64,000 nucleotides of DNA, taken from positions 1 through 64,000 of IMG/VR virus record IMGVR_UViG_3300037520_000900. The stretch is one strand, 5' to 3'. Shown here piece by piece: positions 1-64,000 of the stretch. The position numbers were made by a program, and so were the translations under genes. Under the pieces are notes generated by a model, which did no database searches, was not told the DNA's origin, and was given only the letters and a program-made list of their open reading frames with translations. Position 1 is the stretch's first letter. The number at the start of each line of letters is the position of its first letter. The stretch is from a virus.

Positions 1-964
1 ATGGTCTTAATGCGATCTCGCAACATGGATTAGTTCCCCAATCTTTATCGTTAGATAAGTAGATTCCAGGTTCACCTGCCCCTGATAACTCAATACGTTT
101 CCAAAGACCCATAAAGAATTCTTTTGTTATTTTGTGACGAAGAAGTACTGCCGAGTTATTTGCTCTACCTCTTTGTGCATTTTGTTCCCACCAACTTCCT
201 GACTTACAAGATATCATTTCTTCATCATCCGCCGAGAATAATGAGATAAGCGCCGCTCTTCTGATACCACCGGCCAATACCGCATCAGCAATATGACAAA
301 CAATGTCGTGAGTTTCAATTGGTGATAATCTTTCCCCATCTTTTTTGTTATCCAACACTTTTGTTATGTGGTGGATACAATCTTTTAGTGGTTGAGGTCC
401 CGGAGCCTTCCCACCTGATGTTACAAGGTTCGCCCCTTTTTGTCTAATATCTGAAAAATCAAATACAGGTGTTGACGATTTGTAACCTAAATACGATTCC
501 ATCAATACTTTAATGGCGTCTGCCCATCCTTCAATAGAGTCACCAATTAAGTAACGTCTTGTTCTTTCAGGGTTTGGTTTTTTTATTTCTGGTAGTTTTT
601 CAACATGGTGTTTTTGAACTGAGTATCCAACTCCTGTTCCACCTAAAAGTAAAAACATGGTTTCAGAAAATGCGTCCACATGGTCAATTGGCATATATGC
701 ACAATTATAAACTCTGTTTGGTGAAATCTCAATTGGCTTTCCCCCGAATTGTAATGATCTCATAGATGGTAATACTTTCTTGTCGTATACCATTTTATAT
801 ACCTCCTCTATCTCATCTTTGATGTGGGGGTACTTACGTTGGTGCATCTCTTTGTTACGTGTTACCAACTCTTCCCAAGTCTCTCTCCTGTTTAATTCAG
901 GTTGAAACTTAGCGTATTTCATAAAGACAGTAATGTCACTTAATATTTTTTGCGAAATATCCAT
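1..964 (-). CDS. nrdJ: Class II (adenosylcobalamin-dependent) ribonucleoside-triphosphate reductase, 3'-truncated by the window edge
   Basis: Not in the ORF track. Manual translation from ATG at 964: MDISQKILSDITVFMKYAK...RETWEE...VLPSMRSLQFGG...NCAY...GGTGVGYSV...SGGKAPGP...VLAGGIRRAALI...RANNS...GEPG...GTNPCCEI (catalytic NPCxE). The frame stays open to the window edge. Confidence 0.92.
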   Translation of the reverse strand, partial: MDISQKILSDITVFMKYAKFQPELNRRETWEELVTRNKEMHQRKYPHIKDEIEEVYKMVYDKKVLPSMRSLQFGGKPIEISPNRVYNCAYMPIDHVDAFSETMFLLLGGTGVGYSVQKHHVEKLPEIKKPNPERTRRYLIGDSIEGWADAIKVLMESYLGYKSSTPVFDFSDIRQKGANLVTSGGKAPGPQPLKDCIHHITKVLDNKKDGERLSPIETHDIVCHIADAVLAGGIRRAALISLFSADDEEMISCKSGSWWEQNAQRGRANNSAVLLRHKITKEFFMGLWKRIELSGAGEPGIYLSNDKDWGTNPCCEIALRP

Positions 965-988
965 TTTTTACAAATTTAATAATTTATT

Positions 989-2371
989 TTAAGATTCTTG
1001 TTGTTCTTTTTGTTTTTTTCTTTCTAACAGTTCCTTAATTCTGTTCCTATTCTTTTCTTCTTTTTGTTCCTCGTGGCCAAGGAATGTTACACTTTGTTCT
1101 GTATCTATCTCTAACATACCATTGTCAAACTTACAGTTCTCAAATATAATCCCATCTTTACCGATCCTTGATTTTGTGATTGCGATTGTTGCCAAGTTCA
1201 TTTCTTTTTGTTGTAATGATTTTGCGACCGTGATAATAACGTGTCCAACTTGAGCCTTTTTAATAGAACCACCCATTTGATCTGTTGTTACAACCTCTGA
1301 TGATATTGAATTTCTGTTACCTTGTGTTGCCGTCCATCCTGCAATATCCAACTCGTGACACATTGCTTCAAATCCTCGCATTACCGATCCTTCACTCTTC
1401 CATTCATCACCTAACATCTTGTCTGGTACTACACAATCAATATAATCTAAAATAATCATATCAACCTTAATCCCTTCGGCAATCATTTTTCTAACCTGAT
1501 TTTTAATCTGATTCATAGTTACGGTATCAGATGCCAATTTTTTCATAATCAACTTATTTTTTCTTGTTGACTGAATTTCTTTGACTCTTTCAGTAACTTC
1601 TTTTCTATTTTCAGAAAGATCGTCGGGGTGTATTCCGGTCCAAAGTGTAAAGTGTTTTCTTTGGATAATTTTTGGGTTGTCCTCAAAGAATATTTGAAGG
1701 ACATTATACCCTAAGTTAAATGCGTGGTTAGCAATCTTTGTTGTAAACGTGGATTTACCAACACCGGTTGGTGCCAAAATAACACCAATTTCACCTTTAG
1801 CAAGACCACCTTTTAATAGGTTGTCAATGCCAGGTACTCCAATCGGAATTGGGTGTCTGTAGTCGTCATCCAATACCTCATCAATATTAAAAAAGACATC
1901 TGTCGTACCCTTATCTACCTCCCCAACTTGAAGTGCTCCCCTTACCATTTCTTCTAACTTATCATAACTCTCGAAATCACCTTTATCGATGATTGATTGA
2001 GCCTTGGTCATTACTTTTTGGAGTTCTTGTTGTTTACAGAATTTAAGGGACTTTTCTTGAACAAAGATTGAACCTTCGTCTGAGACGTTCTTAACCTGAT
2101 CTAATGTGTCTAAAACGCTCTTTTGAGCCATCGGTGAACTAATTTCTGACTTAGTCAATTGTTCAAGGGTATCAAATGTCGGTGTATGCTCATATTTTGA
2201 ATAATATTCTTTGATCATTTGACAAATAATCTTGAAATATTGGTTATCAAAATAATGAGGATCAATAACTTCAATTATGGAATTAGAGAAATCTTTGTAA
2301 GTAATTATGTTATTTAGTAATTGAATTTGAAAAGTATTTCCTAAGTATCCGAAGTTCTTTTTGTCTGACAT
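989..2371 (-). CDS. Replicative DNA helicase (DnaB/T4 gp41 family)
   Basis: Walker A GEIGVILAPTGVGKST, IILDYID, TATQGNR, KSRIG motifs. Confidence 0.9.
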   Translation of the reverse strand: MSDKKNFGYLGNTFQIQLLNNIITYKDFSNSIIEVIDPHYFDNQYFKIICQMIKEYYSKYEHTPTFDTLEQLTKSEISSPMAQKSVLDTLDQVKNVSDEGSIFVQEKSLKFCKQQELQKVMTKAQSIIDKGDFESYDKLEEMVRGALQVGEVDKGTTDVFFNIDEVLDDDYRHPIPIGVPGIDNLLKGGLAKGEIGVILAPTGVGKSTFTTKIANHAFNLGYNVLQIFFEDNPKIIQRKHFTLWTGIHPDDLSENRKEVTERVKEIQSTRKNKLIMKKLASDTVTMNQIKNQVRKMIAEGIKVDMIILDYIDCVVPDKMLGDEWKSEGSVMRGFEAMCHELDIAGWTATQGNRNSISSEVVTTDQMGGSIKKAQVGHVIITVAKSLQQKEMNLATIAITKSRIGKDGIIFENCKFDNGMLEIDTEQSVTFLGHEEQKEEKNRNRIKELLERKKQKEQQES

Positions 2372-2409
2372 ATTGTATAGATTTTTGTTCCTTGTTTTAA
2401 TAAATATAG

Positions 2410-2862
2410 TTAAGCGAACGAATAATTAAGGTACTGATAAGATAAATTTTTCTCTGATAAAATGTCAGTCAACTCTCTTAAAATGTTTTTTATGTCTGGT
2501 CGTATGTCCAGCGTGTATCTTACCTTTGGCGGGTATAGTTTCGCGTCAATAATTCTATGACAAATTGTCTTGTTCCCGACCTTTAAGATTATGTTAAATA
2601 TCTCAGGTCCATCTGTGTTTGATGTTTCTAAAATGTTTGGGTCTTCTTCGATTTGGTATCTATTGTCTAACATATATACCATACACTTGTTTCTCAATTT
2701 TGTTTGAAGTGACTCAGATAGATACTTAATGTACTCATATAATTCAACTGAATTTTCAGCCTTTTCATGATAACCTTTTACATTAAAGAATCTTTGTACT
2801 ACAAAATTGTTGTTAAGTGTAATTAGGAACTCAACCTTTGTTACATCATTCTGCTCTTTCAT
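2410..2862 (-). CDS. Hypothetical protein in the replication operon
   Basis: 150-aa ORF tightly packed between exonuclease and helicase. Confidence 0.7.
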   Translation of the reverse strand: MKEQNDVTKVEFLITLNNNFVVQRFFNVKGYHEKAENSVELYEYIKYLSESLQTKLRNKCMVYMLDNRYQIEEDPNILETSNTDGPEIFNIILKVGNKTICHRIIDAKLYPPKVRYTLDIRPDIKNILRELTDILSEKNLSYQYLNYSFA

Positions 2863-2866
2863 AATT

Positions 2867-3874
2867 TTACTTTTTTGTTTTAAACTTTGTTTTTTCTTTT
2901 CTTGTTAACTTTAAAAATGGTTTTAAAAAATATACCCACTGATCGTCACCTTTCGGTAGGTATTTAAATAATCCGTCGTCCATCATCATCCGAATTAGAT
3001 TCTTATAACCTCTTCCATCAGGATCCAATGACTCAGAGTAATAAGAGTGTACTAATTCTTTTCCTTCTTCACTAATAAGTGGTTCCGATAAATCTACAAT
3101 CTTTTTATTGATTTCAAAAAACTCGTCACCAAAAATACCTTCTTTTGTTTTACCCGTCAGTAAATTTTTAAGTGCGGTATTATCTTTTTGTTCTTTAAAG
3201 AGTTCTTCACCTCTTGTTAAAATATCGGTAAAAGATACTTCTTTTTCAAGTAGCTCAGGAAATAATTTAACAATAGTCTTCTCACCTAAGTAATAGATTC
3301 CATCTATATTATCTGATTTGTCACCAGATATTATCTTGAATGTTTTTACGTTATAGTGTGGGATTTCTATTTCGTGTAGTTTAATCTTATCTCCGTTCTT
3401 ATAATACTTTTTGGTATTAGGTGAATAGATTGTAACATCTTCAGAGATAAGTTGTGTGAGGTCTCTATCTCCACTGAAAATTGTTTTATCTTCGTCTTTT
3501 GAAATTTTGCAATAGTATGCGATGAGGTCATCGGCTTCAGAGTTTTCAAATTCAACTTGTCTAACAAACATTTCTTCCAAGTATTCTTTTACTCTTTGTT
3601 TTTGTTTGTTAAATGATTGTTCTTTAAAATCTTCTGTAACCCCTTTTCGGTTAAGTTTGTATTTTGGGTAGATTAACCTTCTTTGCGAAGTACTTGTTTC
3701 TCCGTCCCAAAATACAACAACCTTGTTGAAGTTTTCGTCTTCTATGAACCTACGTAATGTGTTAAGGAAATGCCAAATACCTCCTACGTGTTCCGTACCG
3801 TTAAAGTAATCTTTAACTCCGTGAAATCCAATTTTTAATAAATTATTCCCGTCTACTAATAGGGTTTTTGTCAT
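2867..3874 (-). CDS. 5'-3' exonuclease / flap endonuclease (T4 RNase H, PolI 5' domain family)
   Basis: LLVDGNNL, YKLNR, EADDLIA, SGDRDLTQL, GDKSDNIDG motifs. Confidence 0.92.
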   Translation of the reverse strand: MTKTLLVDGNNLLKIGFHGVKDYFNGTEHVGGIWHFLNTLRRFIEDENFNKVVVFWDGETSTSQRRLIYPKYKLNRKGVTEDFKEQSFNKQKQRVKEYLEEMFVRQVEFENSEADDLIAYYCKISKDEDKTIFSGDRDLTQLISEDVTIYSPNTKKYYKNGDKIKLHEIEIPHYNVKTFKIISGDKSDNIDGIYYLGEKTIVKLFPELLEKEVSFTDILTRGEELFKEQKDNTALKNLLTGKTKEGIFGDEFFEINKKIVDLSEPLISEEGKELVHSYYSESLDPDGRGYKNLIRMMMDDGLFKYLPKGDDQWVYFLKPFLKLTRKEKTKFKTKK

Positions 3875-3894
3875 TTCTGTAAATTACAGGGTTC

Positions 3895-4902
3895 TTACTC
3901 TACTTCTTCTTTTTCTGCTTTCAAATCAAAGTCACCATCAACACCGATGATTTCTTTCCAATACTCAGCATATTCTTTTTTGTATTGTTCAATAGATGCC
4001 TTTTCTTCAGACGCTTCTTTACCTGGTAAAAATCCGTGTGGTGTTACAATAATTTTACCGTCTTCAAACCCAAGTCCATTGATGTGGTTTTTCATTACGG
4101 ACACTTTTGTTCTTGATGCGAACTTTACTGTACGTTTGTCTTTAGTTGCGGTAATCTTTGTTGTTCCTGCCCCTTTTTGATTTCCAAATAAAAAAACTAA
4201 AGATGAATTTAACCAAATCGCTTCACCACCTTTTGCCTTAATTTTTGGTTGACCAAATGGGTTGTCAGGTAATTCAACCCAAGGCTGATTAACAATAATC
4301 AAAGTGTTTTCATATTTAGAATCCGATTTACGAGATCCTGAAATACGTTGATTGATTCCCATTCCAATTTTGTCGGCTAAAACACTTGCATTGTGTTGTT
4401 TACCTCCTTTACCTTCATAAGTCATCTTACAAGGAACTGAACCAACTGAATCCCACATTATACATAATGAATAGTCTAAATCACCTTTTTCTTGTGCATC
4501 TAACAAATCATTAATGTAATCTGTAATTTGTTCAATGTAATCAAAGTTATTATTAAAGATATAAAAACCATCCCACTCTAATTCACCTGTCTCTGTGTCA
4601 ACAACTTCATCACATTCAAACCCCATAAGTTTTGCGTGTTCAAAGGACCATTTTTGTTCAGTAATAATGAACACAGGAAGTACTCCTTTTTTTTGTGCAT
4701 CAACCGCAGTTTTTACTAAGGCGGTTGTCTTACCCGTATCACTATGCCCTAAAAACATATTAATGTGTCCCATCGCAGGTCCCGGTAATCCAACAGCATC
4801 TAAGAAAGGTTCACCTAAATCAAAAAACCTTTGTGGTTTATATTTTGCTGATGTAGAAAACTTTTTCTTTAATGAACTAAAATCATTCTTTTTAATTGCC
4901 AT
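3895..4902 (-). CDS. RecA/UvsX-like recombinase
   Basis: Walker A GHSDTGKTT, IMWDSVGS, IVNQ, KGGEAI, KNH motifs. Confidence 0.88.
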   Translation of the reverse strand: MAIKKNDFSSLKKKFSTSAKYKPQRFFDLGEPFLDAVGLPGPAMGHINMFLGHSDTGKTTALVKTAVDAQKKGVLPVFIITEQKWSFEHAKLMGFECDEVVDTETGELEWDGFYIFNNNFDYIEQITDYINDLLDAQEKGDLDYSLCIMWDSVGSVPCKMTYEGKGGKQHNASVLADKIGMGINQRISGSRKSDSKYENTLIIVNQPWVELPDNPFGQPKIKAKGGEAIWLNSSLVFLFGNQKGAGTTKITATKDKRTVKFASRTKVSVMKNHINGLGFEDGKIIVTPHGFLPGKEASEEKASIEQYKKEYAEYWKEIIGVDGDFDLKAEKEEVE

Positions 4903-5185
4903 TTTCTTCTTTTTGTTCGTTTAATATTTTTAACATGTCTTCGGTCACTTCAAACTTATCATCCCTTTTTACGTTGTATTTATAAACGGTTTCCAACATT
5001 TCAAGTTTACCTTTTGCGTTTGCCATCTTATCAACAGACTTATCCATTTCCTCTAAATGTTGTGGGTGTTCTCCAATCCCAACGGGGTTATTAAAATAAA
5101 CTAATAGTGTCGCTTCGGCTTCAGCCATTTCTGACCTATATTTCAAGGTCAGGGCTTCATACATTTTTTCTGATATCTTATTCAT
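4892..5185 (-). CDS. Small conserved phage hypothetical protein (NPVGIGEHP motif)
   Basis: 97-aa ORF in operon; the VGIGEHP motif is one I recall from T4-like phage hypotheticals. Confidence 0.7.
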   Translation of the reverse strand: MNKISEKMYEALTLKYRSEMAEAEATLLVYFNNPVGIGEHPQHLEEMDKSVDKMANAKGKLEMLETVYKYNVKRDDKFEVTEDMLKILNEQKEENGN

Positions 5186-5195
5186 TACTTAAATA

Positions 5196-6047
5196 TTAAA
5201 ATGGTAATTCTTCTGATGGTTCATCATCCGCTTGTGGATCAACAATTGGTGTTTCTTCTTTTTGTGCGCCACCTAAAGAAATCTCAGCCTCATCTCCATA
5301 TACGTATTTTTTAAGTTCTGAACTCCACATTGGTGTTTCTCCTACGGCTACAGCCTCTAAATACTCAACAGGTTTTTTAGAATAAACATCTTTCCAAGTT
5401 AATTCATCTTGTAACCAACCTTCCATGATTTCTTTATCTGTGTGTACAGGTGCCGGGTCATCGTACATAATTGTTTGAACAACCGTATATTCTTTTCCTT
5501 GTGGTGTCTTAGCCTTTGTTAATTCAATAATAAGGTCTCTACCTTTTTCTGAATCAGTAACATCTCCTTTTGCTTTCCAAATAGGAAGGATTTTATCTAA
5601 CACACCTTCTTGTTTGTAGTTGTGTTTAAATCTCCAAAATTTAACACCATCTTGTTCATTATCTCTATCAACAACTTTAACAATGTAAAATAAACGTGAA
5701 CGGTACTGTGACGCCAATTCTTTATCTTCTTTTTTACCTGTAGAAATTAATTCGTTATAAACTTCAGTAAGTGGCGATCTTTCGTTGTCATTTTTTTCAG
5801 GGTCATACAACTTAACCCACTGTCCGTTTACTTGAATCTCGTGATACCAAACTTCAACAAATGGTGATGAACCATCTTTTGTAGGTAACACTCTGATTCT
5901 TTTTTGTGCGGATTTTTCATTTTTTTGAAGAATTGCTGAAAAATATCTTTTCATTCTGTCTTCTTGTGAGATGTTTTGTCTCGGTGAACTACTTGGTGTT
6001 GAGTTCTTTTCGTACTGTGCAAGTACTGCGTCAATTGAATTTGCCAT
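5196..6047 (-). CDS. Single-stranded DNA-binding protein (gp32-like)
   Basis: RIRVLP..PFVEVWYH, GRDLIIE, acidic tail ending EELPF; adjacent to recombinase and helicase. Confidence 0.8.
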   Translation of the reverse strand: MANSIDAVLAQYEKNSTPSSSPRQNISQEDRMKRYFSAILQKNEKSAQKRIRVLPTKDGSSPFVEVWYHEIQVNGQWVKLYDPEKNDNERSPLTEVYNELISTGKKEDKELASQYRSRLFYIVKVVDRDNEQDGVKFWRFKHNYKQEGVLDKILPIWKAKGDVTDSEKGRDLIIELTKAKTPQGKEYTVVQTIMYDDPAPVHTDKEIMEGWLQDELTWKDVYSKKPVEYLEAVAVGETPMWSSELKKYVYGDEAEISLGGAQKEETPIVDPQADDEPSEELPF

Positions 6048-6087
6048 AGATTTTTGTTTTTAATTTTTAACTCTTTTATCTATAACA

Positions 6088-6115
6088 ATTATAAGTGAAT
6101 TTGGTAGAATGTCAA
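6088..6115 (-). promoter_or_regulatory. Sigma70-type promoter TTGACA-16-TATAAT for the SSB-to-RNR operon
   Basis: Minus strand reads TTGACA TTCTACCAAATTCACT TATAAT, about 40 nt upstream of the SSB ATG. Confidence 0.8.
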
Positions 6116-6142
6116 ATAAAAAAGGGACTTTGTCAGTCCCTT
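6114..6142 (-). terminator. Intrinsic terminator ending the tail/baseplate transcript
   Basis: Stem AAGGGACT/AGTCCCTT, 5-nt loop, U-tract on minus strand. Confidence 0.75.
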
Positions 6143-6147
6143 AGTTA

Positions 6148-6852
6148 TTATAAATCAAATTCGTTTTCGTCTTCGTCTTCTTCGTACTTACTGAATGTTT
6201 TTTTAACTTCATTAGGTGAAAAATTTTCAACTTCGTCAGATGTTAAAACATATTCATTTTTTCCTGATTTTTCCATATCCATTTTTTTATCATCAAAAAA
6301 ATCAGTAAGTTTTTGATTATATGGGTATGAGTCTAGAGATCTTAGTTCTAATTTTTCTTCAGGAGTTTTATCTCTATATTTGTCAAATTTAATCTCCAAT
6401 GAGTTTATTTTATTCATAATTTGATCCATATTTTCAAGTTTTGATTGTAAATCATCAAGTTTTGAAAATAGGTTGTCCATTATTTCATCCTGTTTATCTT
6501 TAATGTCGTTTTGAGCATTTACTAAATCTGTTATATCAATTTCTTCAGTTTCTTCATCACCTTCTTTATCTTTTTCTTCATCACCAACCTCTTCAACATC
6601 AGGGTCTTTTTCAACATCTATAGGTTCAGGTACTTCAGCACCTGCCGCTGGTGGTGCTCCTGCCGCTGGTGGTGCACCTGCCGCCGCTGGGTCTGCCGGT
6701 GGTGCCGCTGGGTCTGCCGGTGGTGCCGCTGGATCTGCCGGTGGTGCCGCTGGATCTGCCGGTGGTGCCGCTGGGTCTTGTTCGTTTAGAATATATTTGT
6801 TGATTTGATTAAACCTTCTAAGTTCTTCTAATATCTTTCTTTCAACTTCCAT
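6148..6852 (-). CDS. Acidic/coiled-coil protein with Pro-Ala repeat; possible head-internal or scaffold-like protein
   Basis: Leader ending YILNEQ, (PAAPPAD)n linker, acidic tract, coiled coil. Confidence 0.7.
   Translation of the reverse strand: MEVERKILEELRRFNQINKYILNEQDPAAPPADPAAPPADPAAPPADPAAPPADPAAAGAPPAAGAPPAAGAEVPEPIDVEKDPDVEEVGDEEKDKEGDEETEEIDITDLVNAQNDIKDKQDEIMDNLFSKLDDLQSKLENMDQIMNKINSLEIKFDKYRDKTPEEKLELRSLDSYPYNQKLTDFFDDKKMDMEKSGKNEYVLTSDEVENFSPNEVKKTFSKYEEDEDENEFDL
6638..6778. repeat. GC-rich coding tandem repeat: about 4.6 x 21 bp (PAAPPAD) plus 18-bp units (AAGAPP)
   Basis: gccgctgg(g/a)tctgccggtggt at 6683, 6704, 6725, 6746, partial at 6767. Confidence 0.95.
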
Positions 6853-6863
6853 TATTTTTTATT

Positions 6864-7088
6864 TTATCCGTTTAATAATGTCTTAACCCCTGTTGGTGTT
6901 TCGACTCTTAAAGTTTTATTCTTATTAACTGTGTTGTCAAATCTTTCAATCAACCCATCTTTCATTCTAATTGTATAACAATCACCAGTATCTAAATCGC
7001 AAACTTGTTTGTGATCTGAATCAATTTGTTTTTCTGTGATTCTTGTGTCTTTTCTCAAGTAATCATCTAATATTTTTTTTACACTCAT
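6864..7088 (-). CDS. Hypothetical protein (74 aa)
   Basis: ORF with its own TATTTATA motif upstream; VCDLDTGDC. Confidence 0.7.
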   Translation of the reverse strand: MSVKKILDDYLRKDTRITEKQIDSDHKQVCDLDTGDCYTIRMKDGLIERFDNTVNKNKTLRVETPTGVKTLLNG

Positions 7089-7103
7089 GGTTTTTATTTT
7101 ATA

Positions 7104-7111
7104 TATAAATA
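7104..7111 (-). promoter_or_regulatory. Putative late-promoter motif TATTTATA
   Basis: Recurs on the coding strand upstream of many start codons in this window. Confidence 0.6.
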
Positions 7112-7130
7112 TTGCAATTTTTTTATTTTT

Positions 7131-10100
7131 CTATAATTTAGAATAAATCTCATAACTAATCCTCACATATTCATCATATTTGGTAAAAGTTCCGGCAGTT
7201 TTATCTGCAAGTGTTATATCTTTAATTTGTTGTGTTGTTAGTTTTTGCCCATTTTCTCCACCATTAAATGCTTTGTTAGTATCAAAAGTGGTATATATAA
7301 TTTGGGTGATTGATTCTGCATAACTTTTTTTCTCGTCAACATTAACATTTAACCTAATAAGCTCATTAACCATTACATCAACAAACGATGAAAAGTATGA
7401 AAAAATAAAATCAGTACTTAAAGTATAGTTTTGAAAGTCTACGGTTGGTAAAGTTTCACCATTATATTTTGCACATATTTGTCCGAGTATTTTGCTTCGT
7501 AAAGATCCGTCCCAACTTTTATTACTATAGATACCATAAACATTAGAGTTGTTTGACTGAATAACTTGTCCTTGGTTAGTGTTAGTTGCTCTTGTTGATG
7601 CTATCGTCATTAAAGTTGTTATTAAAATTTTAGAAGTTGTTTTTTCTTTAATAATATTAAGTAATTCATTTACGCTAATCTGTGTCGGTTTTATATTTAC
7701 AAATTCAACATTAGGGTATTCTGTTTTTCCGCTACATTCAATTTCCGATGATTGCACGGCCGGTGTTGGATCAATTTCTAAATTTCTTTCTTTTTCTATT
7801 TCTTCTTTTGTTTGAGTTTGTGGTGCGTTTTTTTGTTGTGTTTTTTTAAAATTTTTCAATACATTTTTATTAACGGACGCAACTAAATTATCTATTTTAG
7901 GTAAAGAGTACCTTTGCATTCTTATCCCTTTAAATTTAGTTGAGAAATCTGTTTCGCTCACACTATGACTAACCTCCATAATCCAATAAGGACCATAAAA
8001 TAAAGGTACGTGTCTTAATGCGAAATACATTGTCGGTTGTATCATTACATTACCTAATGAACTTACCCCACATGTGTAGGATCTTGTTTTATATATACTA
8101 TACATTGATACCGATTGTTGAGCAACCTTATCTCCCGATACTGAATTACCTAGCTCCGCATAAGTTTTAAATGTTTCAGAAGTATTTTTTTTCTCTGACA
8201 TATCTAAATCTAAATCTTTAAATATATTTTGATTTTGGATACCAAAATCAACCGCAAAACCAACAACCTTATTACTTTTTTCTATGTCTAATTTTGGGTC
8301 TGAAACTCTTAGTGGGTTATCAGGAATCCTTAAATCAAAACTATCATCACCAAATCTTATAAATGAATTTTCTTTTGGTTTTGGCCATTCAGAAGGGTTC
8401 CCAATATAAAGGCATAAAAATTTTGGGCTAGATTCTAAATAGTCAACGTTCAAATGTGTCCCAAATAAATCATTACCAATAGTTATGTCTTGTTTAGGTA
8501 CATTCTCTCCAATTTGTTTTTGGATTCCGTAAAAGTTAATGTATGCAGGCATTGCAAAAAATTGAAAATAATTATCACTTAGAATCCAATTTACAATTTG
8601 CATCATGTTTTGTTTTGGATTTGTTTCTATTCTTTCTTTGACTTGTTGTACATCAACAATAAAAGAATCCCCAATATCACTATTAGCCCTATCTAAAAAT
8701 AAAAAGTCTTCAAATAATGTCTTTGTTTTTAAATCCGATCCCGAAACCCATTTATCGTTAAACGCCTTTAATAAATTATACGTTGTTAGTTTTGTCACAT
8801 CACCAGACACTGTCGATTTATCTATTTGTTCTTGTCCTTGTAATACTACTTTTGGTGTATTTTTATTTATATATGCGAAAGTTTTATTTAATAATTTTTC
8901 TTTAAATGCTAGTTGTACATTTAATACATCATTTATTAATTGGTTAAAATCTGTTTTATTTAGTGTCGGTTTTAATTGTTTTTGTGTAGCATAAATTTTA
9001 ATTATTGTTGCTAATGTTTTAACGTTTTGCTCTGTAAACTCAATATCCATATCAATAAAAAAGTCAGTAATAAAAGACTTTTGTGTTGTCGTATTTTGGT
9101 TGGTGTTTTGATTATTTGTTTGAGTATTTGTTTGAGTATTATTTTGTGGTGTCGCGTTTGTTATTGGTTGCGGATTTGATGGTGCCGAAACTGAGTTTTG
9201 TGGTTGTGTTGTTCCATATGAATTAGATAATAAATTTAATTTGTTATTTAAGTTATTAGGTTCGTTAGGGTAATACTCAACTTCAATTTGAAAACTACCA
9301 TTATTAGATTCATTAATTTTACAAACATTTGAATTATTCGTAATTAAACTAGAACTACACGTATACACATATAAACTATTTGGGTCGTTTATATCAGAAT
9401 TAGGTTTATAAATCTTAACCCCTTTTCTTTTAACAGGTAAAAATAAAGGATCTTCAATTTTAAAAACTTTATACCCGCCTCCTGGTTTTTCAACATTTAT
9501 GTACTTATAACCTTCATCACTCGCAACCATTGGTAGTATTGTGTTAAATTCTCCAAAATATTTTAAACTAATTTGATTTAATTGATTACTTTGTTGACAA
9601 TTTAATAATTGACTAAAATAAGATAAACAATATGCGTCTTGACTTAAACCACCTAAGTTAGCATTTGAGAACCCAGTGTCTGTCACTAAATTATATAATA
9701 TAGTCGAACCACTATTTGGTACTTTTTTTGCACAAAAGTTTTTTTCAACACCTGCTTGGTCGGTTGTTTCTAAAAACAAAACGGTATTGTCTTGATAAAC
9801 ACCAAAAACACTTTGATAGTCGGGGTCAACAACATTAAAATACTCACCTGTACATAAATTTTGCATTGTTTGTCCTGAGATGATATTATTGTTTTGTATT
9901 GGTGCTTGTGTTTGTTGTGGTTGTGGTTGAACCAAACTCACAGATGGATATTGTTGTTGAACTTGCACTTGGAAATCTAAACCAGGAATTAATGAAAACC
10001 CAACATATGTTCTTAACGCATTCCAAGCATCTTTATTTTGAGCAATACTTTGAGCTAAGGTAGTTGTACTTCCATCTCCAGGTAATGAACCTTTAACGTA

Positions 10101-13100
10101 TGGATTGAACGTTAGTTTATTTTCTGGTATAAAATTTTTAAGTGAAGAAAATGACCCAAATAATCCCCTATCAAAGGAACCTGGGTTTGAATTTTTAATT
10201 ACACAATCAAAAGATAAGAACCCCTTTACTGAATTTGTAAACCCTATAAGTTGTTTTTCACCTAATATTTGTCCGTCTAAATTTTGATCCGTTAATTGTA
10301 CTCCAGACTTTCCTACAAGAAATAACTGACTAATTTGGTAATAAAGTCTTCTAAGTTTTAAATTTTTTATAGTGTTGGTTTCGGTATAAGAAGGTGGTGA
10401 TACTTCACCTTTTAATATTAAATCTTCGGCCTTTGGTTTGTAGTTACAAAAAGTTAAAAACTTTTCTTCAAATTTATCTAACATTTCAACATTAAATACT
10501 GATAATATTTCATCAATGTATGTATATTCAGATTTTGTGTTTTTTAAATCAAAACTATTTTGTTCACTATTTTTTGTATTAATTGTTTTTAAATATTCGG
10601 TTGGTTTTGGTTTTTTAATAAGTGAATTATCAAAATACCCAAATTGTGACACACCCCATAGTGGTCTTACTGAACCATTGTAAACTGAAGTGTTTCCTGT
10701 GATTTGTATTGTTGGGACATTAAGGTTATTAAACGTTTCAAAGATTGATTGGTCGAATGGTACACCTCCCATTGATGGAAATAACATATAAAATTTACCA
10801 GAAAAATCTAAATTATTTTCTATGTCTAAATATTGATAATAATTGTTTTTAAATAATGAAACATTTGGATTACTTGGGTCATAACCAAAATTGTAAAAAC
10901 TATTTGATACATTATTTCTACCAATTCTAAACTTCTTTTCGTTATATGCTTTAAAAAATGCGTCTTGAGTATAACCTGTAAATAAATCTTTTTTTGAAAA
11001 GTACTTATAAACTTGATTAATGGCCTTTGGGTAAAATCCGGTAAAAATCATGTTCATTGATTTACCCGTTAAATTTGGTATTATCTCATTTTTTTCTAAA
11101 TATATTGTTTCTTGTCCTCCTGTATATGTTGGTATTGTATAACTTTTAGTTATTGCGGAGGTCACTGGATCATAATTTTTTTTGTAATCAAAATCTTTCC
11201 AAACACTATCTAAAATATCTACACCTGTTTTTACAAATTTTTTATATCTATGCCAAATAGATCCGTATTTTAATACCCAAGCATATGGTAGTTGGTGTAT
11301 TGCCGAATATTTTTTTAAGGTTGATGCTAAATAATCTAAGTCAGTTGCAGCACCATTAACGTCAAAACTTTTTAATCTTTCTTTTGTTGTTATTAATGGT
11401 AATGAGTTTAAGTATAAATACCCTAATGGTACATACGCATCTTCTTCCTCGTTGGATTCTTTGTCCACTCCTTCCAGAAGTGCGTTTATAAAATACGGTG
11501 TGTTTATTAAAGATGTTGTTTGAATTTTAGTCCCAACGTTACCCGAATAACTATCACCATAATCAACATAAGATTCTGTAAAGTATAAATCCTTTTGTTT
11601 TTTATCTAAAAAATATTGACTCAATGATTGTCTATTAGAAATTTTAAGTCCATTATATGTGTTAGTTAAATATGGTTGTAAAATATTTATAAATCCGTAT
11701 TTAGAAGTAAAGGGTTGTATGTCTGTTTTAGTTTCAGTTCTATTTAATCTGGCTATTGTTTTTTTATCATCTAAATAAATAAATGTTTTTGTTGTATCAT
11801 AAAAATCATCAACTGAGTTTAACGATTCACCATTAGCCAAATTAGCTTTAATCCAATTTAAATTGGTAAAAGGAAAAGTATCATATAAATCATATTTAGT
11901 TGATTTAGTACTTTCTAAGTAATTTTTTAAATTTTTACCCAATTCCGTATCAGTACTAATGGTAATAGATTTTGTTGGTTGTATTGTTTCAATACTGTAT
12001 ACTTCTTTTTGTTCAGCTAACGCATTTGTTATATATTTTGCATTAAAATTATTTCTAATAAAATTATTCCAACTTTGTCCTGCTCCGTTGTTTGATATTT
12101 TTTTAATATAATCTATAAATCTTTGGTAATTGAATTTATATTCTCTCAAAATATCCTGTAACTCAATACTAGACGTAATTGACGTAACCACATTTTGTCC
12201 TTCCATTTCAGAAAATAATAAATCGACTTGTTGTTTTTCCGCCTCTTCAAAATTAAATCTATTATATTCAGAATTAATTATAGCTCTTTCTATTATTTCA
12301 TACATAACAGAAACAGAATCTAAATTTTGATATGGTAATTCATAAAAAGGAAAAAACAATGCGTTTGGACTAGCAAGAACACTATCACTTTTTGGGTTAT
12401 TATAAACAATCTTATTTGTCTCAGTTTCTTTTACTAAACTCGCCTTTAAAAATTCTTCCACAAAATGTACTTCAGGCCAAATACTGGTATTCCAACCTTT
12501 AGTTTGATTAACAATTTTTGGATCCCCCGGATATTGTATTGTATATAATTCACTTCCGTTGTCTTGTTTTTCTTTTGTAAAATATAATGGCCACGGATAT
12601 ACTATGTTTTCATTATTTAAACTACCTGAAGACGTTTGAATAGAATTTAACCCATCAACCGAAAAATTCTTTTCAGGTGGTATTACTGATAATAATCTTG
12701 TTGTATTTTTTCTTTGGTCCCACGCTCTTTGGTGCGTGTCTTCCATTAATCTATAAAATGCATCGACGCCAGCAAACAACACCGCAAAAATATTTCTAAT
12801 TGTTGGTTTAAATCCAATCCCTCCGTCATCACTTACAACCCTATCTGCCAATATTTTTGACAAATCATCGTCTATTTGTAATTCTTTAACTTCTAATTGT
12901 TTTAATGCATCATCAATTATATCTAAAAAACTATTTGTTTCATAAACACCCTCATCCAATCTAGCATCACCAAAATAATACATTTCTAAAGATTCGTCTT
13001 CTAACTGATTTGTTAGTAAATTTAAAACTTTACTAGGAGCATTAACACGTTCATCAAGTATAAATTTTTCTAATTTTTTTTGACCTTCGGTTGTTGTTAG

Positions 13101-14504
13101 ATCTAATTTTTCACCTGTTCTATAATATCTTGTATTATTAACGTCAGTTTTATTTTCAAACCATTGTTGTAGTGGAAAATTTTTTATAACAGAACTTTTG
13201 TTTCTAATTTTAGACCATACGTTAATTTCCATGGCCAATGTTCCTTTTTGTGATTTGTAAGTACCATTTTCTCCAAATGTTTTATTTTTTCTTAGTTCTT
13301 CTACAAAATATTTTATCCTAGAATCGGTTGTTGATTTAAACGTTTCCCTATCTTTTAAGGATATAGATTTTCTAAATGGATAATATTTTTTATTTTCATA
13401 GACATAAAAAGATGCGGACTCTAAATAATTTTTTTTAGCATTTGTATAAATTGTTGTTTTTAGATCGTTTAAAACTTCTCTAAATCTTGAAACGTCATTT
13501 AAAACAGAAAAATCACCCTCTTTAATATCTTGTAAAAGTTTTGTTTCATAACTTGAAACCGCAGTTAAAAAAGAATCTATTGTGTGTGGTGGAAAATTTT
13601 CAGGTATTAATTTTTTTCTTTTATATGTGGCATATACCTCATCTAAAAATACCTTTCCTCTGGTTGTTTGAATAGTGCTAATTTCTGTTGAGGTTGAATT
13701 TTTCTTTACGGTTGCTTGTGTGGAGAACATTTTTGGTGCGGTCCTACTATAACTTAAAGGTGTGTCAAATAATAATGCGGTAAATTTTCCAATTAACTCT
13801 AACGTTATGTCAAAGTTTCCTGATTTACTATCAAACCTAGAGTTAAAACTAACTAAAGAAAGTCTATATCTTATGGCCTTTCCATAGTAACCTTTCAATG
13901 TTAAATAAAATAGTGGGTATGGAAAATTAAAAAATACTGAGTACATCGAATTTTCACCTTGTTCAAATAACATCCTACCCTGTATATCGGTCATTTCAAT
14001 TGTTACTTTAGGAACCCCTTGAGCTCCCGTAACCACATTTATATTTTTTATTCCTAAAATTTGCGTATCCTCAAATTTTTCTATCCTATTAATATAAGTT
14101 GGTTTACCGTTCCTTGTTGTTAAATTTTCAAATTTTTGGTTTGATGTTCCTCCTTTTCTTGACTCATTACCTGTAAATTGATCCGACCAACTAGAGTTAA
14201 ATGCCCTATTATCTTTTGGTTGACCTTTTGGTTGTAAAAAATTTACTCTTAAATCGTCATCACTATCACTAGTTAATGTTGCAATTGTTGTGTTTGTAAC
14301 ACTATTATCAAAAGAATCACCAATAGCTAATTTAGTCCTTGGGACTATAAATGTTTCTAAATTAGCGTAAAACACTAAATCCTCATGGTCTACTAATCTT
14401 TGTACGGGTTTACCATCACTATCAGCTAACTCATTAGGGTTAATTAACACAATATTATCGTATTGTGTTTCAATAAAAACATTTTTTGTTTGTTTACCTG
14501 CCAT
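7131..14504 (-). CDS. Very large baseplate hub-like protein (gpD/gp27-type signature near C-terminus)
   Basis: 2457 aa; LGNVMIQPTMYF...GPYWIMEVSHSV...FSTKFKGIR resembles the hub C-terminal motif; follows the wedge gene. Confidence 0.65.
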   Translation of the reverse strand: MAGKQTKNVFIETQYDNIVLINPNELADSDGKPVQRLVDHEDLVFYANLETFIVPRTKLAIGDSFDNSVTNTTIATLTSDSDDDLRVNFLQPKGQPKDNRAFNSSWSDQFTGNESRKGGTSNQKFENLTTRNGKPTYINRIEKFEDTQILGIKNINVVTGAQGVPKVTIEMTDIQGRMLFEQGENSMYSVFFNFPYPLFYLTLKGYYGKAIRYRLSLVSFNSRFDSKSGNFDITLELIGKFTALLFDTPLSYSRTAPKMFSTQATVKKNSTSTEISTIQTTRGKVFLDEVYATYKRKKLIPENFPPHTIDSFLTAVSSYETKLLQDIKEGDFSVLNDVSRFREVLNDLKTTIYTNAKKNYLESASFYVYENKKYYPFRKSISLKDRETFKSTTDSRIKYFVEELRKNKTFGENGTYKSQKGTLAMEINVWSKIRNKSSVIKNFPLQQWFENKTDVNNTRYYRTGEKLDLTTTEGQKKLEKFILDERVNAPSKVLNLLTNQLEDESLEMYYFGDARLDEGVYETNSFLDIIDDALKQLEVKELQIDDDLSKILADRVVSDDGGIGFKPTIRNIFAVLFAGVDAFYRLMEDTHQRAWDQRKNTTRLLSVIPPEKNFSVDGLNSIQTSSGSLNNENIVYPWPLYFTKEKQDNGSELYTIQYPGDPKIVNQTKGWNTSIWPEVHFVEEFLKASLVKETETNKIVYNNPKSDSVLASPNALFFPFYELPYQNLDSVSVMYEIIERAIINSEYNRFNFEEAEKQQVDLLFSEMEGQNVVTSITSSIELQDILREYKFNYQRFIDYIKKISNNGAGQSWNNFIRNNFNAKYITNALAEQKEVYSIETIQPTKSITISTDTELGKNLKNYLESTKSTKYDLYDTFPFTNLNWIKANLANGESLNSVDDFYDTTKTFIYLDDKKTIARLNRTETKTDIQPFTSKYGFINILQPYLTNTYNGLKISNRQSLSQYFLDKKQKDLYFTESYVDYGDSYSGNVGTKIQTTSLINTPYFINALLEGVDKESNEEEDAYVPLGYLYLNSLPLITTKERLKSFDVNGAATDLDYLASTLKKYSAIHQLPYAWVLKYGSIWHRYKKFVKTGVDILDSVWKDFDYKKNYDPVTSAITKSYTIPTYTGGQETIYLEKNEIIPNLTGKSMNMIFTGFYPKAINQVYKYFSKKDLFTGYTQDAFFKAYNEKKFRIGRNNVSNSFYNFGYDPSNPNVSLFKNNYYQYLDIENNLDFSGKFYMLFPSMGGVPFDQSIFETFNNLNVPTIQITGNTSVYNGSVRPLWGVSQFGYFDNSLIKKPKPTEYLKTINTKNSEQNSFDLKNTKSEYTYIDEILSVFNVEMLDKFEEKFLTFCNYKPKAEDLILKGEVSPPSYTETNTIKNLKLRRLYYQISQLFLVGKSGVQLTDQNLDGQILGEKQLIGFTNSVKGFLSFDCVIKNSNPGSFDRGLFGSFSSLKNFIPENKLTFNPYVKGSLPGDGSTTTLAQSIAQNKDAWNALRTYVGFSLIPGLDFQVQVQQQYPSVSLVQPQPQQTQAPIQNNNIISGQTMQNLCTGEYFNVVDPDYQSVFGVYQDNTVLFLETTDQAGVEKNFCAKKVPNSGSTILYNLVTDTGFSNANLGGLSQDAYCLSYFSQLLNCQQSNQLNQISLKYFGEFNTILPMVASDEGYKYINVEKPGGGYKVFKIEDPLFLPVKRKGVKIYKPNSDINDPNSLYVYTCSSSLITNNSNVCKINESNNGSFQIEVEYYPNEPNNLNNKLNLLSNSYGTTQPQNSVSAPSNPQPITNATPQNNTQTNTQTNNQNTNQNTTTQKSFITDFFIDMDIEFTEQNVKTLATIIKIYATQKQLKPTLNKTDFNQLINDVLNVQLAFKEKLLNKTFAYINKNTPKVVLQGQEQIDKSTVSGDVTKLTTYNLLKAFNDKWVSGSDLKTKTLFEDFLFLDRANSDIGDSFIVDVQQVKERIETNPKQNMMQIVNWILSDNYFQFFAMPAYINFYGIQKQIGENVPKQDITIGNDLFGTHLNVDYLESSPKFLCLYIGNPSEWPKPKENSFIRFGDDSFDLRIPDNPLRVSDPKLDIEKSNKVVGFAVDFGIQNQNIFKDLDLDMSEKKNTSETFKTYAELGNSVSGDKVAQQSVSMYSIYKTRSYTCGVSSLGNVMIQPTMYFALRHVPLFYGPYWIMEVSHSVSETDFSTKFKGIRMQRYSLPKIDNLVASVNKNVLKNFKKTQQKNAPQTQTKEEIEKERNLEIDPTPAVQSSEIECSGKTEYPNVEFVNIKPTQISVNELLNIIKEKTTSKILITTLMTIASTRATNTNQGQVIQSNNSNVYGIYSNKSWDGSLRSKILGQICAKYNGETLPTVDFQNYTLSTDFIFSYFSSFVDVMVNELIRLNVNVDEKKSYAESITQIIYTTFDTNKAFNGGENGQKLTTQQIKDITLADKTAGTFTKYDEYVRISYEIYSKL

Positions 14505-14814
14505 AATAAAAAATATGTGTATCTAACGCACTTTTGTAGTCTTGCAACGCAGCAACTAAAGGAAAAGGTATAATAAGTATAGTACCATCAGGAATATCTG
14601 ATTCTAAACCACCATAAATAGAATTTGCCATTTGTATTAACCAACCAAAATATGGTGTTCCATATTTTTCATAGCTGATTTTATCTAACCGACTTTGGTT
14701 TGTTCTGTAAATATATTTTTGATCAGACGACCTTTGTGGTAATTTCAAAAACGGTACTACAGTTTGTTTACCATTAATTAAAAAATTTTCATATCTGTTG
14801 TAATATTGAGACAT
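14494..14814 (-). CDS. Baseplate wedge protein (gp53/gpX LysM-like)
   Basis: RLDKISYEKYGTPYFGWLIQMAN...IPDGTILIIP pattern. Confidence 0.75.
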   Translation of the reverse strand: MSQYYNRYENFLINGKQTVVPFLKLPQRSSDQKYIYRTNQSRLDKISYEKYGTPYFGWLIQMANSIYGGLESDIPDGTILIIPFPLVAALQDYKSALDTHIFYYGR

Positions 14815-14815
14815 A

Positions 14816-17800
14816 TTAGTTAAGTGTTTTTTTCAAATTAAATTTATCTCCAGTTGAGTTTTTAGCTGAATAAATATCCTTCAAATTAGTTTGTTGTGCA
14901 TCTGTTGGTGTTAAAATTTTAGAGTATGTGAATTCTCTTTGTTTTTCTAAATTGTATGGTAAATAATTCGTATATTTATTTCTGTAAAAATTATCTTTAA
15001 AGGTTAAAAAGTATACGTCAGTATCTTCTTTAGCCTTTTTATAATCAGCATATAAACCTACACTTAATGGTTCGTTTTTAAATACTCCCGTTGTTAGATC
15101 AAGTGAAAAATTCCAACCTACGTTTTTAGCAATAAATGATTGCCAATCAATGTCTGTTGGTGTATTTTTAACGGGCTCTATTACTGTTGTTATAAATTTA
15201 AGGGGGTCTTCAAGTATTGATTTTCCAAAAACCATAAAACAAACATTTTCAGTTCCAATTAAAGATTTTATTTGTAGTCCTATGTCGTAACTAAACTTTT
15301 CATTATATTTACCAACAGGGGATGTTAATAAAATGTCTTCTTCTAATTTTGAATTTAACTCAGTTAAATCCGTGTTAATTTTTGTGAAGTCTTGTTTTAA
15401 TTCATCAAACGTATTTGAAACCCCAACGCTACTTGCATTTACTTTTGACGTGCCGGTTATACCATAAACAACCACACCCCCCATTTTATTTATGTACCCA
15501 TCAGTACCATCAACAACATAATTAATGGTATCTATCATTTTAATCAATGGAATTTCATCTTTGACTATTGTAGAATTCGCGGTTTCTACATTAGCTAAAT
15601 AAGTTGGTTTAAGCGCTTCCGCCATTTGTTTCAACTTATTTTTAATTTTTCTTATGTCATCTTTTTTAAAATTTTGAGTACCAATACCTCTTAAAATAGG
15701 TATTGTTTCGTTTTCTATACTCTCTTTTAATTTTTCAAAAAGGTTATCAACTTTTGGTTGTATATTATTACTTTTTCCAAATATAGTTGTCCCACTTGAG
15801 GTATTACCACTCAAATAGTCAAAAAGACCTTTATTGTAAACTCTTTCACCGTTTAATATTGATACACCACCTAATAAACTTTTATTATATAATTCAACTA
15901 TTGAGTTGACGTAAGTTTCAGAATATGATTTGCTCTTATTAACCAAATCTTTCATAATGTCTTTATAATTTATATCTCCACTAACGACACCGGTGTCAGC
16001 ATTAAACACGTTACTTGTTAATGTACCTATCGTAACACCACCATCATTTGTTGGGGGTCTATTAAAATTATCAACAACCCCTAACTCATCTTTAATGCTT
16101 TTAATTATTTCAGCATCATACTTTGACGTAACGTCTTCAGTGGCTTCCGCTCTTTCATCATACATTTCTGTATTCGCATAATAGTTAAAAGATAGTGCGT
16201 TTTGTAATTTTGCAACAGGTCCAGCCATTCCATGTGCCCCAATAAATTTAAACCCTAACTTAACAGTTACAATCATTGGTTGTACTCCAATTCCTTCAGG
16301 ATTTAAATCCAATAAAGAATCATCGTAAGTTAAACTTAATGAATCAAATACAACTTTTGTGTGCCAAAAGTCACCCATTCTTAAAACACAAACAGGAGGT
16401 GCCCCAAATACACTATTAGTAACATCATTATAAACTAACGTAGTTCCTCCACCGTTTACTTCACTTACAGTTGGTATGGTATCGCCGGGTCTCATCATTT
16501 GTTGTAAGAACACTAATCTAGCGTTTAAACCTTCAGGTGTTATTGAATGAAAGGCGGGTTGAAAGTATTTAATTTTTTCTTTTATCCCGTCATAAATCAT
16601 TGGGTTTGATTGTCTAACTAAATCAAAATAATTACATTCCGTTAATAGTTTTCTAAGTAATTTTTTAGTTATATCTTTTCTTGGTTCTGTTCTTTTTTTC
16701 TCGACTTTTCTTTTTTCAATAACTTTACTTACTGTTGGTATATTTTCTGTAGGTATGTTTAAAACAGGGTCTGGATCTGGATTTTCTTGTGGTAGAATTG
16801 TCTCTTCTTTTTCGACTTCTTTTTGTACTTCATTTTTTGGTGGTATAGTCTCATTTTTTTCTTGTGTTGGTTTTATGACTTCAATTCCTGAAATTTTTAC
16901 TCTCCTACAAGCAGATGCGTTAATAGAAAAAACACCTTCCTCACCTATTGTTATATATTCTTTTGAACAATCAATGCTTTTGTACTTAGGGTCTTCAATT
17001 GTTTCGTTTTCACCTTTTGGTTCTTCAGTTATAATTAATTTTTTATTTTTAATATATTTGTCAAGGGTTTCTCCTTCATAACTAAAACTTTTTATATATT
17101 GTAAAACAGAATCAATTCTTCTTGTTGATAACTTGATATTATAATCATCGGTAGTGATAGCAGATGCCGATCCAATAATTTTAAACCTTATTTCAGCACC
17201 TGACTTTAAAGCTTTAAATATGTCTGTTAATAATTTTTTTAGTTGTTCAAACTGAAAGCCAGCATAATCAAAAAATTCAAGCATAGAACTTTTTCTTGCA
17301 TCTATATATTCAGTTAACCAAGTCTGCGTACTAGAATTTGGTAAACTAGTTATTTGATTTGTATAATCTTTATACGTTGCATCATCATATTTAATTATTT
17401 TATTTAATGCGGAATTAGAATATGGGTTTTTTCTACCCTTAAAATCATCCCAAAGTTTATCATAACTCAAGGTTGATGTAATCCTTGTGGTTTTTTTATC
17501 CGGATAATCATTTCTAAAATAAAGAACGGGTTCGGTAATATTAAACTCAGTCACTGCTGTAGTTGCTGTTGAAGCACTCGGTGTTGGCGTAGGAGTGGGT
17601 GTTGGTGTTGGCGTAGGAGTGGGTGTTGGTGTTGGGGTGGCACTCGGTGTTGGTGTAGGTGTTGGTGTAGGTGTTGTTAGTTCTCCTAATGTAGTTTCAT
17701 TCTTATCTACATTTGTGTTTGGTAATGTTTCAGTTATTGTTTCAATTTCTTCATCATCTAAATAACTTATTGTTTCAAATATGTCTTTAATAGTAAATTG

Positions 17801-20800
17801 TCTATATCTTTTTGCTAAGTCATATATGTCGTATTTTAAGCATCCCGCAAAAAACGAATCCATTACTTTAGTTATTTCTGTATTATTTCCTAAATCTTGT
17901 AATTCCTTCTCAACTAAAAGATTAGTAATAGAAGGGTTATCAACAATAATCTTAAATGAAATATTTCCACTTCTACTTGTATTTTGATAGGTATATACGG
18001 GTTCAGGTCTGCCTAAAAAATTATGATCCGTCCATCCCGCCTGAATACTTTCATCAAAGTCTAGTTCATATGGTGGAAACCACATGATTCTACCTCCAAA
18101 AGGTCCCTTTTCACAATCAGGTAAATCTTCATACGTATATCCTGGTTTATTTGATGTCCTCCATGCAAGATTTTCAATAGATAACATGTATTTTTTTACC
18201 TTTCCATTTTGAATGTTTGTAGATTCATTACCCCTTATTGGTGCAATATTTAAATTATAAGTTTTATCAAGTACTGAGTTTGTATATTTTCTAATATTAC
18301 CGTCGGTTTTTTGTAATTCATCGTATGTCATGTACGGTCTATCTTTTGTGAATAACCTACAATATTCATAACCAACAACATCTTTACCCGCAGGTGATGT
18401 GGGATTTGAAGTTTTAGTGGTATATCTAATTACCCTTGAACCTTTAGTTAGTTCAACGTATCCGTCATTGAAAACTTTTGAGACTTGGTTTATCGCATTT
18501 CCAACATGTTCTAATTTCAAACTAGATTTGTTCCCAGCATCAACTAATTTTTGGGTAATATCTAAAATAGAACCTTTAGTAAATTTATTATTATATGATT
18601 GTGTAGAATCAAATTGAACTCCGAACACTCTACTTTCATAAAATGTTTTATCAACTCCAAGCCCTTGCCCTAACGTATTTACAGTTTTACCTAAAGGTCC
18701 GACAAATTGGTATTTTTGAATATAATTTTTTTTAGACATCCAAGTTATTCCACCTTGAACCCCACTTAATCCATCAAAATATGGTCTTGTATTAAACCCA
18801 CTATATAAATCTGTTATTTTTTTTCCTTCAAATTCTTTACCTATATTACTATAACTTAATACGGGTCCTCCACTTGGGTCTCCGTTTTTATCTTCCGCCT
18901 GTTCATTTACAGGAGAGACTAATTCTGTTATTTGATTTTTTCTTGTTCCAATATAAAAATTTGGATCCGGTGAAAATAAATTTGGGTTTAATAATGAATT
19001 TAACCTATAATCGGGTCTATACTCGTTATAAAAAAGTTGCTCATATAAAATACTCTTTGTTGCTTCAGATGTGTTATTAACAAATAAATCAGAAGATGAT
19101 TTACTATTTGCACCTGTCAATTTCCTTATTATCCCCAAAGGACCCGCAATTAACGGTGCTATTGGATTTTCAATAAGTTGGTTTAGCATCCTTCTATTTG
19201 GGTAGTCGAAGTATTCTCCAGGTATTAAAGAAAATGGTGAATAAAGTCCCGCCAATTTTGCTGCAAAACCAATTGCGTCACCAACTATTCCTTGTGGTGC
19301 ACTAATTTTATAATTTCTTTCTAATACCGGTACATTACCACTAAGAATACCTATCGCATTAAACGGGTCTAAGTTTGGTTTTACTGAGACTTCTCCACTA
19401 TCAGGATTAATACTTGATGTTAATGCATTTACCCTACCTACGGTTTGTGACAATAACTCTAACGCAACTCTATGTTTAAATTCTTTTTGTAGTTGTTTAG
19501 CCCCTAAACTTGCTAAATCTGAATCTTGTGAAAGTTTTCCATTTGATCCTGTCGGATTTTTTGCTAATAAAATACTGTATGGTGTATATGTTGACGGAAT
19601 AAATCCTAAAGTTTTAAGTCCATCAGCATATGCTGTTCCAAAAGTTTTAATTTGTAAATCATCTATTGTTAAAACTTCATACGTACCTGTACCTGTAACG
19701 TATTTATTTTTTACATACGCCTGTTCTTCTTTTGTGGAACCAACAATCTCTAATTCACTATTTATAGTATCATTTAAATCATAAATTCCTTTATTTGGTT
19801 TTTTTGGTAAATTAACGTTTGGATCTGCAACCGTTAAATCGTTTGTTTCAGGTCTATAACTATTAGAAATTAATTGTTCTAAATTTATTTCCCCAATTTG
19901 TTCTAATTGGCTATCGACTGTATCAGGAAACCCGTACTCACCTTCATTTGTGTTTGTTTGAAGATTTACATTAATTGTTTGTTCTTTTCTTGGGTTTGAT
20001 GGTCCGTATTGATTTAACACTATTTGAAGTGGTCTATCTTTAACCCCTTCTAAAAATAATTCACTATTTAAAGTATCACCATAATCGTAATTACCTTTTT
20101 GTTCTATTGGTTTTGGTATAATGGTAAAAGGTGCAACCTCTGTTTGGCTTTGTGGTCCTTCAGGTCCGTATTCGTTTTTAATTAATAAATTAATTTTTTC
20201 ATTTCTACCGATGTTCTCTAAATTATTACCAATAGTATCTAAAAAATTATATTCACCTTCGTTTGAACCTAATATTAAATCATTATTAATTGTATACCTT
20301 GTTGGTCCAAAATCTCCAGGTTGTTCAGGAGTGTATTTATTTTTTATTCTTGATTGTACCTCTTGTATGTTACCAACTTGCTCTAATACACTATTTTCAG
20401 TATCAACAATTGAGTATTGTCCTGAACCATTTGTGAATATAGTTTGGTCATTGTTAATATACCAAACAGCACCTCCAAAATTATTTGTGTTATTAGGTTT
20501 ATAAACGTTTTTAACGATTAGTTCAGTTTCTTTTGTGTCTCCTATAGTTTCTAATTTAGATCCAACAGTTCTAGAGTACCCATAAATTCCAAGATTGGAG
20601 TTTGTAAAAATAGTATTATTTACATTTACTGTTTCGCCATATGATGTTCCGAATTCTGTTGGTCCGTATAAATTTTTAACAAATAAATAATTTTCTTGTA
20701 CTTGTCCAACATTTTCTAATTTAGAACCTACAGTTCTTGGGTACCCATAAACACCTAAATTAGCGTTTGTAAAAATAGTATTATTTACATTAACAATATT

Positions 20801-21211
20801 TCCATATGATGTTCCAAAACCTATAGGTCCGTATAAATTTTTTACATATAATAAATTTTCTTGTGTGTCTCCAATATTTTCAAGTTTACTACCAATAGTG
20901 TCAGAAAAATCATACTCACCAAAGTTAGTACTTGTATTTAAATTTTTGTTTATATTTATTGTATCTCCGTAAGTTGAATTTGTTTGTTGGGGCCCATATT
21001 TGTTTTGTTTATAAAGAAATTTTTCTTGCTGGTTACCAACAACATCAACTGTTGGTGAGTCAATGACCGAAAAATCAATTATTGTAAATTCGTTACTTCC
21101 CGGTTTTGAGTATTCGCCAAAACTACCGTCAACCTTGTAAGGTTTTAAATTTCTTATAAGGAGTTTTTTTCTAAAATTTTCACTTGAGTTGAATGATAGC
21201 GGACTTTCCAT
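14816..21211 (-). CDS. Large baseplate/tube-initiator protein with N-terminal repeats, PT linker and inserted OmpA-like domain
   Basis: [28 protein letters not shown] and [13 protein letters not shown]...[15 protein letters not shown] resemble the tube-initiator fold; GSAS...[13 protein letters not shown]...KGE...CRRVKI is OmpA_C-like. Confidence 0.65.
   Translation of the reverse strand: [2131 protein letters not shown]
17578..17676. repeat. Pro-Thr (TP)n linker
   Basis: Encodes [32 protein letters not shown]. Confidence 0.95.
19700..21050. repeat. Degenerate 50-55-aa protein repeats (N.YGP...N.G.Y...T.GS.LE.IG), roughly 8-9 units
   Basis: Two adjacent units at about 20520-20860 are nearly identical in DNA; boundaries approximate. 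Confidence 0.8.
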
Positions 21212-21220
21212 TTATTGTTT

Positions 21221-21232
21221 TATTTATAAATA
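21221..21232 (-). promoter_or_regulatory. Putative late-promoter motif within palindrome TATTTATAAATA
   Basis: Directly upstream of the ATG at 21211. Confidence 0.55.
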
Positions 21233-21248
21233 GATTAAGATGTATTTT

Positions 21249-23423
21249 TTAACCTTCAATAGTTGCTTGATCTGCGTAGAAAGATTTTTGATTTGAAACC
21301 ATATTCATTATGTGTGTGACAAATTGTTTACCATTTAACATTTGTTCTAACACGGTTTTGTCTACACCCGCAGGTGCATCTATTTTTACTGTTAAATTAC
21401 CAAAATCAATTTTTCCTGATACTTCGTTTTTTTGATTGTTTGTTTGAGAAACCATTTGAGAAAGATAATTAGTTTTTTCATTACCCTTTTCAAATATTTT
21501 ACTAAATCCTGTACCAATCATCATTTCGTCTTGAGCGAGTCCTTTGTAAATTTGTCCCTCACTCATAATAATTGGTTCACCTCCTGAAGGAAAAAAGGCA
21601 TCATTTACTTTTTTAATCTCAGAATTCACATTAATATTCGCGTTATCTCCAACATTTATATTTGCGCTGTTGCCTATTTTAATTGGTGATAATTTTTCAC
21701 CTTCATCTTCCTTATTAATTGTGGTGCTGTCTACTTTTTTAATTGGTGATAATTTTTCACCTTCATCTTCCTTATTAATTGGTGATAATTTTTCACCTTC
21801 ATCTGTAATTCCAGTTCCTTCATCTGCATTTTCATCTGTACTTGATTTGTTTTCTTTAAGAAAATCTTTTAAGGCTTTACTACCGCTTCTTGAAAATTCA
21901 ACAATATTTTCGCCAGCGAGTTTTAACTGTTCTTCAAATGTTTTACCAGCGGCTTTTAATGTTTCGTCGTTTAACGCAGCTTTAACTAGATCTTTACTGG
22001 CCTCAATCCCTAGTTTAGAAACTTCATTAAAAGTTTTTAACATTTCCTCCACTTTTGGTAAAGCCGTTTTAGATGACTCCTTTAAACTCGTATTAATATC
22101 TTCGGTCATATCTCTTTGTTCTTGTAGAAATTTTTCTCTATTTCCCTGTGACATACTTAAAAGTAACATCTGTTTAATATCCAAGGCAACTGCCAATTGT
22201 TTTTCTTGTGTTGACATTTGAGCTAACGCCAAATCTTTATCGCTTAATTGTGCCTTTTTTTGATATTCTTCCAACGCCTTTATAAATTCGGGATCTTTTA
22301 AATTTTGATCTAAGGTGTCAAAAGTTTCTTCAAAACCAGGTATATCTACTGTTACTTCCCCATTTTTACTAATTTGTGATAAACCAGAAACTAAATTTTG
22401 AGTATCTTCATCCGCAATTTTGTCTACTAAACTTGTTTTACTTTTAATAAAATCAATTTTAGCCAATTCTTTACCTGCGTTTGCAGTTGCCTCATAATCA
22501 ATACCTAAAGCCTCAGCTTGTGCCCTCAAAGCGTACATATCTTCTGTAGTTTGAGTAAATGCTCCTGTTTCTTTATCAAATGTAAATGTGGCCTTTGCCA
22601 TGTTCAAAACTTCGTCTGTAAGTTTTTTCATATCTTTTTGACCCATATATAATAACTGAAATGGATCACCTAAGGCCCCAATATTACCACCAATCATTTG
22701 TATATTTGCGGCAGCTTCCATTGCCTTTTCAGGGTCTAATAATGATTTTGCAGCATTACCTATTCCTAATTTCTCTAAACTTGTTCCAAGAAGTTTAGTT
22801 TTTTTGACCATCTCTTCTATATCTTTTACTCCACCTTTAAACCCAAATAAACTCGCTTGTTTTAAATTTTTTGCAACTTCCTGAGTAAAACTTTTAGCAT
22901 CTAAACCACTTTTTCTCGCTTCTTTACCAAGCCTAGACATGTCAGTTATAGCCTCTTTTTGGTTTCCTCCATATTGTTGGAACTGTACTAACATTTTACC
23001 TGTTTCTTCGGAAGAAAGTCCCACTGATTTTGAAAATTGTAACGATAACCCTAAAACTTCTGTGGTGGTATTAACCATTCTACCCATTTCAGAAGCCATT
23101 CCCTTCACTATATTAATACCGTCCGAAAATTGAAGGTTCATTCCTTCAACCTCTTTTAAAGATTCTATTATTTTATTTTTTAATTCTCCTGATTTGTCAG
23201 CAAACCCACCCATTGATCTACCAAGGGCCAATGAACTATCCTCCATTGATAGCATGTTTTTAACGAGGTTATCGTAAACTTTATCCATTGATGGTCCGAT
23301 ATTCTCATCAATAACTTTGAATACTTCTTTAACCTGCTCCAATGCGGACCTACCTTTTACTTCTAACTGCTTTTCCGTTGATTCCCCTTCTGTTGTTGGG
23401 GTAGTATCTCCATAAAATAACAT
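21249..23423 (-). CDS. Tape measure protein
   Basis: 724 aa, helical A/K/E/M-rich; canonical position downstream of tube and chaperone. Confidence 0.7.
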   Translation of the reverse strand: MLFYGDTTPTTEGESTEKQLEVKGRSALEQVKEVFKVIDENIGPSMDKVYDNLVKNMLSMEDSSLALGRSMGGFADKSGELKNKIIESLKEVEGMNLQFSDGINIVKGMASEMGRMVNTTTEVLGLSLQFSKSVGLSSEETGKMLVQFQQYGGNQKEAITDMSRLGKEARKSGLDAKSFTQEVAKNLKQASLFGFKGGVKDIEEMVKKTKLLGTSLEKLGIGNAAKSLLDPEKAMEAAANIQMIGGNIGALGDPFQLLYMGQKDMKKLTDEVLNMAKATFTFDKETGAFTQTTEDMYALRAQAEALGIDYEATANAGKELAKIDFIKSKTSLVDKIADEDTQNLVSGLSQISKNGEVTVDIPGFEETFDTLDQNLKDPEFIKALEEYQKKAQLSDKDLALAQMSTQEKQLAVALDIKQMLLLSMSQGNREKFLQEQRDMTEDINTSLKESSKTALPKVEEMLKTFNEVSKLGIEASKDLVKAALNDETLKAAGKTFEEQLKLAGENIVEFSRSGSKALKDFLKENKSSTDENADEGTGITDEGEKLSPINKEDEGEKLSPIKKVDSTTINKEDEGEKLSPIKIGNSANINVGDNANINVNSEIKKVNDAFFPSGGEPIIMSEGQIYKGLAQDEMMIGTGFSKIFEKGNEKTNYLSQMVSQTNNQKNEVSGKIDFGNLTVKIDAPAGVDKTVLEQMLNGKQFVTHIMNMVSNQKSFYADQATIEG
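21677..21804. repeat. Three in-frame direct repeats encoding (NKE)DEGEKLSPI
   Basis: ttaattggtgataatttttcaccttcatct three times, at spacings of 60 and 36 bp. Confidence 0.95.
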
Positions 23424-23455
23424 AATTTACATTTTTAAATAAATAGAACGGAGTA

Positions 23456-23632
23456 TCATTTCTGATATTCACCAGTTAGTTTATCGATAAAAAATTTGCG
23501 TTCAAATGTTGGCATATTCATAAGGTCTGAGTAGGAAAAGTTTGCCAACTTAGTTAGATAATAAATTTCGTCCAATAAAGTTTTTTTATACTGCGAAGAA
23601 AGGACGAAAAAATTCAACCCCAAAGGATACAT
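23456..23632 (-). CDS. Small gp51-like / chaperone-extension ORF overlapping the upstream gene in the +1 frame
   Basis: Below the ORF-track cutoff: MYPLGLNFFVLSSQYKKTLLDEIYYLTKLANFSYSDLMNMPTFERKFFIDKLTGEYQK; the SYSDLMNMP.FER motif resembles T4-like gp51-type peptides. Confidence 0.7.
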   Translation of the reverse strand: MYPLGLNFFVLSSQYKKTLLDEIYYLTKLANFSYSDLMNMPTFERKFFIDKLTGEYQK

Positions 23633-24344
23633 TAAATGTTACCTTTTCTCCTGACGGGGCTGTTACTTCTTGTTTTAAGTCAATTGACGGTTCGCACTCT
23701 TGTACAAATTTTTTAATATGTTTAGAATCCATAATTGGCATATTTACAATAAAATTTGCAATCTGCCCTTTATCTCTATTACCCTCAATTTCAACTATTT
23801 GGTGTTCTAATTTTTTTGTGACGATGGGAGCGATCATACCTTTTGGGTATTTTTCAACAATCTTGTCAATTTCTTTTAGTTCACCCCAAGTAAGAAGTTT
23901 AACTTTAACTTTTTTTCCTGTTTTAGGTAGTGTGGTTTCAAAATACCCTTCACTATCCGGTGTGTGTGTTGGGTCTAAGTATTTTAACTCATCAATTACT
24001 ACTGAAACTTCAAACTGTTTTTTTGTTGCTGGATCAGTTAATGTATATTCATATTCAGGACCAAAAGCTGTGTTTCTAAGAAAAATTAATATTGCCGATA
24101 TATCAACGTCCAATAATTGATCGACGCTAAAATTTGGTTCATAAATTTTATGTCTTAATAGTGTATGTATAACACCATCTTTAGAATTATTTTGTGACAT
24201 TAAAATATTTTCATCATTTGCAGTCAAATACCCAACCTTTACCGATTCTTTAACCGGTGTATAAAATAAACCTTTAGAAGGTAATTTTACTACATCGTGT
24301 GGTAGGTTAAAATTTTGTTGTCCATATAACATTGATTGATCCAT
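23586..24344 (-). CDS. Tail assembly chaperone / baseplate hub assembly protein (T4 gp26-like)
   Basis: VKLPSKGLFY, LTANDENIL, LIFLRNTAFG, ends FFRP; between tube and tape measure. Confidence 0.75.
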   Translation of the reverse strand: MDQSMLYGQQNFNLPHDVVKLPSKGLFYTPVKESVKVGYLTANDENILMSQNNSKDGVIHTLLRHKIYEPNFSVDQLLDVDISAILIFLRNTAFGPEYEYTLTDPATKKQFEVSVVIDELKYLDPTHTPDSEGYFETTLPKTGKKVKVKLLTWGELKEIDKIVEKYPKGMIAPIVTKKLEHQIVEIEGNRDKGQIANFIVNMPIMDSKHIKKFVQECEPSIDLKQEVTAPSGEKVTFNVSFGVEFFRPFFAV

Positions 24345-24390
24345 AACTTGTTTTTATTTTAAAAATAATCTAACATTAATCTATGTAAAT

Positions 24391-24417
24391 AAAAAACCCC
24401 ACTTTATCGGTGAGGTT
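24391..24417 (-). terminator. Intrinsic terminator after tail tube gene
   Basis: Minus strand AACCTCAC-CGATAAA-GTGGGGTT followed by Ts. Confidence 0.7.
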
Positions 24418-24441
24418 CTTAAAAATATATTTAATTTTATA

Positions 24442-24930
24442 TTAGTAAACTAAAATACATCTGTCAGGTTGCATTGTCGCTTTAACTGTAATTAATCCGT
24501 CTTCACTATAACCTAATGAATCAAAATCAACGTTAGTTAAAAAACATCCTTGTAGAATCCATTTTTCAACAGCAACTCCTGTTGGGTCTAACATTTCTAA
24601 ATCAACGTCTTTTTTATAACCAGCAGCATAACCCATACGTCCTGTAACTGATTCTGCATGTAGACGAACCCACTCCATTAATGCTTGTGATGCTGACGGT
24701 CCAATTGGATCTCTAAATGTCACATCAATTGAACCCCACTTAAATCTACCGGCAACATATGTTTCAGTATTTAAGAAAGGAATTGGTGTTGAACCTATCT
24801 CAACTTTAGGTCTTGTAGTACTTTCAACATACCAAGAGTTAATACCCAAAGACGAAGGGAAAGTTATGATAAACCTATTTTTTCTTTTAGGTTCATATTG
24901 AAAGGGCATTTTCATTAATAAATCAGCCAT
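24442..24930 (-). CDS. Tail tube protein (T4 gp19-like)
   Basis: EPKRKNRF, YVAGRFKWGSIDVTFRDPI, GYKKDVDLEMLDPTG, WILQGCF. Confidence 0.88.
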   Translation of the reverse strand: MADLLMKMPFQYEPKRKNRFIITFPSSLGINSWYVESTTRPKVEIGSTPIPFLNTETYVAGRFKWGSIDVTFRDPIGPSASQALMEWVRLHAESVTGRMGYAAGYKKDVDLEMLDPTGVAVEKWILQGCFLTNVDFDSLGYSEDGLITVKATMQPDRCILVY

Positions 24931-24961
24931 GTTTTCTAGTTTTTAATTGTTTTATTTTTTA

Positions 24962-24969
24962 TATAAATA
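24962..24969 (-). promoter_or_regulatory. Putative late-promoter motif TATTTATA (tail tube)
   Basis: About 32 nt upstream of the tube ATG. Confidence 0.6.
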
Positions 24970-25031
24970 TTGTCTTATTTATTTTTTTGTATTTACTTTT
25001 TTTTAATTTCTAATATTTCTTATCTAGAAAG

Positions 25032-25991
25032 TTAATCAAATCTAGTTTTTTTACCTCCTTTAGTTAAATATAAATTAACTGGACTTTTTTCATATTCTTT
25101 CTTTAAAAATTCAGATGAGGCTTCAATATTTCTTGGGTCGTCATCAGAAAACCCTAAAGAAGTGTATTCCCCAACAAATTCCTCCACATCTTCCACCGGC
25201 TCAGACATCGCAACATCGTTTTTAAATTTTGGTGTCAAGTCTGATAATTTTATATTAGGGTTATTATCTAAAATAAACTGAACAAGATTTTTTGCCTGTT
25301 CTCTACAATAAGATATAAATTGTTTTAATGCCTTATTTTTACCTTCTTCAGGAGATGTTGCACTACCACTACCATAAGAAACAGGATGAAACTTACACAT
25401 GTTTAAATATTGTTCTATAGTAGTACTCATTCTTGGTCTCATATCTTCGGTTAAACTTTCGTTTGCCAATAAATCATATTTTCTAAGACTTTCTTCTAAT
25501 TTTTTTCTATTCAAACCATTCTTATCTGACATAATAAGATTATAAACAGCCTCTTTTAATGTCTTTGGGTTATGTCCCCTTGCCGTAATAATCGCAAAAA
25601 TAGAACCACCATTTATACACTCCACAAAATCATTCCATGCTGGACCAACAGGGGCCATCATACAATCCATTAAAAATCTTTTGTCCCCTTCTTCTCTAAA
25701 AAACCTAAAAGGATTTTCTGCGAAATTTATAATAGTTGCACTCTTATATTTAAATGGTTCTTGACCTATTTGTAATCTGTGTTCGGCAAAGTCTTCTGTA
25801 GACATCCCTATCTCATCATCGTTTTCAGATAATACCATAATTTTTGTTGGCATAAACATGATATTATCATCCCAATCAAAAGCATAATATTTTAAATCAG
25901 GTCTAAGTGTGTTGTTATCTTCATCACCAATTAACCCTTCATTAAGTCTTTTCTTAATAACTTGATTATATATATGTTTTCTTACATTCAT
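25032..25991 (-). CDS. HAD-superfamily phosphatase-like protein
   Basis: Motif I AFDWDDNI, motif II IITARG, Lys in EGKNKA, motif IV FSDDD. Confidence 0.7.
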   Translation of the reverse strand: MNVRKHIYNQVIKKRLNEGLIGDEDNNTLRPDLKYYAFDWDDNIMFMPTKIMVLSENDDEIGMSTEDFAEHRLQIGQEPFKYKSATIINFAENPFRFFREEGDKRFLMDCMMAPVGPAWNDFVECINGGSIFAIITARGHNPKTLKEAVYNLIMSDKNGLNRKKLEESLRKYDLLANESLTEDMRPRMSTTIEQYLNMCKFHPVSYGSGSATSPEEGKNKALKQFISYCREQAKNLVQFILDNNPNIKLSDLTPKFKNDVAMSEPVEDVEEFVGEYTSLGFSDDDPRNIEASSEFLKKEYEKSPVNLYLTKGGKKTRFD

Positions 25992-26128
25992 ATTTTTTTA
26001 AGTTTTGTCAAAATGTAGTCAAGTTGTTTTTCTGTAATTATTATGTTTTGTTTTTTGTGTGAAAACGTTTTTTTTGAATCGCTTTCTAAATTCAAACTTT
26101 CTTTGATGTATTTTTTTTCTATTTTCAT
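25988..26128 (-). CDS. Small 46-aa protein
   Basis: Manual translation MKIEKKYIKESLNLESDSKKTFSHKKQNIIITEKQLDYILTKLKKI; stop overlaps next ATG (ATGA); TATTTATA at 26140-26147 upstream. Confidence 0.7.
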   Translation of the reverse strand: MKIEKKYIKESLNLESDSKKTFSHKKQNIIITEKQLDYILTKLKKI

Positions 26129-26150
26129 AATTTTTTATTTATAAATATAT

Positions 26151-26176
26151 AATGGGGAATATTTCTACTCCCCATT
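26151..26176 (-). terminator. Hairpin after the sheath gene (possible terminator)
   Basis: AATGGGGA/TCCCCATT stem; weak U-tract. Confidence 0.5.
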
Positions 26177-26191
26177 AATTTTATTTTTTTA

Positions 26192-29100
26192 TTAAACGTC
26201 ATCAAAAGATGCACCTGTTGGTGTTATAACAAACTCGATATCAATATATTCTAACGCTCTTGTTGGTTTCAAATAAATTTTACCTGTTAAAGTGTTTGAA
26301 TCTAAATCTTCAGGAGTGTTTGAAACTGTAACTCTAAAGTCAATTAAACCTCTATCTCTTCTAATTGAATCCAAAATTGGGTTCACTGAATCTAAGAAGT
26401 CTTGTCTAACTTTATCGTCGTTTTGTTCAAATAGTAATCTTACTGCAACTGCTGAAATTAATTTTCTTGCTTGTAATAATAATCTTCTTACATTGATTCT
26501 GTCAAGTGCAGACTCTCTAACTTGTAATGTTTTATTACCCCAAATTACAGTTCCAACATCAGAGAAAGTGGCGATTGGGTTCAATCTTCCTTTATATAAA
26601 GTATCTCTATCATCTTGGGTCAGTTTTCTTCTTGCTTTAATCGCGTTTACAATACCACGAGTGTAACCTGCCGAAGCAAACCAAGGAAATGCAATATTGT
26701 CAGTTAATGCCAAGTTTTTAGTTACCTCTGCAGTTGGTGGTAAATAAAGTTGTGTATTATTAACTGAGTCTCTTGTTAATACCCACGGGTAATAAGTTGC
26801 GGTATAATTAGAATCAATTCCAGTATCTTCTAAGTTATCCACTGCCTGTTGTGGGTATATTAAACCTTCTTCTAAATCATTGTATGTTGGTAAGAATAAA
26901 TCAAAATCAGGAGTTGTACAAATATAAACTGAATCCGCTCTGTCTGTTTCAACCATATCTATCGCCAACTCAACAAGATTTGAATTATTAACATAATCAA
27001 TACCAGGTGTTGTAAATACGTTAATGTTAACCGCTTCAGGGTTTGCGAAAGTTTGTTGACCCCATAAATAAGCGTAGTAGTCAGTATTTGCCCAAGTCTC
27101 TTGGTTAGGTCCTGAAATTTGTTTGAAAGCTCCCCATCCTGTAGCAGTTGGGTATGTTATTGATGCTTCCGCACCTGCTTTGTAACCTGCTTGACCTAAT
27201 GCGAAAGTATCCTCATTTGTTCTATATTCTCTATATATGTCCCATCCATCAAAACCACCATAAGCAAAAACAGTAAATTTACGTGTATTCAAACGGAAGT
27301 ATGGGTTATTACTATCATTTGGTTCACTATTAAATGACCCAACACCAACTTCAAATGCTGCTGTTTGACCTGAAGTTAAAGTGTTATATTGTGTAATAAC
27401 TGTTGCTCCACTATCCATGTGAAAACCTTTAGTGGTATAACCCCAATCAATACCTTCAGTATCGGTACCTAAATTTATAGGAACTCGTTTTCCTTTATAT
27501 TCAAAGAAATCATAATCAATTCCTGTAATATTAGAAATTCCTAAGTATGCTCTTCTTGGGTTTTCACCGTTTGAAATAACTGGGTTATCTCCACCGTTAG
27601 ATGATCCAAAAGGAGGGTTATAAATCAATTCACCTGGTTGTAAATATTTAGTTTTATAAACCATAAATGGTGGTGTTGCGTTTGAGTATTCTCTCATGTT
27701 GTAACCCTCAAAACCACAAGGAAGCGCATCTACAGGAGCCTCATCGCTCATGTCTAACATGATATATTTTGATTTAACTTGATACTCGCCGTTAGATGTA
27801 CCAATTTTATTTGCCACATAATTATTCTGATTTGGATCTAACGAACAATTAGTGAAACTTTCTATAACTCTAACATTTTGATCAGTATCAAAGAAATCTC
27901 TAACAAATAAATCAAATGTTGAGTTATTGAATGACATGTTTGCTACCGATATTTTAACTAACCTGTTTGCCGCATTACCATCAGAAATTAATTTAGCCTT
28001 AAATAATTTATAAACTTTATTACCTCTTAGTTCAGAAACAAAATACGGAGTTTCTGGTGTTTGGAATTGCTCAAGATAAAATGCGATTGATCCTGTATCA
28101 TTTTGTCTTACACCACCTAAATCAATCCAATCACTATAAAGTCCTCTAATTTTACCTTGTCTATAACCTGTTGTTAAAAGTGCAGGGTAAGCCTCCTCAA
28201 CAAATAAAGGAACTTCCGTTCTATCTTTTCCAAAATTACTTCTACCAAATACCTTAGAAATATATTTTGAATCTGTTGTTAACATAGATGTTTCAAAACT
28301 AAAGTTATCTCCGTCTTGAGTCACACCAGAAACTAAGAACGTATCAAAAGGATCTCTGGTTACTCCAACATAATCTCCTGAAGTAATTAATATTGTATCT
28401 GTTTTAGCTGATACTTCATATCTAGGTCCGTCCTGTGTTGATGAGTAAGTTGAAATACCTCTTGATCTTAATGTTGCAACAACTAAATCATCAAATTCTA
28501 AATAAGGCGTTCCTGAATATTGTGTAAACATAATATTACAAGAACCAGAATAAGAACCTGCGGTTGCTCCCGTACTTATAGCATCTAAACTAATACCAAA
28601 ACCAAATCCAAAATATGATGATGCATCTGTTGATGGGTTTTGTGAATATGCGAATTGAGAATAAAACCAAGGATCGTTAGTTGATGATGATAATGTGTTA
28701 TTTGCAACATCTATACTACTAACCCCATAAGTCTCAGTTACTGAAGTAATGGTATTAACAGGTGTTGACGTTCCCGTAATGTAAGTAATAACTCCACCAC
28801 TTACACTACCCCAAAATTGAGCTGATGTGCCTGATGATGGATTTGCAGTTGAAAACAAAGTTATTTCGTTTGATAAATACGCTTGAATATCACTATTAAT
28901 TGTTGATGTTGAGTTATCATAGTTAGTGTATGTTGCATTTATAACTGTTGATAAAATAGCTGGAATATTAATTAATGATATTGATGACGGATTACCAGTT
29001 AACCCTGTAAATTGAAAGGTTGATGTAGTATTACCCGTAGCACCAATTGTTGACGGATCAACATTACCCATCGTTGTAATTGACCAAGAAGGTCCTGCGT

Positions 29101-29407
29101 CGTAACCTGACAAACCAAGTACTCTTGTTACGAACAATTGATTTGATTGTTGTAAATACGCCTTAGCAATATAAGATGTTTCGTATTTTGGTATTTGGGT
29201 GTTTACATATTTTTCAGGACTAGTTGAACCAAAATATACTTGGTACTCATCAAAATTTGTGATGAATATTGGTTCAAATGCCGGACCCTGTAAAGTCTCC
29301 CCAACAATACCTAAAGTTGTAACGCCGACACTTTGTGCGACGAATGTTAAATCTCTTTCTGAAGTATAAACCCCCGGAGATACAAATACTTTGTTAGATG
29401 AAGCCAT
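26192..29407 (-). CDS. Contractile tail sheath protein
   Basis: VSPGVYTSERD start; YYPWV, PWFASAGYTRG, NPIATF, WGNKTLQ, DRINVRRLL, KPTRALEYIDIEF. Confidence 0.95.
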   Translation of the reverse strand: MASSNKVFVSPGVYTSERDLTFVAQSVGVTTLGIVGETLQGPAFEPIFITNFDEYQVYFGSTSPEKYVNTQIPKYETSYIAKAYLQQSNQLFVTRVLGLSGYDAGPSWSITTMGNVDPSTIGATGNTTSTFQFTGLTGNPSSISLINIPAILSTVINATYTNYDNSTSTINSDIQAYLSNEITLFSTANPSSGTSAQFWGSVSGGVITYITGTSTPVNTITSVTETYGVSSIDVANNTLSSSTNDPWFYSQFAYSQNPSTDASSYFGFGFGISLDAISTGATAGSYSGSCNIMFTQYSGTPYLEFDDLVVATLRSRGISTYSSTQDGPRYEVSAKTDTILITSGDYVGVTRDPFDTFLVSGVTQDGDNFSFETSMLTTDSKYISKVFGRSNFGKDRTEVPLFVEEAYPALLTTGYRQGKIRGLYSDWIDLGGVRQNDTGSIAFYLEQFQTPETPYFVSELRGNKVYKLFKAKLISDGNAANRLVKISVANMSFNNSTFDLFVRDFFDTDQNVRVIESFTNCSLDPNQNNYVANKIGTSNGEYQVKSKYIMLDMSDEAPVDALPCGFEGYNMREYSNATPPFMVYKTKYLQPGELIYNPPFGSSNGGDNPVISNGENPRRAYLGISNITGIDYDFFEYKGKRVPINLGTDTEGIDWGYTTKGFHMDSGATVITQYNTLTSGQTAAFEVGVGSFNSEPNDSNNPYFRLNTRKFTVFAYGGFDGWDIYREYRTNEDTFALGQAGYKAGAEASITYPTATGWGAFKQISGPNQETWANTDYYAYLWGQQTFANPEAVNINVFTTPGIDYVNNSNLVELAIDMVETDRADSVYICTTPDFDLFLPTYNDLEEGLIYPQQAVDNLEDTGIDSNYTATYYPWVLTRDSVNNTQLYLPPTAEVTKNLALTDNIAFPWFASAGYTRGIVNAIKARRKLTQDDRDTLYKGRLNPIATFSDVGTVIWGNKTLQVRESALDRINVRRLLLQARKLISAVAVRLLFEQNDDKVRQDFLDSVNPILDSIRRDRGLIDFRVTVSNTPEDLDSNTLTGKIYLKPTRALEYIDIEFVITPTGASFDDV

Positions 29408-29443
29408 TTTTAAATCTTTTGTTTTTTATAATTTATTTTTCTA

Positions 29444-29451
29444 TATAAATA
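29444..29451 (-). promoter_or_regulatory. Putative late-promoter motif TATTTATA (sheath)
   Basis: About 37 nt upstream of the sheath ATG. Confidence 0.6.
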
Positions 29452-29500
29452 CCGCACTCAATAGCAAAAAGCTTTGATTTTTTTTATAAAAAAATATATG

Positions 29501-29529
29501 GTATGAAAAATTTCTGCCTTTTTTCATAC
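29501..29529. promoter_or_regulatory. Inverted repeat GTATGAAAAA-9nt-TTTTTCATAC, candidate operator
   Basis: Perfect 10-bp arms just upstream of a small RHH gene. Confidence 0.55.
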
Positions 29530-29550
29530 TAATAAACTATTTATTCCGGT

Positions 29551-29700
29551 ATGAAGAAAATCAAAAACATTAAAATTTCTGAAGAAGTTCACGACGTTTT
29601 AAAAAAATATTGTGAAGAAAAAGGATATAAAATTCACAAGTTTTTAGAAAAGTTGATTTTAAAAACATGCCAAAAAGAAAAAGATATTTACGGAGAATAA
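29551..29700 (+). CDS. Ribbon-helix-helix DNA-binding protein (49 aa)
   Basis: Manual translation MKKIKNIKISEEVHDVLKKYCEEKGYKIHKFLEKLILKTCQKEKDIYGE has the strand-helix-G-helix RHH pattern; TATTTATT at 29538-29545. Confidence 0.75.
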   Translation: MKKIKNIKISEEVHDVLKKYCEEKGYKIHKFLEKLILKTCQKEKDIYGE

Positions 29701-30741
29701 CTATATTATATATGTAACCGTCTTTAGTGTCGAAGATTCAGATACGTTATTTTTAGTTACAATTATTTTTAAAGTATCACCATTAGTTATTTGAATAGTT
29801 CCTATATTATCCCCAACATAATTGTTATTTATATAGACAGAATATGCGTCTACATTGATTGTATTTTCTACCACAATGTCTGCAGTATAATTAAATAATT
29901 CACTAACTTGGGTATTAGCACTAACAAATAAAATATCTAAATCAAAATTATCGGGTCTTGGTGGTTCTATTTTAATTTTTCTTTTTCTTGTTTTAGTGTC
30001 CACTTCTAACATAGTAACCGCCCTTGTTATTGCTGGAGAAACTTGAAATTCCTCTTCATCGATTAGTAAACCCTTTAAAGTGATTTTATAATTTGCAATA
30101 TAGTATTTTCTTTTTTCAAGTTCTTTTGACGATTCATCAGAAACATCGTCCATTATTATGGGTAAATAGTGTCCTTTTACATTTACGTACGCTTGTTTTG
30201 ATGTGAATGTTTGCATGAATATTTTATTAAATTCATTCAACTCCCTCATTCTATTACAGAATAGTTTTATATTATAGGTAATGTCAACAGGTATTGGTTG
30301 AGGTATTTTATAAACGTCAGCACCTTTTCTTTGCCCGTCCCAAGTTGGCACAGTATAATAATGAAAATGTTTTCTTTCAGGGATATTCGCTAACCCTCCT
30401 TGTAATGTTCCGTATTTAACTTCGGGCATTCTAACTGTAGTGACAAAAGGTAATTTAATATTTTTATCTAAATCATTAAAGTTCCAAGTTGTTGTAAATT
30501 GTGCCCAATTTTGATTTGTAATTATTTTATCAATTGTTGGTACTTTTTTTCCGTCAACAACAAGTTTCAATCTTTCTTTTACAAAATCTAAAATACCTTT
30601 ATCTAAATCCGCATGTAAAACACCTTTTGGTAAAAAAGTTCCGTCATCAGTTATTTGATCTAATAACTCTTGTCTTCTTTCTTTACCGACCTTTTCTGGC
30701 ACTAATGGTAAATGTTTTTTTATTTTTTTTGGTAATGCCAT
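29701..30741 (-). CDS. Tail terminator/completion protein (gp15-like)
   Basis: PQPIPVDITYNIKLFCNRMRELNE motif; between neck and sheath. Confidence 0.6.
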   Translation of the reverse strand: MALPKKIKKHLPLVPEKVGKERRQELLDQITDDGTFLPKGVLHADLDKGILDFVKERLKLVVDGKKVPTIDKIITNQNWAQFTTTWNFNDLDKNIKLPFVTTVRMPEVKYGTLQGGLANIPERKHFHYYTVPTWDGQRKGADVYKIPQPIPVDITYNIKLFCNRMRELNEFNKIFMQTFTSKQAYVNVKGHYLPIIMDDVSDESSKELEKRKYYIANYKITLKGLLIDEEEFQVSPAITRAVTMLEVDTKTRKRKIKIEPPRPDNFDLDILFVSANTQVSELFNYTADIVVENTINVDAYSVYINNNYVGDNIGTIQITNGDTLKIIVTKNNVSESSTLKTVTYII

Positions 30742-31256
30742 TATATCCCTTTGAATTCATTTTCATTAACAGGTGAAGCAATAATTGATCTGTAGAATCT
30801 TTTATACCCACCGTAAGTATGTTTGTTGTCAGTAAATACCCTTCCGTCATTGACGACAGAATAATACCTAACTCTATCTTCAGTCTCATAGTACCCAATG
30901 TAGTCACCATATTCAATTTCAATTCCCATCTCGTCTAAGTGTTTTTGATATACACCGACCTTTAAATTTCCTGGTTCCATTTGTGTTAGTTTAGAAGAAC
31001 CATAATCTGTATTTGCCGGAGCCTCAACTTGAACATATCCTTTAAATTCTACTGGGGGTAAAAATTGGATTCCGTCCTCTAATGTTTCACCATAAACATC
31101 ATCATTATTGGTTCTTTGTTTATCAACTCTATATAAAACAAGTGTAAAGTTCATGTCTCCATGTAACCACTCTTCACCCATATTAATATCTAAATTAAAA
31201 TCTTCTTCTGAGAAGAATTTATTTAATCTTGTAATTGGAACTTTATTCTGTGACAT
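30741..31256 (-). CDS. Neck/head-closure protein (gp14-like)
   Basis: LYRVD...DDVYGE...GDYIGY pattern; TATTTATA at 31261-31268 upstream. Confidence 0.6.
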   Translation of the reverse strand: MSQNKVPITRLNKFFSEEDFNLDINMGEEWLHGDMNFTLVLYRVDKQRTNNDDVYGETLEDGIQFLPPVEFKGYVQVEAPANTDYGSSKLTQMEPGNLKVGVYQKHLDEMGIEIEYGDYIGYYETEDRVRYYSVVNDGRVFTDNKHTYGGYKRFYRSIIASPVNENEFKGI

Positions 31257-31274
31257 ATAATATAAATACTATTA

Positions 31275-31305
31275 AAACAAAAAACCCACCTTTATGGGGT
31301 GGGTT
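31275..31305 (-). terminator. Intrinsic terminator
   Basis: AACCCACC/GGTGGGTT stem, U-tract on minus strand. Confidence 0.75.
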
Positions 31306-31325
31306 ATTTATTAGATTATTTTTTT

Positions 31326-31835
31326 TTAATATCCTCCATATCTTTTTCTATCTCTATCTAAATGTCTACGTAATTCTTGTCTTCTTTTACTAGTGTCATT
31401 AATACCCGTCTCATCTTGATATTTTTTAAATGAACTTTCCCATTTTGAAATATCGTCATCAAAATCTTTTAAATATGGTGCGTTTTTCTTAAAATCATCC
31501 ACTTTTGTTCCAAGTTCGTCATATTCACTTTGATAAGCGTCCACATCAAAATCCGAAGGTCTATTTTTAACAACATCAGAATATCTATCTTCTTCTTGTT
31601 TTGCTCTATAATCACGTTTTTTATTTTTTAACTCCATATGTCTTGGTTCGTCCCTCCATTTTTCAAATTCAGGTTCAAATAAATCAATATCACCATCAAA
31701 ATCGTTTAGGTACGGTGCTTTAGATCTAATATCTTGAAGTTCCATTTCATCTTCATCTGACCATTCATTCTCTCTAATTACTCGTCTTACAATTCTTGTA
31801 AGATCTGATTCAGTTAATCTAACTATTCTTTTCAT
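31326..31835 (-). CDS. Hypothetical protein with MKRIVRLTESDL leader and internal duplication
   Basis: Two APYL.DFD.DI...E..F.K..DE units; own TATTTATA (31865-31872) and terminator. Confidence 0.75.
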   Translation of the reverse strand: MKRIVRLTESDLTRIVRRVIRENEWSDEDEMELQDIRSKAPYLNDFDGDIDLFEPEFEKWRDEPRHMELKNKKRDYRAKQEEDRYSDVVKNRPSDFDVDAYQSEYDELGTKVDDFKKNAPYLKDFDDDISKWESSFKKYQDETGINDTSKRRQELRRHLDRDRKRYGGY

Positions 31836-31932
31836 CGTTTTTTTTTTGATTTATTATTTTTTCATATAAATATATAGTTAAAAAAAAAAGATTGATTTTT
31901 TTATATTATTTACTATTTTTATTTATAATATA

Positions 31933-33696
31933 ATGGAAGAACTAATTTCAAAAACTCCCGAAACAAGAGCCGTTCAATTGTTAGAAGAATATGAAGGGTC
32001 AAATAACTATATCTTGGCGTTAAAATACAAAAAGAATAATAGTAAATCATTTACACCCACAAGATCACAGGCCGAATACATTATAAATTTTCACGGACGA
32101 ACACCAAAAGTTGCAAAAAAATGGGTCAAACTTGATTCGTATTTTGGTAAAAAAATGATGGAAGAAAAAATGTACACCAAAGAACCAACAGAGATATATG
32201 TTGAGAAACTTTTGGTTGAGAAAGACAAATCATATCATATTTGGGGTAAGATATTTAGTGGTGATACCGTACATGACTTTTGGTTACCAAAATCGGCACT
32301 TATAAAAGATAACGAAGTGAAAAACGTTATTGTTGATTACAACAAATACAACCATAGACTTCCGATGGATCACCAAAAAGAGGCGATCACTAAATTGGTT
32401 GGTAACAAAAAATTCATATTGGCTGATGATATGGGACTTGGTAAAACTACATCAACGATAATATCCGCACTTGAAACGGGAGCAAAAAAAATATTAATAG
32501 TTTGTCCAGCATCTTTAAAAATAAATTGGCAACGTGAAATTGAAAATTATTCAGATAGGTCTGTTTATATTTCGGAAGGTAAAAAATTTTCTACTGAATC
32601 TGATTTTGTTATAATTAATTATGACATATTAAAAAACTTTCACGACCCAAAAAAGAAAGACGACTCTATTATTTTAAATTCTAATTTTGATTTGGTAATT
32701 ATGGACGAAGCTCACATGATTTCAAATCCACAAGCACAAAGAACAAAAATTGTAAATGATTTATGTGGAAAGGTTGAAAGAGTTTGGTTATTAACAGGAA
32801 CCCCAATGACATCAAGACCAATGAACTATTATAATCTTTTAAGTTTGGTTGAAAGCCCTGTTGCTGCAAATTGGATGGCTTATGCTAAAAGATACTGTAA
32901 TGGGTTTCAATTTAGTGTTGGAAAAAGAAAAGTATGGAATGTAGCTGGAGCCTCTAACTTGGATGAACTAAGAGAAAGAACTCAATCACATATTTTAAGA
33001 AGATTAAAAGAAGACGTATTAGATTTACCCGATAAAATTATTACACCTGTTTATTTAAGATTAAAGTCAAAAGATTATGAAGAACTTATGGGGGAATACT
33101 TCAATTGGTATGACAACAACTCAGAAGAGTCATCATCTTTAACAATTCAGTTTGGAAAACTAATGAAAGTTAGAAAGGTGATTGCTGAAGAAAAAGTTAA
33201 AAACACAATTGAATTGGCTGAAAATATTATTGAACAAGGGAAAAAAGTAATCATATTTACAAATTTTACAGACACATTACGAACAATTTATGAACACTTT
33301 GAAAAACAGGCGGTTTATTTAGACGGGTCTTGTTCAAAACCTCACCGACAAAAAGCTGTGGACGATTTTCAAGAAAATGATAAAATTAAAGTTTTTGTTG
33401 GTAATTTAAAAGCTGCTGGTGTTGGTATTACATTAACCTCAGCAGAAGCCGTAATCATGAATGATTTATCCTTTGTTCCTGCAGAACACGCACAAGCAGA
33501 AGACAGGTCTCATAGAATAGGTCAAAAAAATTCAACTTCAGTTTATTACCCTTTATTTGAAAACACAATAGAGGGTGTGATCTATGACATTTTAAATAGA
33601 AAGAAAAAAATCATATCAACAGTCATGGGTGATGACATGATGGAAGACGCATCTTCAATTGAAGAAATGTTAAATTTAATTTCTTCTAAGAGGTGA
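31933..33696 (+). CDS. SNF2-family helicase (SMARCAL1/HARP-like)
   Basis: ILADDMGLGKT, VCPASL, DEAH, LTGTP, RRLKEDVL, QAEDRSHRIGQ. Confidence 0.92.
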   Translation: MEELISKTPETRAVQLLEEYEGSNNYILALKYKKNNSKSFTPTRSQAEYIINFHGRTPKVAKKWVKLDSYFGKKMMEEKMYTKEPTEIYVEKLLVEKDKSYHIWGKIFSGDTVHDFWLPKSALIKDNEVKNVIVDYNKYNHRLPMDHQKEAITKLVGNKKFILADDMGLGKTTSTIISALETGAKKILIVCPASLKINWQREIENYSDRSVYISEGKKFSTESDFVIINYDILKNFHDPKKKDDSIILNSNFDLVIMDEAHMISNPQAQRTKIVNDLCGKVERVWLLTGTPMTSRPMNYYNLLSLVESPVAANWMAYAKRYCNGFQFSVGKRKVWNVAGASNLDELRERTQSHILRRLKEDVLDLPDKIITPVYLRLKSKDYEELMGEYFNWYDNNSEESSSLTIQFGKLMKVRKVIAEEKVKNTIELAENIIEQGKKVIIFTNFTDTLRTIYEHFEKQAVYLDGSCSKPHRQKAVDDFQENDKIKVFVGNLKAAGVGITLTSAEAVIMNDLSFVPAEHAQAEDRSHRIGQKNSTSVYYPLFENTIEGVIYDILNRKKKIISTVMGDDMMEDASSIEEMLNLISSKR

Positions 33697-33708
33697 TATT
33701 TATAATAC

Positions 33709-34800
33709 ATGAAAGTTAATATCACCTATAAAGGTTATGTTCCGACAAAAGAACAAAAAAGTCTTTTTGAAAAATTTATAGATTTTTTAAAAAAATCACA
33801 CCCATTAAAAAAAGATATTGATATTGTCTTTACCAAAGAAAGATACGGTAAGATGACAACAGGTGTAAGAACAAAAGATGACCTTATAAAAATTTTAGTA
33901 AAAGATAGATTAAATAGGGATATTCTAAAAACATTGTCTCATGAGTGGATGCACGAATATCAAAGAACGATATTAGGTAGAAAAAAAGGACCTAACATTG
34001 GTGGTAAAAATGAAGATGAAGCAAACGCTGTTTCAGGGGCCGATGTAAAAAAATTTGAAAAGGGTAACGAAAAACTAGAAAAAATAATTTACAAAAAATT
34101 TCAAAACAAAATTGATAAAATTGAAGAGGGGTTAAATGTCGAGTCATTCAATAATAAACTTTTAATAAATGAAATTAAAAAAGTTAGTATTGAAAGTTTA
34201 CCTTATGGTTATGGGGACTTAACAAATTTTATTGACTCTGAAACTATGAAAACTCATTACACAAAACACTACAAAGGTTATGTTGATAAATTAAACGTTG
34301 AATTAGAAAAAGTTAAAGGTAAAGATATTGATTTAGAAGAAATTATTACAAAAATATCAAAATTTAATAATAAAGTTAAAAATAATGGTGGGGGGGCTTT
34401 CAACCACGCATTATTTTGGAAAATGTTGTCACCAAAAAAACAAACAATTCAGGACCCAATAAAAAATGAAATTGAAAAAAACTTTGGTTCTTTTGAAAAA
34501 TTTAAAGAAAAATTTGAAGAAGAATCAAAAAATAGATTTGGTTCAGGTTGGGTTTGGTTAATACTAACCGACACCAACAGATTAAAGATTGTCTCAACGT
34601 CAAATCAAGATAACCCACTTATGAATACAGAAAAAGAACGGGGTTATCCGTTATTAGGTCTTGATGTTTGGGAACATGCATACTATTTAAAATATAAAAA
34701 CAAAAGAGACGATTACGTAAAAAACTTTTGGAAAGTTGTTAATTGGAGTTTTGTAAATGATCAATATACAACAAGAGTAGATATAAACAAATCAAAATAA
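33709..34800 (+). CDS. sod: Fe/Mn superoxide dismutase fused to an N-terminal HEXXH zincin-like domain
   Basis: LPYGY...HYTKHYKGYV...GGAFNHALFW...FGSGWVWL...NQDNP...DVWEHAYY; N-terminal HEWMH...EDEAN. Confidence 0.9.
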   Translation: MKVNITYKGYVPTKEQKSLFEKFIDFLKKSHPLKKDIDIVFTKERYGKMTTGVRTKDDLIKILVKDRLNRDILKTLSHEWMHEYQRTILGRKKGPNIGGKNEDEANAVSGADVKKFEKGNEKLEKIIYKKFQNKIDKIEEGLNVESFNNKLLINEIKKVSIESLPYGYGDLTNFIDSETMKTHYTKHYKGYVDKLNVELEKVKGKDIDLEEIITKISKFNNKVKNNGGGAFNHALFWKMLSPKKQTIQDPIKNEIEKNFGSFEKFKEKFEEESKNRFGSGWVWLILTDTNRLKIVSTSNQDNPLMNTEKERGYPLLGLDVWEHAYYLKYKNKRDDYVKNFWKVVNWSFVNDQYTTRVDINKSK

Positions 34801-34828
34801 CCAGATATTTATATAGAAATATATATCT

Positions 34829-35950
34829 ATGGCCTCTACTGTAATTATTACCGGTCCTGAAAGAGAAGCACTTTATAAAAGAATAAGAAATTTACTTGGT
34901 GCCCCTCTTCGTTCAGTTGAATTAGAAGACGAAATGTTAGATTCTCTTTTAGAACTTTCTATTGAAGATTATGAACAACATATCCAAGATTGGCTAATTG
35001 AAGCTCAATGGACTTCTGTTTATGGTTTAAATTTAGATGAACAATCAATAACAAGAGCACTTACAACTCGTGATATGAATTGGGAAACTCAATACACTTA
35101 CGCATATTCAAAAATTGTAGGACTACAGGCTGGTGGGGATTGGGTATTAGAAAAAGATTATATTGATTTAGTCCCTAACCAACAAATGTATGAAATACCG
35201 GCAGGTAGAGAAGTCAATGAATTATTATGGTTTGCTCGTTCTGAATTAGATGCTGCTTACTTCGATCCATTTATGGGTGGATTTGGTGGATTTGGTGGTA
35301 TTGGTCTTGGTGGTGGTGCGGGGTTTTCTCAAATGGGGACTACCGGTAATTATTTTATTACACCAGCTTCTGATATTCTTTTAAGAATGGCAGATATACA
35401 AATGAAAAGAAGAATTATTACCGGAGATTTAACATATAGAATAACGGCACTTCCTGAAGGTAAAAAGGCCATACATTTATATAATGTTCCTGGTGGTAAA
35501 TTTGATTTTGGTAACATGCAAAGAAATAAATATAGAGTATGGTATTGGTATTACGATACTTTTGATAGGGAGGATTGTTTAGATAAAAATCCAGACGTTG
35601 TTAGATTACCTTCAGATGTTCCTTTAGAAAAATTAAGATGGGATAAATTAAATAACCCTTCTAAAACTTGGGTTAGAAGGTGGTTTACCGCATATTGTAA
35701 AGAAAGTCTTGCAAGGGTAAGAGGAAAATATAGTGGTAGTTTAAAAACACCTGATAGTGAATTAACTTTAGAATATACAACATTACAGTCAGAAGCAAAA
35801 GACGAAAAAACTATGTTGTGGGAAGAACTTAAAACTCGTTTAGAAAGATTAAGACCTGAGAAAATGATGGAGGCGAAAGCACTACAAGCAGAAAATTTAA
35901 ACAAACTTTTAAAGTTCAGAGCATTTACAAGTCCGTATAATGTAATATAA
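34829..35950 (+). CDS. Neck/head-tail adaptor protein (gp13-like)
   Basis: LGAPLRSVELEDEMLD, ARVRGKYSG motifs; TATTTATA at 34806-34813. Confidence 0.7.
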   Translation: MASTVIITGPEREALYKRIRNLLGAPLRSVELEDEMLDSLLELSIEDYEQHIQDWLIEAQWTSVYGLNLDEQSITRALTTRDMNWETQYTYAYSKIVGLQAGGDWVLEKDYIDLVPNQQMYEIPAGREVNELLWFARSELDAAYFDPFMGGFGGFGGIGLGGGAGFSQMGTTGNYFITPASDILLRMADIQMKRRIITGDLTYRITALPEGKKAIHLYNVPGGKFDFGNMQRNKYRVWYWYYDTFDREDCLDKNPDVVRLPSDVPLEKLRWDKLNNPSKTWVRRWFTAYCKESLARVRGKYSGSLKTPDSELTLEYTTLQSEAKDEKTMLWEELKTRLERLRPEKMMEAKALQAENLNKLLKFRAFTSPYNVI

Positions 35951-35957
35951 ATATTTT

Positions 35958-36290
35958 ATGGGAATTTTCAGAAGTATCTCTTCAAAAAAAATAATTAATG
36001 GTGTTGAAATTCAAACGTCCGATTTGGCTGTTATTACAAATGAAAATTACAAAACTAACGGAGAATCCGCAATAGTAATTAAAGGTGTTGAAAATTGTAA
36101 TTTATTTTTAAATTCAACTACCACCGATCATATTGTAGTAAAGGCACTTACAAATGTTTTAGTGACATCAGATACTCTAATTGACGAAGAATTCAACGAG
36201 GTTGAGCTGACTAAAGGGTCTTGTGTTGAATTTAGAAAAATAGGTGACTTTTGGTATATACTTTCTTCGGACGGATTAAAAAATTCTTAA
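35958..36290 (+). CDS. Hypothetical beta-rich protein
   Basis: 110-aa ORF following the neck gene. Confidence 0.65.
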   Translation: MGIFRSISSKKIINGVEIQTSDLAVITNENYKTNGESAIVIKGVENCNLFLNSTTTDHIVVKALTNVLVTSDTLIDEEFNEVELTKGSCVEFRKIGDFWYILSSDGLKNS

Positions 36291-39187
36291 TCAAAAACTA
36301 AAGACATTAAATCTCCATCTTCATCAAATTCATATAGTTCTTCATCACCAACCTTATTTTTAGAAACTCTAGTTTTCATTAGTTCCATATTACTATTAAC
36401 ATAATCGGTATTAACTAAATTAATAGTGTCGTCAATATACATGTAGTATGGATCAATACCTACAGATTGCCAAAATGATATTTCCATATCGGATAACGTT
36501 AAAACCTCATCTAAATTATCTTGATCTTTTTCTTTCATTGGGTAACCTCTACCTAACTCTGTTTGTGATTTAGTGAATATTGGTTGGTCTTTTGGATCCT
36601 CAATTAAAATGTCTTTTCTAATATCAGGACTATAAACAACAAGTAATGGTTCAATTCTTTTATTAAATGCCGCCAAATATCTCGGAACATTGTACTCACC
36701 TAATAAGTCGGGGTTATTTTCAATTTCTTTTTCATCAATCAAATAACAATTTAGAATCACTTCACTTTTTGATAACATTTCAGGTGGTATTGCTCCGTGA
36801 ATTTTTGTATAATCCTCGATTTGTTTTTTAGTCATTTTTGTAGTTTTTTTCTGAACATCACCATGTGATTTCTTTTCACCATTATTAACATAATAAATGG
36901 TGTCACCTAAACCTGGTTTTTTTCCTGCGTTCATTAAAAGTTCCATATGTGCCTGTCTTGACATTAAACTTCCCGCCTTTGTTGTTTTTGTTATGTGAAC
37001 TTTATAATCATCTATTGATTGTTTAACACGAGACTTGTTTGCAATTTTTGCCAATGGTATTTCTCTATTATAAATTTTACTTACGTACTCATAATAGAAA
37101 TCTAAAAATTCACCACCCTTACCGTCGAGTAACATTCTAAGACCCTTATCCAAAAATTCAGCAACGTATGTTTGAAGTTTTTTAGATTTAATTGAGTTAC
37201 CCGTAAGTTTAACTTTACCTTTATCTGTGAGAAGTGCGTAGTTTTTACGAGCCACGTTAATTGTTGCTGGCCATACACCATCAATATCAAGACCCATTTC
37301 GTTTCTCATAAATAAGTCATTGTATTCTGCAACATCAGCTTCTGCACCTGTATAAACCTCACCCTCATTTACTAACCCATTAAGACCTTTACCCACATAC
37401 GTATAGTTTTCTCTATCAACAGGAGTTTCAAAGTTTACACCATCGGTATCCATTACCAAAGGAACATAACCTCGTTTCATAAAATACATAATCATCTGTC
37501 TAAGGTACTGTCTACCGGTACACGTAATCTGTTCTCCCATGTCGATGTCACCCCACGGGAATACGTGTGGAGCAGATAATGATCCAAAGAATGCGTTGAT
37601 AAAGATTTTGATTGGTAACTGTTTTCTGTCGTATGAGACAGAAAGTTTCGGATCCGTTTTTTTAAATTCACTTGCTAAGTTTTTATATTTTATACGAGTA
37701 TCTCTAAAGTACTTTAACATACTCTTCATCGCTCCTGTCACATCACAAGCAGGGAATACGTCATGAACTAATTGAATAGAGGGGTATAGTGACGAGTAAT
37801 CGAGTTTTAATACCTTTCTTGAGTATCCAACCTGAACTAATCTAGAAAGTCCACCCGTAAACTTTCTCTTTTCTTTTTTCTTAGGTAGTGCTAAATTGTT
37901 TTTATATGACCACGCACACATAATCATTTTCCATAATGTTGCGGTACCCATGGTTGAAAGTCTTTCATATGTTGTTGGTACAAGTTTAGAAAGTAAAAAG
38001 TTTGCTTGATTGAACTGTTCGTCAACAACCATTGTTTCATAAAGGTCATCATCAAGGTAGTCTTCAATTATTTTTGAACCCGATGTTAGTTTATAGACAT
38101 CAGTTCTTCTTGAACAAACCTCATCTATTTTTTCATTAATACCTACTTTTTTATAGTTACCATTTTCTATATTCATCCAATAGTCCTCATTGTCAAAATA
38201 TATTTTACCAATCTTATCACCTTCAACATAAACACGATTTTCTTTTTCTGCCTCAATAAACTTTGTAATGTATTTCAATGACCAACTCTTAATGTCTGAG
38301 TTGATTGCTTGTGCTCTACGAACCGCATGTGCAATGTCCACAATGTTATAACCCCACATTTGAGTTTGAACATAAGGTTCCATCTCATTTGCTAACTTTA
38401 AAATTCCATCTTTTTGTTTTAATGAATAATCGGGATTTAAAGTTTTAGATATTTTTTTAATGTTTAGATTTAAAATTTCAGCCCGTTTTAAAATAAACGG
38501 GAAGTCAAAGAAGGCTGAATTGTAACCACCAATAAGAGAAGGTTTTAATTCGTCAATGGTTTTGAAAAACTCAATAATCATTTGTCTTTCTTCATCTTCA
38601 TTTTGTGCTGATAGTAATTTTAGAAAACCACGATTATCTTTCATCCCTATCAAGAACATTTTACTTGTCTTTGGATCTAAACCTGTGGTCTCGATATCGA
38701 ATACAAATCTGTGGATTTCGTCATACTCATCAAACCCTTTAAATAGTCTTTTACTTTTTTGGATGAGGTATTGTTCTACGGGTGATAGTATTGTGATACA
38801 ATCTGAATTATCTCTTCCCCATGGATCAAGACCACCACCTTTAAAAAAGTTTACAAGGTTTGAATATGATTTTGTTGTTTTTACTAAGAACGTCAACCCA
38901 TTCTTTAATCTTTCATCTCCGTGATCTTCTAATTTTTCTATAATGATGCCGTTTTCAGACATCGCTTTCTTTTGAAAGTCTTTGTTACCCTTATAAAAGT
39001 TTTTACTTCTAAGATCTCCAACCCAAGCAAATGGAATAAATGTATCCATTCTCAAAAGTTTACCTTTGATTGGGTCTTGTATTACTTTAAATATTTTATC
39101 TGATTTGTAATCGTATTCAATTGCGACAATGTATTTCTCGTCGTCTTCGCCATGTAAAAAGCGTTCGATTTCTTCTTGTGGAACCAT
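36287..39187 (-). CDS. Family B DNA polymerase
   Basis: Exonuclease FDIETTG and GYNSAFFDFP; polymerase LDYSSLYPS, KIFINAFFG, MDTDG, KNYA. Confidence 0.93.
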   Translation of the reverse strand: MVPQEEIERFLHGEDDEKYIVAIEYDYKSDKIFKVIQDPIKGKLLRMDTFIPFAWVGDLRSKNFYKGNKDFQKKAMSENGIIIEKLEDHGDERLKNGLTFLVKTTKSYSNLVNFFKGGGLDPWGRDNSDCITILSPVEQYLIQKSKRLFKGFDEYDEIHRFVFDIETTGLDPKTSKMFLIGMKDNRGFLKLLSAQNEDEERQMIIEFFKTIDELKPSLIGGYNSAFFDFPFILKRAEILNLNIKKISKTLNPDYSLKQKDGILKLANEMEPYVQTQMWGYNIVDIAHAVRRAQAINSDIKSWSLKYITKFIEAEKENRVYVEGDKIGKIYFDNEDYWMNIENGNYKKVGINEKIDEVCSRRTDVYKLTSGSKIIEDYLDDDLYETMVVDEQFNQANFLLSKLVPTTYERLSTMGTATLWKMIMCAWSYKNNLALPKKKEKRKFTGGLSRLVQVGYSRKVLKLDYSSLYPSIQLVHDVFPACDVTGAMKSMLKYFRDTRIKYKNLASEFKKTDPKLSVSYDRKQLPIKIFINAFFGSLSAPHVFPWGDIDMGEQITCTGRQYLRQMIMYFMKRGYVPLVMDTDGVNFETPVDRENYTYVGKGLNGLVNEGEVYTGAEADVAEYNDLFMRNEMGLDIDGVWPATINVARKNYALLTDKGKVKLTGNSIKSKKLQTYVAEFLDKGLRMLLDGKGGEFLDFYYEYVSKIYNREIPLAKIANKSRVKQSIDDYKVHITKTTKAGSLMSRQAHMELLMNAGKKPGLGDTIYYVNNGEKKSHGDVQKKTTKMTKKQIEDYTKIHGAIPPEMLSKSEVILNCYLIDEKEIENNPDLLGEYNVPRYLAAFNKRIEPLLVVYSPDIRKDILIEDPKDQPIFTKSQTELGRGYPMKEKDQDNLDEVLTLSDMEISFWQSVGIDPYYMYIDDTINLVNTDYVNSNMELMKTRVSKNKVGDEELYEFDEDGDLMSLVFD

Positions 39188-39250
39188 ATTTGTATTTTTT
39201 AAGTTTGGTGTATTAGCTGTTACTCATAGGTAACATTTACCTTCGTCTTA

Positions 39251-39279
39251 AATATAAGAGTAAACCTTACTCTTGTCAA
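39251..39279 (-). promoter_or_regulatory. Sigma70-type promoter TTGACA-17-TATATT for the polymerase, with palindromic spacer
   Basis: Minus strand TTGACA AGAGTAAGGTTTACTCT TATATT. Confidence 0.7.
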
Positions 39280-39629
39280 ATAATATTGATATAAAGATTT
39301 TCTCTAATTGGGCCTATTAGTTCTCCGTTTGATAACTCAATTAAAAATTCTCCGATGAATCTACCTTTTTTTGAGGTGTCTTTTCCTCTCCACTTGTAGT
39401 AAATATAATATTCTCTTGGTGAGTCGGGATTTCTTCTTTCTTTTTCTGTGATGTATGCCGGTCTCATAAATATTTTTTGGATCCCGTCATTTTCACTTTT
39501 CATAGAAAATCTAATGGTTGCATTGTCCAATATGGAATAAAAATCTTTCCAAGAGTCAGTTCTTCCGTCTCTTACGACATCCATTTTTAAAATGGGTAAA
39601 TTACTATTTTGTTTTATAAAGAATTCCAT
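39276..39629 (-). CDS. Virion structural protein, BppU N-terminal-like
   Basis: FFIKQNSNLPIL...ATIRFSM...YYKW...DT...GRFIGEF. Confidence 0.55.
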   Translation of the reverse strand: MEFFIKQNSNLPILKMDVVRDGRTDSWKDFYSILDNATIRFSMKSENDGIQKIFMRPAYITEKERRNPDSPREYYIYYKWRGKDTSKKGRFIGEFLIELSNGELIGPIRENLYINII

Positions 39630-39652
39630 TTAATATGAATAATTATTTTTTA

Positions 39653-40342
39653 TTATCCTACCCACCTTGCTTGGAACCAAGACCTTGAGTCGTATTGTGC
39701 TCTTGATAATGATGCTCCACCAACATTTATAATGCTTATATAATCAGTTGAACCGTTTAGATATACAATTTTTGTTATCTGTTGAGCCACCGCATCAAAA
39801 GAACCTGCAGCCGCAACGATGTCGGTATTTTTCTTAATTGCCATACTTGCTTCACTATTTCTATAAACATCATAAGTTGCGGTAATTTCCCAATAACCGG
39901 ACTTTTGTGGTGTAAATCTATAAGTTGAAGTATTGAACCAACCGCTTGGTACGTTGACTGTATTATTTACAATACTATATCTACAAGTATCATCAGTAAA
40001 ACCACCTGGTAAGGTGTAAGTCACATCTGCATACGCTTCAAGTAAATAAAGAGTAGGCACGGAACCGGTTCCACCTGTATATGCTGTTGTTTGTATCGTA
40101 TCATCAGGAAAAGTCATACCTGTTGGAGAAAAACTCCATGCGGTCCCAATTCCATCAGAAAAGTTAATGTTCACGTTTGTCGGATTAGACACTACCGCAC
40201 TACCTGGGGCGGATGGTCCGCTACTTATTGAGTCAGGAGTTGGTATGTTTGAATAACTTGTTGCTGATAAAATACCGTTAACCGTAAGATCTCCTGTAAT
40301 TGTTTGTCCTGAAACATTATCTACAATATACTTTGTACTCAT
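39653..40342 (-). CDS. Short fibre protein with C1q/TNF-like tip
   Basis: FNTSTYRFTPQKSGYWEI, IVYLNGSTDYI are C1q-like; N-terminus shared with neighbour. Confidence 0.65.
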   Translation of the reverse strand: MSTKYIVDNVSGQTITGDLTVNGILSATSYSNIPTPDSISSGPSAPGSAVVSNPTNVNINFSDGIGTAWSFSPTGMTFPDDTIQTTAYTGGTGSVPTLYLLEAYADVTYTLPGGFTDDTCRYSIVNNTVNVPSGWFNTSTYRFTPQKSGYWEITATYDVYRNSEASMAIKKNTDIVAAAGSFDAVAQQITKIVYLNGSTDYISIINVGGASLSRAQYDSRSWFQARWVG

Positions 40343-40868
40343 TTTGCTTGTACTTCTCTTTTAGAATTTATTCTATTTTGTTTTATAAAAAATTACATTA
40401 GTTGTATACTCTTATTTCTATTGATGTTATAATGTCATTCCCACCAATACCATCAGCTGATGATCCGGGCTCTACTGAGTTATTTGAGTATAATAATAAT
40501 CTATCATCACTCATCCATCTTGCAATACTTAATCTTCCTTTAGGTTGACCGTTGCCCCAAATTTGTGTATGTACTAATGTCTTGTTTTGGGTAAATTCAT
40601 TATTTGAACTAGTTATACGATATGTGCCTTGAGTTTCTCTTAAAAATGTTATTGACCCCGTAAAAGTACTTTCAAGAACAGTTGGATTAGGATCTCCACT
40701 TCCTGTTAATTGTGTTAACAAAGCAGTATATACTTTATATTTTGGTGTTATACTATTACCACTTACATAAAGAGTTGTTGCGGATATACTACCATTAATT
40801 GTAAGATCTCCTGTAATTGTTTGTCCTGAAACATTATCTACAATATACTTTGTACTCATTTTGCTTGT
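40284..40868. repeat. 68-bp perfect direct repeat (40284-40351 and 40801-40868) plus in-register 16-bp match (40366-40381 and 40883-40898)
   Basis: gtaagatctcctgtaattgtttgtcctgaaacattatctacaatatactttgtactcattttgcttgt twice, 517 bp apart. Confidence 0.95.
40398..40859 (-). CDS. Short fibre/decoration protein with alternative C-terminal domain
   Basis: Same first 20 aa as 39653-40342; YKVYTALLTQ...SIEIRVYN domain. Confidence 0.65.
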   Translation of the reverse strand: MSTKYIVDNVSGQTITGDLTINGSISATTLYVSGNSITPKYKVYTALLTQLTGSGDPNPTVLESTFTGSITFLRETQGTYRITSSNNEFTQNKTLVHTQIWGNGQPKGRLSIARWMSDDRLLLYSNNSVEPGSSADGIGGNDIITSIEIRVYN

Positions 40869-41683
40869 TCTTGACTTTGTGGATTTATTCTATTTTGTAT
40901 AATACTATTATAGTTATCTTTTATATTTTTTTGTTTAAAATCTTGATAACTAACGTTATTTATTATTTCATCTCTATTAGTGGTAAAAGATGCCCTTTTT
41001 AATACTTCTGTTGTTGTTGTTGCACTAAAATTATTTGAATCTACAACCATGATACCTAAAGCCCCAGTACTATCACCGACATATAGAGTTGACCCCTCGA
41101 TCCTTACGTTTTCAACCTGGTTATCGTCTGAAATAAAATATGTAAAAGGTTCGGTGTAATCACCAGATATACTTAAAACATCTCCTTTATCTAGTCCGTA
41201 ACTATTATTAATTAATATTTCTCTGTCAAAAGACACTGAGAATCCTCCTTGACATCCAAGACAATTATTATACTCAGATACAAGTCGTGAGGATGAGATT
41301 TCTAAATCCTCAGAAGTTAACCCAATAAACTCATAACAACCCTCAATTTCGGATATGCTTCCAGAAAAAACCTTACCTACTATTGGTAGAGTTTCAAACC
41401 CTATGGGTGACACGTAATAGTTAATTTCAGTCAAACAATTTCTAAAAATTAATTTAAAATTATTTTTATCCAAACAGTCCACACAATCTAAAGAATCTCC
41501 AAAAATTTGATAGTTTTGAAACTGATCGGTTTCTTCAACTGCACTATAACATCCTGTAATTTCACCACCAGGACCAGGTGTTCCCGCAGGTAAAACACTG
41601 CCGGTTTGTAACTGATTTTTTTTATCATTTACTATTTTAGTATCAGTAGGGTCTAAACAATTTTGTATTTTCCAATTTGCCAT
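40856..41683 (-). CDS. Cys-rich probable virion protein
   Basis: Two NCL...GCY...C..C units; in the fibre gene cluster. Confidence 0.6.
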   Translation of the reverse strand: MANWKIQNCLDPTDTKIVNDKKNQLQTGSVLPAGTPGPGGEITGCYSAVEETDQFQNYQIFGDSLDCVDCLDKNNFKLIFRNCLTEINYYVSPIGFETLPIVGKVFSGSISEIEGCYEFIGLTSEDLEISSSRLVSEYNNCLGCQGGFSVSFDREILINNSYGLDKGDVLSISGDYTEPFTYFISDDNQVENVRIEGSTLYVGDSTGALGIMVVDSNNFSATTTTEVLKRASFTTNRDEIINNVSYQDFKQKNIKDNYNSIIQNRINPQSQEQAK

Positions 41684-41696
41684 AATATTTTATTTT

Positions 41697-44600
41697 TTAA
41701 TCTGTTATATCTACAATATTTAATACGTCAGCTGAATCGTAATAAGATAATCTAGGTGCACCATCTTGTCTACCGAATATCGTACAATTATATCCACCAT
41801 AAACGTGTGTTGCTGGACCACTAGTAAAATCAAAAGCCTCAACACCAAATTCCACTGTATTATAACGGAAATCATCACCAACTGTATTTTGATGAAAATT
41901 ATCGGTTGTAATTCTATTATTGAAAAATCCCGTCCCAACAGTATTGTCATAAAAGTAGTAACCAATAAAGTTAGAACCGAAATTATTACCAACACTGTTA
42001 TTGTTAAATGCAAAGCCTATTTCATTACTGTAAAAGTTAATACCAATGTTATTGTTATTAAAACCACCACCAATGTTATTACCATAGAAAGGACCATCAG
42101 TAGTATTATTGTTAAACCTGTTACCTATTTGGTTATTTTGAAATTCGGCAAATCCAGAGACATCGTTTATTACATTATTAAAAAATTCATTTCCTATGTC
42201 ATTTCTTCTAAAAATTGCGTCAGTGGTATTGTTGTAAAACTCATCACCAATTAAGTTATCGATGAAGTTATTATTAATTACATTACCTCCAGCATTATTT
42301 GATGTATCGTTCCCAAAATAATTTCCAATTTTGTTATTTGTGAAAACCCCATCAATTACATTTTCAGTACCTGAACCACCATTACCAAAATAGTGACCAA
42401 TATCGTTATTTTCAAAAGTATTATTTATAGTATTAAACGCCATATAATTACCAATCTTATTAGAAACAAAATCAGAAGATATTGTATTTCCTACACATAC
42501 ATTTGATATATTGTTATCGACAAAATTTGGATTTAAGATGTTGAATATAAAATCATTTCCGATTTTATTATTTGTTGTGTTTGTGTCTGTTATATTAAAA
42601 GTAAAATTATCACCTATAACATTTCCAGAAAAACCATTATTAATTAAATTACCTCCGTCGACACCTAAATAATTTCCAAAGTTATTTCCGATTACGTTTG
42701 ATTTAAAGTCGTCAAAAATTTGATTGGTTAAACCTGGTGACCCAAAACCATTATTTCCAAAATTATCTGCAATTGTATTTTTTTGAAAGTTTAGTCCTAT
42801 TGTGTTATTAAAGAAATAATTACCAATTCTATTACTTTCAAAAGCATCGTCTATAGAATTACTTTGGAAATTGTTTTGAATTAAATTGTTTTCAAAATTG
42901 ATCCCTATAGTGTTATCTTGAAAATAATTCCCAATTACATTACTGTACATGTATTGACCAATAGTGTTATTTTGAAATCTGTCTCCTATTCTATTTCCGT
43001 ATTCTAATGATCCTCCATAACCAAAATCACTATCTATTATGTTATTATTAAAATAAGAACCAATTATATTATACGCAAATCTTTCACCATTATTTGATTG
43101 TGTGTAGATTGAGTTCCATTCGGTGTCACCAGGACCTGGCCAACCACCACCGAATGGAGGTGTATCAGTTATTGTATTATATAACCCACCTTGACCGTCT
43201 CTTGTTATTTCTACAACACCAGAAACAATAACATCTACTTCTGAACCATAATTAGTTTTAGTAAAAATAACGAATGAACCTATGTTATTACCATTTGAAT
43301 CTATTTCTTGTCTTTCGTATTGGAATCCGCCACCATTTCCTCCTTGTGTCCATTGTGTAAATTTAATTTTAAAATATTGTTGTGTTGATATAACTCTCAT
43401 CACAAGTTCTTTACCTAAAATATAATTACCAACATTATTATCAAGTGAAACTCTTAATGTATCATATGTTCTTGTTGATACTGTTGATAAGTCATTCCAC
43501 CCAAATAAATCTGAGTTAGAAGGCCTATTGTTTTCAAAATAAGTACCGACTGTATTAGTCCTAAAACCACTACTAATTATATTATCGTTAAAATAATAAT
43601 CAGTCGTGTTATTAGAAAAATCATCATATATAATATTTTCATTAAACCCATTACCAATATTATTTAAACCAAAATAGTTACCGGTTGTGTTATTGTTAAA
43701 TCCATTTAAAATGGTATTACCAATAAATTCACCATTAATTTCATTTGATTGGAAGTTTGTACCAACTTGATTATTTTGGAAATCTCGTCTAATTGTGTTA
43801 TTATTAAAATTATTACGAATATAATTTCTATAAAAATCAAAATTACCATAGTTAGCAAAGTCACCAATTGTGTTGCTATTAAAGTTATCTAATACTTCAT
43901 TTTTGTAAAAATCAGGATAAATCGTGTTACCATTAAATTCATTAGCAATTAGGTTATCATAAAATTGTGAAAATATTTCGTTATCATAAAATCCATGACC
44001 AATTGAATTATAATTAAAATTTCCATCAATAACATTATTATAAAAACCGTTTCTAATTTTGTTATCCCCAAAGTCGCTGTATATGGTGTTATCATTAAAT
44101 CCGACACATATTTGGTTATCAACGAAATTGCTGTTATTAAAGATTTTATTATTATTAAAATTATCTCCAATTACATTATCATTAAAATCGTCACAGATTA
44201 TTAAATTATTTCTGAAATTAGCGGCTATTTGATTATCAGTGAAATCCCAACCATTATAAATTGTATTATTCTCAAACTCGTCTCCTATAACATTATGTTC
44301 AACATCACTACTAAATGTGTTATTTATAAACTCGTTACCTATTCTGTTTCCAATTACGTCCTCACCAAAGACATTATTTGGTAATAAAAAATCATGCTCA
44401 CTCCAGTTTCTAAATATTGCAACATCTCCAATGTAATTTGAAATTATATCTTCATCTCCAAATAAGAATGTAGGATGTTCTGTGTATTGAATTGATATAT
44501 TATTTTGTTTATAGGTAAGTCCTGATCTTTGTGCAGGATAAAAACTAGCACCTGCCGAAACAGTGGGTATAGTTAATCCACTTACCACCATACTCGTGTC

Positions 44601-45455
44601 ACCAGATATTGATACAATTTCAAAGAAAGTCACATTTGTATCAGGAATCGCTATGTGGTCACCAACATTATAATTTGAAAATTTAGTTTCTCTACCTATT
44701 ACTTCACCTGTATTTTCAATTAGTTCAATCGTTCCTTCAGCAATATTGTTTTCTTTATAATAGTAGTTATCGTACCTTCTAAACAAAACTGATCTATGAT
44801 CATAATCAGTTCTATTACTAAACTCATCTATTCTTTCAGTGATTCTACCTTTTGCTTGACCCAAAGTAACTTCTGTTTGATTCCATGACCAATCATATTT
44901 TATTTTATCTTTTGGATATGTTGGTTGGTAAGCAATATTACTTATTGTGTTCGCACTTGTTGATAGAACAACGATTGGTTCTATAGGTCCTTGTTTGTAA
45001 TTGCCCGTAGTAATTGCACTACCCGCAAAGTTATAATCAGGTTGGTCATAACAAGTTTGAAAATCATTGATTAGATAATACGAACCTGGGTTTAATGTTC
45101 CACCTGTAATTAAATTATATAATTCACTATATGTTACAGAACTATAATTAGTTGTTGCAACACCAGTAAGATTAGAGCCATCCCCAAATAAGGTGGTGGC
45201 ACTAAAAGTACTTGCACTTAAACCATTATTAAAAATAGTATCTCCCGATACAGTACCACCTGTAAATGTACCACCGGTATTTATCACCACAGATTTTGTT
45301 CCACCTGTTGGGTTTGTTATTGTTAAAGTATTTGCAGAATAAGTAAGACCTGAAACACCTACCCCTTGCAAATAATAAAGGTTATTGTCCATGTCAGAAA
45401 AAGTAAGTTTACTACCCTTAGCATCTGGACCTATTTGTCTTGTAATTAATCCCAT
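41697..45455 (-). CDS. Tail fibre/spike with long Asn-rich 11-aa beta-solenoid repeats
   Basis: KGSKLTFSDMDNNL fibre-type N-terminus; dozens of N.IG..F..N. repeats. Confidence 0.75.
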   Translation of the reverse strand: MGLITRQIGPDAKGSKLTFSDMDNNLYYLQGVGVSGLTYSANTLTITNPTGGTKSVVINTGGTFTGGTVSGDTIFNNGLSASTFSATTLFGDGSNLTGVATTNYSSVTYSELYNLITGGTLNPGSYYLINDFQTCYDQPDYNFAGSAITTGNYKQGPIEPIVVLSTSANTISNIAYQPTYPKDKIKYDWSWNQTEVTLGQAKGRITERIDEFSNRTDYDHRSVLFRRYDNYYYKENNIAEGTIELIENTGEVIGRETKFSNYNVGDHIAIPDTNVTFFEIVSISGDTSMVVSGLTIPTVSAGASFYPAQRSGLTYKQNNISIQYTEHPTFLFGDEDIISNYIGDVAIFRNWSEHDFLLPNNVFGEDVIGNRIGNEFINNTFSSDVEHNVIGDEFENNTIYNGWDFTDNQIAANFRNNLIICDDFNDNVIGDNFNNNKIFNNSNFVDNQICVGFNDNTIYSDFGDNKIRNGFYNNVIDGNFNYNSIGHGFYDNEIFSQFYDNLIANEFNGNTIYPDFYKNEVLDNFNSNTIGDFANYGNFDFYRNYIRNNFNNNTIRRDFQNNQVGTNFQSNEINGEFIGNTILNGFNNNTTGNYFGLNNIGNGFNENIIYDDFSNNTTDYYFNDNIISSGFRTNTVGTYFENNRPSNSDLFGWNDLSTVSTRTYDTLRVSLDNNVGNYILGKELVMRVISTQQYFKIKFTQWTQGGNGGGFQYERQEIDSNGNNIGSFVIFTKTNYGSEVDVIVSGVVEITRDGQGGLYNTITDTPPFGGGWPGPGDTEWNSIYTQSNNGERFAYNIIGSYFNNNIIDSDFGYGGSLEYGNRIGDRFQNNTIGQYMYSNVIGNYFQDNTIGINFENNLIQNNFQSNSIDDAFESNRIGNYFFNNTIGLNFQKNTIADNFGNNGFGSPGLTNQIFDDFKSNVIGNNFGNYLGVDGGNLINNGFSGNVIGDNFTFNITDTNTTNNKIGNDFIFNILNPNFVDNNISNVCVGNTISSDFVSNKIGNYMAFNTINNTFENNDIGHYFGNGGSGTENVIDGVFTNNKIGNYFGNDTSNNAGGNVINNNFIDNLIGDEFYNNTTDAIFRRNDIGNEFFNNVINDVSGFAEFQNNQIGNRFNNNTTDGPFYGNNIGGGFNNNNIGINFYSNEIGFAFNNNSVGNNFGSNFIGYYFYDNTVGTGFFNNRITTDNFHQNTVGDDFRYNTVEFGVEAFDFTSGPATHVYGGYNCTIFGRQDGAPRLSYYDSADVLNIVDITD

Positions 45456-45478
45456 TTTTTATTTAATAAATATAAAGT

Positions 45479-47407
45479 TTATTCAAAATAAAACTCATCA
45501 ACGTAACCTTCAGGTAAATATCCATTTGTCACAAGACAATCAGGACACCAAAAATCAAATAGATTAAATTTGTTTTTTAAAACCCTAAAGTTATGTTGTA
45601 CTTGAGGAGAACCTAATGGTTCAACATACATTCTAAATTGTGATATTGCACCCATAAAAGTTCCACCAAAATTTTGTTCTAATAAAATATTTGTTGACAG
45701 TCCTGAAAGTGTTGTTGCAGATAAAATATTATTTGGAAACAATTCAGGGTCTTGCATATAAGGTCCGTTAGGTAAAGAACACCCTGAAAATATTAAATGA
45801 TCGTGTAATCCTTGGGTTCCCCCACCAAACGATAAGTTAAAAGGTACTCCTACTTGTTTTTCTTTTTCTGTATTTAATTCTCTCGGTATGATCTCTTCAA
45901 AGTCTTCTATAACTAAAAACAAATAACCATTAACATATAATTTTAATGTTCCTAACCTATAATCTAATTCATCAAACCATTTTCTATCAAAACTAATTTT
46001 ATGTATTTTTCTTTCTGGCGTAGACCCTGGATGTGTTTCAGGAGGAGATATTAAATTTATTGATCTACCATCTATTGATGATTGTGTTGTAATAACTCTT
46101 AAATCATTTAACCCACCAAGATTTAATAAATCACAGTCCTCAATTGTTTTATACCTTTCAAATACTGCACTTATCATTACCCACCTTTCCTCTTCTGTAT
46201 CACCACACTCTAAATTACAAATATCATAAATTGGTGGTGTACAGTATTCATTAATTGTATAACCTGTTTGAAATGTCACTCCCGTTGTTTCACAATATCC
46301 GGTAGTAACACAATCACCCGTTATTTTAATGTATCTGACACATAAACTTGGATTTAAAGGACAACCACTAAATTTTAAAGACATTGCATTTGATAAAACA
46401 TCAAATTTTGGATCTGTTTCAGGTAACGGAACATTTACTGTACTAACACATCCACAATCACAAGAAGTATCATGTATTGTTGTAAAACCACCACTTGGGT
46501 AAACTTTTATACAATCTGAATTTGTAACTGCGGTATTTGAACACCCACACGTTTCTATACAAGTAAGTTCGTTTGTGTTTCTTGTGTAACCAGTATCACT
46601 TAAAGGTGAACCACTTGCGTTATGGTAGAATTTATTTTCAGCTCTTGTACCAAAATAAAAGAATGTACCAGCATTAGATGGGTATTTGTCATTTAGATAT
46701 TCTTGTGTTGAAGTATTAATAAAAAATTCATCAGTTATCCTTGGTTTTAAAACCATTTCGGCAGTCCACCCTTTATTTACCCTTTCAGGAAAAACTTCGT
46801 AATCATATCCTTTTAATTTATAAAACCCTTGATAAAACCCACCATAAAGTTCTTGATAATAACCAATAGTTGATGCACTTTTAGAAACAATATTATAAAC
46901 CGTTTCTTTTGGTCTTCCTGAAAATCTTACGTTTGGCGGATTAACCAAACTTCTAACTGGATGCATTTTAAATCTACCATCCCTATAGTGTGGATCAAAC
47001 TTGTAATCATTGTGAACACCCTTTATGTAATATAAAGTTTGTCCGCTAAGTTCAGTAAATAATCCATTATCTGTACCAACTAAACCTACGTCACAAATTC
47101 CTGTGTATGCTGTATAACAACTAAAATCTAAATTTTTTGGGTTATAATAGTTAGAAGAAACTAAAGTATTAGATGGTATGTAATTTCCAAATGTGATATT
47201 TGATTGTAATGTATTTCCTGAATTATCTAACTGTATTGATATTGGAAGTCTGTTTCCGTCATTTAACGCAATAACATCGTTAGAAAAAACAACTTCTTCA
47301 TCATAACTTCTTTCGTCAGATGCAAGTGTTAGATCAAAATACCGACCATAACTTAATTTAGTAGAATATTTTGGAAAATAATAAGAATTAATATTTTGAC
47401 TTGGCAT
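45479..47407 (-). CDS. Cys-rich virion protein, possible LamG/ConA-like fold
   Basis: WVMISAVF, LKLYVNG, FMGAISQFRMY.EPL...VQHNF resemble LamG motifs. Confidence 0.55.
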   Translation of the reverse strand: MPSQNINSYYFPKYSTKLSYGRYFDLTLASDERSYDEEVVFSNDVIALNDGNRLPISIQLDNSGNTLQSNITFGNYIPSNTLVSSNYYNPKNLDFSCYTAYTGICDVGLVGTDNGLFTELSGQTLYYIKGVHNDYKFDPHYRDGRFKMHPVRSLVNPPNVRFSGRPKETVYNIVSKSASTIGYYQELYGGFYQGFYKLKGYDYEVFPERVNKGWTAEMVLKPRITDEFFINTSTQEYLNDKYPSNAGTFFYFGTRAENKFYHNASGSPLSDTGYTRNTNELTCIETCGCSNTAVTNSDCIKVYPSGGFTTIHDTSCDCGCVSTVNVPLPETDPKFDVLSNAMSLKFSGCPLNPSLCVRYIKITGDCVTTGYCETTGVTFQTGYTINEYCTPPIYDICNLECGDTEEERWVMISAVFERYKTIEDCDLLNLGGLNDLRVITTQSSIDGRSINLISPPETHPGSTPERKIHKISFDRKWFDELDYRLGTLKLYVNGYLFLVIEDFEEIIPRELNTEKEKQVGVPFNLSFGGGTQGLHDHLIFSGCSLPNGPYMQDPELFPNNILSATTLSGLSTNILLEQNFGGTFMGAISQFRMYVEPLGSPQVQHNFRVLKNKFNLFDFWCPDCLVTNGYLPEGYVDEFYFE

Positions 47408-47417
47408 TCTTTTTTAT

Positions 47418-47445
47418 GATAAATAGTTTAATCGCGGTATTTATA
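47418..47445. promoter_or_regulatory. Divergent pair of late-promoter motifs (TATTTATC minus 47418-47425; TATTTATA plus 47438-47445)
   Basis: Each lies 10-14 nt upstream of the ATG on its own strand. Confidence 0.65.
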
Positions 47446-47458
47446 GGTAAAACCCTAT

Positions 47459-48226
47459 ATGAAAACATATAAATATTCAACTAAAGAAAGGGCGGAAAGA
47501 GTTGCAAAATCTTTAGGGTGTAGTGGATCACATTACCATAACGAAGATGGTGATAGAAAATACATGCCATGTAAAGATATGAAAACCTTTAAAGGAAAAA
47601 CAAAAAAAGAAACAAAAGGAAAAGAAGAAGAGGTGACAGAATTAATTGATTTTGACGGTACTTGGTTATCTGACGCAACACCAATAATGGATCCCGCTAG
47701 TTCGGGAATGAAAAATAATCCATCAATTTCTGATAAAATAGTACACCAAGCAAGAATGCCAAGAGACCCACTTTTAAGAGGTTGGTATGGGTATTACGGT
47801 GAAAGTGAAATCAAAGAAGAAAACATGGAAGATGCCTTTGGTTTTGAAGACACTATGTTTATGGACTATAAGGACACTGTTAAACACTATGAAAAAGAAT
47901 TAGGTTTAGATAAAGAAGACGCAATTGAAAGGGCGGTTCAACAAGGTAAAAAACCTAACTTACATAAAAAAACACCTAAAAAAATTAGTAATAAAAAAAA
48001 TTATATAGATAGATTAATATTGAAAGAAAAAGATATTGACGAAAGTGAAAACTTGGGTGAAGATATATTATTAGATAAAGGGGATGAAGTTTCTGGAGAA
48101 TTAAATGATGGATCACAAAATATTAACCCAATATTGTTGAGAAACATAAACTCATTGAAAAAAATGGCTAAAAGTCAGGGTATTTCAACCAAAGAATTAA
48201 TTAACCTTTTTAGAAATGAATTCTAA
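47459..48226 (+). CDS. Hypothetical protein with N-terminal DUF3721-like Cys/His motif
   Basis: YSTKERAERVAKSLGCSGSH...YMPC. Confidence 0.65.
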   Translation: MKTYKYSTKERAERVAKSLGCSGSHYHNEDGDRKYMPCKDMKTFKGKTKKETKGKEEEVTELIDFDGTWLSDATPIMDPASSGMKNNPSISDKIVHQARMPRDPLLRGWYGYYGESEIKEENMEDAFGFEDTMFMDYKDTVKHYEKELGLDKEDAIERAVQQGKKPNLHKKTPKKISNKKNYIDRLILKEKDIDESENLGEDILLDKGDEVSGELNDGSQNINPILLRNINSLKKMAKSQGISTKELINLFRNEF

Positions 48227-48665
48227 ACTTTATGGTAATATTATTATGATTCCTTCATCTCTTTTAAAACATTTAGAGGAGTGTTTTGGTTCAATACAAG
48301 GTGACACAAATACTGAAGGTTGGAAAAGAAATCAAGAGTTAAGACAATCAAAACAAGTGACCTACCAACAAGTTAAAAGAATAAAAAATTGGTTTGATGG
48401 GTATAACGGTAATAAAGAAGATGCACCATTTATATTGAATGGTGGGGATAGAATGAATACTTGGTGTGATGAAGTTTTAAGGGTAATGCGAGATGGTGTT
48501 AAATCATCTAAAGAAGTTAAATCTAACACCGGTATGCAAAACCAGTATTTATCTTCACATGAAAAAAATTCATTTAACTTAAACGATAAACACACAACAA
48601 CAACAGACTCTTTGAAAGAAGAGATAAATAGAATAAAAATTTTAATTAATGGCAACACAATCTGA
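48216..48665 (+). CDS. Hypothetical protein, possibly head-associated
   Basis: GWKRNQEL...VKRIKNWF...LNGG...W motif; overlapping operon. Confidence 0.6.
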   Translation: MNSKLYGNIIMIPSSLLKHLEECFGSIQGDTNTEGWKRNQELRQSKQVTYQQVKRIKNWFDGYNGNKEDAPFILNGGDRMNTWCDEVLRVMRDGVKSSKEVKSNTGMQNQYLSSHEKNSFNLNDKHTTTTDSLKEEINRIKILINGNTI

Positions 48666-48942
48666 CAAATTAGATTTTTCGCAACCAAATAACACGTTAT
48701 CTCAAATCGCAGATGAACAAAGAAGAAAGTTATTTGCTCGTAATGATTTTAAAGAAACGGATCAATATTCTACCGTTCATCCTGACGCAATTGCTAATGG
48801 GGATAAAATTGGTAGAGGTACCGGTGGCGATTTAGACGTTTATAATAATAATGCAGGAACATCTACAGATATTTTTGAAAGGAAGGACGACCTTAAAATA
48901 AATAAGTTTTCACCTAATAATCCTTACTATAACGTAAAATGA
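48649..48942 (+). CDS. Hypothetical protein
   Basis: 97 aa, translationally coupled on both sides. Confidence 0.65.
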   Translation: MATQSDKLDFSQPNNTLSQIADEQRRKLFARNDFKETDQYSTVHPDAIANGDKIGRGTGGDLDVYNNNAGTSTDIFERKDDLKINKFSPNNPYYNVK

Positions 48943-49340
48943 GATTATTAAATTCTCTTAGTGGATTGATAACTGAAATTGCTGCTCTTGATCAAGTGCA
49001 AGATAGTATACGTGATAAAAAAGTTATCGTAATTTATTATGATGGTAATGATAATGGAGGAAAGGGATATAGAACTATTGAGCCCGTATGTTTAGGTTAT
49101 AGTAAAAAAGGTAATTTAGTTTTAAGAGCATGGGAACAAGAGGGTAAATCTCACTCAAGAGACACTAAAGGAAACCCAATACCGGGTTGGAGGTTATTTA
49201 GATTAGATAAAATATTTACATATAAACCAACAATGGATAATTTTGTAGATATAAGACCAAATTATAACCCTAATGGTGATAGGTCTATGACAAGAGTCTT
49301 ATTAAACGCCATATTTGGCAATGAAGAAAATTTAGCATAA
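48939..49340 (+). CDS. Stand-alone WYL-domain protein
   Basis: IVIYYDG...RTIEPVCLG...LRAW...WRLFRLDKI. Confidence 0.8.
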   Translation: MRLLNSLSGLITEIAALDQVQDSIRDKKVIVIYYDGNDNGGKGYRTIEPVCLGYSKKGNLVLRAWEQEGKSHSRDTKGNPIPGWRLFRLDKIFTYKPTMDNFVDIRPNYNPNGDRSMTRVLLNAIFGNEENLA

Positions 49341-49342
49341 TT

Positions 49343-49963
49343 ATGAATAATGAAATGGATTTAATGCAAAGACTAGCGGTCTCTAAAAAAATTATGGAAA
49401 AACATAGTGAAATTAAAAGAGGAGACGCAAGACAAACAACACCTATGGTTGAGGAATACTCACCAGTAAACGCAAATTACAATTTACCTTCTGAACTTTT
49501 AACAGAATCAGAAGAAACAACACAAAGACATGACCCATCAGTTCCTTTAGATCAAAATAGAATATTAAATTCTAAATTACCTGATGAAATCAAAAGGTTA
49601 ATGATTGAACAACCAATAGTTCAACCAAGTTCTATGGGTGGAGGTGCGGTCTTATCTAATGATGTTATTGAGGGAGCGGCAAGATTGATGAAAAAAGATA
49701 AAATATCTGAAACACCCCAAACACAAATACCAAAACAAAAAATAACAGAAACACAATCATCATCTAACATTAATGTTAATGAAATTAAAAACATGATTAG
49801 AGATGTTGTAAGAGATACCGTAAGAGATGTTGTAAGAGAAGAATTAAAACAGGCTGGTATGGTTGTTGAATCAACAACAAAGACTAACGAATCTTTACAA
49901 TTTAAAGTTGGTAATACTTTATTTATTGGTAACGTAACAAAAGTCAAAAAGTTAGAAAAATAA
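49343..49963 (+). CDS. Hypothetical protein, possibly head-internal
   Basis: 206 aa; RDVVRDTVRDVVREEL helical repeat. Confidence 0.65.
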   Translation: MNNEMDLMQRLAVSKKIMEKHSEIKRGDARQTTPMVEEYSPVNANYNLPSELLTESEETTQRHDPSVPLDQNRILNSKLPDEIKRLMIEQPIVQPSSMGGGAVLSNDVIEGAARLMKKDKISETPQTQIPKQKITETQSSSNINVNEIKNMIRDVVRDTVRDVVREELKQAGMVVESTTKTNESLQFKVGNTLFIGNVTKVKKLEK

Positions 49964-49983
49964 AAGTTTATTATTAGTTATTG

Positions 49984-50010
49984 AATCCACCTTATTAGGG
50001 TGGATTTTTT
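49984..50010 (+). terminator. Intrinsic terminator
   Basis: AATCCACC/GGTGGATT stem followed by T-run. Confidence 0.8.
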
Positions 50011-50049
50011 GTTTTATAATTATTATATTTTACTTAAATAGATTTTTAT

Positions 50050-51261
50050 ATGAGTAAAATTAAAGTATTAGTACTACCATCAGATAGAACGGGAGTTGGG
50101 AAATTTCGTTCTGTAGACCCACACGTTATGTTACAAAATAATCACGGAGACGATTTTCATGTTGATATTGATTATGATCCTAAAATTAATGATGTAAATT
50201 ATTGGAAGCAATATGATATTGTTCATTTTCATAGAAGTATAGGTCAGGATTATAACATAGCCCCAACAATAATTCAAAACTTAAATAATTTAGGTATTGT
50301 AACCATTATGGATTTAGATGATTATTGGTTACCAACGAAAGAACACCCTGTACACCAGTTGGTATTGCAAAATAAATTACATGAGAAAATCTTGGCAAAT
50401 ATGAAGGTTGCAGGGCATGTTATTACCACAACCTCCATTTTTGCAACAGAAATATCAAAATACAATAAAAATGTATATGTGTTACCAAACGCGATTAACC
50501 CAAATGAACCTCAGTTTCAAGCAGAAACAAAAAGTTCAGAAAAACTTAGGTTTGGTTGGTTAGGGGGGTCTTCTCATTTACACGACCTTAAACTTTTAGA
50601 CGGAACACTAAGTACGTTAACACAATTCAAAGATAATTTTAGTATGTATCTTTGTGGATTTGATACAAGGGGAACTGTAACAGAAATCAATCAACAAACG
50701 GGAGAACAAAAACAACGACCAATTAACCCTGAAGAAACTGTATGGGCTCGCTATGAAGAAATATTTACTGACAAATATAAATTAGTTGATGATAAACACA
50801 AAGAGTTTTTAATGAAATTTAAAGAAGAAGATTACGTTTCAGATACAGAAACTTTCTATAATAGAATTTGGACAAAACCTGTTACAAGTTATGCGGCTAA
50901 TTACAGATGGTTTGATGTATCATTGGCACCAATTAAAAATCATATCTTTAATAGAGTTAAATCACAACTTAAAGTTATTGAGGCCGGATTCTATAAGAAG
51001 GCAATAATAGCATCAAACGTTGGTCCATATACTATAGACTTGAAACACTCATTACAAAATGGTAACTTTGTTGATGGAAACGCACTTTTAGTGGATGAGG
51101 TTAGAAATGGTGATTGGTCTAAGTACATGAAGAAATTAATTCAAAACCCTAATTGGGCGTACGATTTAGGTCAAAGATTATATGAAACAGTGAAAGACAC
51201 ATATGATTTAAATAAAGTAACAAAAGATAGAGCAGAATTATATAAAACACTTAAAAAATAA
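50050..51261 (+). CDS. GT-B (GT4-like) glycosyltransferase
   Basis: MDLDDYW, VLPNAI, FGWLGGSSHLHDL, SLAPI...FNRVKSQLKVIEAG, IASNVGPY. Confidence 0.85.
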   Translation: MSKIKVLVLPSDRTGVGKFRSVDPHVMLQNNHGDDFHVDIDYDPKINDVNYWKQYDIVHFHRSIGQDYNIAPTIIQNLNNLGIVTIMDLDDYWLPTKEHPVHQLVLQNKLHEKILANMKVAGHVITTTSIFATEISKYNKNVYVLPNAINPNEPQFQAETKSSEKLRFGWLGGSSHLHDLKLLDGTLSTLTQFKDNFSMYLCGFDTRGTVTEINQQTGEQKQRPINPEETVWARYEEIFTDKYKLVDDKHKEFLMKFKEEDYVSDTETFYNRIWTKPVTSYAANYRWFDVSLAPIKNHIFNRVKSQLKVIEAGFYKKAIIASNVGPYTIDLKHSLQNGNFVDGNALLVDEVRNGDWSKYMKKLIQNPNWAYDLGQRLYETVKDTYDLNKVTKDRAELYKTLKK

Positions 51262-51266
51262 AAATC

Positions 51267-51836
51267 ATGATAAACGAAACAGGTTATTGGAACAAAGAAG
51301 TGGCACCAAGTTGGCACGCACATAGTAAAGAATTAAATGACTGGTTAATTGATTATTTAAAAGATAACAAAGATGAAACGATTATAGATTTTGGTTGTGG
51401 TATGGCAACTTACTTAGAAAACTTTTACAAAAATGGTTTTAAAAAATTAATCGGTTTAGAAGGAGATCCCGTTAAAACTGATTTTGAATTTGAAGTCTTA
51501 ACTCAAAATTTAGCTCAAGAATTTAATTTAAATAAAAAAGGTATTGTTATTAGTTTAGAGGTTGGGGAGCACATTCCACAACAATATCAAGACACTTTTT
51601 TAAATAATTTAGATAGACATTGTAAAGACTTACTAATCGTATCATGGGCAATTAGAGGCCAAGGGGGTGTTGGTCATTTTAATGAATTAAATAATGATGA
51701 AATAATACCTGAAATAGAAAAAAGAGGATTTAAATTAATGGATGAAGATACTAAATCAATAAGAGAGTGTATTAAAACAGACTGTTTTTATTTCCAAAAT
51801 ACTTTAATGGTTTTTAAAAGACAAAAAAATGATTAA
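51267..51836 (+). CDS. Class I SAM-dependent methyltransferase
   Basis: IIDFGCG, SLEVGEHIP, GQGGVGH. Confidence 0.85.
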   Translation: MINETGYWNKEVAPSWHAHSKELNDWLIDYLKDNKDETIIDFGCGMATYLENFYKNGFKKLIGLEGDPVKTDFEFEVLTQNLAQEFNLNKKGIVISLEVGEHIPQQYQDTFLNNLDRHCKDLLIVSWAIRGQGGVGHFNELNNDEIIPEIEKRGFKLMDEDTKSIRECIKTDCFYFQNTLMVFKRQKND

Positions 51837-52557
51837 TATACCCATAACAAAAATATTATTCTTGGACATTGAAACCGTTGGTCTTTGTAAGGATTGGTCA
51901 ACATGTCAAGAAAGCAACCCAAAAGTTGCGGAACAATTTGTAAAATATTTTGATTGGTTTTTAAAAAGATTTCCTGAAGATAATTACGAAACAGACGGTC
52001 TTGAACAAGAACTTCAAAAGATGAATGATGTCTATTCTAAACGTTCTGCACTTGTTCCTGAGTTTGCAAAAATAGTTTGTGTGTCTATGGCCTTTGTTAT
52101 GGAAAATGGTGATGTTAAAAGACAAACATTTTCAGGTGACGATGAAAAAGAACTATTACTTCAAGTAAGGAATTTATTAGATAGGTGTCAAAAGTTAGAT
52201 TTTTATCTCTGTGGTCATAACCTTAAAAACTTCGATATACCTATGATGGCAAAACGTATGATAATTAATGGTATAATGCCATCAAAATTATTACCTTCAT
52301 ACGATACAAAACCTTGGGAAGTAAAAGCAATTGACACAAAAGAAATTTGGCAATATGGTGCATATTCATCAATAGGTTCATTAGATTTAGTTTGTGCAAC
52401 ATTAGATATACCAACACCAAAAGATGGTGAAATAAATGGTGGTATGGTACACGAAGCATATTGGAGTGGTGATCGATTATCTGAAATTGCGGATTACTGC
52501 GAAAAAGACGTGGAAGTATTAATACACTTTATAAAAAAATTAAAAGAATTAAAATGA
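51829..52557 (+). CDS. DEDD 3'-5' exonuclease (PolB-related, stand-alone)
   Basis: FLDIETV, GHNLKNFDIP, YCEKDV. Confidence 0.85.
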   Translation: MINIPITKILFLDIETVGLCKDWSTCQESNPKVAEQFVKYFDWFLKRFPEDNYETDGLEQELQKMNDVYSKRSALVPEFAKIVCVSMAFVMENGDVKRQTFSGDDEKELLLQVRNLLDRCQKLDFYLCGHNLKNFDIPMMAKRMIINGIMPSKLLPSYDTKPWEVKAIDTKEIWQYGAYSSIGSLDLVCATLDIPTPKDGEINGGMVHEAYWSGDRLSEIADYCEKDVEVLIHFIKKLKELK

Positions 52558-53153
52558 TGGAAGATTTAGAAGGATTAAGAAAACAATTGAGCACATTAAA
52601 AAACATTCAATCAGACGGGTATAATTTAAATACTGAAAGTACTTCATCGTTGTTTGAAAGTTTGGGAATTAATTTTGATGAGCTTAGTGATCAATTTGAT
52701 AGTCAGTTTGAACAAAAATTACAATTACAGTATACAAATGATTCGGAAAATAATGAACCCGAATACGCTTACGGGTCAGATTCCGGATTTGATTTAAGAT
52801 CAACCGAAGAATTGTGGGTTCAAGCAAATGGTAGACTGTTAGTACCAACAGGATTAAGGTTTGATATACCCGATGGTTATGAAATTCAAGTAAGAAGTAA
52901 AAGTGGTTTAGCTCTTAAACAAGGACTTATGGTTTTAAACTCACCAGGAACTGTTGATAGTGGGTATCAAGGAGAAGTTAAAGTTATAATTTTTAATACT
53001 ACTAATGAAAGAATTAAAATAGAAAAAGGCCAAAAAATTGCACAAGCGGTTCTTTGTCCTGTAGTAAATGGAAAATGGGTTAATTTGGTTAAGGTAGAAG
53101 AAATCGGTGAAAAAGACCGAAACGATAAAGGATTTGGTTCAACTGGATTGTAA
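52554..53153 (+). CDS. dut: Trimeric dUTPase with N-terminal extension
   Basis: SGFDL, VRSKSGLA, GTVDSGYQGE, KIAQ, RNDKGFGSTG. Confidence 0.95.
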   Translation: MMEDLEGLRKQLSTLKNIQSDGYNLNTESTSSLFESLGINFDELSDQFDSQFEQKLQLQYTNDSENNEPEYAYGSDSGFDLRSTEELWVQANGRLLVPTGLRFDIPDGYEIQVRSKSGLALKQGLMVLNSPGTVDSGYQGEVKVIIFNTTNERIKIEKGQKIAQAVLCPVVNGKWVNLVKVEEIGEKDRNDKGFGSTGL

Positions 53154-53154
53154 T

Positions 53155-54030
53155 ATGGAAAAAATAGATGTTTGTATCACGGTATTTGGTAAACCATACC
53201 AAACGATTGTAACATTAAAAAGTTTGTTAAAATATTCTGCATCTAAAATAGATAAAATTTATTTAATAGAAGAAAAAAATCAACCGATAGATTATGATTT
53301 TAATTTAATAAAAAATGAATTAGGTTATGAAAATTTTGAAAGATTTATCCCAAACTTTTATTTAGGTTTTGGGTTTTCAAATTTTGATGAAGCCAAAAAA
53401 AATGAAGAGTACAGAAAATCATTGAGGTACGAATACGGAATACAATCAACAGATAAAAAATACATTTTAATTATACATAATGACGTATTATTTAAAGGCG
53501 ACATTGTTACTGAAATGTTAAAAGAAAGTAATGGGTATTTTGGTATTGGGGATATTGGTCAATGTTGGAACTGCCCGTTTAATACCGAATCTTTATGTAA
53601 CGGATCCAGATTACAAGAAAATATTGACATGAATCATGATTATAATGAGGTTATTAAAATTGTCGAAAAACATAATACTACGAGAATTGCTAATCACGGT
53701 AAAAAATATATCGATAAAAATAACCCATTTCCTATGCCTGAGTGTAGAATAAATGAATGGTGCGCACTTGTGAATGTTGACATGTATAAAAAAGAAGTAA
53801 TCCCAAACGGGGAAGCTTCACCTATTGGTGGTATTTTTAATATTGATATTGGTGATAAATGGTTTTATGATATGGTAAAAAAGGGACATAAGTTTAAACA
53901 CTTTAACATATATGATTACTGCACCCATGGTTTTTTTTCAGAAGTAGGTAATGGACATACGTCTATGTTTAATAAAAAAATGTATGAAGATGATGAAATA
54001 AGGGCAAAAAATTTTTTAAAAACATTATAG
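53155..54030 (+). CDS. GT-A-like glycosyltransferase (start moved to ATG 53155)
   Basis: IDVCITVFGKP N-terminal strand, IIHNDV acidic motif, DIG; ATG directly after the dut stop. Confidence 0.55.
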   Translation: MEKIDVCITVFGKPYQTIVTLKSLLKYSASKIDKIYLIEEKNQPIDYDFNLIKNELGYENFERFIPNFYLGFGFSNFDEAKKNEEYRKSLRYEYGIQSTDKKYILIIHNDVLFKGDIVTEMLKESNGYFGIGDIGQCWNCPFNTESLCNGSRLQENIDMNHDYNEVIKIVEKHNTTRIANHGKKYIDKNNPFPMPECRINEWCALVNVDMYKKEVIPNGEASPIGGIFNIDIGDKWFYDMVKKGHKFKHFNIYDYCTHGFFSEVGNGHTSMFNKKMYEDDEIRAKNFLKTL

Positions 54031-54031
54031 A

Positions 54032-55537
54032 ATGATAACAATAATATATTCAACACATAAAGATAAAGAATACAATGATAAATTTAACGACCATCTTGTA
54101 TTAACTTCTGGTCTCCAAGGGGTTCAAATTTTACCTTATGAAAACCACAACCAATACTCATTGGCTGAAGTTTACAATCGTGGAATATCAGAATCAAAAT
54201 ATAATATTGTTGTTTGTTGTCATAACGATATTAAATTAGAAAAAAATTGGGGTAAAAAACTTTTAGAAGATTTTAATAAAAACCATGAGTTTGGTATAAT
54301 TGGCAAGGCCGGATCTTGTTATTTTCCTGAGTCTGGTGTTTATTGGGAAAGGTTACAACAAACAATGGTTGGCCAGGTTTATCATCACCCGAACAATCAA
54401 AAAAAGTTTCTAAGTAAATACTCACCTAAATTACCATTCTTAATTCCTGTTGTTACAGTGGATGGTCTTTTTATTTCATTTGATAAGACAAAAATTAAAC
54501 ATAGATTTGATGAATCTTACGGTAAGTTTCACTTTTACGATCATGGGTTTGCGGTGCCAAATTACTTAGATGGAGTTAAATTAGGTGTGACTTCATCTTT
54601 TGAAATAACACATCAATCAATCGGGCAACCTAATCAAGAATTTTGGGAAAGCAAAGAAAAGTTTGTTGAAAAGTGGGGTAGTAAACTACCTTTAGACTTA
54701 AAACCTAATTTTGTTTATGCCCCTGAGATAAAGACAAAAAAATTTAAAAAATTAGGTAGGGTTGCAATAATAATACCAACAAAAGGAAATGTTAAAATAT
54801 TAATGGATTGTATTGACTCATTTTACGAACACTGTGATAATGAGGTGTTTGATATTTTTATAGCAGATACGGGATCAACAAATGAAGAAAAAGACGAAAT
54901 AAAACTAAAAATAAAAGAAAGAAAAAACATTAATTTTATTGAGTATGATTATTATAATTTTGCTAAAATAAATAACGATGTTGTAAAAAATTATTTAGAC
55001 GATAAGTATGAATTTATACTTTTTTGTAATAATGACATTAAAATATTGAATGATGTTATTACAGGGTTCTTAGATGTTTTTGAAAAAAATAAAAAAACAG
55101 GGACAGTAGGGGGTAGATTACATTATGCAGACAACACCATACAACATGATGGTATTTTTATGGCAATAATAAAAAAATCATTAGAAGTTGGTCACATTAA
55201 TTTAAAAAATTATTATAACCATAACATTGGTGTTGTAAATGTTTTTGGAAACACGGGCGGTTTATTAATGATAAGAAAAAAATTATTTGAAAATGTTGGA
55301 TTTTTTAATGAAAATTATATATCTTGTTTTGAGGATGTGGAACTAAATTTAGAATGTAATTATTTAGGGTTTGAAAATTATGAAAATTCTAATTGTGTTG
55401 CATACCATTATGAATCATTGTCTAGAGATTTGGACACTGATAAATTAAAAAAATTACAATTTGATTATATAAACTCATTAGTACCTACAGTACAAAAAAG
55501 ATGGGAAAAAATAAAAAATAAAATATTAATAATGTAA
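54032..55537 (+). CDS. Two-domain GT2-family glycosyltransferase
   Basis: N domain YNRG..CCHNDI..VDGLF..FHFYD; C domain IIIPT..DTGS..NFAKINN..NNDI..FEDVEL..HYES. Confidence 0.88.
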   Translation: MITIIYSTHKDKEYNDKFNDHLVLTSGLQGVQILPYENHNQYSLAEVYNRGISESKYNIVVCCHNDIKLEKNWGKKLLEDFNKNHEFGIIGKAGSCYFPESGVYWERLQQTMVGQVYHHPNNQKKFLSKYSPKLPFLIPVVTVDGLFISFDKTKIKHRFDESYGKFHFYDHGFAVPNYLDGVKLGVTSSFEITHQSIGQPNQEFWESKEKFVEKWGSKLPLDLKPNFVYAPEIKTKKFKKLGRVAIIIPTKGNVKILMDCIDSFYEHCDNEVFDIFIADTGSTNEEKDEIKLKIKERKNINFIEYDYYNFAKINNDVVKNYLDDKYEFILFCNNDIKILNDVITGFLDVFEKNKKTGTVGGRLHYADNTIQHDGIFMAIIKKSLEVGHINLKNYYNHNIGVVNVFGNTGGLLMIRKKLFENVGFFNENYISCFEDVELNLECNYLGFENYENSNCVAYHYESLSRDLDTDKLKKLQFDYINSLVPTVQKRWEKIKNKILIM

Positions 55538-55539
55538 AT

Positions 55540-56172
55540 ATGTTTAATGTTATTACTCCACTAGCAAGATTTAATAATCTAAATGATTTAACCAAACATT
55601 TATCAAACAAAGGTATAAGATGGCATGTTATTACCGATAGCGACTCAAATCAAAATTTAGAAATAGAAAATGAATGGACTAAACATTATATTTGTCCTAA
55701 TGAAGGACAAACTTTTTGGGAAAGATGTAATTTTTCAATTAATTGGTTTATTGAAAATCAAGAAATAAATGATGATGAATATTATTGTATTTTAAATGAC
55801 GACGATGGGTATGAAAATGACTTTTTTAATAAAATTAAAAAATATATCTATGAAAGTGAATCCCAAAAAAGACCCAACGATCTTATTATATGTTCAATGT
55901 TAAGGGGACATAATACACCAATGGACGCAATACCTGTAAGGAGGCACCCCACAAATACTTTATTTGCTAGACCAGATCTAATGACAGTTGGTAATGTTGG
56001 TGTTGAACAGTTTATTGTTAAAGGAAAAATACTAAAAAATCACAGGTTACCATTAACAACTTGTGGTGATGGTGAGCTTATAACATTATTAGTAAAACTA
56101 TATGACACACTTTATTTACCTGAAGTTTATGTTTGGTTTAACTACTTTGAACCGGGTAGATGGAATAAATAA
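55540..56172 (+). CDS. GT2-like glycosyltransferase
   Basis: FNVITP start, ILNDDD motif, CGDG. Confidence 0.6.
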   Translation: MFNVITPLARFNNLNDLTKHLSNKGIRWHVITDSDSNQNLEIENEWTKHYICPNEGQTFWERCNFSINWFIENQEINDDEYYCILNDDDGYENDFFNKIKKYIYESESQKRPNDLIICSMLRGHNTPMDAIPVRRHPTNTLFARPDLMTVGNVGVEQFIVKGKILKNHRLPLTTCGDGELITLLVKLYDTLYLPEVYVWFNYFEPGRWNK

Positions 56173-56188
56173 AATTAATTAAATTTAT

Positions 56189-56443
56189 ATGGAAACAATC
56201 GGTAACTTAATTGATAAATTAACTGTAACTAATATTCGTATATGGATGGCCGAGGATATTAAAAGAAAAAACGATGCAACGGATTTTGAGATTGCAAATG
56301 CAACAAAGATTACGAATGTTGCAAATCAACAAAGAAATGACCTTATACAAGAAATTGATGAGTTGATTAATTATTTGGTTGAAAATAAAAAATCTCAAAA
56401 ACTTTACAAACAAGGATCAAATAAAATGTACGGAAAGCAATAA
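56189..56443 (+). CDS. Small helical protein, DUF4254-like
   Basis: ETIGNLIDKLTV..IRIW..ED..R...QRNDLIQEID. Confidence 0.55.
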   Translation: METIGNLIDKLTVTNIRIWMAEDIKRKNDATDFEIANATKITNVANQQRNDLIQEIDELINYLVENKKSQKLYKQGSNKMYGKQ

Positions 56444-56444
56444 A

Positions 56445-57395
56445 ATGAAAATTTTAATTACGGGACCACTAGGACAAGATGGTAAAATTTTAACTAAAAT
56501 ATTAGAAAATAAACACGAATTAATTGGTGTATGTAGATTAAACGTACCCCACCAAAAAGTAATTGACCATAACAAGCATTTTAAAATTGAGTTGTGTATG
56601 TCGGACTTAACTGATATTGGGTATGTTGAGCAATTAATAAAATCAGTTAAACCTGAAATAATAATTAATTTTGCTGGTGAAACGAACGTAATAGACCCTT
56701 GGTCTAATGTGTATGAAACCTTTAATCAAAATTTTAAAATTGTTTTTAATTTTTTAGAATCAATAAAAAAAGTAAATAGGGACATATTTTTTTTTCAATC
56801 GTCATCATCTTTAATGTTTGGTAAATCTAAAGAACGTATAATAAATGAAAAAAGTTACTTTTCACCTCTTTACCCTTATGGGGTTTCTAAGTTAACATCT
56901 CATAATTTATTAGATGAATATAGATTTAAATATAATATTAAATGTTGCTCTGGTATTTTTTTTAATCACGATTCTTTTTACAGAAATGAAAAATTTATAA
57001 CAAAAAAAATATCAACACATATTTGTGACATATTAATGGGATCAAAAAAAAAATTAAACTTGTATAATCTTAATTTTTATAGAGATTTAAGTCATGCAGA
57101 AGACTTTATGAAGGCAGTTGAAATAATAATAGAAAAAAAACTAAATGAAAATTTTGTTTTTAGTAGTGGTAATGAGGTTAATTTTTTAGACTTATCTAAA
57201 AAATTTTTTTATAAACACAATCTTGATTTTATGGAATTTGTAGAATACACTGAGGATAAAAAAGATACTGAGTTTCAATATAATATTATTGGGGACAGTA
57301 CCAAATTAAAATCTTTTGGGTGGTCCCCAAAATATAATACAGATGATTTAATAAATGATATGGTAATTAAAGAAATAAAATATAGAAACAGATGA
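56445..57395 (+). CDS. Divergent GMD-family NDP-sugar SDR, probable 4-keto reductase (start moved to ATG 56445)
   Basis: ITGPLGQDG, YGVSK, FNHDS, RDLSHAEDF; SSL replaces the SSE of GMD. Confidence 0.75.
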   Translation: MKILITGPLGQDGKILTKILENKHELIGVCRLNVPHQKVIDHNKHFKIELCMSDLTDIGYVEQLIKSVKPEIIINFAGETNVIDPWSNVYETFNQNFKIVFNFLESIKKVNRDIFFFQSSSSLMFGKSKERIINEKSYFSPLYPYGVSKLTSHNLLDEYRFKYNIKCCSGIFFNHDSFYRNEKFITKKISTHICDILMGSKKKLNLYNLNFYRDLSHAEDFMKAVEIIIEKKLNENFVFSSGNEVNFLDLSKKFFYKHNLDFMEFVEYTEDKKDTEFQYNIIGDSTKLKSFGWSPKYNTDDLINDMVIKEIKYRNR

Positions 57396-58327
57396 GTGTA
57401 ATTTTTATAAATCATGTAAAATCACAGTGTGGTGTTTATGAAATTGGTAAAAGAATTTTCGATTTAATAGATAAAAAAACTTTACCTGTTAAATATTTTG
57501 AAACCTCAGTAAATGGTCTTAATGAATACCTTAAAATAATAGAGACAGAAAAACCTGATTTTATTTTATATAACTATTTTTCGGTTACACTACCGTATTT
57601 AAATAAATCACTATTTAAAATGTTTCCTAATATAAAACACATTGGGATAATTCACGATCCCCTAACCCCTCAAATGATTGATTTTTATAACAATACTTTT
57701 GACTGTTGGGTAATTCATGATCAAACAAATAAATCAATTAGTAATAATAAATTTACAACTGTTAGACCTATAAGAAGATTTGAAAAATTAGAAAAAAAAC
57801 CTAATGGTACATTACAAATAGGTTCACACGGTTTTAGCGTATCACCGTGGAAGATGTTTGATAAAATTATAGATTTAATTAATCATGAATTTGATGAAGT
57901 TGTAATAAATATGAATATAACTCAAGCAACTTTTGGTGGTTACGAAGACCCTAAAAGATTTGACAATTGGAGAAAATTAATAACCAAAAAAAATGTTCAT
58001 TTAAATATTACAAATACGTATTATGAAACGGAGAATGAACTAATAAATTACTTATCAAAAAATGATTTAAATGTTTATTTTTACAACCCCCCACACGAAT
58101 TTGTTGGTGTTGGTGGTAGCGCAGATTTAGCAGTTAGTTCCCAATCCAGTCTGGTTGTTAACAACACATATATGTATAGACATTTTCATGATTATTTAGG
58201 ATTTTTTGAACAAAAAAATAATTTAACGTCATTTTTAGATAACAAAAAAGAAGTAAAAAAATTGTACGATTTATGGTCACCTGAAAAAATGACACAAGAT
58301 TATAAAAATATGATAGAATCATTATGA
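57392..58327 (+). CDS. Putative GT-B glycosyltransferase
   Basis: CGVYE, IGSHGF, GSADLAVS; paralogous to the next gene. Confidence 0.55.
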   Translation: MSVIFINHVKSQCGVYEIGKRIFDLIDKKTLPVKYFETSVNGLNEYLKIIETEKPDFILYNYFSVTLPYLNKSLFKMFPNIKHIGIIHDPLTPQMIDFYNNTFDCWVIHDQTNKSISNNKFTTVRPIRRFEKLEKKPNGTLQIGSHGFSVSPWKMFDKIIDLINHEFDEVVINMNITQATFGGYEDPKRFDNWRKLITKKNVHLNITNTYYETENELINYLSKNDLNVYFYNPPHEFVGVGGSADLAVSSQSSLVVNNTYMYRHFHDYLGFFEQKNNLTSFLDNKKEVKKLYDLWSPEKMTQDYKNMIESL

Positions 58328-59232
58328 AAAATGTTTTATTAGTTAATAGAAAGACAACTAATTGTGGTGTACACCAATACGGTTTAAACATATTTGAATC
58401 TTTAGAAAAAAGTAATAAAAATAAATATTTTTATTTAGAAACTAATGATTCAGAAACACTAATTAATTTTTTAAATAACAACAAAATAGATGTAATAATC
58501 TTTAATTACATAATTTGGGTTATGGGGTGGATTACAAATGACTTAATTAGTTCTTTATTTTTAAACTATAAAATTTACTTTATTTATCACGATGGGGACA
58601 TACCCAATTTCCCATACAATGGAATACTTTATAATGACCCAACTAAAAATGTTAATAATATAAATGAATTTCTAATAGATAGATGTCTTTTTGAATTTGA
58701 GTCAAATGAAAAAATAAATTTAGATAAAACCATAATATCCTCTTTTGGTTTTGGGTTTCCAGACAAAGGATTTCAAAAAATAATAAACAGAATAAATGAG
58801 GAATTTTCAGGGGCAATAATAAGACTACATATGCCAAATGCAAACGTAGATCCATTTAATAATTTAAAAAACCAAACTTTAGATTTATGTAATAAAGAAG
58901 TTAAATCAAAAAATGAAATTATAATTACTAACAACTATATGAGTAATTTAGAACTTCTTAATTGGTTAAGCGAAAGTACAATAAATTGTTTTTTCTATGA
59001 CAATAAAAGTTCAAAAGGAATTTCTTCTGTTATTGATTATGCTCTTTCTGTTAATGTACCAATTGCTGTTACTGACTGCGATATGATGAGGCATATAATT
59101 TCAGACAAAATTTCTATTGAAAAAAATAAAATTTCAGATATAATTAATTATGGTTGTACACATCTTGAAGAATATAAAAAAAATTGGTCTAATAAAAATT
59201 TTAGAGATAAATTAGACTATATAATAAATTAA
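58324..59232 (+). CDS. Putative GT-B glycosyltransferase (paralog)
   Basis: CGVHQYG, SFGFGFPDKGF, GISSVIDYALSVNVPIAVT. Confidence 0.6.
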   Translation: MKNVLLVNRKTTNCGVHQYGLNIFESLEKSNKNKYFYLETNDSETLINFLNNNKIDVIIFNYIIWVMGWITNDLISSLFLNYKIYFIYHDGDIPNFPYNGILYNDPTKNVNNINEFLIDRCLFEFESNEKINLDKTIISSFGFGFPDKGFQKIINRINEEFSGAIIRLHMPNANVDPFNNLKNQTLDLCNKEVKSKNEIIITNNYMSNLELLNWLSESTINCFFYDNKSSKGISSVIDYALSVNVPIAVTDCDMMRHIISDKISIEKNKISDIINYGCTHLEEYKKNWSNKNFRDKLDYIIN

Positions 59233-59245
59233 ATAAAAAAAAAAT

Positions 59246-60466
59246 ATGCAAGAACTTTTTACACTTGGTGATCTTTATGTTTCCGACTTTTTAAATGAAA
59301 ATGATAAACCTAGAGGTGGTAAGGTCGATTTAAAACTTATGTTAGAACACGAGACAGGATCGGTAAGACTCGATCAATGTGCCCCTTTAGACACTATGTA
59401 CGGAAAGTACTGGTATAGATCAGGAATTAACAACACAATGAAAAAAGAACTTAATGGTATTGTTACTTCTATATTGGAAAATTATAAATTACAAGATTCT
59501 GATTTATGGATTGATATCGCATGTAATGACGGTACTTTATTAAGTAATTTACCAAAAACATTAACTAGAGTTGGGATAGATCCTGTTGACGACTCATTTA
59601 AATCGGAATCGGAAAAACACGCAAATTTAATAATTCAAGACTATTTTAGTTCAGACGTTTTTAAGAAATCTAAATATGGTGAGTTAAAGGCTAAAGTTAT
59701 TACGACAATCGCTATGTTTTATGATTTAGATAAACCAAAAGATTTTATTAACGATGTTTATGACGTGTTGGATGATAACGGTGTTTGGGTGTTACAAATG
59801 TCATACACACCGTTAATGATTGAGCAAATGGCATTTGATAATATCTGTCACGAACACGTATATTATTATTCATTATTTAATATTAAAAAAATCTTTAACG
59901 AATGTGGTTTTGACATTATTGATACACAATTAAATGATGTTAATGGGGGTTCTTTTAGGATTTATTGTATGAAAAAAACCTCCGATAAAACTAAATTTGG
60001 AACGCAACCATATAGAGATGTTTGTAAGTTTAGAGTTGAGTCTCTTCTTGAATATGAAAAGAGTTTAAGGTTGGATTCGCCGATTACATGGTTTAATTTT
60101 TTTAAAAACATTAATGAACTAAAAGAAAAAACGGTTTCTTTTATTAAAGAAGAAAAAAATAAAGGTAAGAAAATATGGGCTTATGGTGCGTCAACAAAAG
60201 GGAATACGTTGTTACAGTATTTTGGTTTAGACAACACTTTAATTGATGGTATCGCAGAAAGAAGTCCTTATAAATTTGGTTTAAAAACAGTTGGTACAAA
60301 TATCCCTATTTTTTCTGAAGAAGAAATGAGAAAAGAAAACCCTGATTACTTGTTGGTGTTACCTTGGCATTTTATAAATGAGTTTGTTGAACGTGAATCC
60401 GAATTTTTAAAGTCTGGTGGTAAATTTATTGTTCCGTGTCCTAAATTTGAAATCATTGGTAAATGA
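59246..60466 (+). CDS. NDP-hexose 3-C-methyltransferase (TcaB9/KijD1-type)
   Basis: Y.YRSG, IDIACNDGTLL, FDNICHEHVYYYS, NGGSFR, YGASTKGNTLL, PDYLLVLPWHF. Confidence 0.88.
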   Translation: MQELFTLGDLYVSDFLNENDKPRGGKVDLKLMLEHETGSVRLDQCAPLDTMYGKYWYRSGINNTMKKELNGIVTSILENYKLQDSDLWIDIACNDGTLLSNLPKTLTRVGIDPVDDSFKSESEKHANLIIQDYFSSDVFKKSKYGELKAKVITTIAMFYDLDKPKDFINDVYDVLDDNGVWVLQMSYTPLMIEQMAFDNICHEHVYYYSLFNIKKIFNECGFDIIDTQLNDVNGGSFRIYCMKKTSDKTKFGTQPYRDVCKFRVESLLEYEKSLRLDSPITWFNFFKNINELKEKTVSFIKEEKNKGKKIWAYGASTKGNTLLQYFGLDNTLIDGIAERSPYKFGLKTVGTNIPIFSEEEMRKENPDYLLVLPWHFINEFVERESEFLKSGGKFIVPCPKFEIIGK

Positions 60467-61095
60467 AGTATTACGCAGAATTTGATACAGATAAAATATT
60501 AAGAGAAACTTTTTTTCCTGATTTTAACTATAAAGGTATTATTGTTGAAGTTGGTGGTGGTACTCCGGATTTTCTTTCTATGTCCAAACACTTTAAAGAT
60601 ACCGGTTGGAGGGCTATAATTATAGAACCTAACCCTAAATTTGTTGAGGATCATAAAAAACATAATAATGAGGTATATCAGTATGCATGCTCTTATGAAA
60701 ATAGAATCGGGGAATTTACAATTGTCCAACAAAACGTAGAAGCCTATGGCGGTAAAGTCACTGACCATTCTTTTTCATCTATTTCATTAAAAGAAGAATA
60801 TTTGAAAGAAACAAACGTTAACCCAAATAGTTTAAATATAAAAAAAATATCTGTTGAAATTAAAAGGCTTGATGATATTTTGAGTGATATTGGTGTTAAG
60901 GATATTGACATATTATCTATAGACGTTGAAGGTTGGGAATTAGAGGTTATGATGGGTATAGATTTAAATAAAATAAACTGTAATATAATAGTTGTAGAAA
61001 ATTTTTTAAATGATAAAAAGTACAACGAATATTTTGAAAGTTTGGGGTATAAATTAACCCGTCAAATAAAATACAACCAAATTTATACAAAATAA
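60463..61095 (+). CDS. FkbM-family methyltransferase
   Basis: VEVGGG, IEPNP, LSIDVEGWELEV. Confidence 0.85.
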   Translation: MKYYAEFDTDKILRETFFPDFNYKGIIVEVGGGTPDFLSMSKHFKDTGWRAIIIEPNPKFVEDHKKHNNEVYQYACSYENRIGEFTIVQQNVEAYGGKVTDHSFSSISLKEEYLKETNVNPNSLNIKKISVEIKRLDDILSDIGVKDIDILSIDVEGWELEVMMGIDLNKINCNIIVVENFLNDKKYNEYFESLGYKLTRQIKYNQIYTK

Positions 61096-61097
61096 AA

Positions 61098-61697
61098 ATG
61101 TACTACTCTCAATCAAATCAAGACAAATGGGTCAATGAGTTTTATAATAATAAAAAAGATGGGTTTTTTGTTGAAGTTGGCGCCTTTGATGGTATACAAA
61201 CAAGTAATACCTACTTTTTTGAAAAAACTTTAGGGTGGGGTGGCGTATGTATAGAGGCCAATCCTGAAATTTTTAAAAGATTATCTCAAAACCGTAGGTC
61301 AATAAATTTAAATTATGCAATTTCAGATCACGAAGGTGAGTGTTTTTTTTCCACAGATAGAATTTCAGAAAATGGGTATAGAGTGAATTGTTCAAGACTA
61401 GACGTGCTATTGAAAAGTGTTAATTGCCCAAGAATAATAGATTATATGTCTATAGATATTGAAGGTCATGAATATATAGCACTTAATAATTTTAATTTTA
61501 GTGATTTTCAAGTTAACCTTATGACGGTAGAACATAATCTTTATTCGGAAGGATCTAAAATGAAAGATGAAATTTATCATCTTTTAACTGATAATGGATT
61601 TACAAGAGTTTTAGAAGATGTTGTTTGTTTAGACACTAATCCATTATACTTTAATAAACCATACGAAGATTGGTACATAAATAACATATTACTTTAA
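61098..61697 (+). CDS. FkbM-family methyltransferase
   Basis: YSQ..QD, FVEVGAFDG..SNT, IEANP, MSIDIEGHE, VEHN. Confidence 0.88.
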   Translation: MYYSQSNQDKWVNEFYNNKKDGFFVEVGAFDGIQTSNTYFFEKTLGWGGVCIEANPEIFKRLSQNRRSINLNYAISDHEGECFFSTDRISENGYRVNCSRLDVLLKSVNCPRIIDYMSIDIEGHEYIALNNFNFSDFQVNLMTVEHNLYSEGSKMKDEIYHLLTDNGFTRVLEDVVCLDTNPLYFNKPYEDWYINNILL

Positions 61698-61700
61698 AAA

Positions 61701-62672
61701 ATGAAAAAAGCAATAATAACGGGAATAAATGGTCAAGACGGCTCATATTTGGCGGAGTTTCTTTTAGAAAAAGGTTATGATGTTCATGGTGTGATGAAAC
61801 GTAATTCTGTTTCTGAAACACAAGCAATAAGAGTAGAACACATAACCGATAAAATAACATTACATTATGGTGATATTACAGATTTATCCTCATTAATACG
61901 TATTATAGGTGAAGTACAACCAAATGAAATTTACAATTTAGCAGCACAATCTCACGTTAGAATTTCTTTTGACGAACCAATTTATACATCACAAGCCACA
62001 GGTGTTGGGGCATTGAATGTTATTGAATCCGTTAGACTTTTAAAACTCGATTGTAAAATTTATCAAGCATCGTCTTCAGAAATGTTTGGTAATAATATAG
62101 ATAATGATGGATTTCAGAGAGAATCAACTAGAATGGTGCCTGTATCCCCATACGGAATTTCAAAGTTATTTGCACATAATATGGGTATAAACTATAGAAA
62201 TTCGTATAATATGTTTATTAGTAATGGTATTTTATTTAATCACGAATCACCTAGAAGGGGTACAAATTTTGTAACAAACAAAGTTTGTAAGGAGGCAGTA
62301 AAAATAAAATTAGGTTTAACTGATAAAATAAAATTAGGCAATTTAAAGGCGACTAGAGATTGGGGACACGCTAAAGATTACGTTGAGGCCATGTGGTTAA
62401 TACTACAACAAGAAACCCCCAACGATTACGTATGTTCAACAGGAATATCTCATTCAGTTGAAGATCTTGTGATTTATGTTTTTAACAAATTAGGGTTAGA
62501 TTGGAAAAAATACGTTAATACAGATTCAAAATACCTAAGACCTGAAGAATTAAATGATTTAAAAGGAGATTCCACTAAATTAAGAGAATTGACAGGATGG
62601 AAACCAAAATACACTTTTGAGTCTATGTTAGATGAAATGATTGAATATTGGTTAAATTATTATAAAAAATAG
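61701..62672 (+). CDS. gmd: GDP-mannose 4,6-dehydratase
   Basis: GINGQDGSYLAE, NLAAQSHV, YQASSSEMFG, SPYGISK, NHESPRRG, RDWGHAKDYV. Confidence 0.95.
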   Translation: MKKAIITGINGQDGSYLAEFLLEKGYDVHGVMKRNSVSETQAIRVEHITDKITLHYGDITDLSSLIRIIGEVQPNEIYNLAAQSHVRISFDEPIYTSQATGVGALNVIESVRLLKLDCKIYQASSSEMFGNNIDNDGFQRESTRMVPVSPYGISKLFAHNMGINYRNSYNMFISNGILFNHESPRRGTNFVTNKVCKEAVKIKLGLTDKIKLGNLKATRDWGHAKDYVEAMWLILQQETPNDYVCSTGISHSVEDLVIYVFNKLGLDWKKYVNTDSKYLRPEELNDLKGDSTKLRELTGWKPKYTFESMLDEMIEYWLNYYKK

Positions 62673-62675
62673 AAT

Positions 62676-63410
62676 ATGACAAGAAAAAAACAACAACCAC
62701 AAACCGAAGAACAGGATTCAAAACCCTTTTCAAAAAAAGACTTTATAAATTCAGTAGTCAAGAAAAAAGTAAAAAATAAATTTCTAACAGAAAATCAAGA
62801 ACATTATTATAATCTTTTAAGAAACAATCAAATAACAATTTGTTCGGGACCTGCGGGTGTTGGTAAATCATATATCGCAATGAAAGCGGCGGTTGATTTA
62901 TTAATGGACCCAACTAACCATTATGAAAAACTGGTTATTGTTAGACCGGCAGTAGAGGCTGAAGAAAAATTAGGATCACTCCCTGGTAACTTAGAAGAAA
63001 AATTAGACCCTTACATTTTCCCGTCTTATTACTTATTAAATAAAATTATTGGAAAAGAGGCAAGAGAGAAATTAAAAGATGCTGAAATTATTGAAGTATT
63101 CGCATTAGCATACATGAGAGGAATGAATATAGATAACACGATTTTAATATTTGAAGAAGCACAAAACTCAAGTCCAAATCAAATGAAATTACTATTGACA
63201 AGGATAGGGTTTAATAGTAAATTCTTTATATCAGGAGACATTGAACAAACTGACCGTTATAGAGACAAAAAACAATCAGGTCTGTATGACGCAATTAAAA
63301 AGTTTAATGATGTTCACGATATTGGCGTGTTTGAGTTTGGTGATGGGGATGTGGTAAGAAACCCACTTATAAGTAAGTTATTAAAAAAGTATGAAGAGAA
63401 TAGGGATTGA
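62676..63410 (+). CDS. phoH: PhoH-like ATPase
   Basis: GPAGVGKS, VRPAVE, LGSLPG, YMRG, EEAQN, LTRIG, GDIEQTD, VRNP. Confidence 0.93.
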   Translation: MTRKKQQPQTEEQDSKPFSKKDFINSVVKKKVKNKFLTENQEHYYNLLRNNQITICSGPAGVGKSYIAMKAAVDLLMDPTNHYEKLVIVRPAVEAEEKLGSLPGNLEEKLDPYIFPSYYLLNKIIGKEAREKLKDAEIIEVFALAYMRGMNIDNTILIFEEAQNSSPNQMKLLLTRIGFNSKFFISGDIEQTDRYRDKKQSGLYDAIKKFNDVHDIGVFEFGDGDVVRNPLISKLLKKYEENRD

Positions 63411-64000
63411 AATTAATGGTGTGTTAAGGGATACTATCGGTAAGTTTACACAGTTATATGAAAAACATATGATTGAAGAAAAAGAAGATGGGTCAAAAAC
63501 TTATGAACTTGATATGTCCGGTAATACCGAAGAACTAAACCCAAAAGAAGATTTTGAATATAAAATTTTAAATGATGTTACATCATTAAACTTGATGGAT
63601 CATTTCAGTTTTAATGATGAGAATGAACTTTACTCTTTTATGTATGAAGATTTTGCAATGCAGATTTTTGGACACGCTGGTTCGACAGAAACCTTTACGT
63701 TTAATGACTTAAATGAAATTTATCATAATTATCGAAATACAAATGAACTTTTAATAGTCTCTGATGAAATGGGTAAATCAAAACCAGCATCATTATTTTT
63801 CCTTTCTAAGTTTGGGTGTTTATTAGAAAAGATAAAATTTTATTCAAATTTTACAATAAATTCAATGTGGGATGAAATTGACGTTTTACTTACAGCAAAT
63901 CCTCAACTAATATTAGAAAAACCAAAAGATAAAATCGTAGTTAAATATAATACGACATATAATAAAAACGTCGAAGCGGACTATGAGATTGAAAAATTGA
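63391..64000 (+). CDS. NT5C/HAD-like protein with degenerate catalytic motifs, 3'-truncated
   Basis: Manual translation MKRIGIEINGVLRDTIGKF...IDVLLTANP...KYNTTYN; frame open to window end. Confidence 0.65.
   Translation, partial: MKRIGIEINGVLRDTIGKFTQLYEKHMIEEKEDGSKTYELDMSGNTEELNPKEDFEYKILNDVTSLNLMDHFSFNDENELYSFMYEDFAMQIFGHAGSTETFTFNDLNEIYHNYRNTNELLIVSDEMGKSKPASLFFLSKFGCLLEKIKFYSNFTINSMWDEIDVLLTANPQLILEKPKDKIVVKYNTTYNKNVEADYEIEKL

Follow-up and report, generated by a model that had tools for sequence, protein, structure and literature searches.

We observed that exterior tail proteins of an uncultured jumbo phage carry an excess of a four-residue motif, [S/T]-[G/A]-x-T, and that the excess is restricted to these proteins. 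The motif is probably the conserved core of a beta-structure unit in tail-fibre and distal-baseplate proteins. The stretch of DNA examined (the window, 64,000 nucleotides) comprises positions 1–64,000 of IMGVR_UViG_3300037520_000900; flanking contig was read too, giving 80 kb, or 27% of the genome. The source phage belongs to an abundant, uncultured, ~300-kb aquatic jumbo myovirus lineage – a tblastn search of 50,697 cultured-phage records with a motif-rich fibre returned no match and revealed no cultured isolate.

Motif excess in exterior tail proteins

The tail genes considered here, and the motif sites ([S/T][G/A]xT) that they encode, are as follows.

26192..29407, minus strand: 1071-aa tail sheath (phrog_23, E 1e-53), seven sites
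39653..40342, minus strand: 229-aa fibre protein, four sites
40398..40859, minus strand: 153-aa fibre-module ORF, two sites, N-terminal leader in common with the 229-aa protein (MSTKYIVDNVSGQTITGDLT)
40856..41683, minus strand: 275-aa fibre-module ORF, one site, no enrichment
41697..45455, minus strand: 1252-aa tail fibre, 14 sites, all within aa 35–314 (nt 44511–45455)
45159..45356, minus strand: pentad run in the shaft of the 1252-aa fibre, aa 34–99, 13 consecutive 5-residue units
45479..47407, minus strand: conserved 642-aa protein heading the fibre module, nine scattered sites (0.8 expected)

The six tail proteins contain 37 sites, whereas whole-protein shuffles predict 8.1 and shuffles confined to 12–60-aa windows 9.4–10.0; none of 2000 shuffles gave 37. 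The sequence-only reading, which first picked out the motif, had allowed that its enrichment might vanish once composition was corrected for, but the excess persists (37 sites versus ~10). Residue order also matters, with a z of 9.0 for [S/T][G/A]xT and of −0.9 to 3.1 for five same-composition reorderings. When all a-b-x-c patterns were ranked by enrichment, SAxT came first and both SGxT and TGxT fell within the top 12. Composition bias is thus rejected as the cause by whole-protein shuffles, local shuffles, and reorderings alike. A DNA-level motif was also rejected, as the pattern is present in the coding frame alone and its codons are varied.

Position by position, the specificity is S/T, G/A, any residue, T. 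Ser and Thr are enriched 4–7x at the first position, where Asp, Asn, Ala, and Gly stand at ~1x. The fourth position is Thr – Ser reaches only 1.0–1.5x, Val 1.7x (in the window set), and Ile is not enriched.

Most of the excess lies in the fibre module (30 sites versus 6.1 expected, 4.9x), whose proteins are the only ones in the window to reach individual significance. The sheath excess is weak (seven sites versus 3.6 expected, p 0.02–0.07), and the window sheath alone is not significant at 0.07. The major capsid protein has three sites (1.2 expected, not significant), the hub and adaptor have none, and two giant ORFs have 13 (6.3 expected, p 0.01). The other 59 window ORFs show no depletion (19 sites versus 13.2 expected), and no excess was seen in the enzymes.

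Our recount of the narrower pattern [S/T]GxT reproduced the by-eye counts of the sequence-only reading for all four proteins that could be checked: six in the sheath, nine in the 1252-aa fibre, five in the 642-aa protein, and three in the 229-aa fibre. The nine fibre sites were said to lie early in the protein and indeed fall within aa 35–314, and the SANT, SAST, and SATT variants are present at aa 40, 80, and 85. The five sites attributed to a hub had no counterpart – the sole PHROG-identified hub (23586–24344, phrog_150) has none, and the only other ORF with exactly five is a 2457-aa ORF at 7131–14504 (1.6 expected, p 0.025).

Within the 1252-aa fibre the motif is confined to one region. Residues 1–315 hold 14 sites (1.85 expected), whereas residues 316–1252, which form a different repeat domain of NNxF / GNxI type, hold none (1.0 expected). 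Residues 94–232 resemble tail-fibre proteins of Clostridium phage phiCT453A and gp99 of Sphingomonas phage PAU. The 229-aa fibre shares its N-terminal 25 residues with the 153-aa ORF at 24 of 25 positions, and aligns at 89% identity with the C-terminal portion of a relative's 572-aa fibre (locus L003).

Conservation of the motif extends to homologues of the other carriers. In the 642-aa protein, six sites persist in 10 or more of 11 relatives (S/T and G/A swaps included), and the pattern at sites 121, 272, 292, 375, and 381 is kept in 68–79% of 46 homologues that are 34–66% identical. Five of the sheath sites lie in a lineage-specific extra domain (aa 124–363, within nt 28298–29080), and two, at aa 666 and 679, border the conserved C-terminal core; 74 sheath homologues (61–95% identity) average 9.4 sites versus 3.8 expected. 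The claim that the carriers have unrelated folds holds insofar as fibre shaft modules, the mixed beta/alpha 642-aa protein, and the sheath extra domain all bear the motif, but individual significance in the window belongs to the fibre-module proteins alone.

A five-residue repeat unit and its likely structural role

The full unit is hydrophobic-[S/T]-[G/A]-x-T-hydrophobic, tiling in a 5-residue register. Distances between sites peak at 5, 10, and 15 residues in relatives' fibres (33, 15, and 8 counts), and the same peaks recur in 120 family members (356, 172, and 175). In the window fibre module, a hydrophobic residue follows the motif in 70% of cases and precedes it in 57%, against a background of 33% (p 4e-5 and 0.01). 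Across 205 sites in fibre proteins of the window and its relatives, the corresponding figures are 65% and 63%, and position x is Gly, Thr, Asn, or Ser in 63%. Two-residue hairpin turns favour these four residues at the second position of the loop.

The clearest example in the window is the shaft of the 1252-aa fibre, which reads, pentad by pentad, VSGLT, YSANT, LTITN, PTGGT, KSVVI, NTGGT, FTGGT, VSGDT, IFNNG, LSAST, FSATT, LFGDG, SNLTG, with eight motif sites at intervals of 5 or 10 residues. Modelled as a monomer with AlphaFold2, this run has a pLDDT of 42–68, as would be expected of an oligomeric shaft. Where prediction is confident, the sites appear at turns and strand starts. In a domain of the 1252-aa fibre with pLDDT above 95, SANT167 and SGDT284 are each modelled across a two-residue turn that joins strands. 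In the 642-aa protein, predicted as a confident mixed beta/alpha fold (AlphaFold2; pLDDT 83, pTM 0.85), a strand opens with the Thr at each of sites 99 and 121, the start of a strand falls within site 375, and site 177 lies in a hairpin turn. Burial in beta-turns had been named as a finding that would speak against a recognition signal, and the turn part of that description holds in the models, where the sites are predicted beta-turns. The 642-aa model bears weak resemblance to lectin-like jelly rolls only (best Foldseek E-value 2e-3).

Long conserved modules, among them YLPLSGGTVSGxTxFxSGLTANTISATTYxNLP and VYVTGGTYSxGTATFTNNTGGTFxVxGF, contain the motif. A query fibre bearing such modules has more than 1,645 metagenomic protein matches, and the best 120 of these contain 2228 sites (554 expected), one protein reaching 79 sites in 907 aa. 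Sites occupy fixed alignment positions in homologues down to 34% identity. Searches of known families returned nothing comparable: Pfam gave no hit at E ≤ 1 for the window shaft and eight related fibres, pentapeptide models included; neither the fibre proteins nor related ones had a hit in Pfam, PHROGs, or NCBIfam; two motif-rich fibres searched by sequence against the PDB found no match; Foldseek found none at E ≤ 0.001 for either model; and string searches of the literature for GGTMTG and GDGSxLTG-type peptides turned up nothing relevant. A structural role of the modules, as suggested by the models, would thus be without counterpart in the solved structures or Pfam families searched.

Under the structural reading that we favour, shaft segments would repeat the unit head to tail every five residues, while in globular domains it would mark a tight turn and then the first residue of a beta-strand. 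Model secondary structure and known turn preferences suggest a role for the Ser/Thr hydroxyls and the small residue in turn formation and strand initiation, and pentad runs could build a solenoid-like or intertwined oligomeric shaft. Such a motif would need no enzyme, and the sugar island described below would have another target, or would modify the virion independently of the motif.

Two known kinds of repeat offer partial likenesses. Cultured-phage fibres contain a similar short Gly/Thr-rich strand-and-turn element ('LPLSGGT-x-x-G'). A 57-aa module had only a 14-residue match among cultured phages (E = 3); a 14-residue stretch of the Aeromonas phage ZPAH14 tail fibre gp25 (GNYLPLSGGTVQGQ) nearly equals a module of a relative's fibre. 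The element is single in cultured phages, whereas here it is multiplied to as many as 79 copies per protein in strict 5-residue register. Pentapeptide-repeat proteins form a right-handed quadrilateral beta-helix with the consensus [STAV][DN][LF][STR][G]. Like them, the phage repeats run in tandem units of five residues, each centred on a hydrophobic residue that precedes S/T and then a small residue, and three of five positions agree when the registers are aligned. Unlike them, Thr rather than Asp/Asn precedes the hydrophobic residue, runs are short (2–13 units), and no Pfam model matches. The AlphaFold2 monomer model of the shaft, at pLDDT 42–68, did not recover the beta-helix fold.

If the structural reading is true, the result is a modest one: it defines a large fibre repeat family outside Pfam and PDB, with more than 1,600 aquatic metagenome proteins, and its signature (hydrophobic-[S/T]-[G/A]-x-T-hydrophobic in 5-residue register) would help annotate fibre genes of uncultured jumbo phages. 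Tests of register and flanks can tell repeat architecture from a free-standing recognition site, and so counsel caution in calling 'sequons'.

The sugar island and related phages

The sequence-only reading had paired the motif with glycosyltransferases at 50–62 kb. We did find a large sugar and glycosyltransferase island there, extending over 50–66 kb.

50050..51261, plus strand: RfaG-like GT-B glycosyltransferase, 403 aa (weak PF13692 hit; Atlas clusters 'RfaG glycosyltransferase', all viral)
54032..55537, plus strand: 501-aa protein with two GT-A (GT2) domains (PF13712, E 5e-22; PF00535, E 1e-12)
56379..62672, plus strand: sugar-nucleotide block of seven ORFs, including a GMD-like short-chain dehydrogenase and a GDP-mannose 4,6-dehydratase

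The block also encodes an NDP-hexose C-methyltransferase, two FkbM methyltransferases, and two unassigned ORFs; the dehydratase call comes from TIGR01472 gmd (398 bits). Two further glycosyltransferase genes (GT1-like and GT2) lie past the window at contig positions 64327–66209, bringing the island to at least five glycosyltransferase domains. Its most conserved sugar gene is the RfaG-like GT-B, which is 79–90% identical in each of the 13 relatives with a retrieved locus long enough to include it. Early-type genes – dUTPase, exonuclease, and PhoH – neighbour the island. We also looked in the 80 kb (27% of the genome) for a thymidylate-synthase-type hydroxymethylase, which would be a sign of DNA glycosylation, and found none.

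We compared the motif with its occurrence in other phages. A universal fibre motif is ruled out by the fibres of T4 and P2, which show no excess: T4 gp34 has one site (4.5 expected), gp37 seven (3.7), and the sheath gp18 two (1.5), and P2 gpH has none. Excess was also absent from T4 gp12, the phiCT453A fibre, and the sheath of Microcystis phage Mel-JY01, which has two GT2 genes. By contrast, the excess recurs in fibre genes of relatives that lack a BLAST match to any window protein.

Co-variation between motif and glycosyltransferase content had been proposed as a check. Of the IMG/VR records with motif-rich fibres, 24 have a completeness of 44% or more, and every one of these carries GT2 genes; a further, complete 308-kb record from a separate search has four. 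Mel-JY01 combines GT2 genes with no excess, and in two relatives large fibres (1523 and 1127 aa) lack it despite a homologue of the window GT2 upstream in both loci. No glycosyltransferase-free relative with motif-rich fibres was found among 50 IMG/VR records, those lacking GT2 being fragments at most 37% complete. Because all of these relatives are ~300-kb phages and no such control was found, the co-occurrence of motif and GT2 is uninformative.

Evidence for the probable structural role and for alternative roles

The 5-residue register, hydrophobic flanks, turn-type residues at position x, Thr-only fourth position, fixed sites, and placement at turns and strand starts can all be explained without glycosylation, and the lack of enrichment in the capsid protein, hub, and adaptor also counts for a structural role. 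Other observations fit that role less well: the hydroxyl at position 1 and Thr at position 4 are sharper than plain turn or strand propensity would give, the excess is lineage-specific rather than general to fibres, and its presence in at least three contexts (shafts, the 642-aa protein, and the sheath extra domain) makes one repeat family an insufficient account. Ala at position 2 also suits a type II' turn less than Gly does, and the shaft itself gave only a low-confidence model (pLDDT 42–68). An unlikely alternative is that a soluble phage glycosyltransferase recognises the [S/T]-[G/A]-x-T turn on folded fibre and sheath domains and adds a methylated deoxyhexose-containing glycan from the 50–66 kb island; the glycan would coat the tail exterior, and the motif could be structural and acceptor at once. 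Such a candidate sequon would fit the hydroxyls specifically required at both outer positions, the confinement to exterior tail proteins in more than one context, the island with its dehydratase and methyltransferases, its widely kept RfaG-like GT-B, and the GT2 genes of near-complete relatives. Precedents exist as well. Mycobacteriophage virions are glycosylated by phage enzymes, with glycans chemically shown on capsid and tail-tube C-termini (Freeman et al. 2023, as summarised in PMC12619734); there, as may be the case here, a tailed phage with its own glycosyltransferases decorates the particle, but our motif, known from sequence, is internal and lies in fibres and sheath. In Clostridioides difficile, the Gly-Pro-Thr collagen-like repeats of the spore-surface protein BclA3 receive O-GlcNAc on Thr from SgtA (PMC7157674) – there a soluble transferase works on a repetitive surface fibre in which Thr has a Gly-x-Thr context. 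Collagen-like Gly-x-Thr runs do occur in relatives' fibres, but the period here is five rather than three, no SgtA-type enzyme was identified, and the contig's tail proteins lack collagen-like (Gxx)n runs of at least five units.

Each sequence property is also what a structural repeat would show. The capsid protein, the main mycobacteriophage target, is not enriched, so the motif lends no support to the glyco-coated virion envisaged in the sequence-only reading. With a chance frequency of ~1 per 1000 aa, the degenerate motif alone could not give specificity in the cytoplasm, and the lack of depletion in other phage proteins argues against a bare four-residue cytoplasmic sequon. The 80 kb (27% of the genome) revealed no glycosyltransferase with a protein-recognition module (e.g., TPR repeats), GT2 genes occur without excess in Mel-JY01 and near the large fibres of the two relatives noted above, and an island among early-type genes could equally serve DNA or host-surface modification. 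We consider it quite unlikely that the lineage coats its tail exterior – fibres, distal baseplate protein, and sheath outer domain – with a phage-made methylated deoxyhexose glycan at a displayed Ser/Thr-Gly/Ala-x-Thr turn, though such a system, in a very common aquatic lineage, would give virion glycosylation of tailed phages its first defined acceptor motif and would bear on phage-host recognition and particle escape from defences or grazers. Some other surface function – a different modification site (phosphorylation or methylation) or a Thr/Ser hydroxyl array that binds host polysaccharide – seems improbable. Hydroxyl specificity and exterior location would allow it, the 642-aa carrier weakly resembles lectin-type jelly rolls, and in one paper host-dependent methylation of a phage tail protein reportedly matters for infectivity; yet the window points to no specific enzyme or ligand, and register and flanks favour a folding role. 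Chance, composition, or a motif defined after the fact, with no selection behind it, is effectively refuted: although the choice of motif followed inspection of the data and the window sheath alone gives p 0.07, z is 9 under local shuffles while same-composition reorderings are flat, SAxT ranks first, and the excess was replicated in relatives' fibres unmatched by BLAST, in the 74 sheath homologues, and in distant relatives of the 642-aa protein (45 homologues, 625 sites versus 122 expected).

Motif enrichment in the tail proteins

The sequence-only reading drew attention to a short tetrapeptide, [ST][GA]xT (Ser/Thr-Gly/Ala-x-Thr), recurring in virion proteins. The window covers the start of one 80,276-bp viral contig (~30% G+C) whose completeness of 27% (CheckV) implies a genome near 300 kb. 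The phage is contractile-tailed, and the following virion genes are relevant here:

23586-24344, baseplate hub (PHROG match in the window)
26192-29407, minus strand, tail sheath, 1071-aa ORF (phrog_23, E 1e-53)
39653-40342, minus strand, 229-aa protein of the fibre module
40398-40859, minus strand, 153-aa protein of the fibre module
41697-45455, minus strand, 1252-aa fibre
45479-47407, minus strand, 642-aa protein at the head of the fibre module
contig 76125-77948, beyond the window, major capsid protein

Six tail proteins – the sheath and the 229-, 153-, 275-, 1252- and 642-aa proteins of the fibre module – contain 37 motif sites, as compared to 8.1 expected from whole-protein shuffles and 9.4-10.0 from shuffles within 12-60-aa windows. 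None of 2000 shuffles reached 37, and the excess persists after correction for composition – it is not a composition effect. The by-eye [ST]GxT counts that first suggested the excess were exact in all four cases that could be checked. The exception was a ‘hub’ credited with five sites: it could be matched to no hub, and the sole other five-site ORF is one of 2457 aa.

The motif order gave a z of 9.0, as compared to -0.9 to 3.1 for the same residue classes in five other orders, and SAxT ranks first in enrichment among all a-b-x-c patterns in the six tail proteins. A position-by-position test bore out the proposed definition throughout: the first position accepts only S or T (4-7x), the second only G or A (4-5x), and the fourth only T (4-5x, with Ser there at 1.0-1.5x). 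The window tail proteins, 120 proteins of the fibre family and 60 representatives of the 642-aa family all show this specificity. A DNA-level motif is ruled out by occurrence in the coding frame only and by the many different codons used.

Motif sites by protein group, observed versus expected
Fibre module: 30 observed, 6.1 expected, 4.9x
Sheath: 7 observed, 3.6 expected, p 0.07
Major capsid protein: 3 observed, 1.2 expected, not significant
Hub and adaptor: 0 observed, 0.6 expected
Other 59 ORFs: 19 observed, 13.2 expected

Taken together, the giant ORFs of 2457 and 2131 aa show a mild excess (13 versus 6.3). Neither has an informative family match; the 2131-aa ORF (14816-21211, minus strand) carries a (Thr-Pro)n linker and then SASTATTAVT around aa 1200-1220, and giant ORFs of 1348 and 2255 aa occupy the corresponding position, after the tail tube, in Microcystis phage Mel-JY01. 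The capsid gene's neighbour encodes a 662-aa protein, 14% Thr, that carries CUB and GEVED domains (L019:9986-11974, minus strand, a locus of the same contig; contig 73986-75974, outside the window), in which the motif is not enriched (2 versus 2.8).

Fibre repeats and their recurrence across the lineage

Hydrophobic residues flank the motif in fibre proteins more often than the 33% background: 70% of sites have one directly after the motif and 57% directly before. Position x is mainly G, T, N or S, and consecutive sites lie most often 5, 10 or 15 residues apart. Residues 34-99 of the 1252-aa fibre consist of thirteen consecutive pentads (VSGLT YSANT LTITN PTGGT KSVVI NTGGT FTGGT VSGDT IFNNG LSAST FSATT LFGDG SNLTG). 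Residues 94-232 of the same fibre are similar to tail-fibre proteins encoded by Clostridium phage phiCT453A and to gp99 of Sphingomonas phage PAU (E 1e-7 to 1e-8). The fibre's aa 316-1252 (41700-44510, minus strand) form a long domain in which NNxF, GNxI and FYxN patterns abound and which has 0 [ST][GA]xT sites.

When a relative's 572-aa fibre was used as a query, more than 1,645 metagenomic proteins matched, and the best 120 of these contain 2228 sites, as compared to 554 expected. Their modules are long and conserved (YLPLSGGTVSGxTxFxSGLTANTISATTYxNLP; tandem VYVTGGTYSxGTATFTNNTGGTFxVxGF), and one 907-aa fibre-family protein has 79 sites. In Pfam, PDB sequences and cultured-phage records the modules found no match apart from one LPLSGGT-type stretch of 14 residues in the tail fibre of an Aeromonas phage, a protein without motif enrichment of its own. 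Some relatives' fibres contain collagen-like Gly-x-Thr runs, where the motif arises with period 3; the window has none.

Several side observations concern how these fibres are built. Many relatives' fibres (among proteins P0037-P0101) pair a shared C-terminal domain with collagen-like runs, and of 876 triplets, 29% have Thr and 31% have Gln in the third position. The 229- and 153-aa ORFs have a common leader, their first 25 residues differing at one position (MSTKYIVDNVSGQTITGDLT...), and the 229-aa sequence forms the C-terminal part of the 572-aa fibre in relatives. This arrangement looks like modular exchange or fibre-gene splitting.

Fourteen IMG/VR contigs encode a homologue of the 642-aa protein (65-89% identical) with conserved gene order. 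Downstream fibre genes in these contigs are enriched four to six times (e.g., 22 versus 4.4 and 12 versus 2.0), including some without a BLAST match to any window protein; their enzymes have zero or one site, and two large fibre proteins in the relatives' loci L012 and L014 show no enrichment. Across 45 homologues of the 642-aa protein (34-66% identity) we counted 625 sites versus 122 expected, and at sites 121, 272, 292, 375 and 381 the pattern is preserved by 68-79% of the sequences, with S and T, and likewise G and A, replacing one another. Similarly, 74 sheath homologues (61-95% identity) average 9.4 sites versus 3.8 expected, the recurrent ones mostly in a lineage-specific extra domain (aa 120-360). 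In one relative, a motif-rich fibre protein (L013:15445-17547, plus strand; 14 sites versus 4.2) ends in an LVIVD-repeat beta-propeller (PF08309, E 1e-42), probably a receptor-binding tip.

At least 600 sheath homologues in IMG/VR (the observation covers the whole contig and IMG/VR loci L028-L107) show how abundant the lineage is in aquatic metagenomes; it may overlap with the ‘moraphage’ lineage of PMC12619734. The sheath's nearest cultured relative, that of Mel-JY01, is only 29% identical. No motif excess was found in T4 fibres, short fibre, sheath or baseplate proteins, in P2 gpH (0 sites), in the phiCT453A tail fibre that has its central domain in common with the window fibre (1 versus 1.1), or in the sheath, capsid protein and giant ORFs of Mel-JY01. 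The motif is thus a trait of the lineage rather than of fibres generally. Mel-JY01 has two GT2 (glycosyltransferase) genes, yet lacks the excess.

Probable structural role versus proposed glycosylation

In a model of the fibre's first 330 residues the shaft is poor (pLDDT 42-68) and a confident domain starts at aa 105 (pLDDT >95), in which SANT167 and SGDT284 are predicted to span two-residue turns between strands. The 642-aa model (pLDDT 83, pTM 0.85) places the Thr of sites 99 and 121 as the first strand residue, site 375 across a strand start, site 177 in a hairpin turn, site 381 inside a strand and the remaining four sites in coil. Fold searches with both models matched lectin-type jelly rolls and tailspikes only weakly.

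We favor the motif being a structural element of the fibre repeats. Such a role would account for the register, flanks, turn-type x residues, fixed positions and model placement, as well as for a capsid protein without enrichment. Less fully explained are the strict need for a hydroxyl at both outer positions and the reappearance of the excess in the extra domain of the sheath and in the 642-aa protein. Because of these two features, the glycosylation sequon originally proposed – perhaps a structurally displayed acceptor on the repeat – stays alive, though we regard it as unlikely. Two observations speak against a bare tetrapeptide sequon: the motif is not depleted from the remaining proteins of the phage, and so degenerate a motif is expected about once per 1000 residues by chance.

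The sugar/glycosyltransferase island invoked as the modifying machinery is real and lies at 50-66 kb. It encodes:

an RfaG-like GT-B, at 79-90% identity in the 13 relatives with a fetched locus extending that far
a two-domain GT2
a GDP-mannose 4,6-dehydratase and a paralogue
an NDP-hexose C-methyltransferase
two FkbM methyltransferases
two more glycosyltransferases, past the window's end

These genes are interleaved with dUTPase, exonuclease and PhoH. Among 50 IMG/VR records with motif-rich fibres, GT2 is present in 24/24 of those at least 44% complete and every GT2-free record is a fragment (≤37% complete), though all are ~300-kb phages, so this co-occurrence lacks a contrast and carries little weight. 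Two precedents are known: in mycobacteriophage virions, capsid and tail-tube proteins are glycosylated at their C-termini (summarised in PMC12619734), and SgtA acts on Gly-Pro-Thr repeats of BclA3 (PMC7157674). The window has the defining features of neither. Neither a thymidylate-synthase-type hydroxymethylase nor a TPR-bearing transferase (GT2-TPR, SgtA type) was found in the contig's 80 kb (27% of the genome).

The fibre module and the early-gene block flank a 255-aa ORF (47459-48226, plus strand) that bears a DUF3721 motif at its N-terminus (PF12518, E 5e-9) and is conserved in relatives at 54-77% identity.
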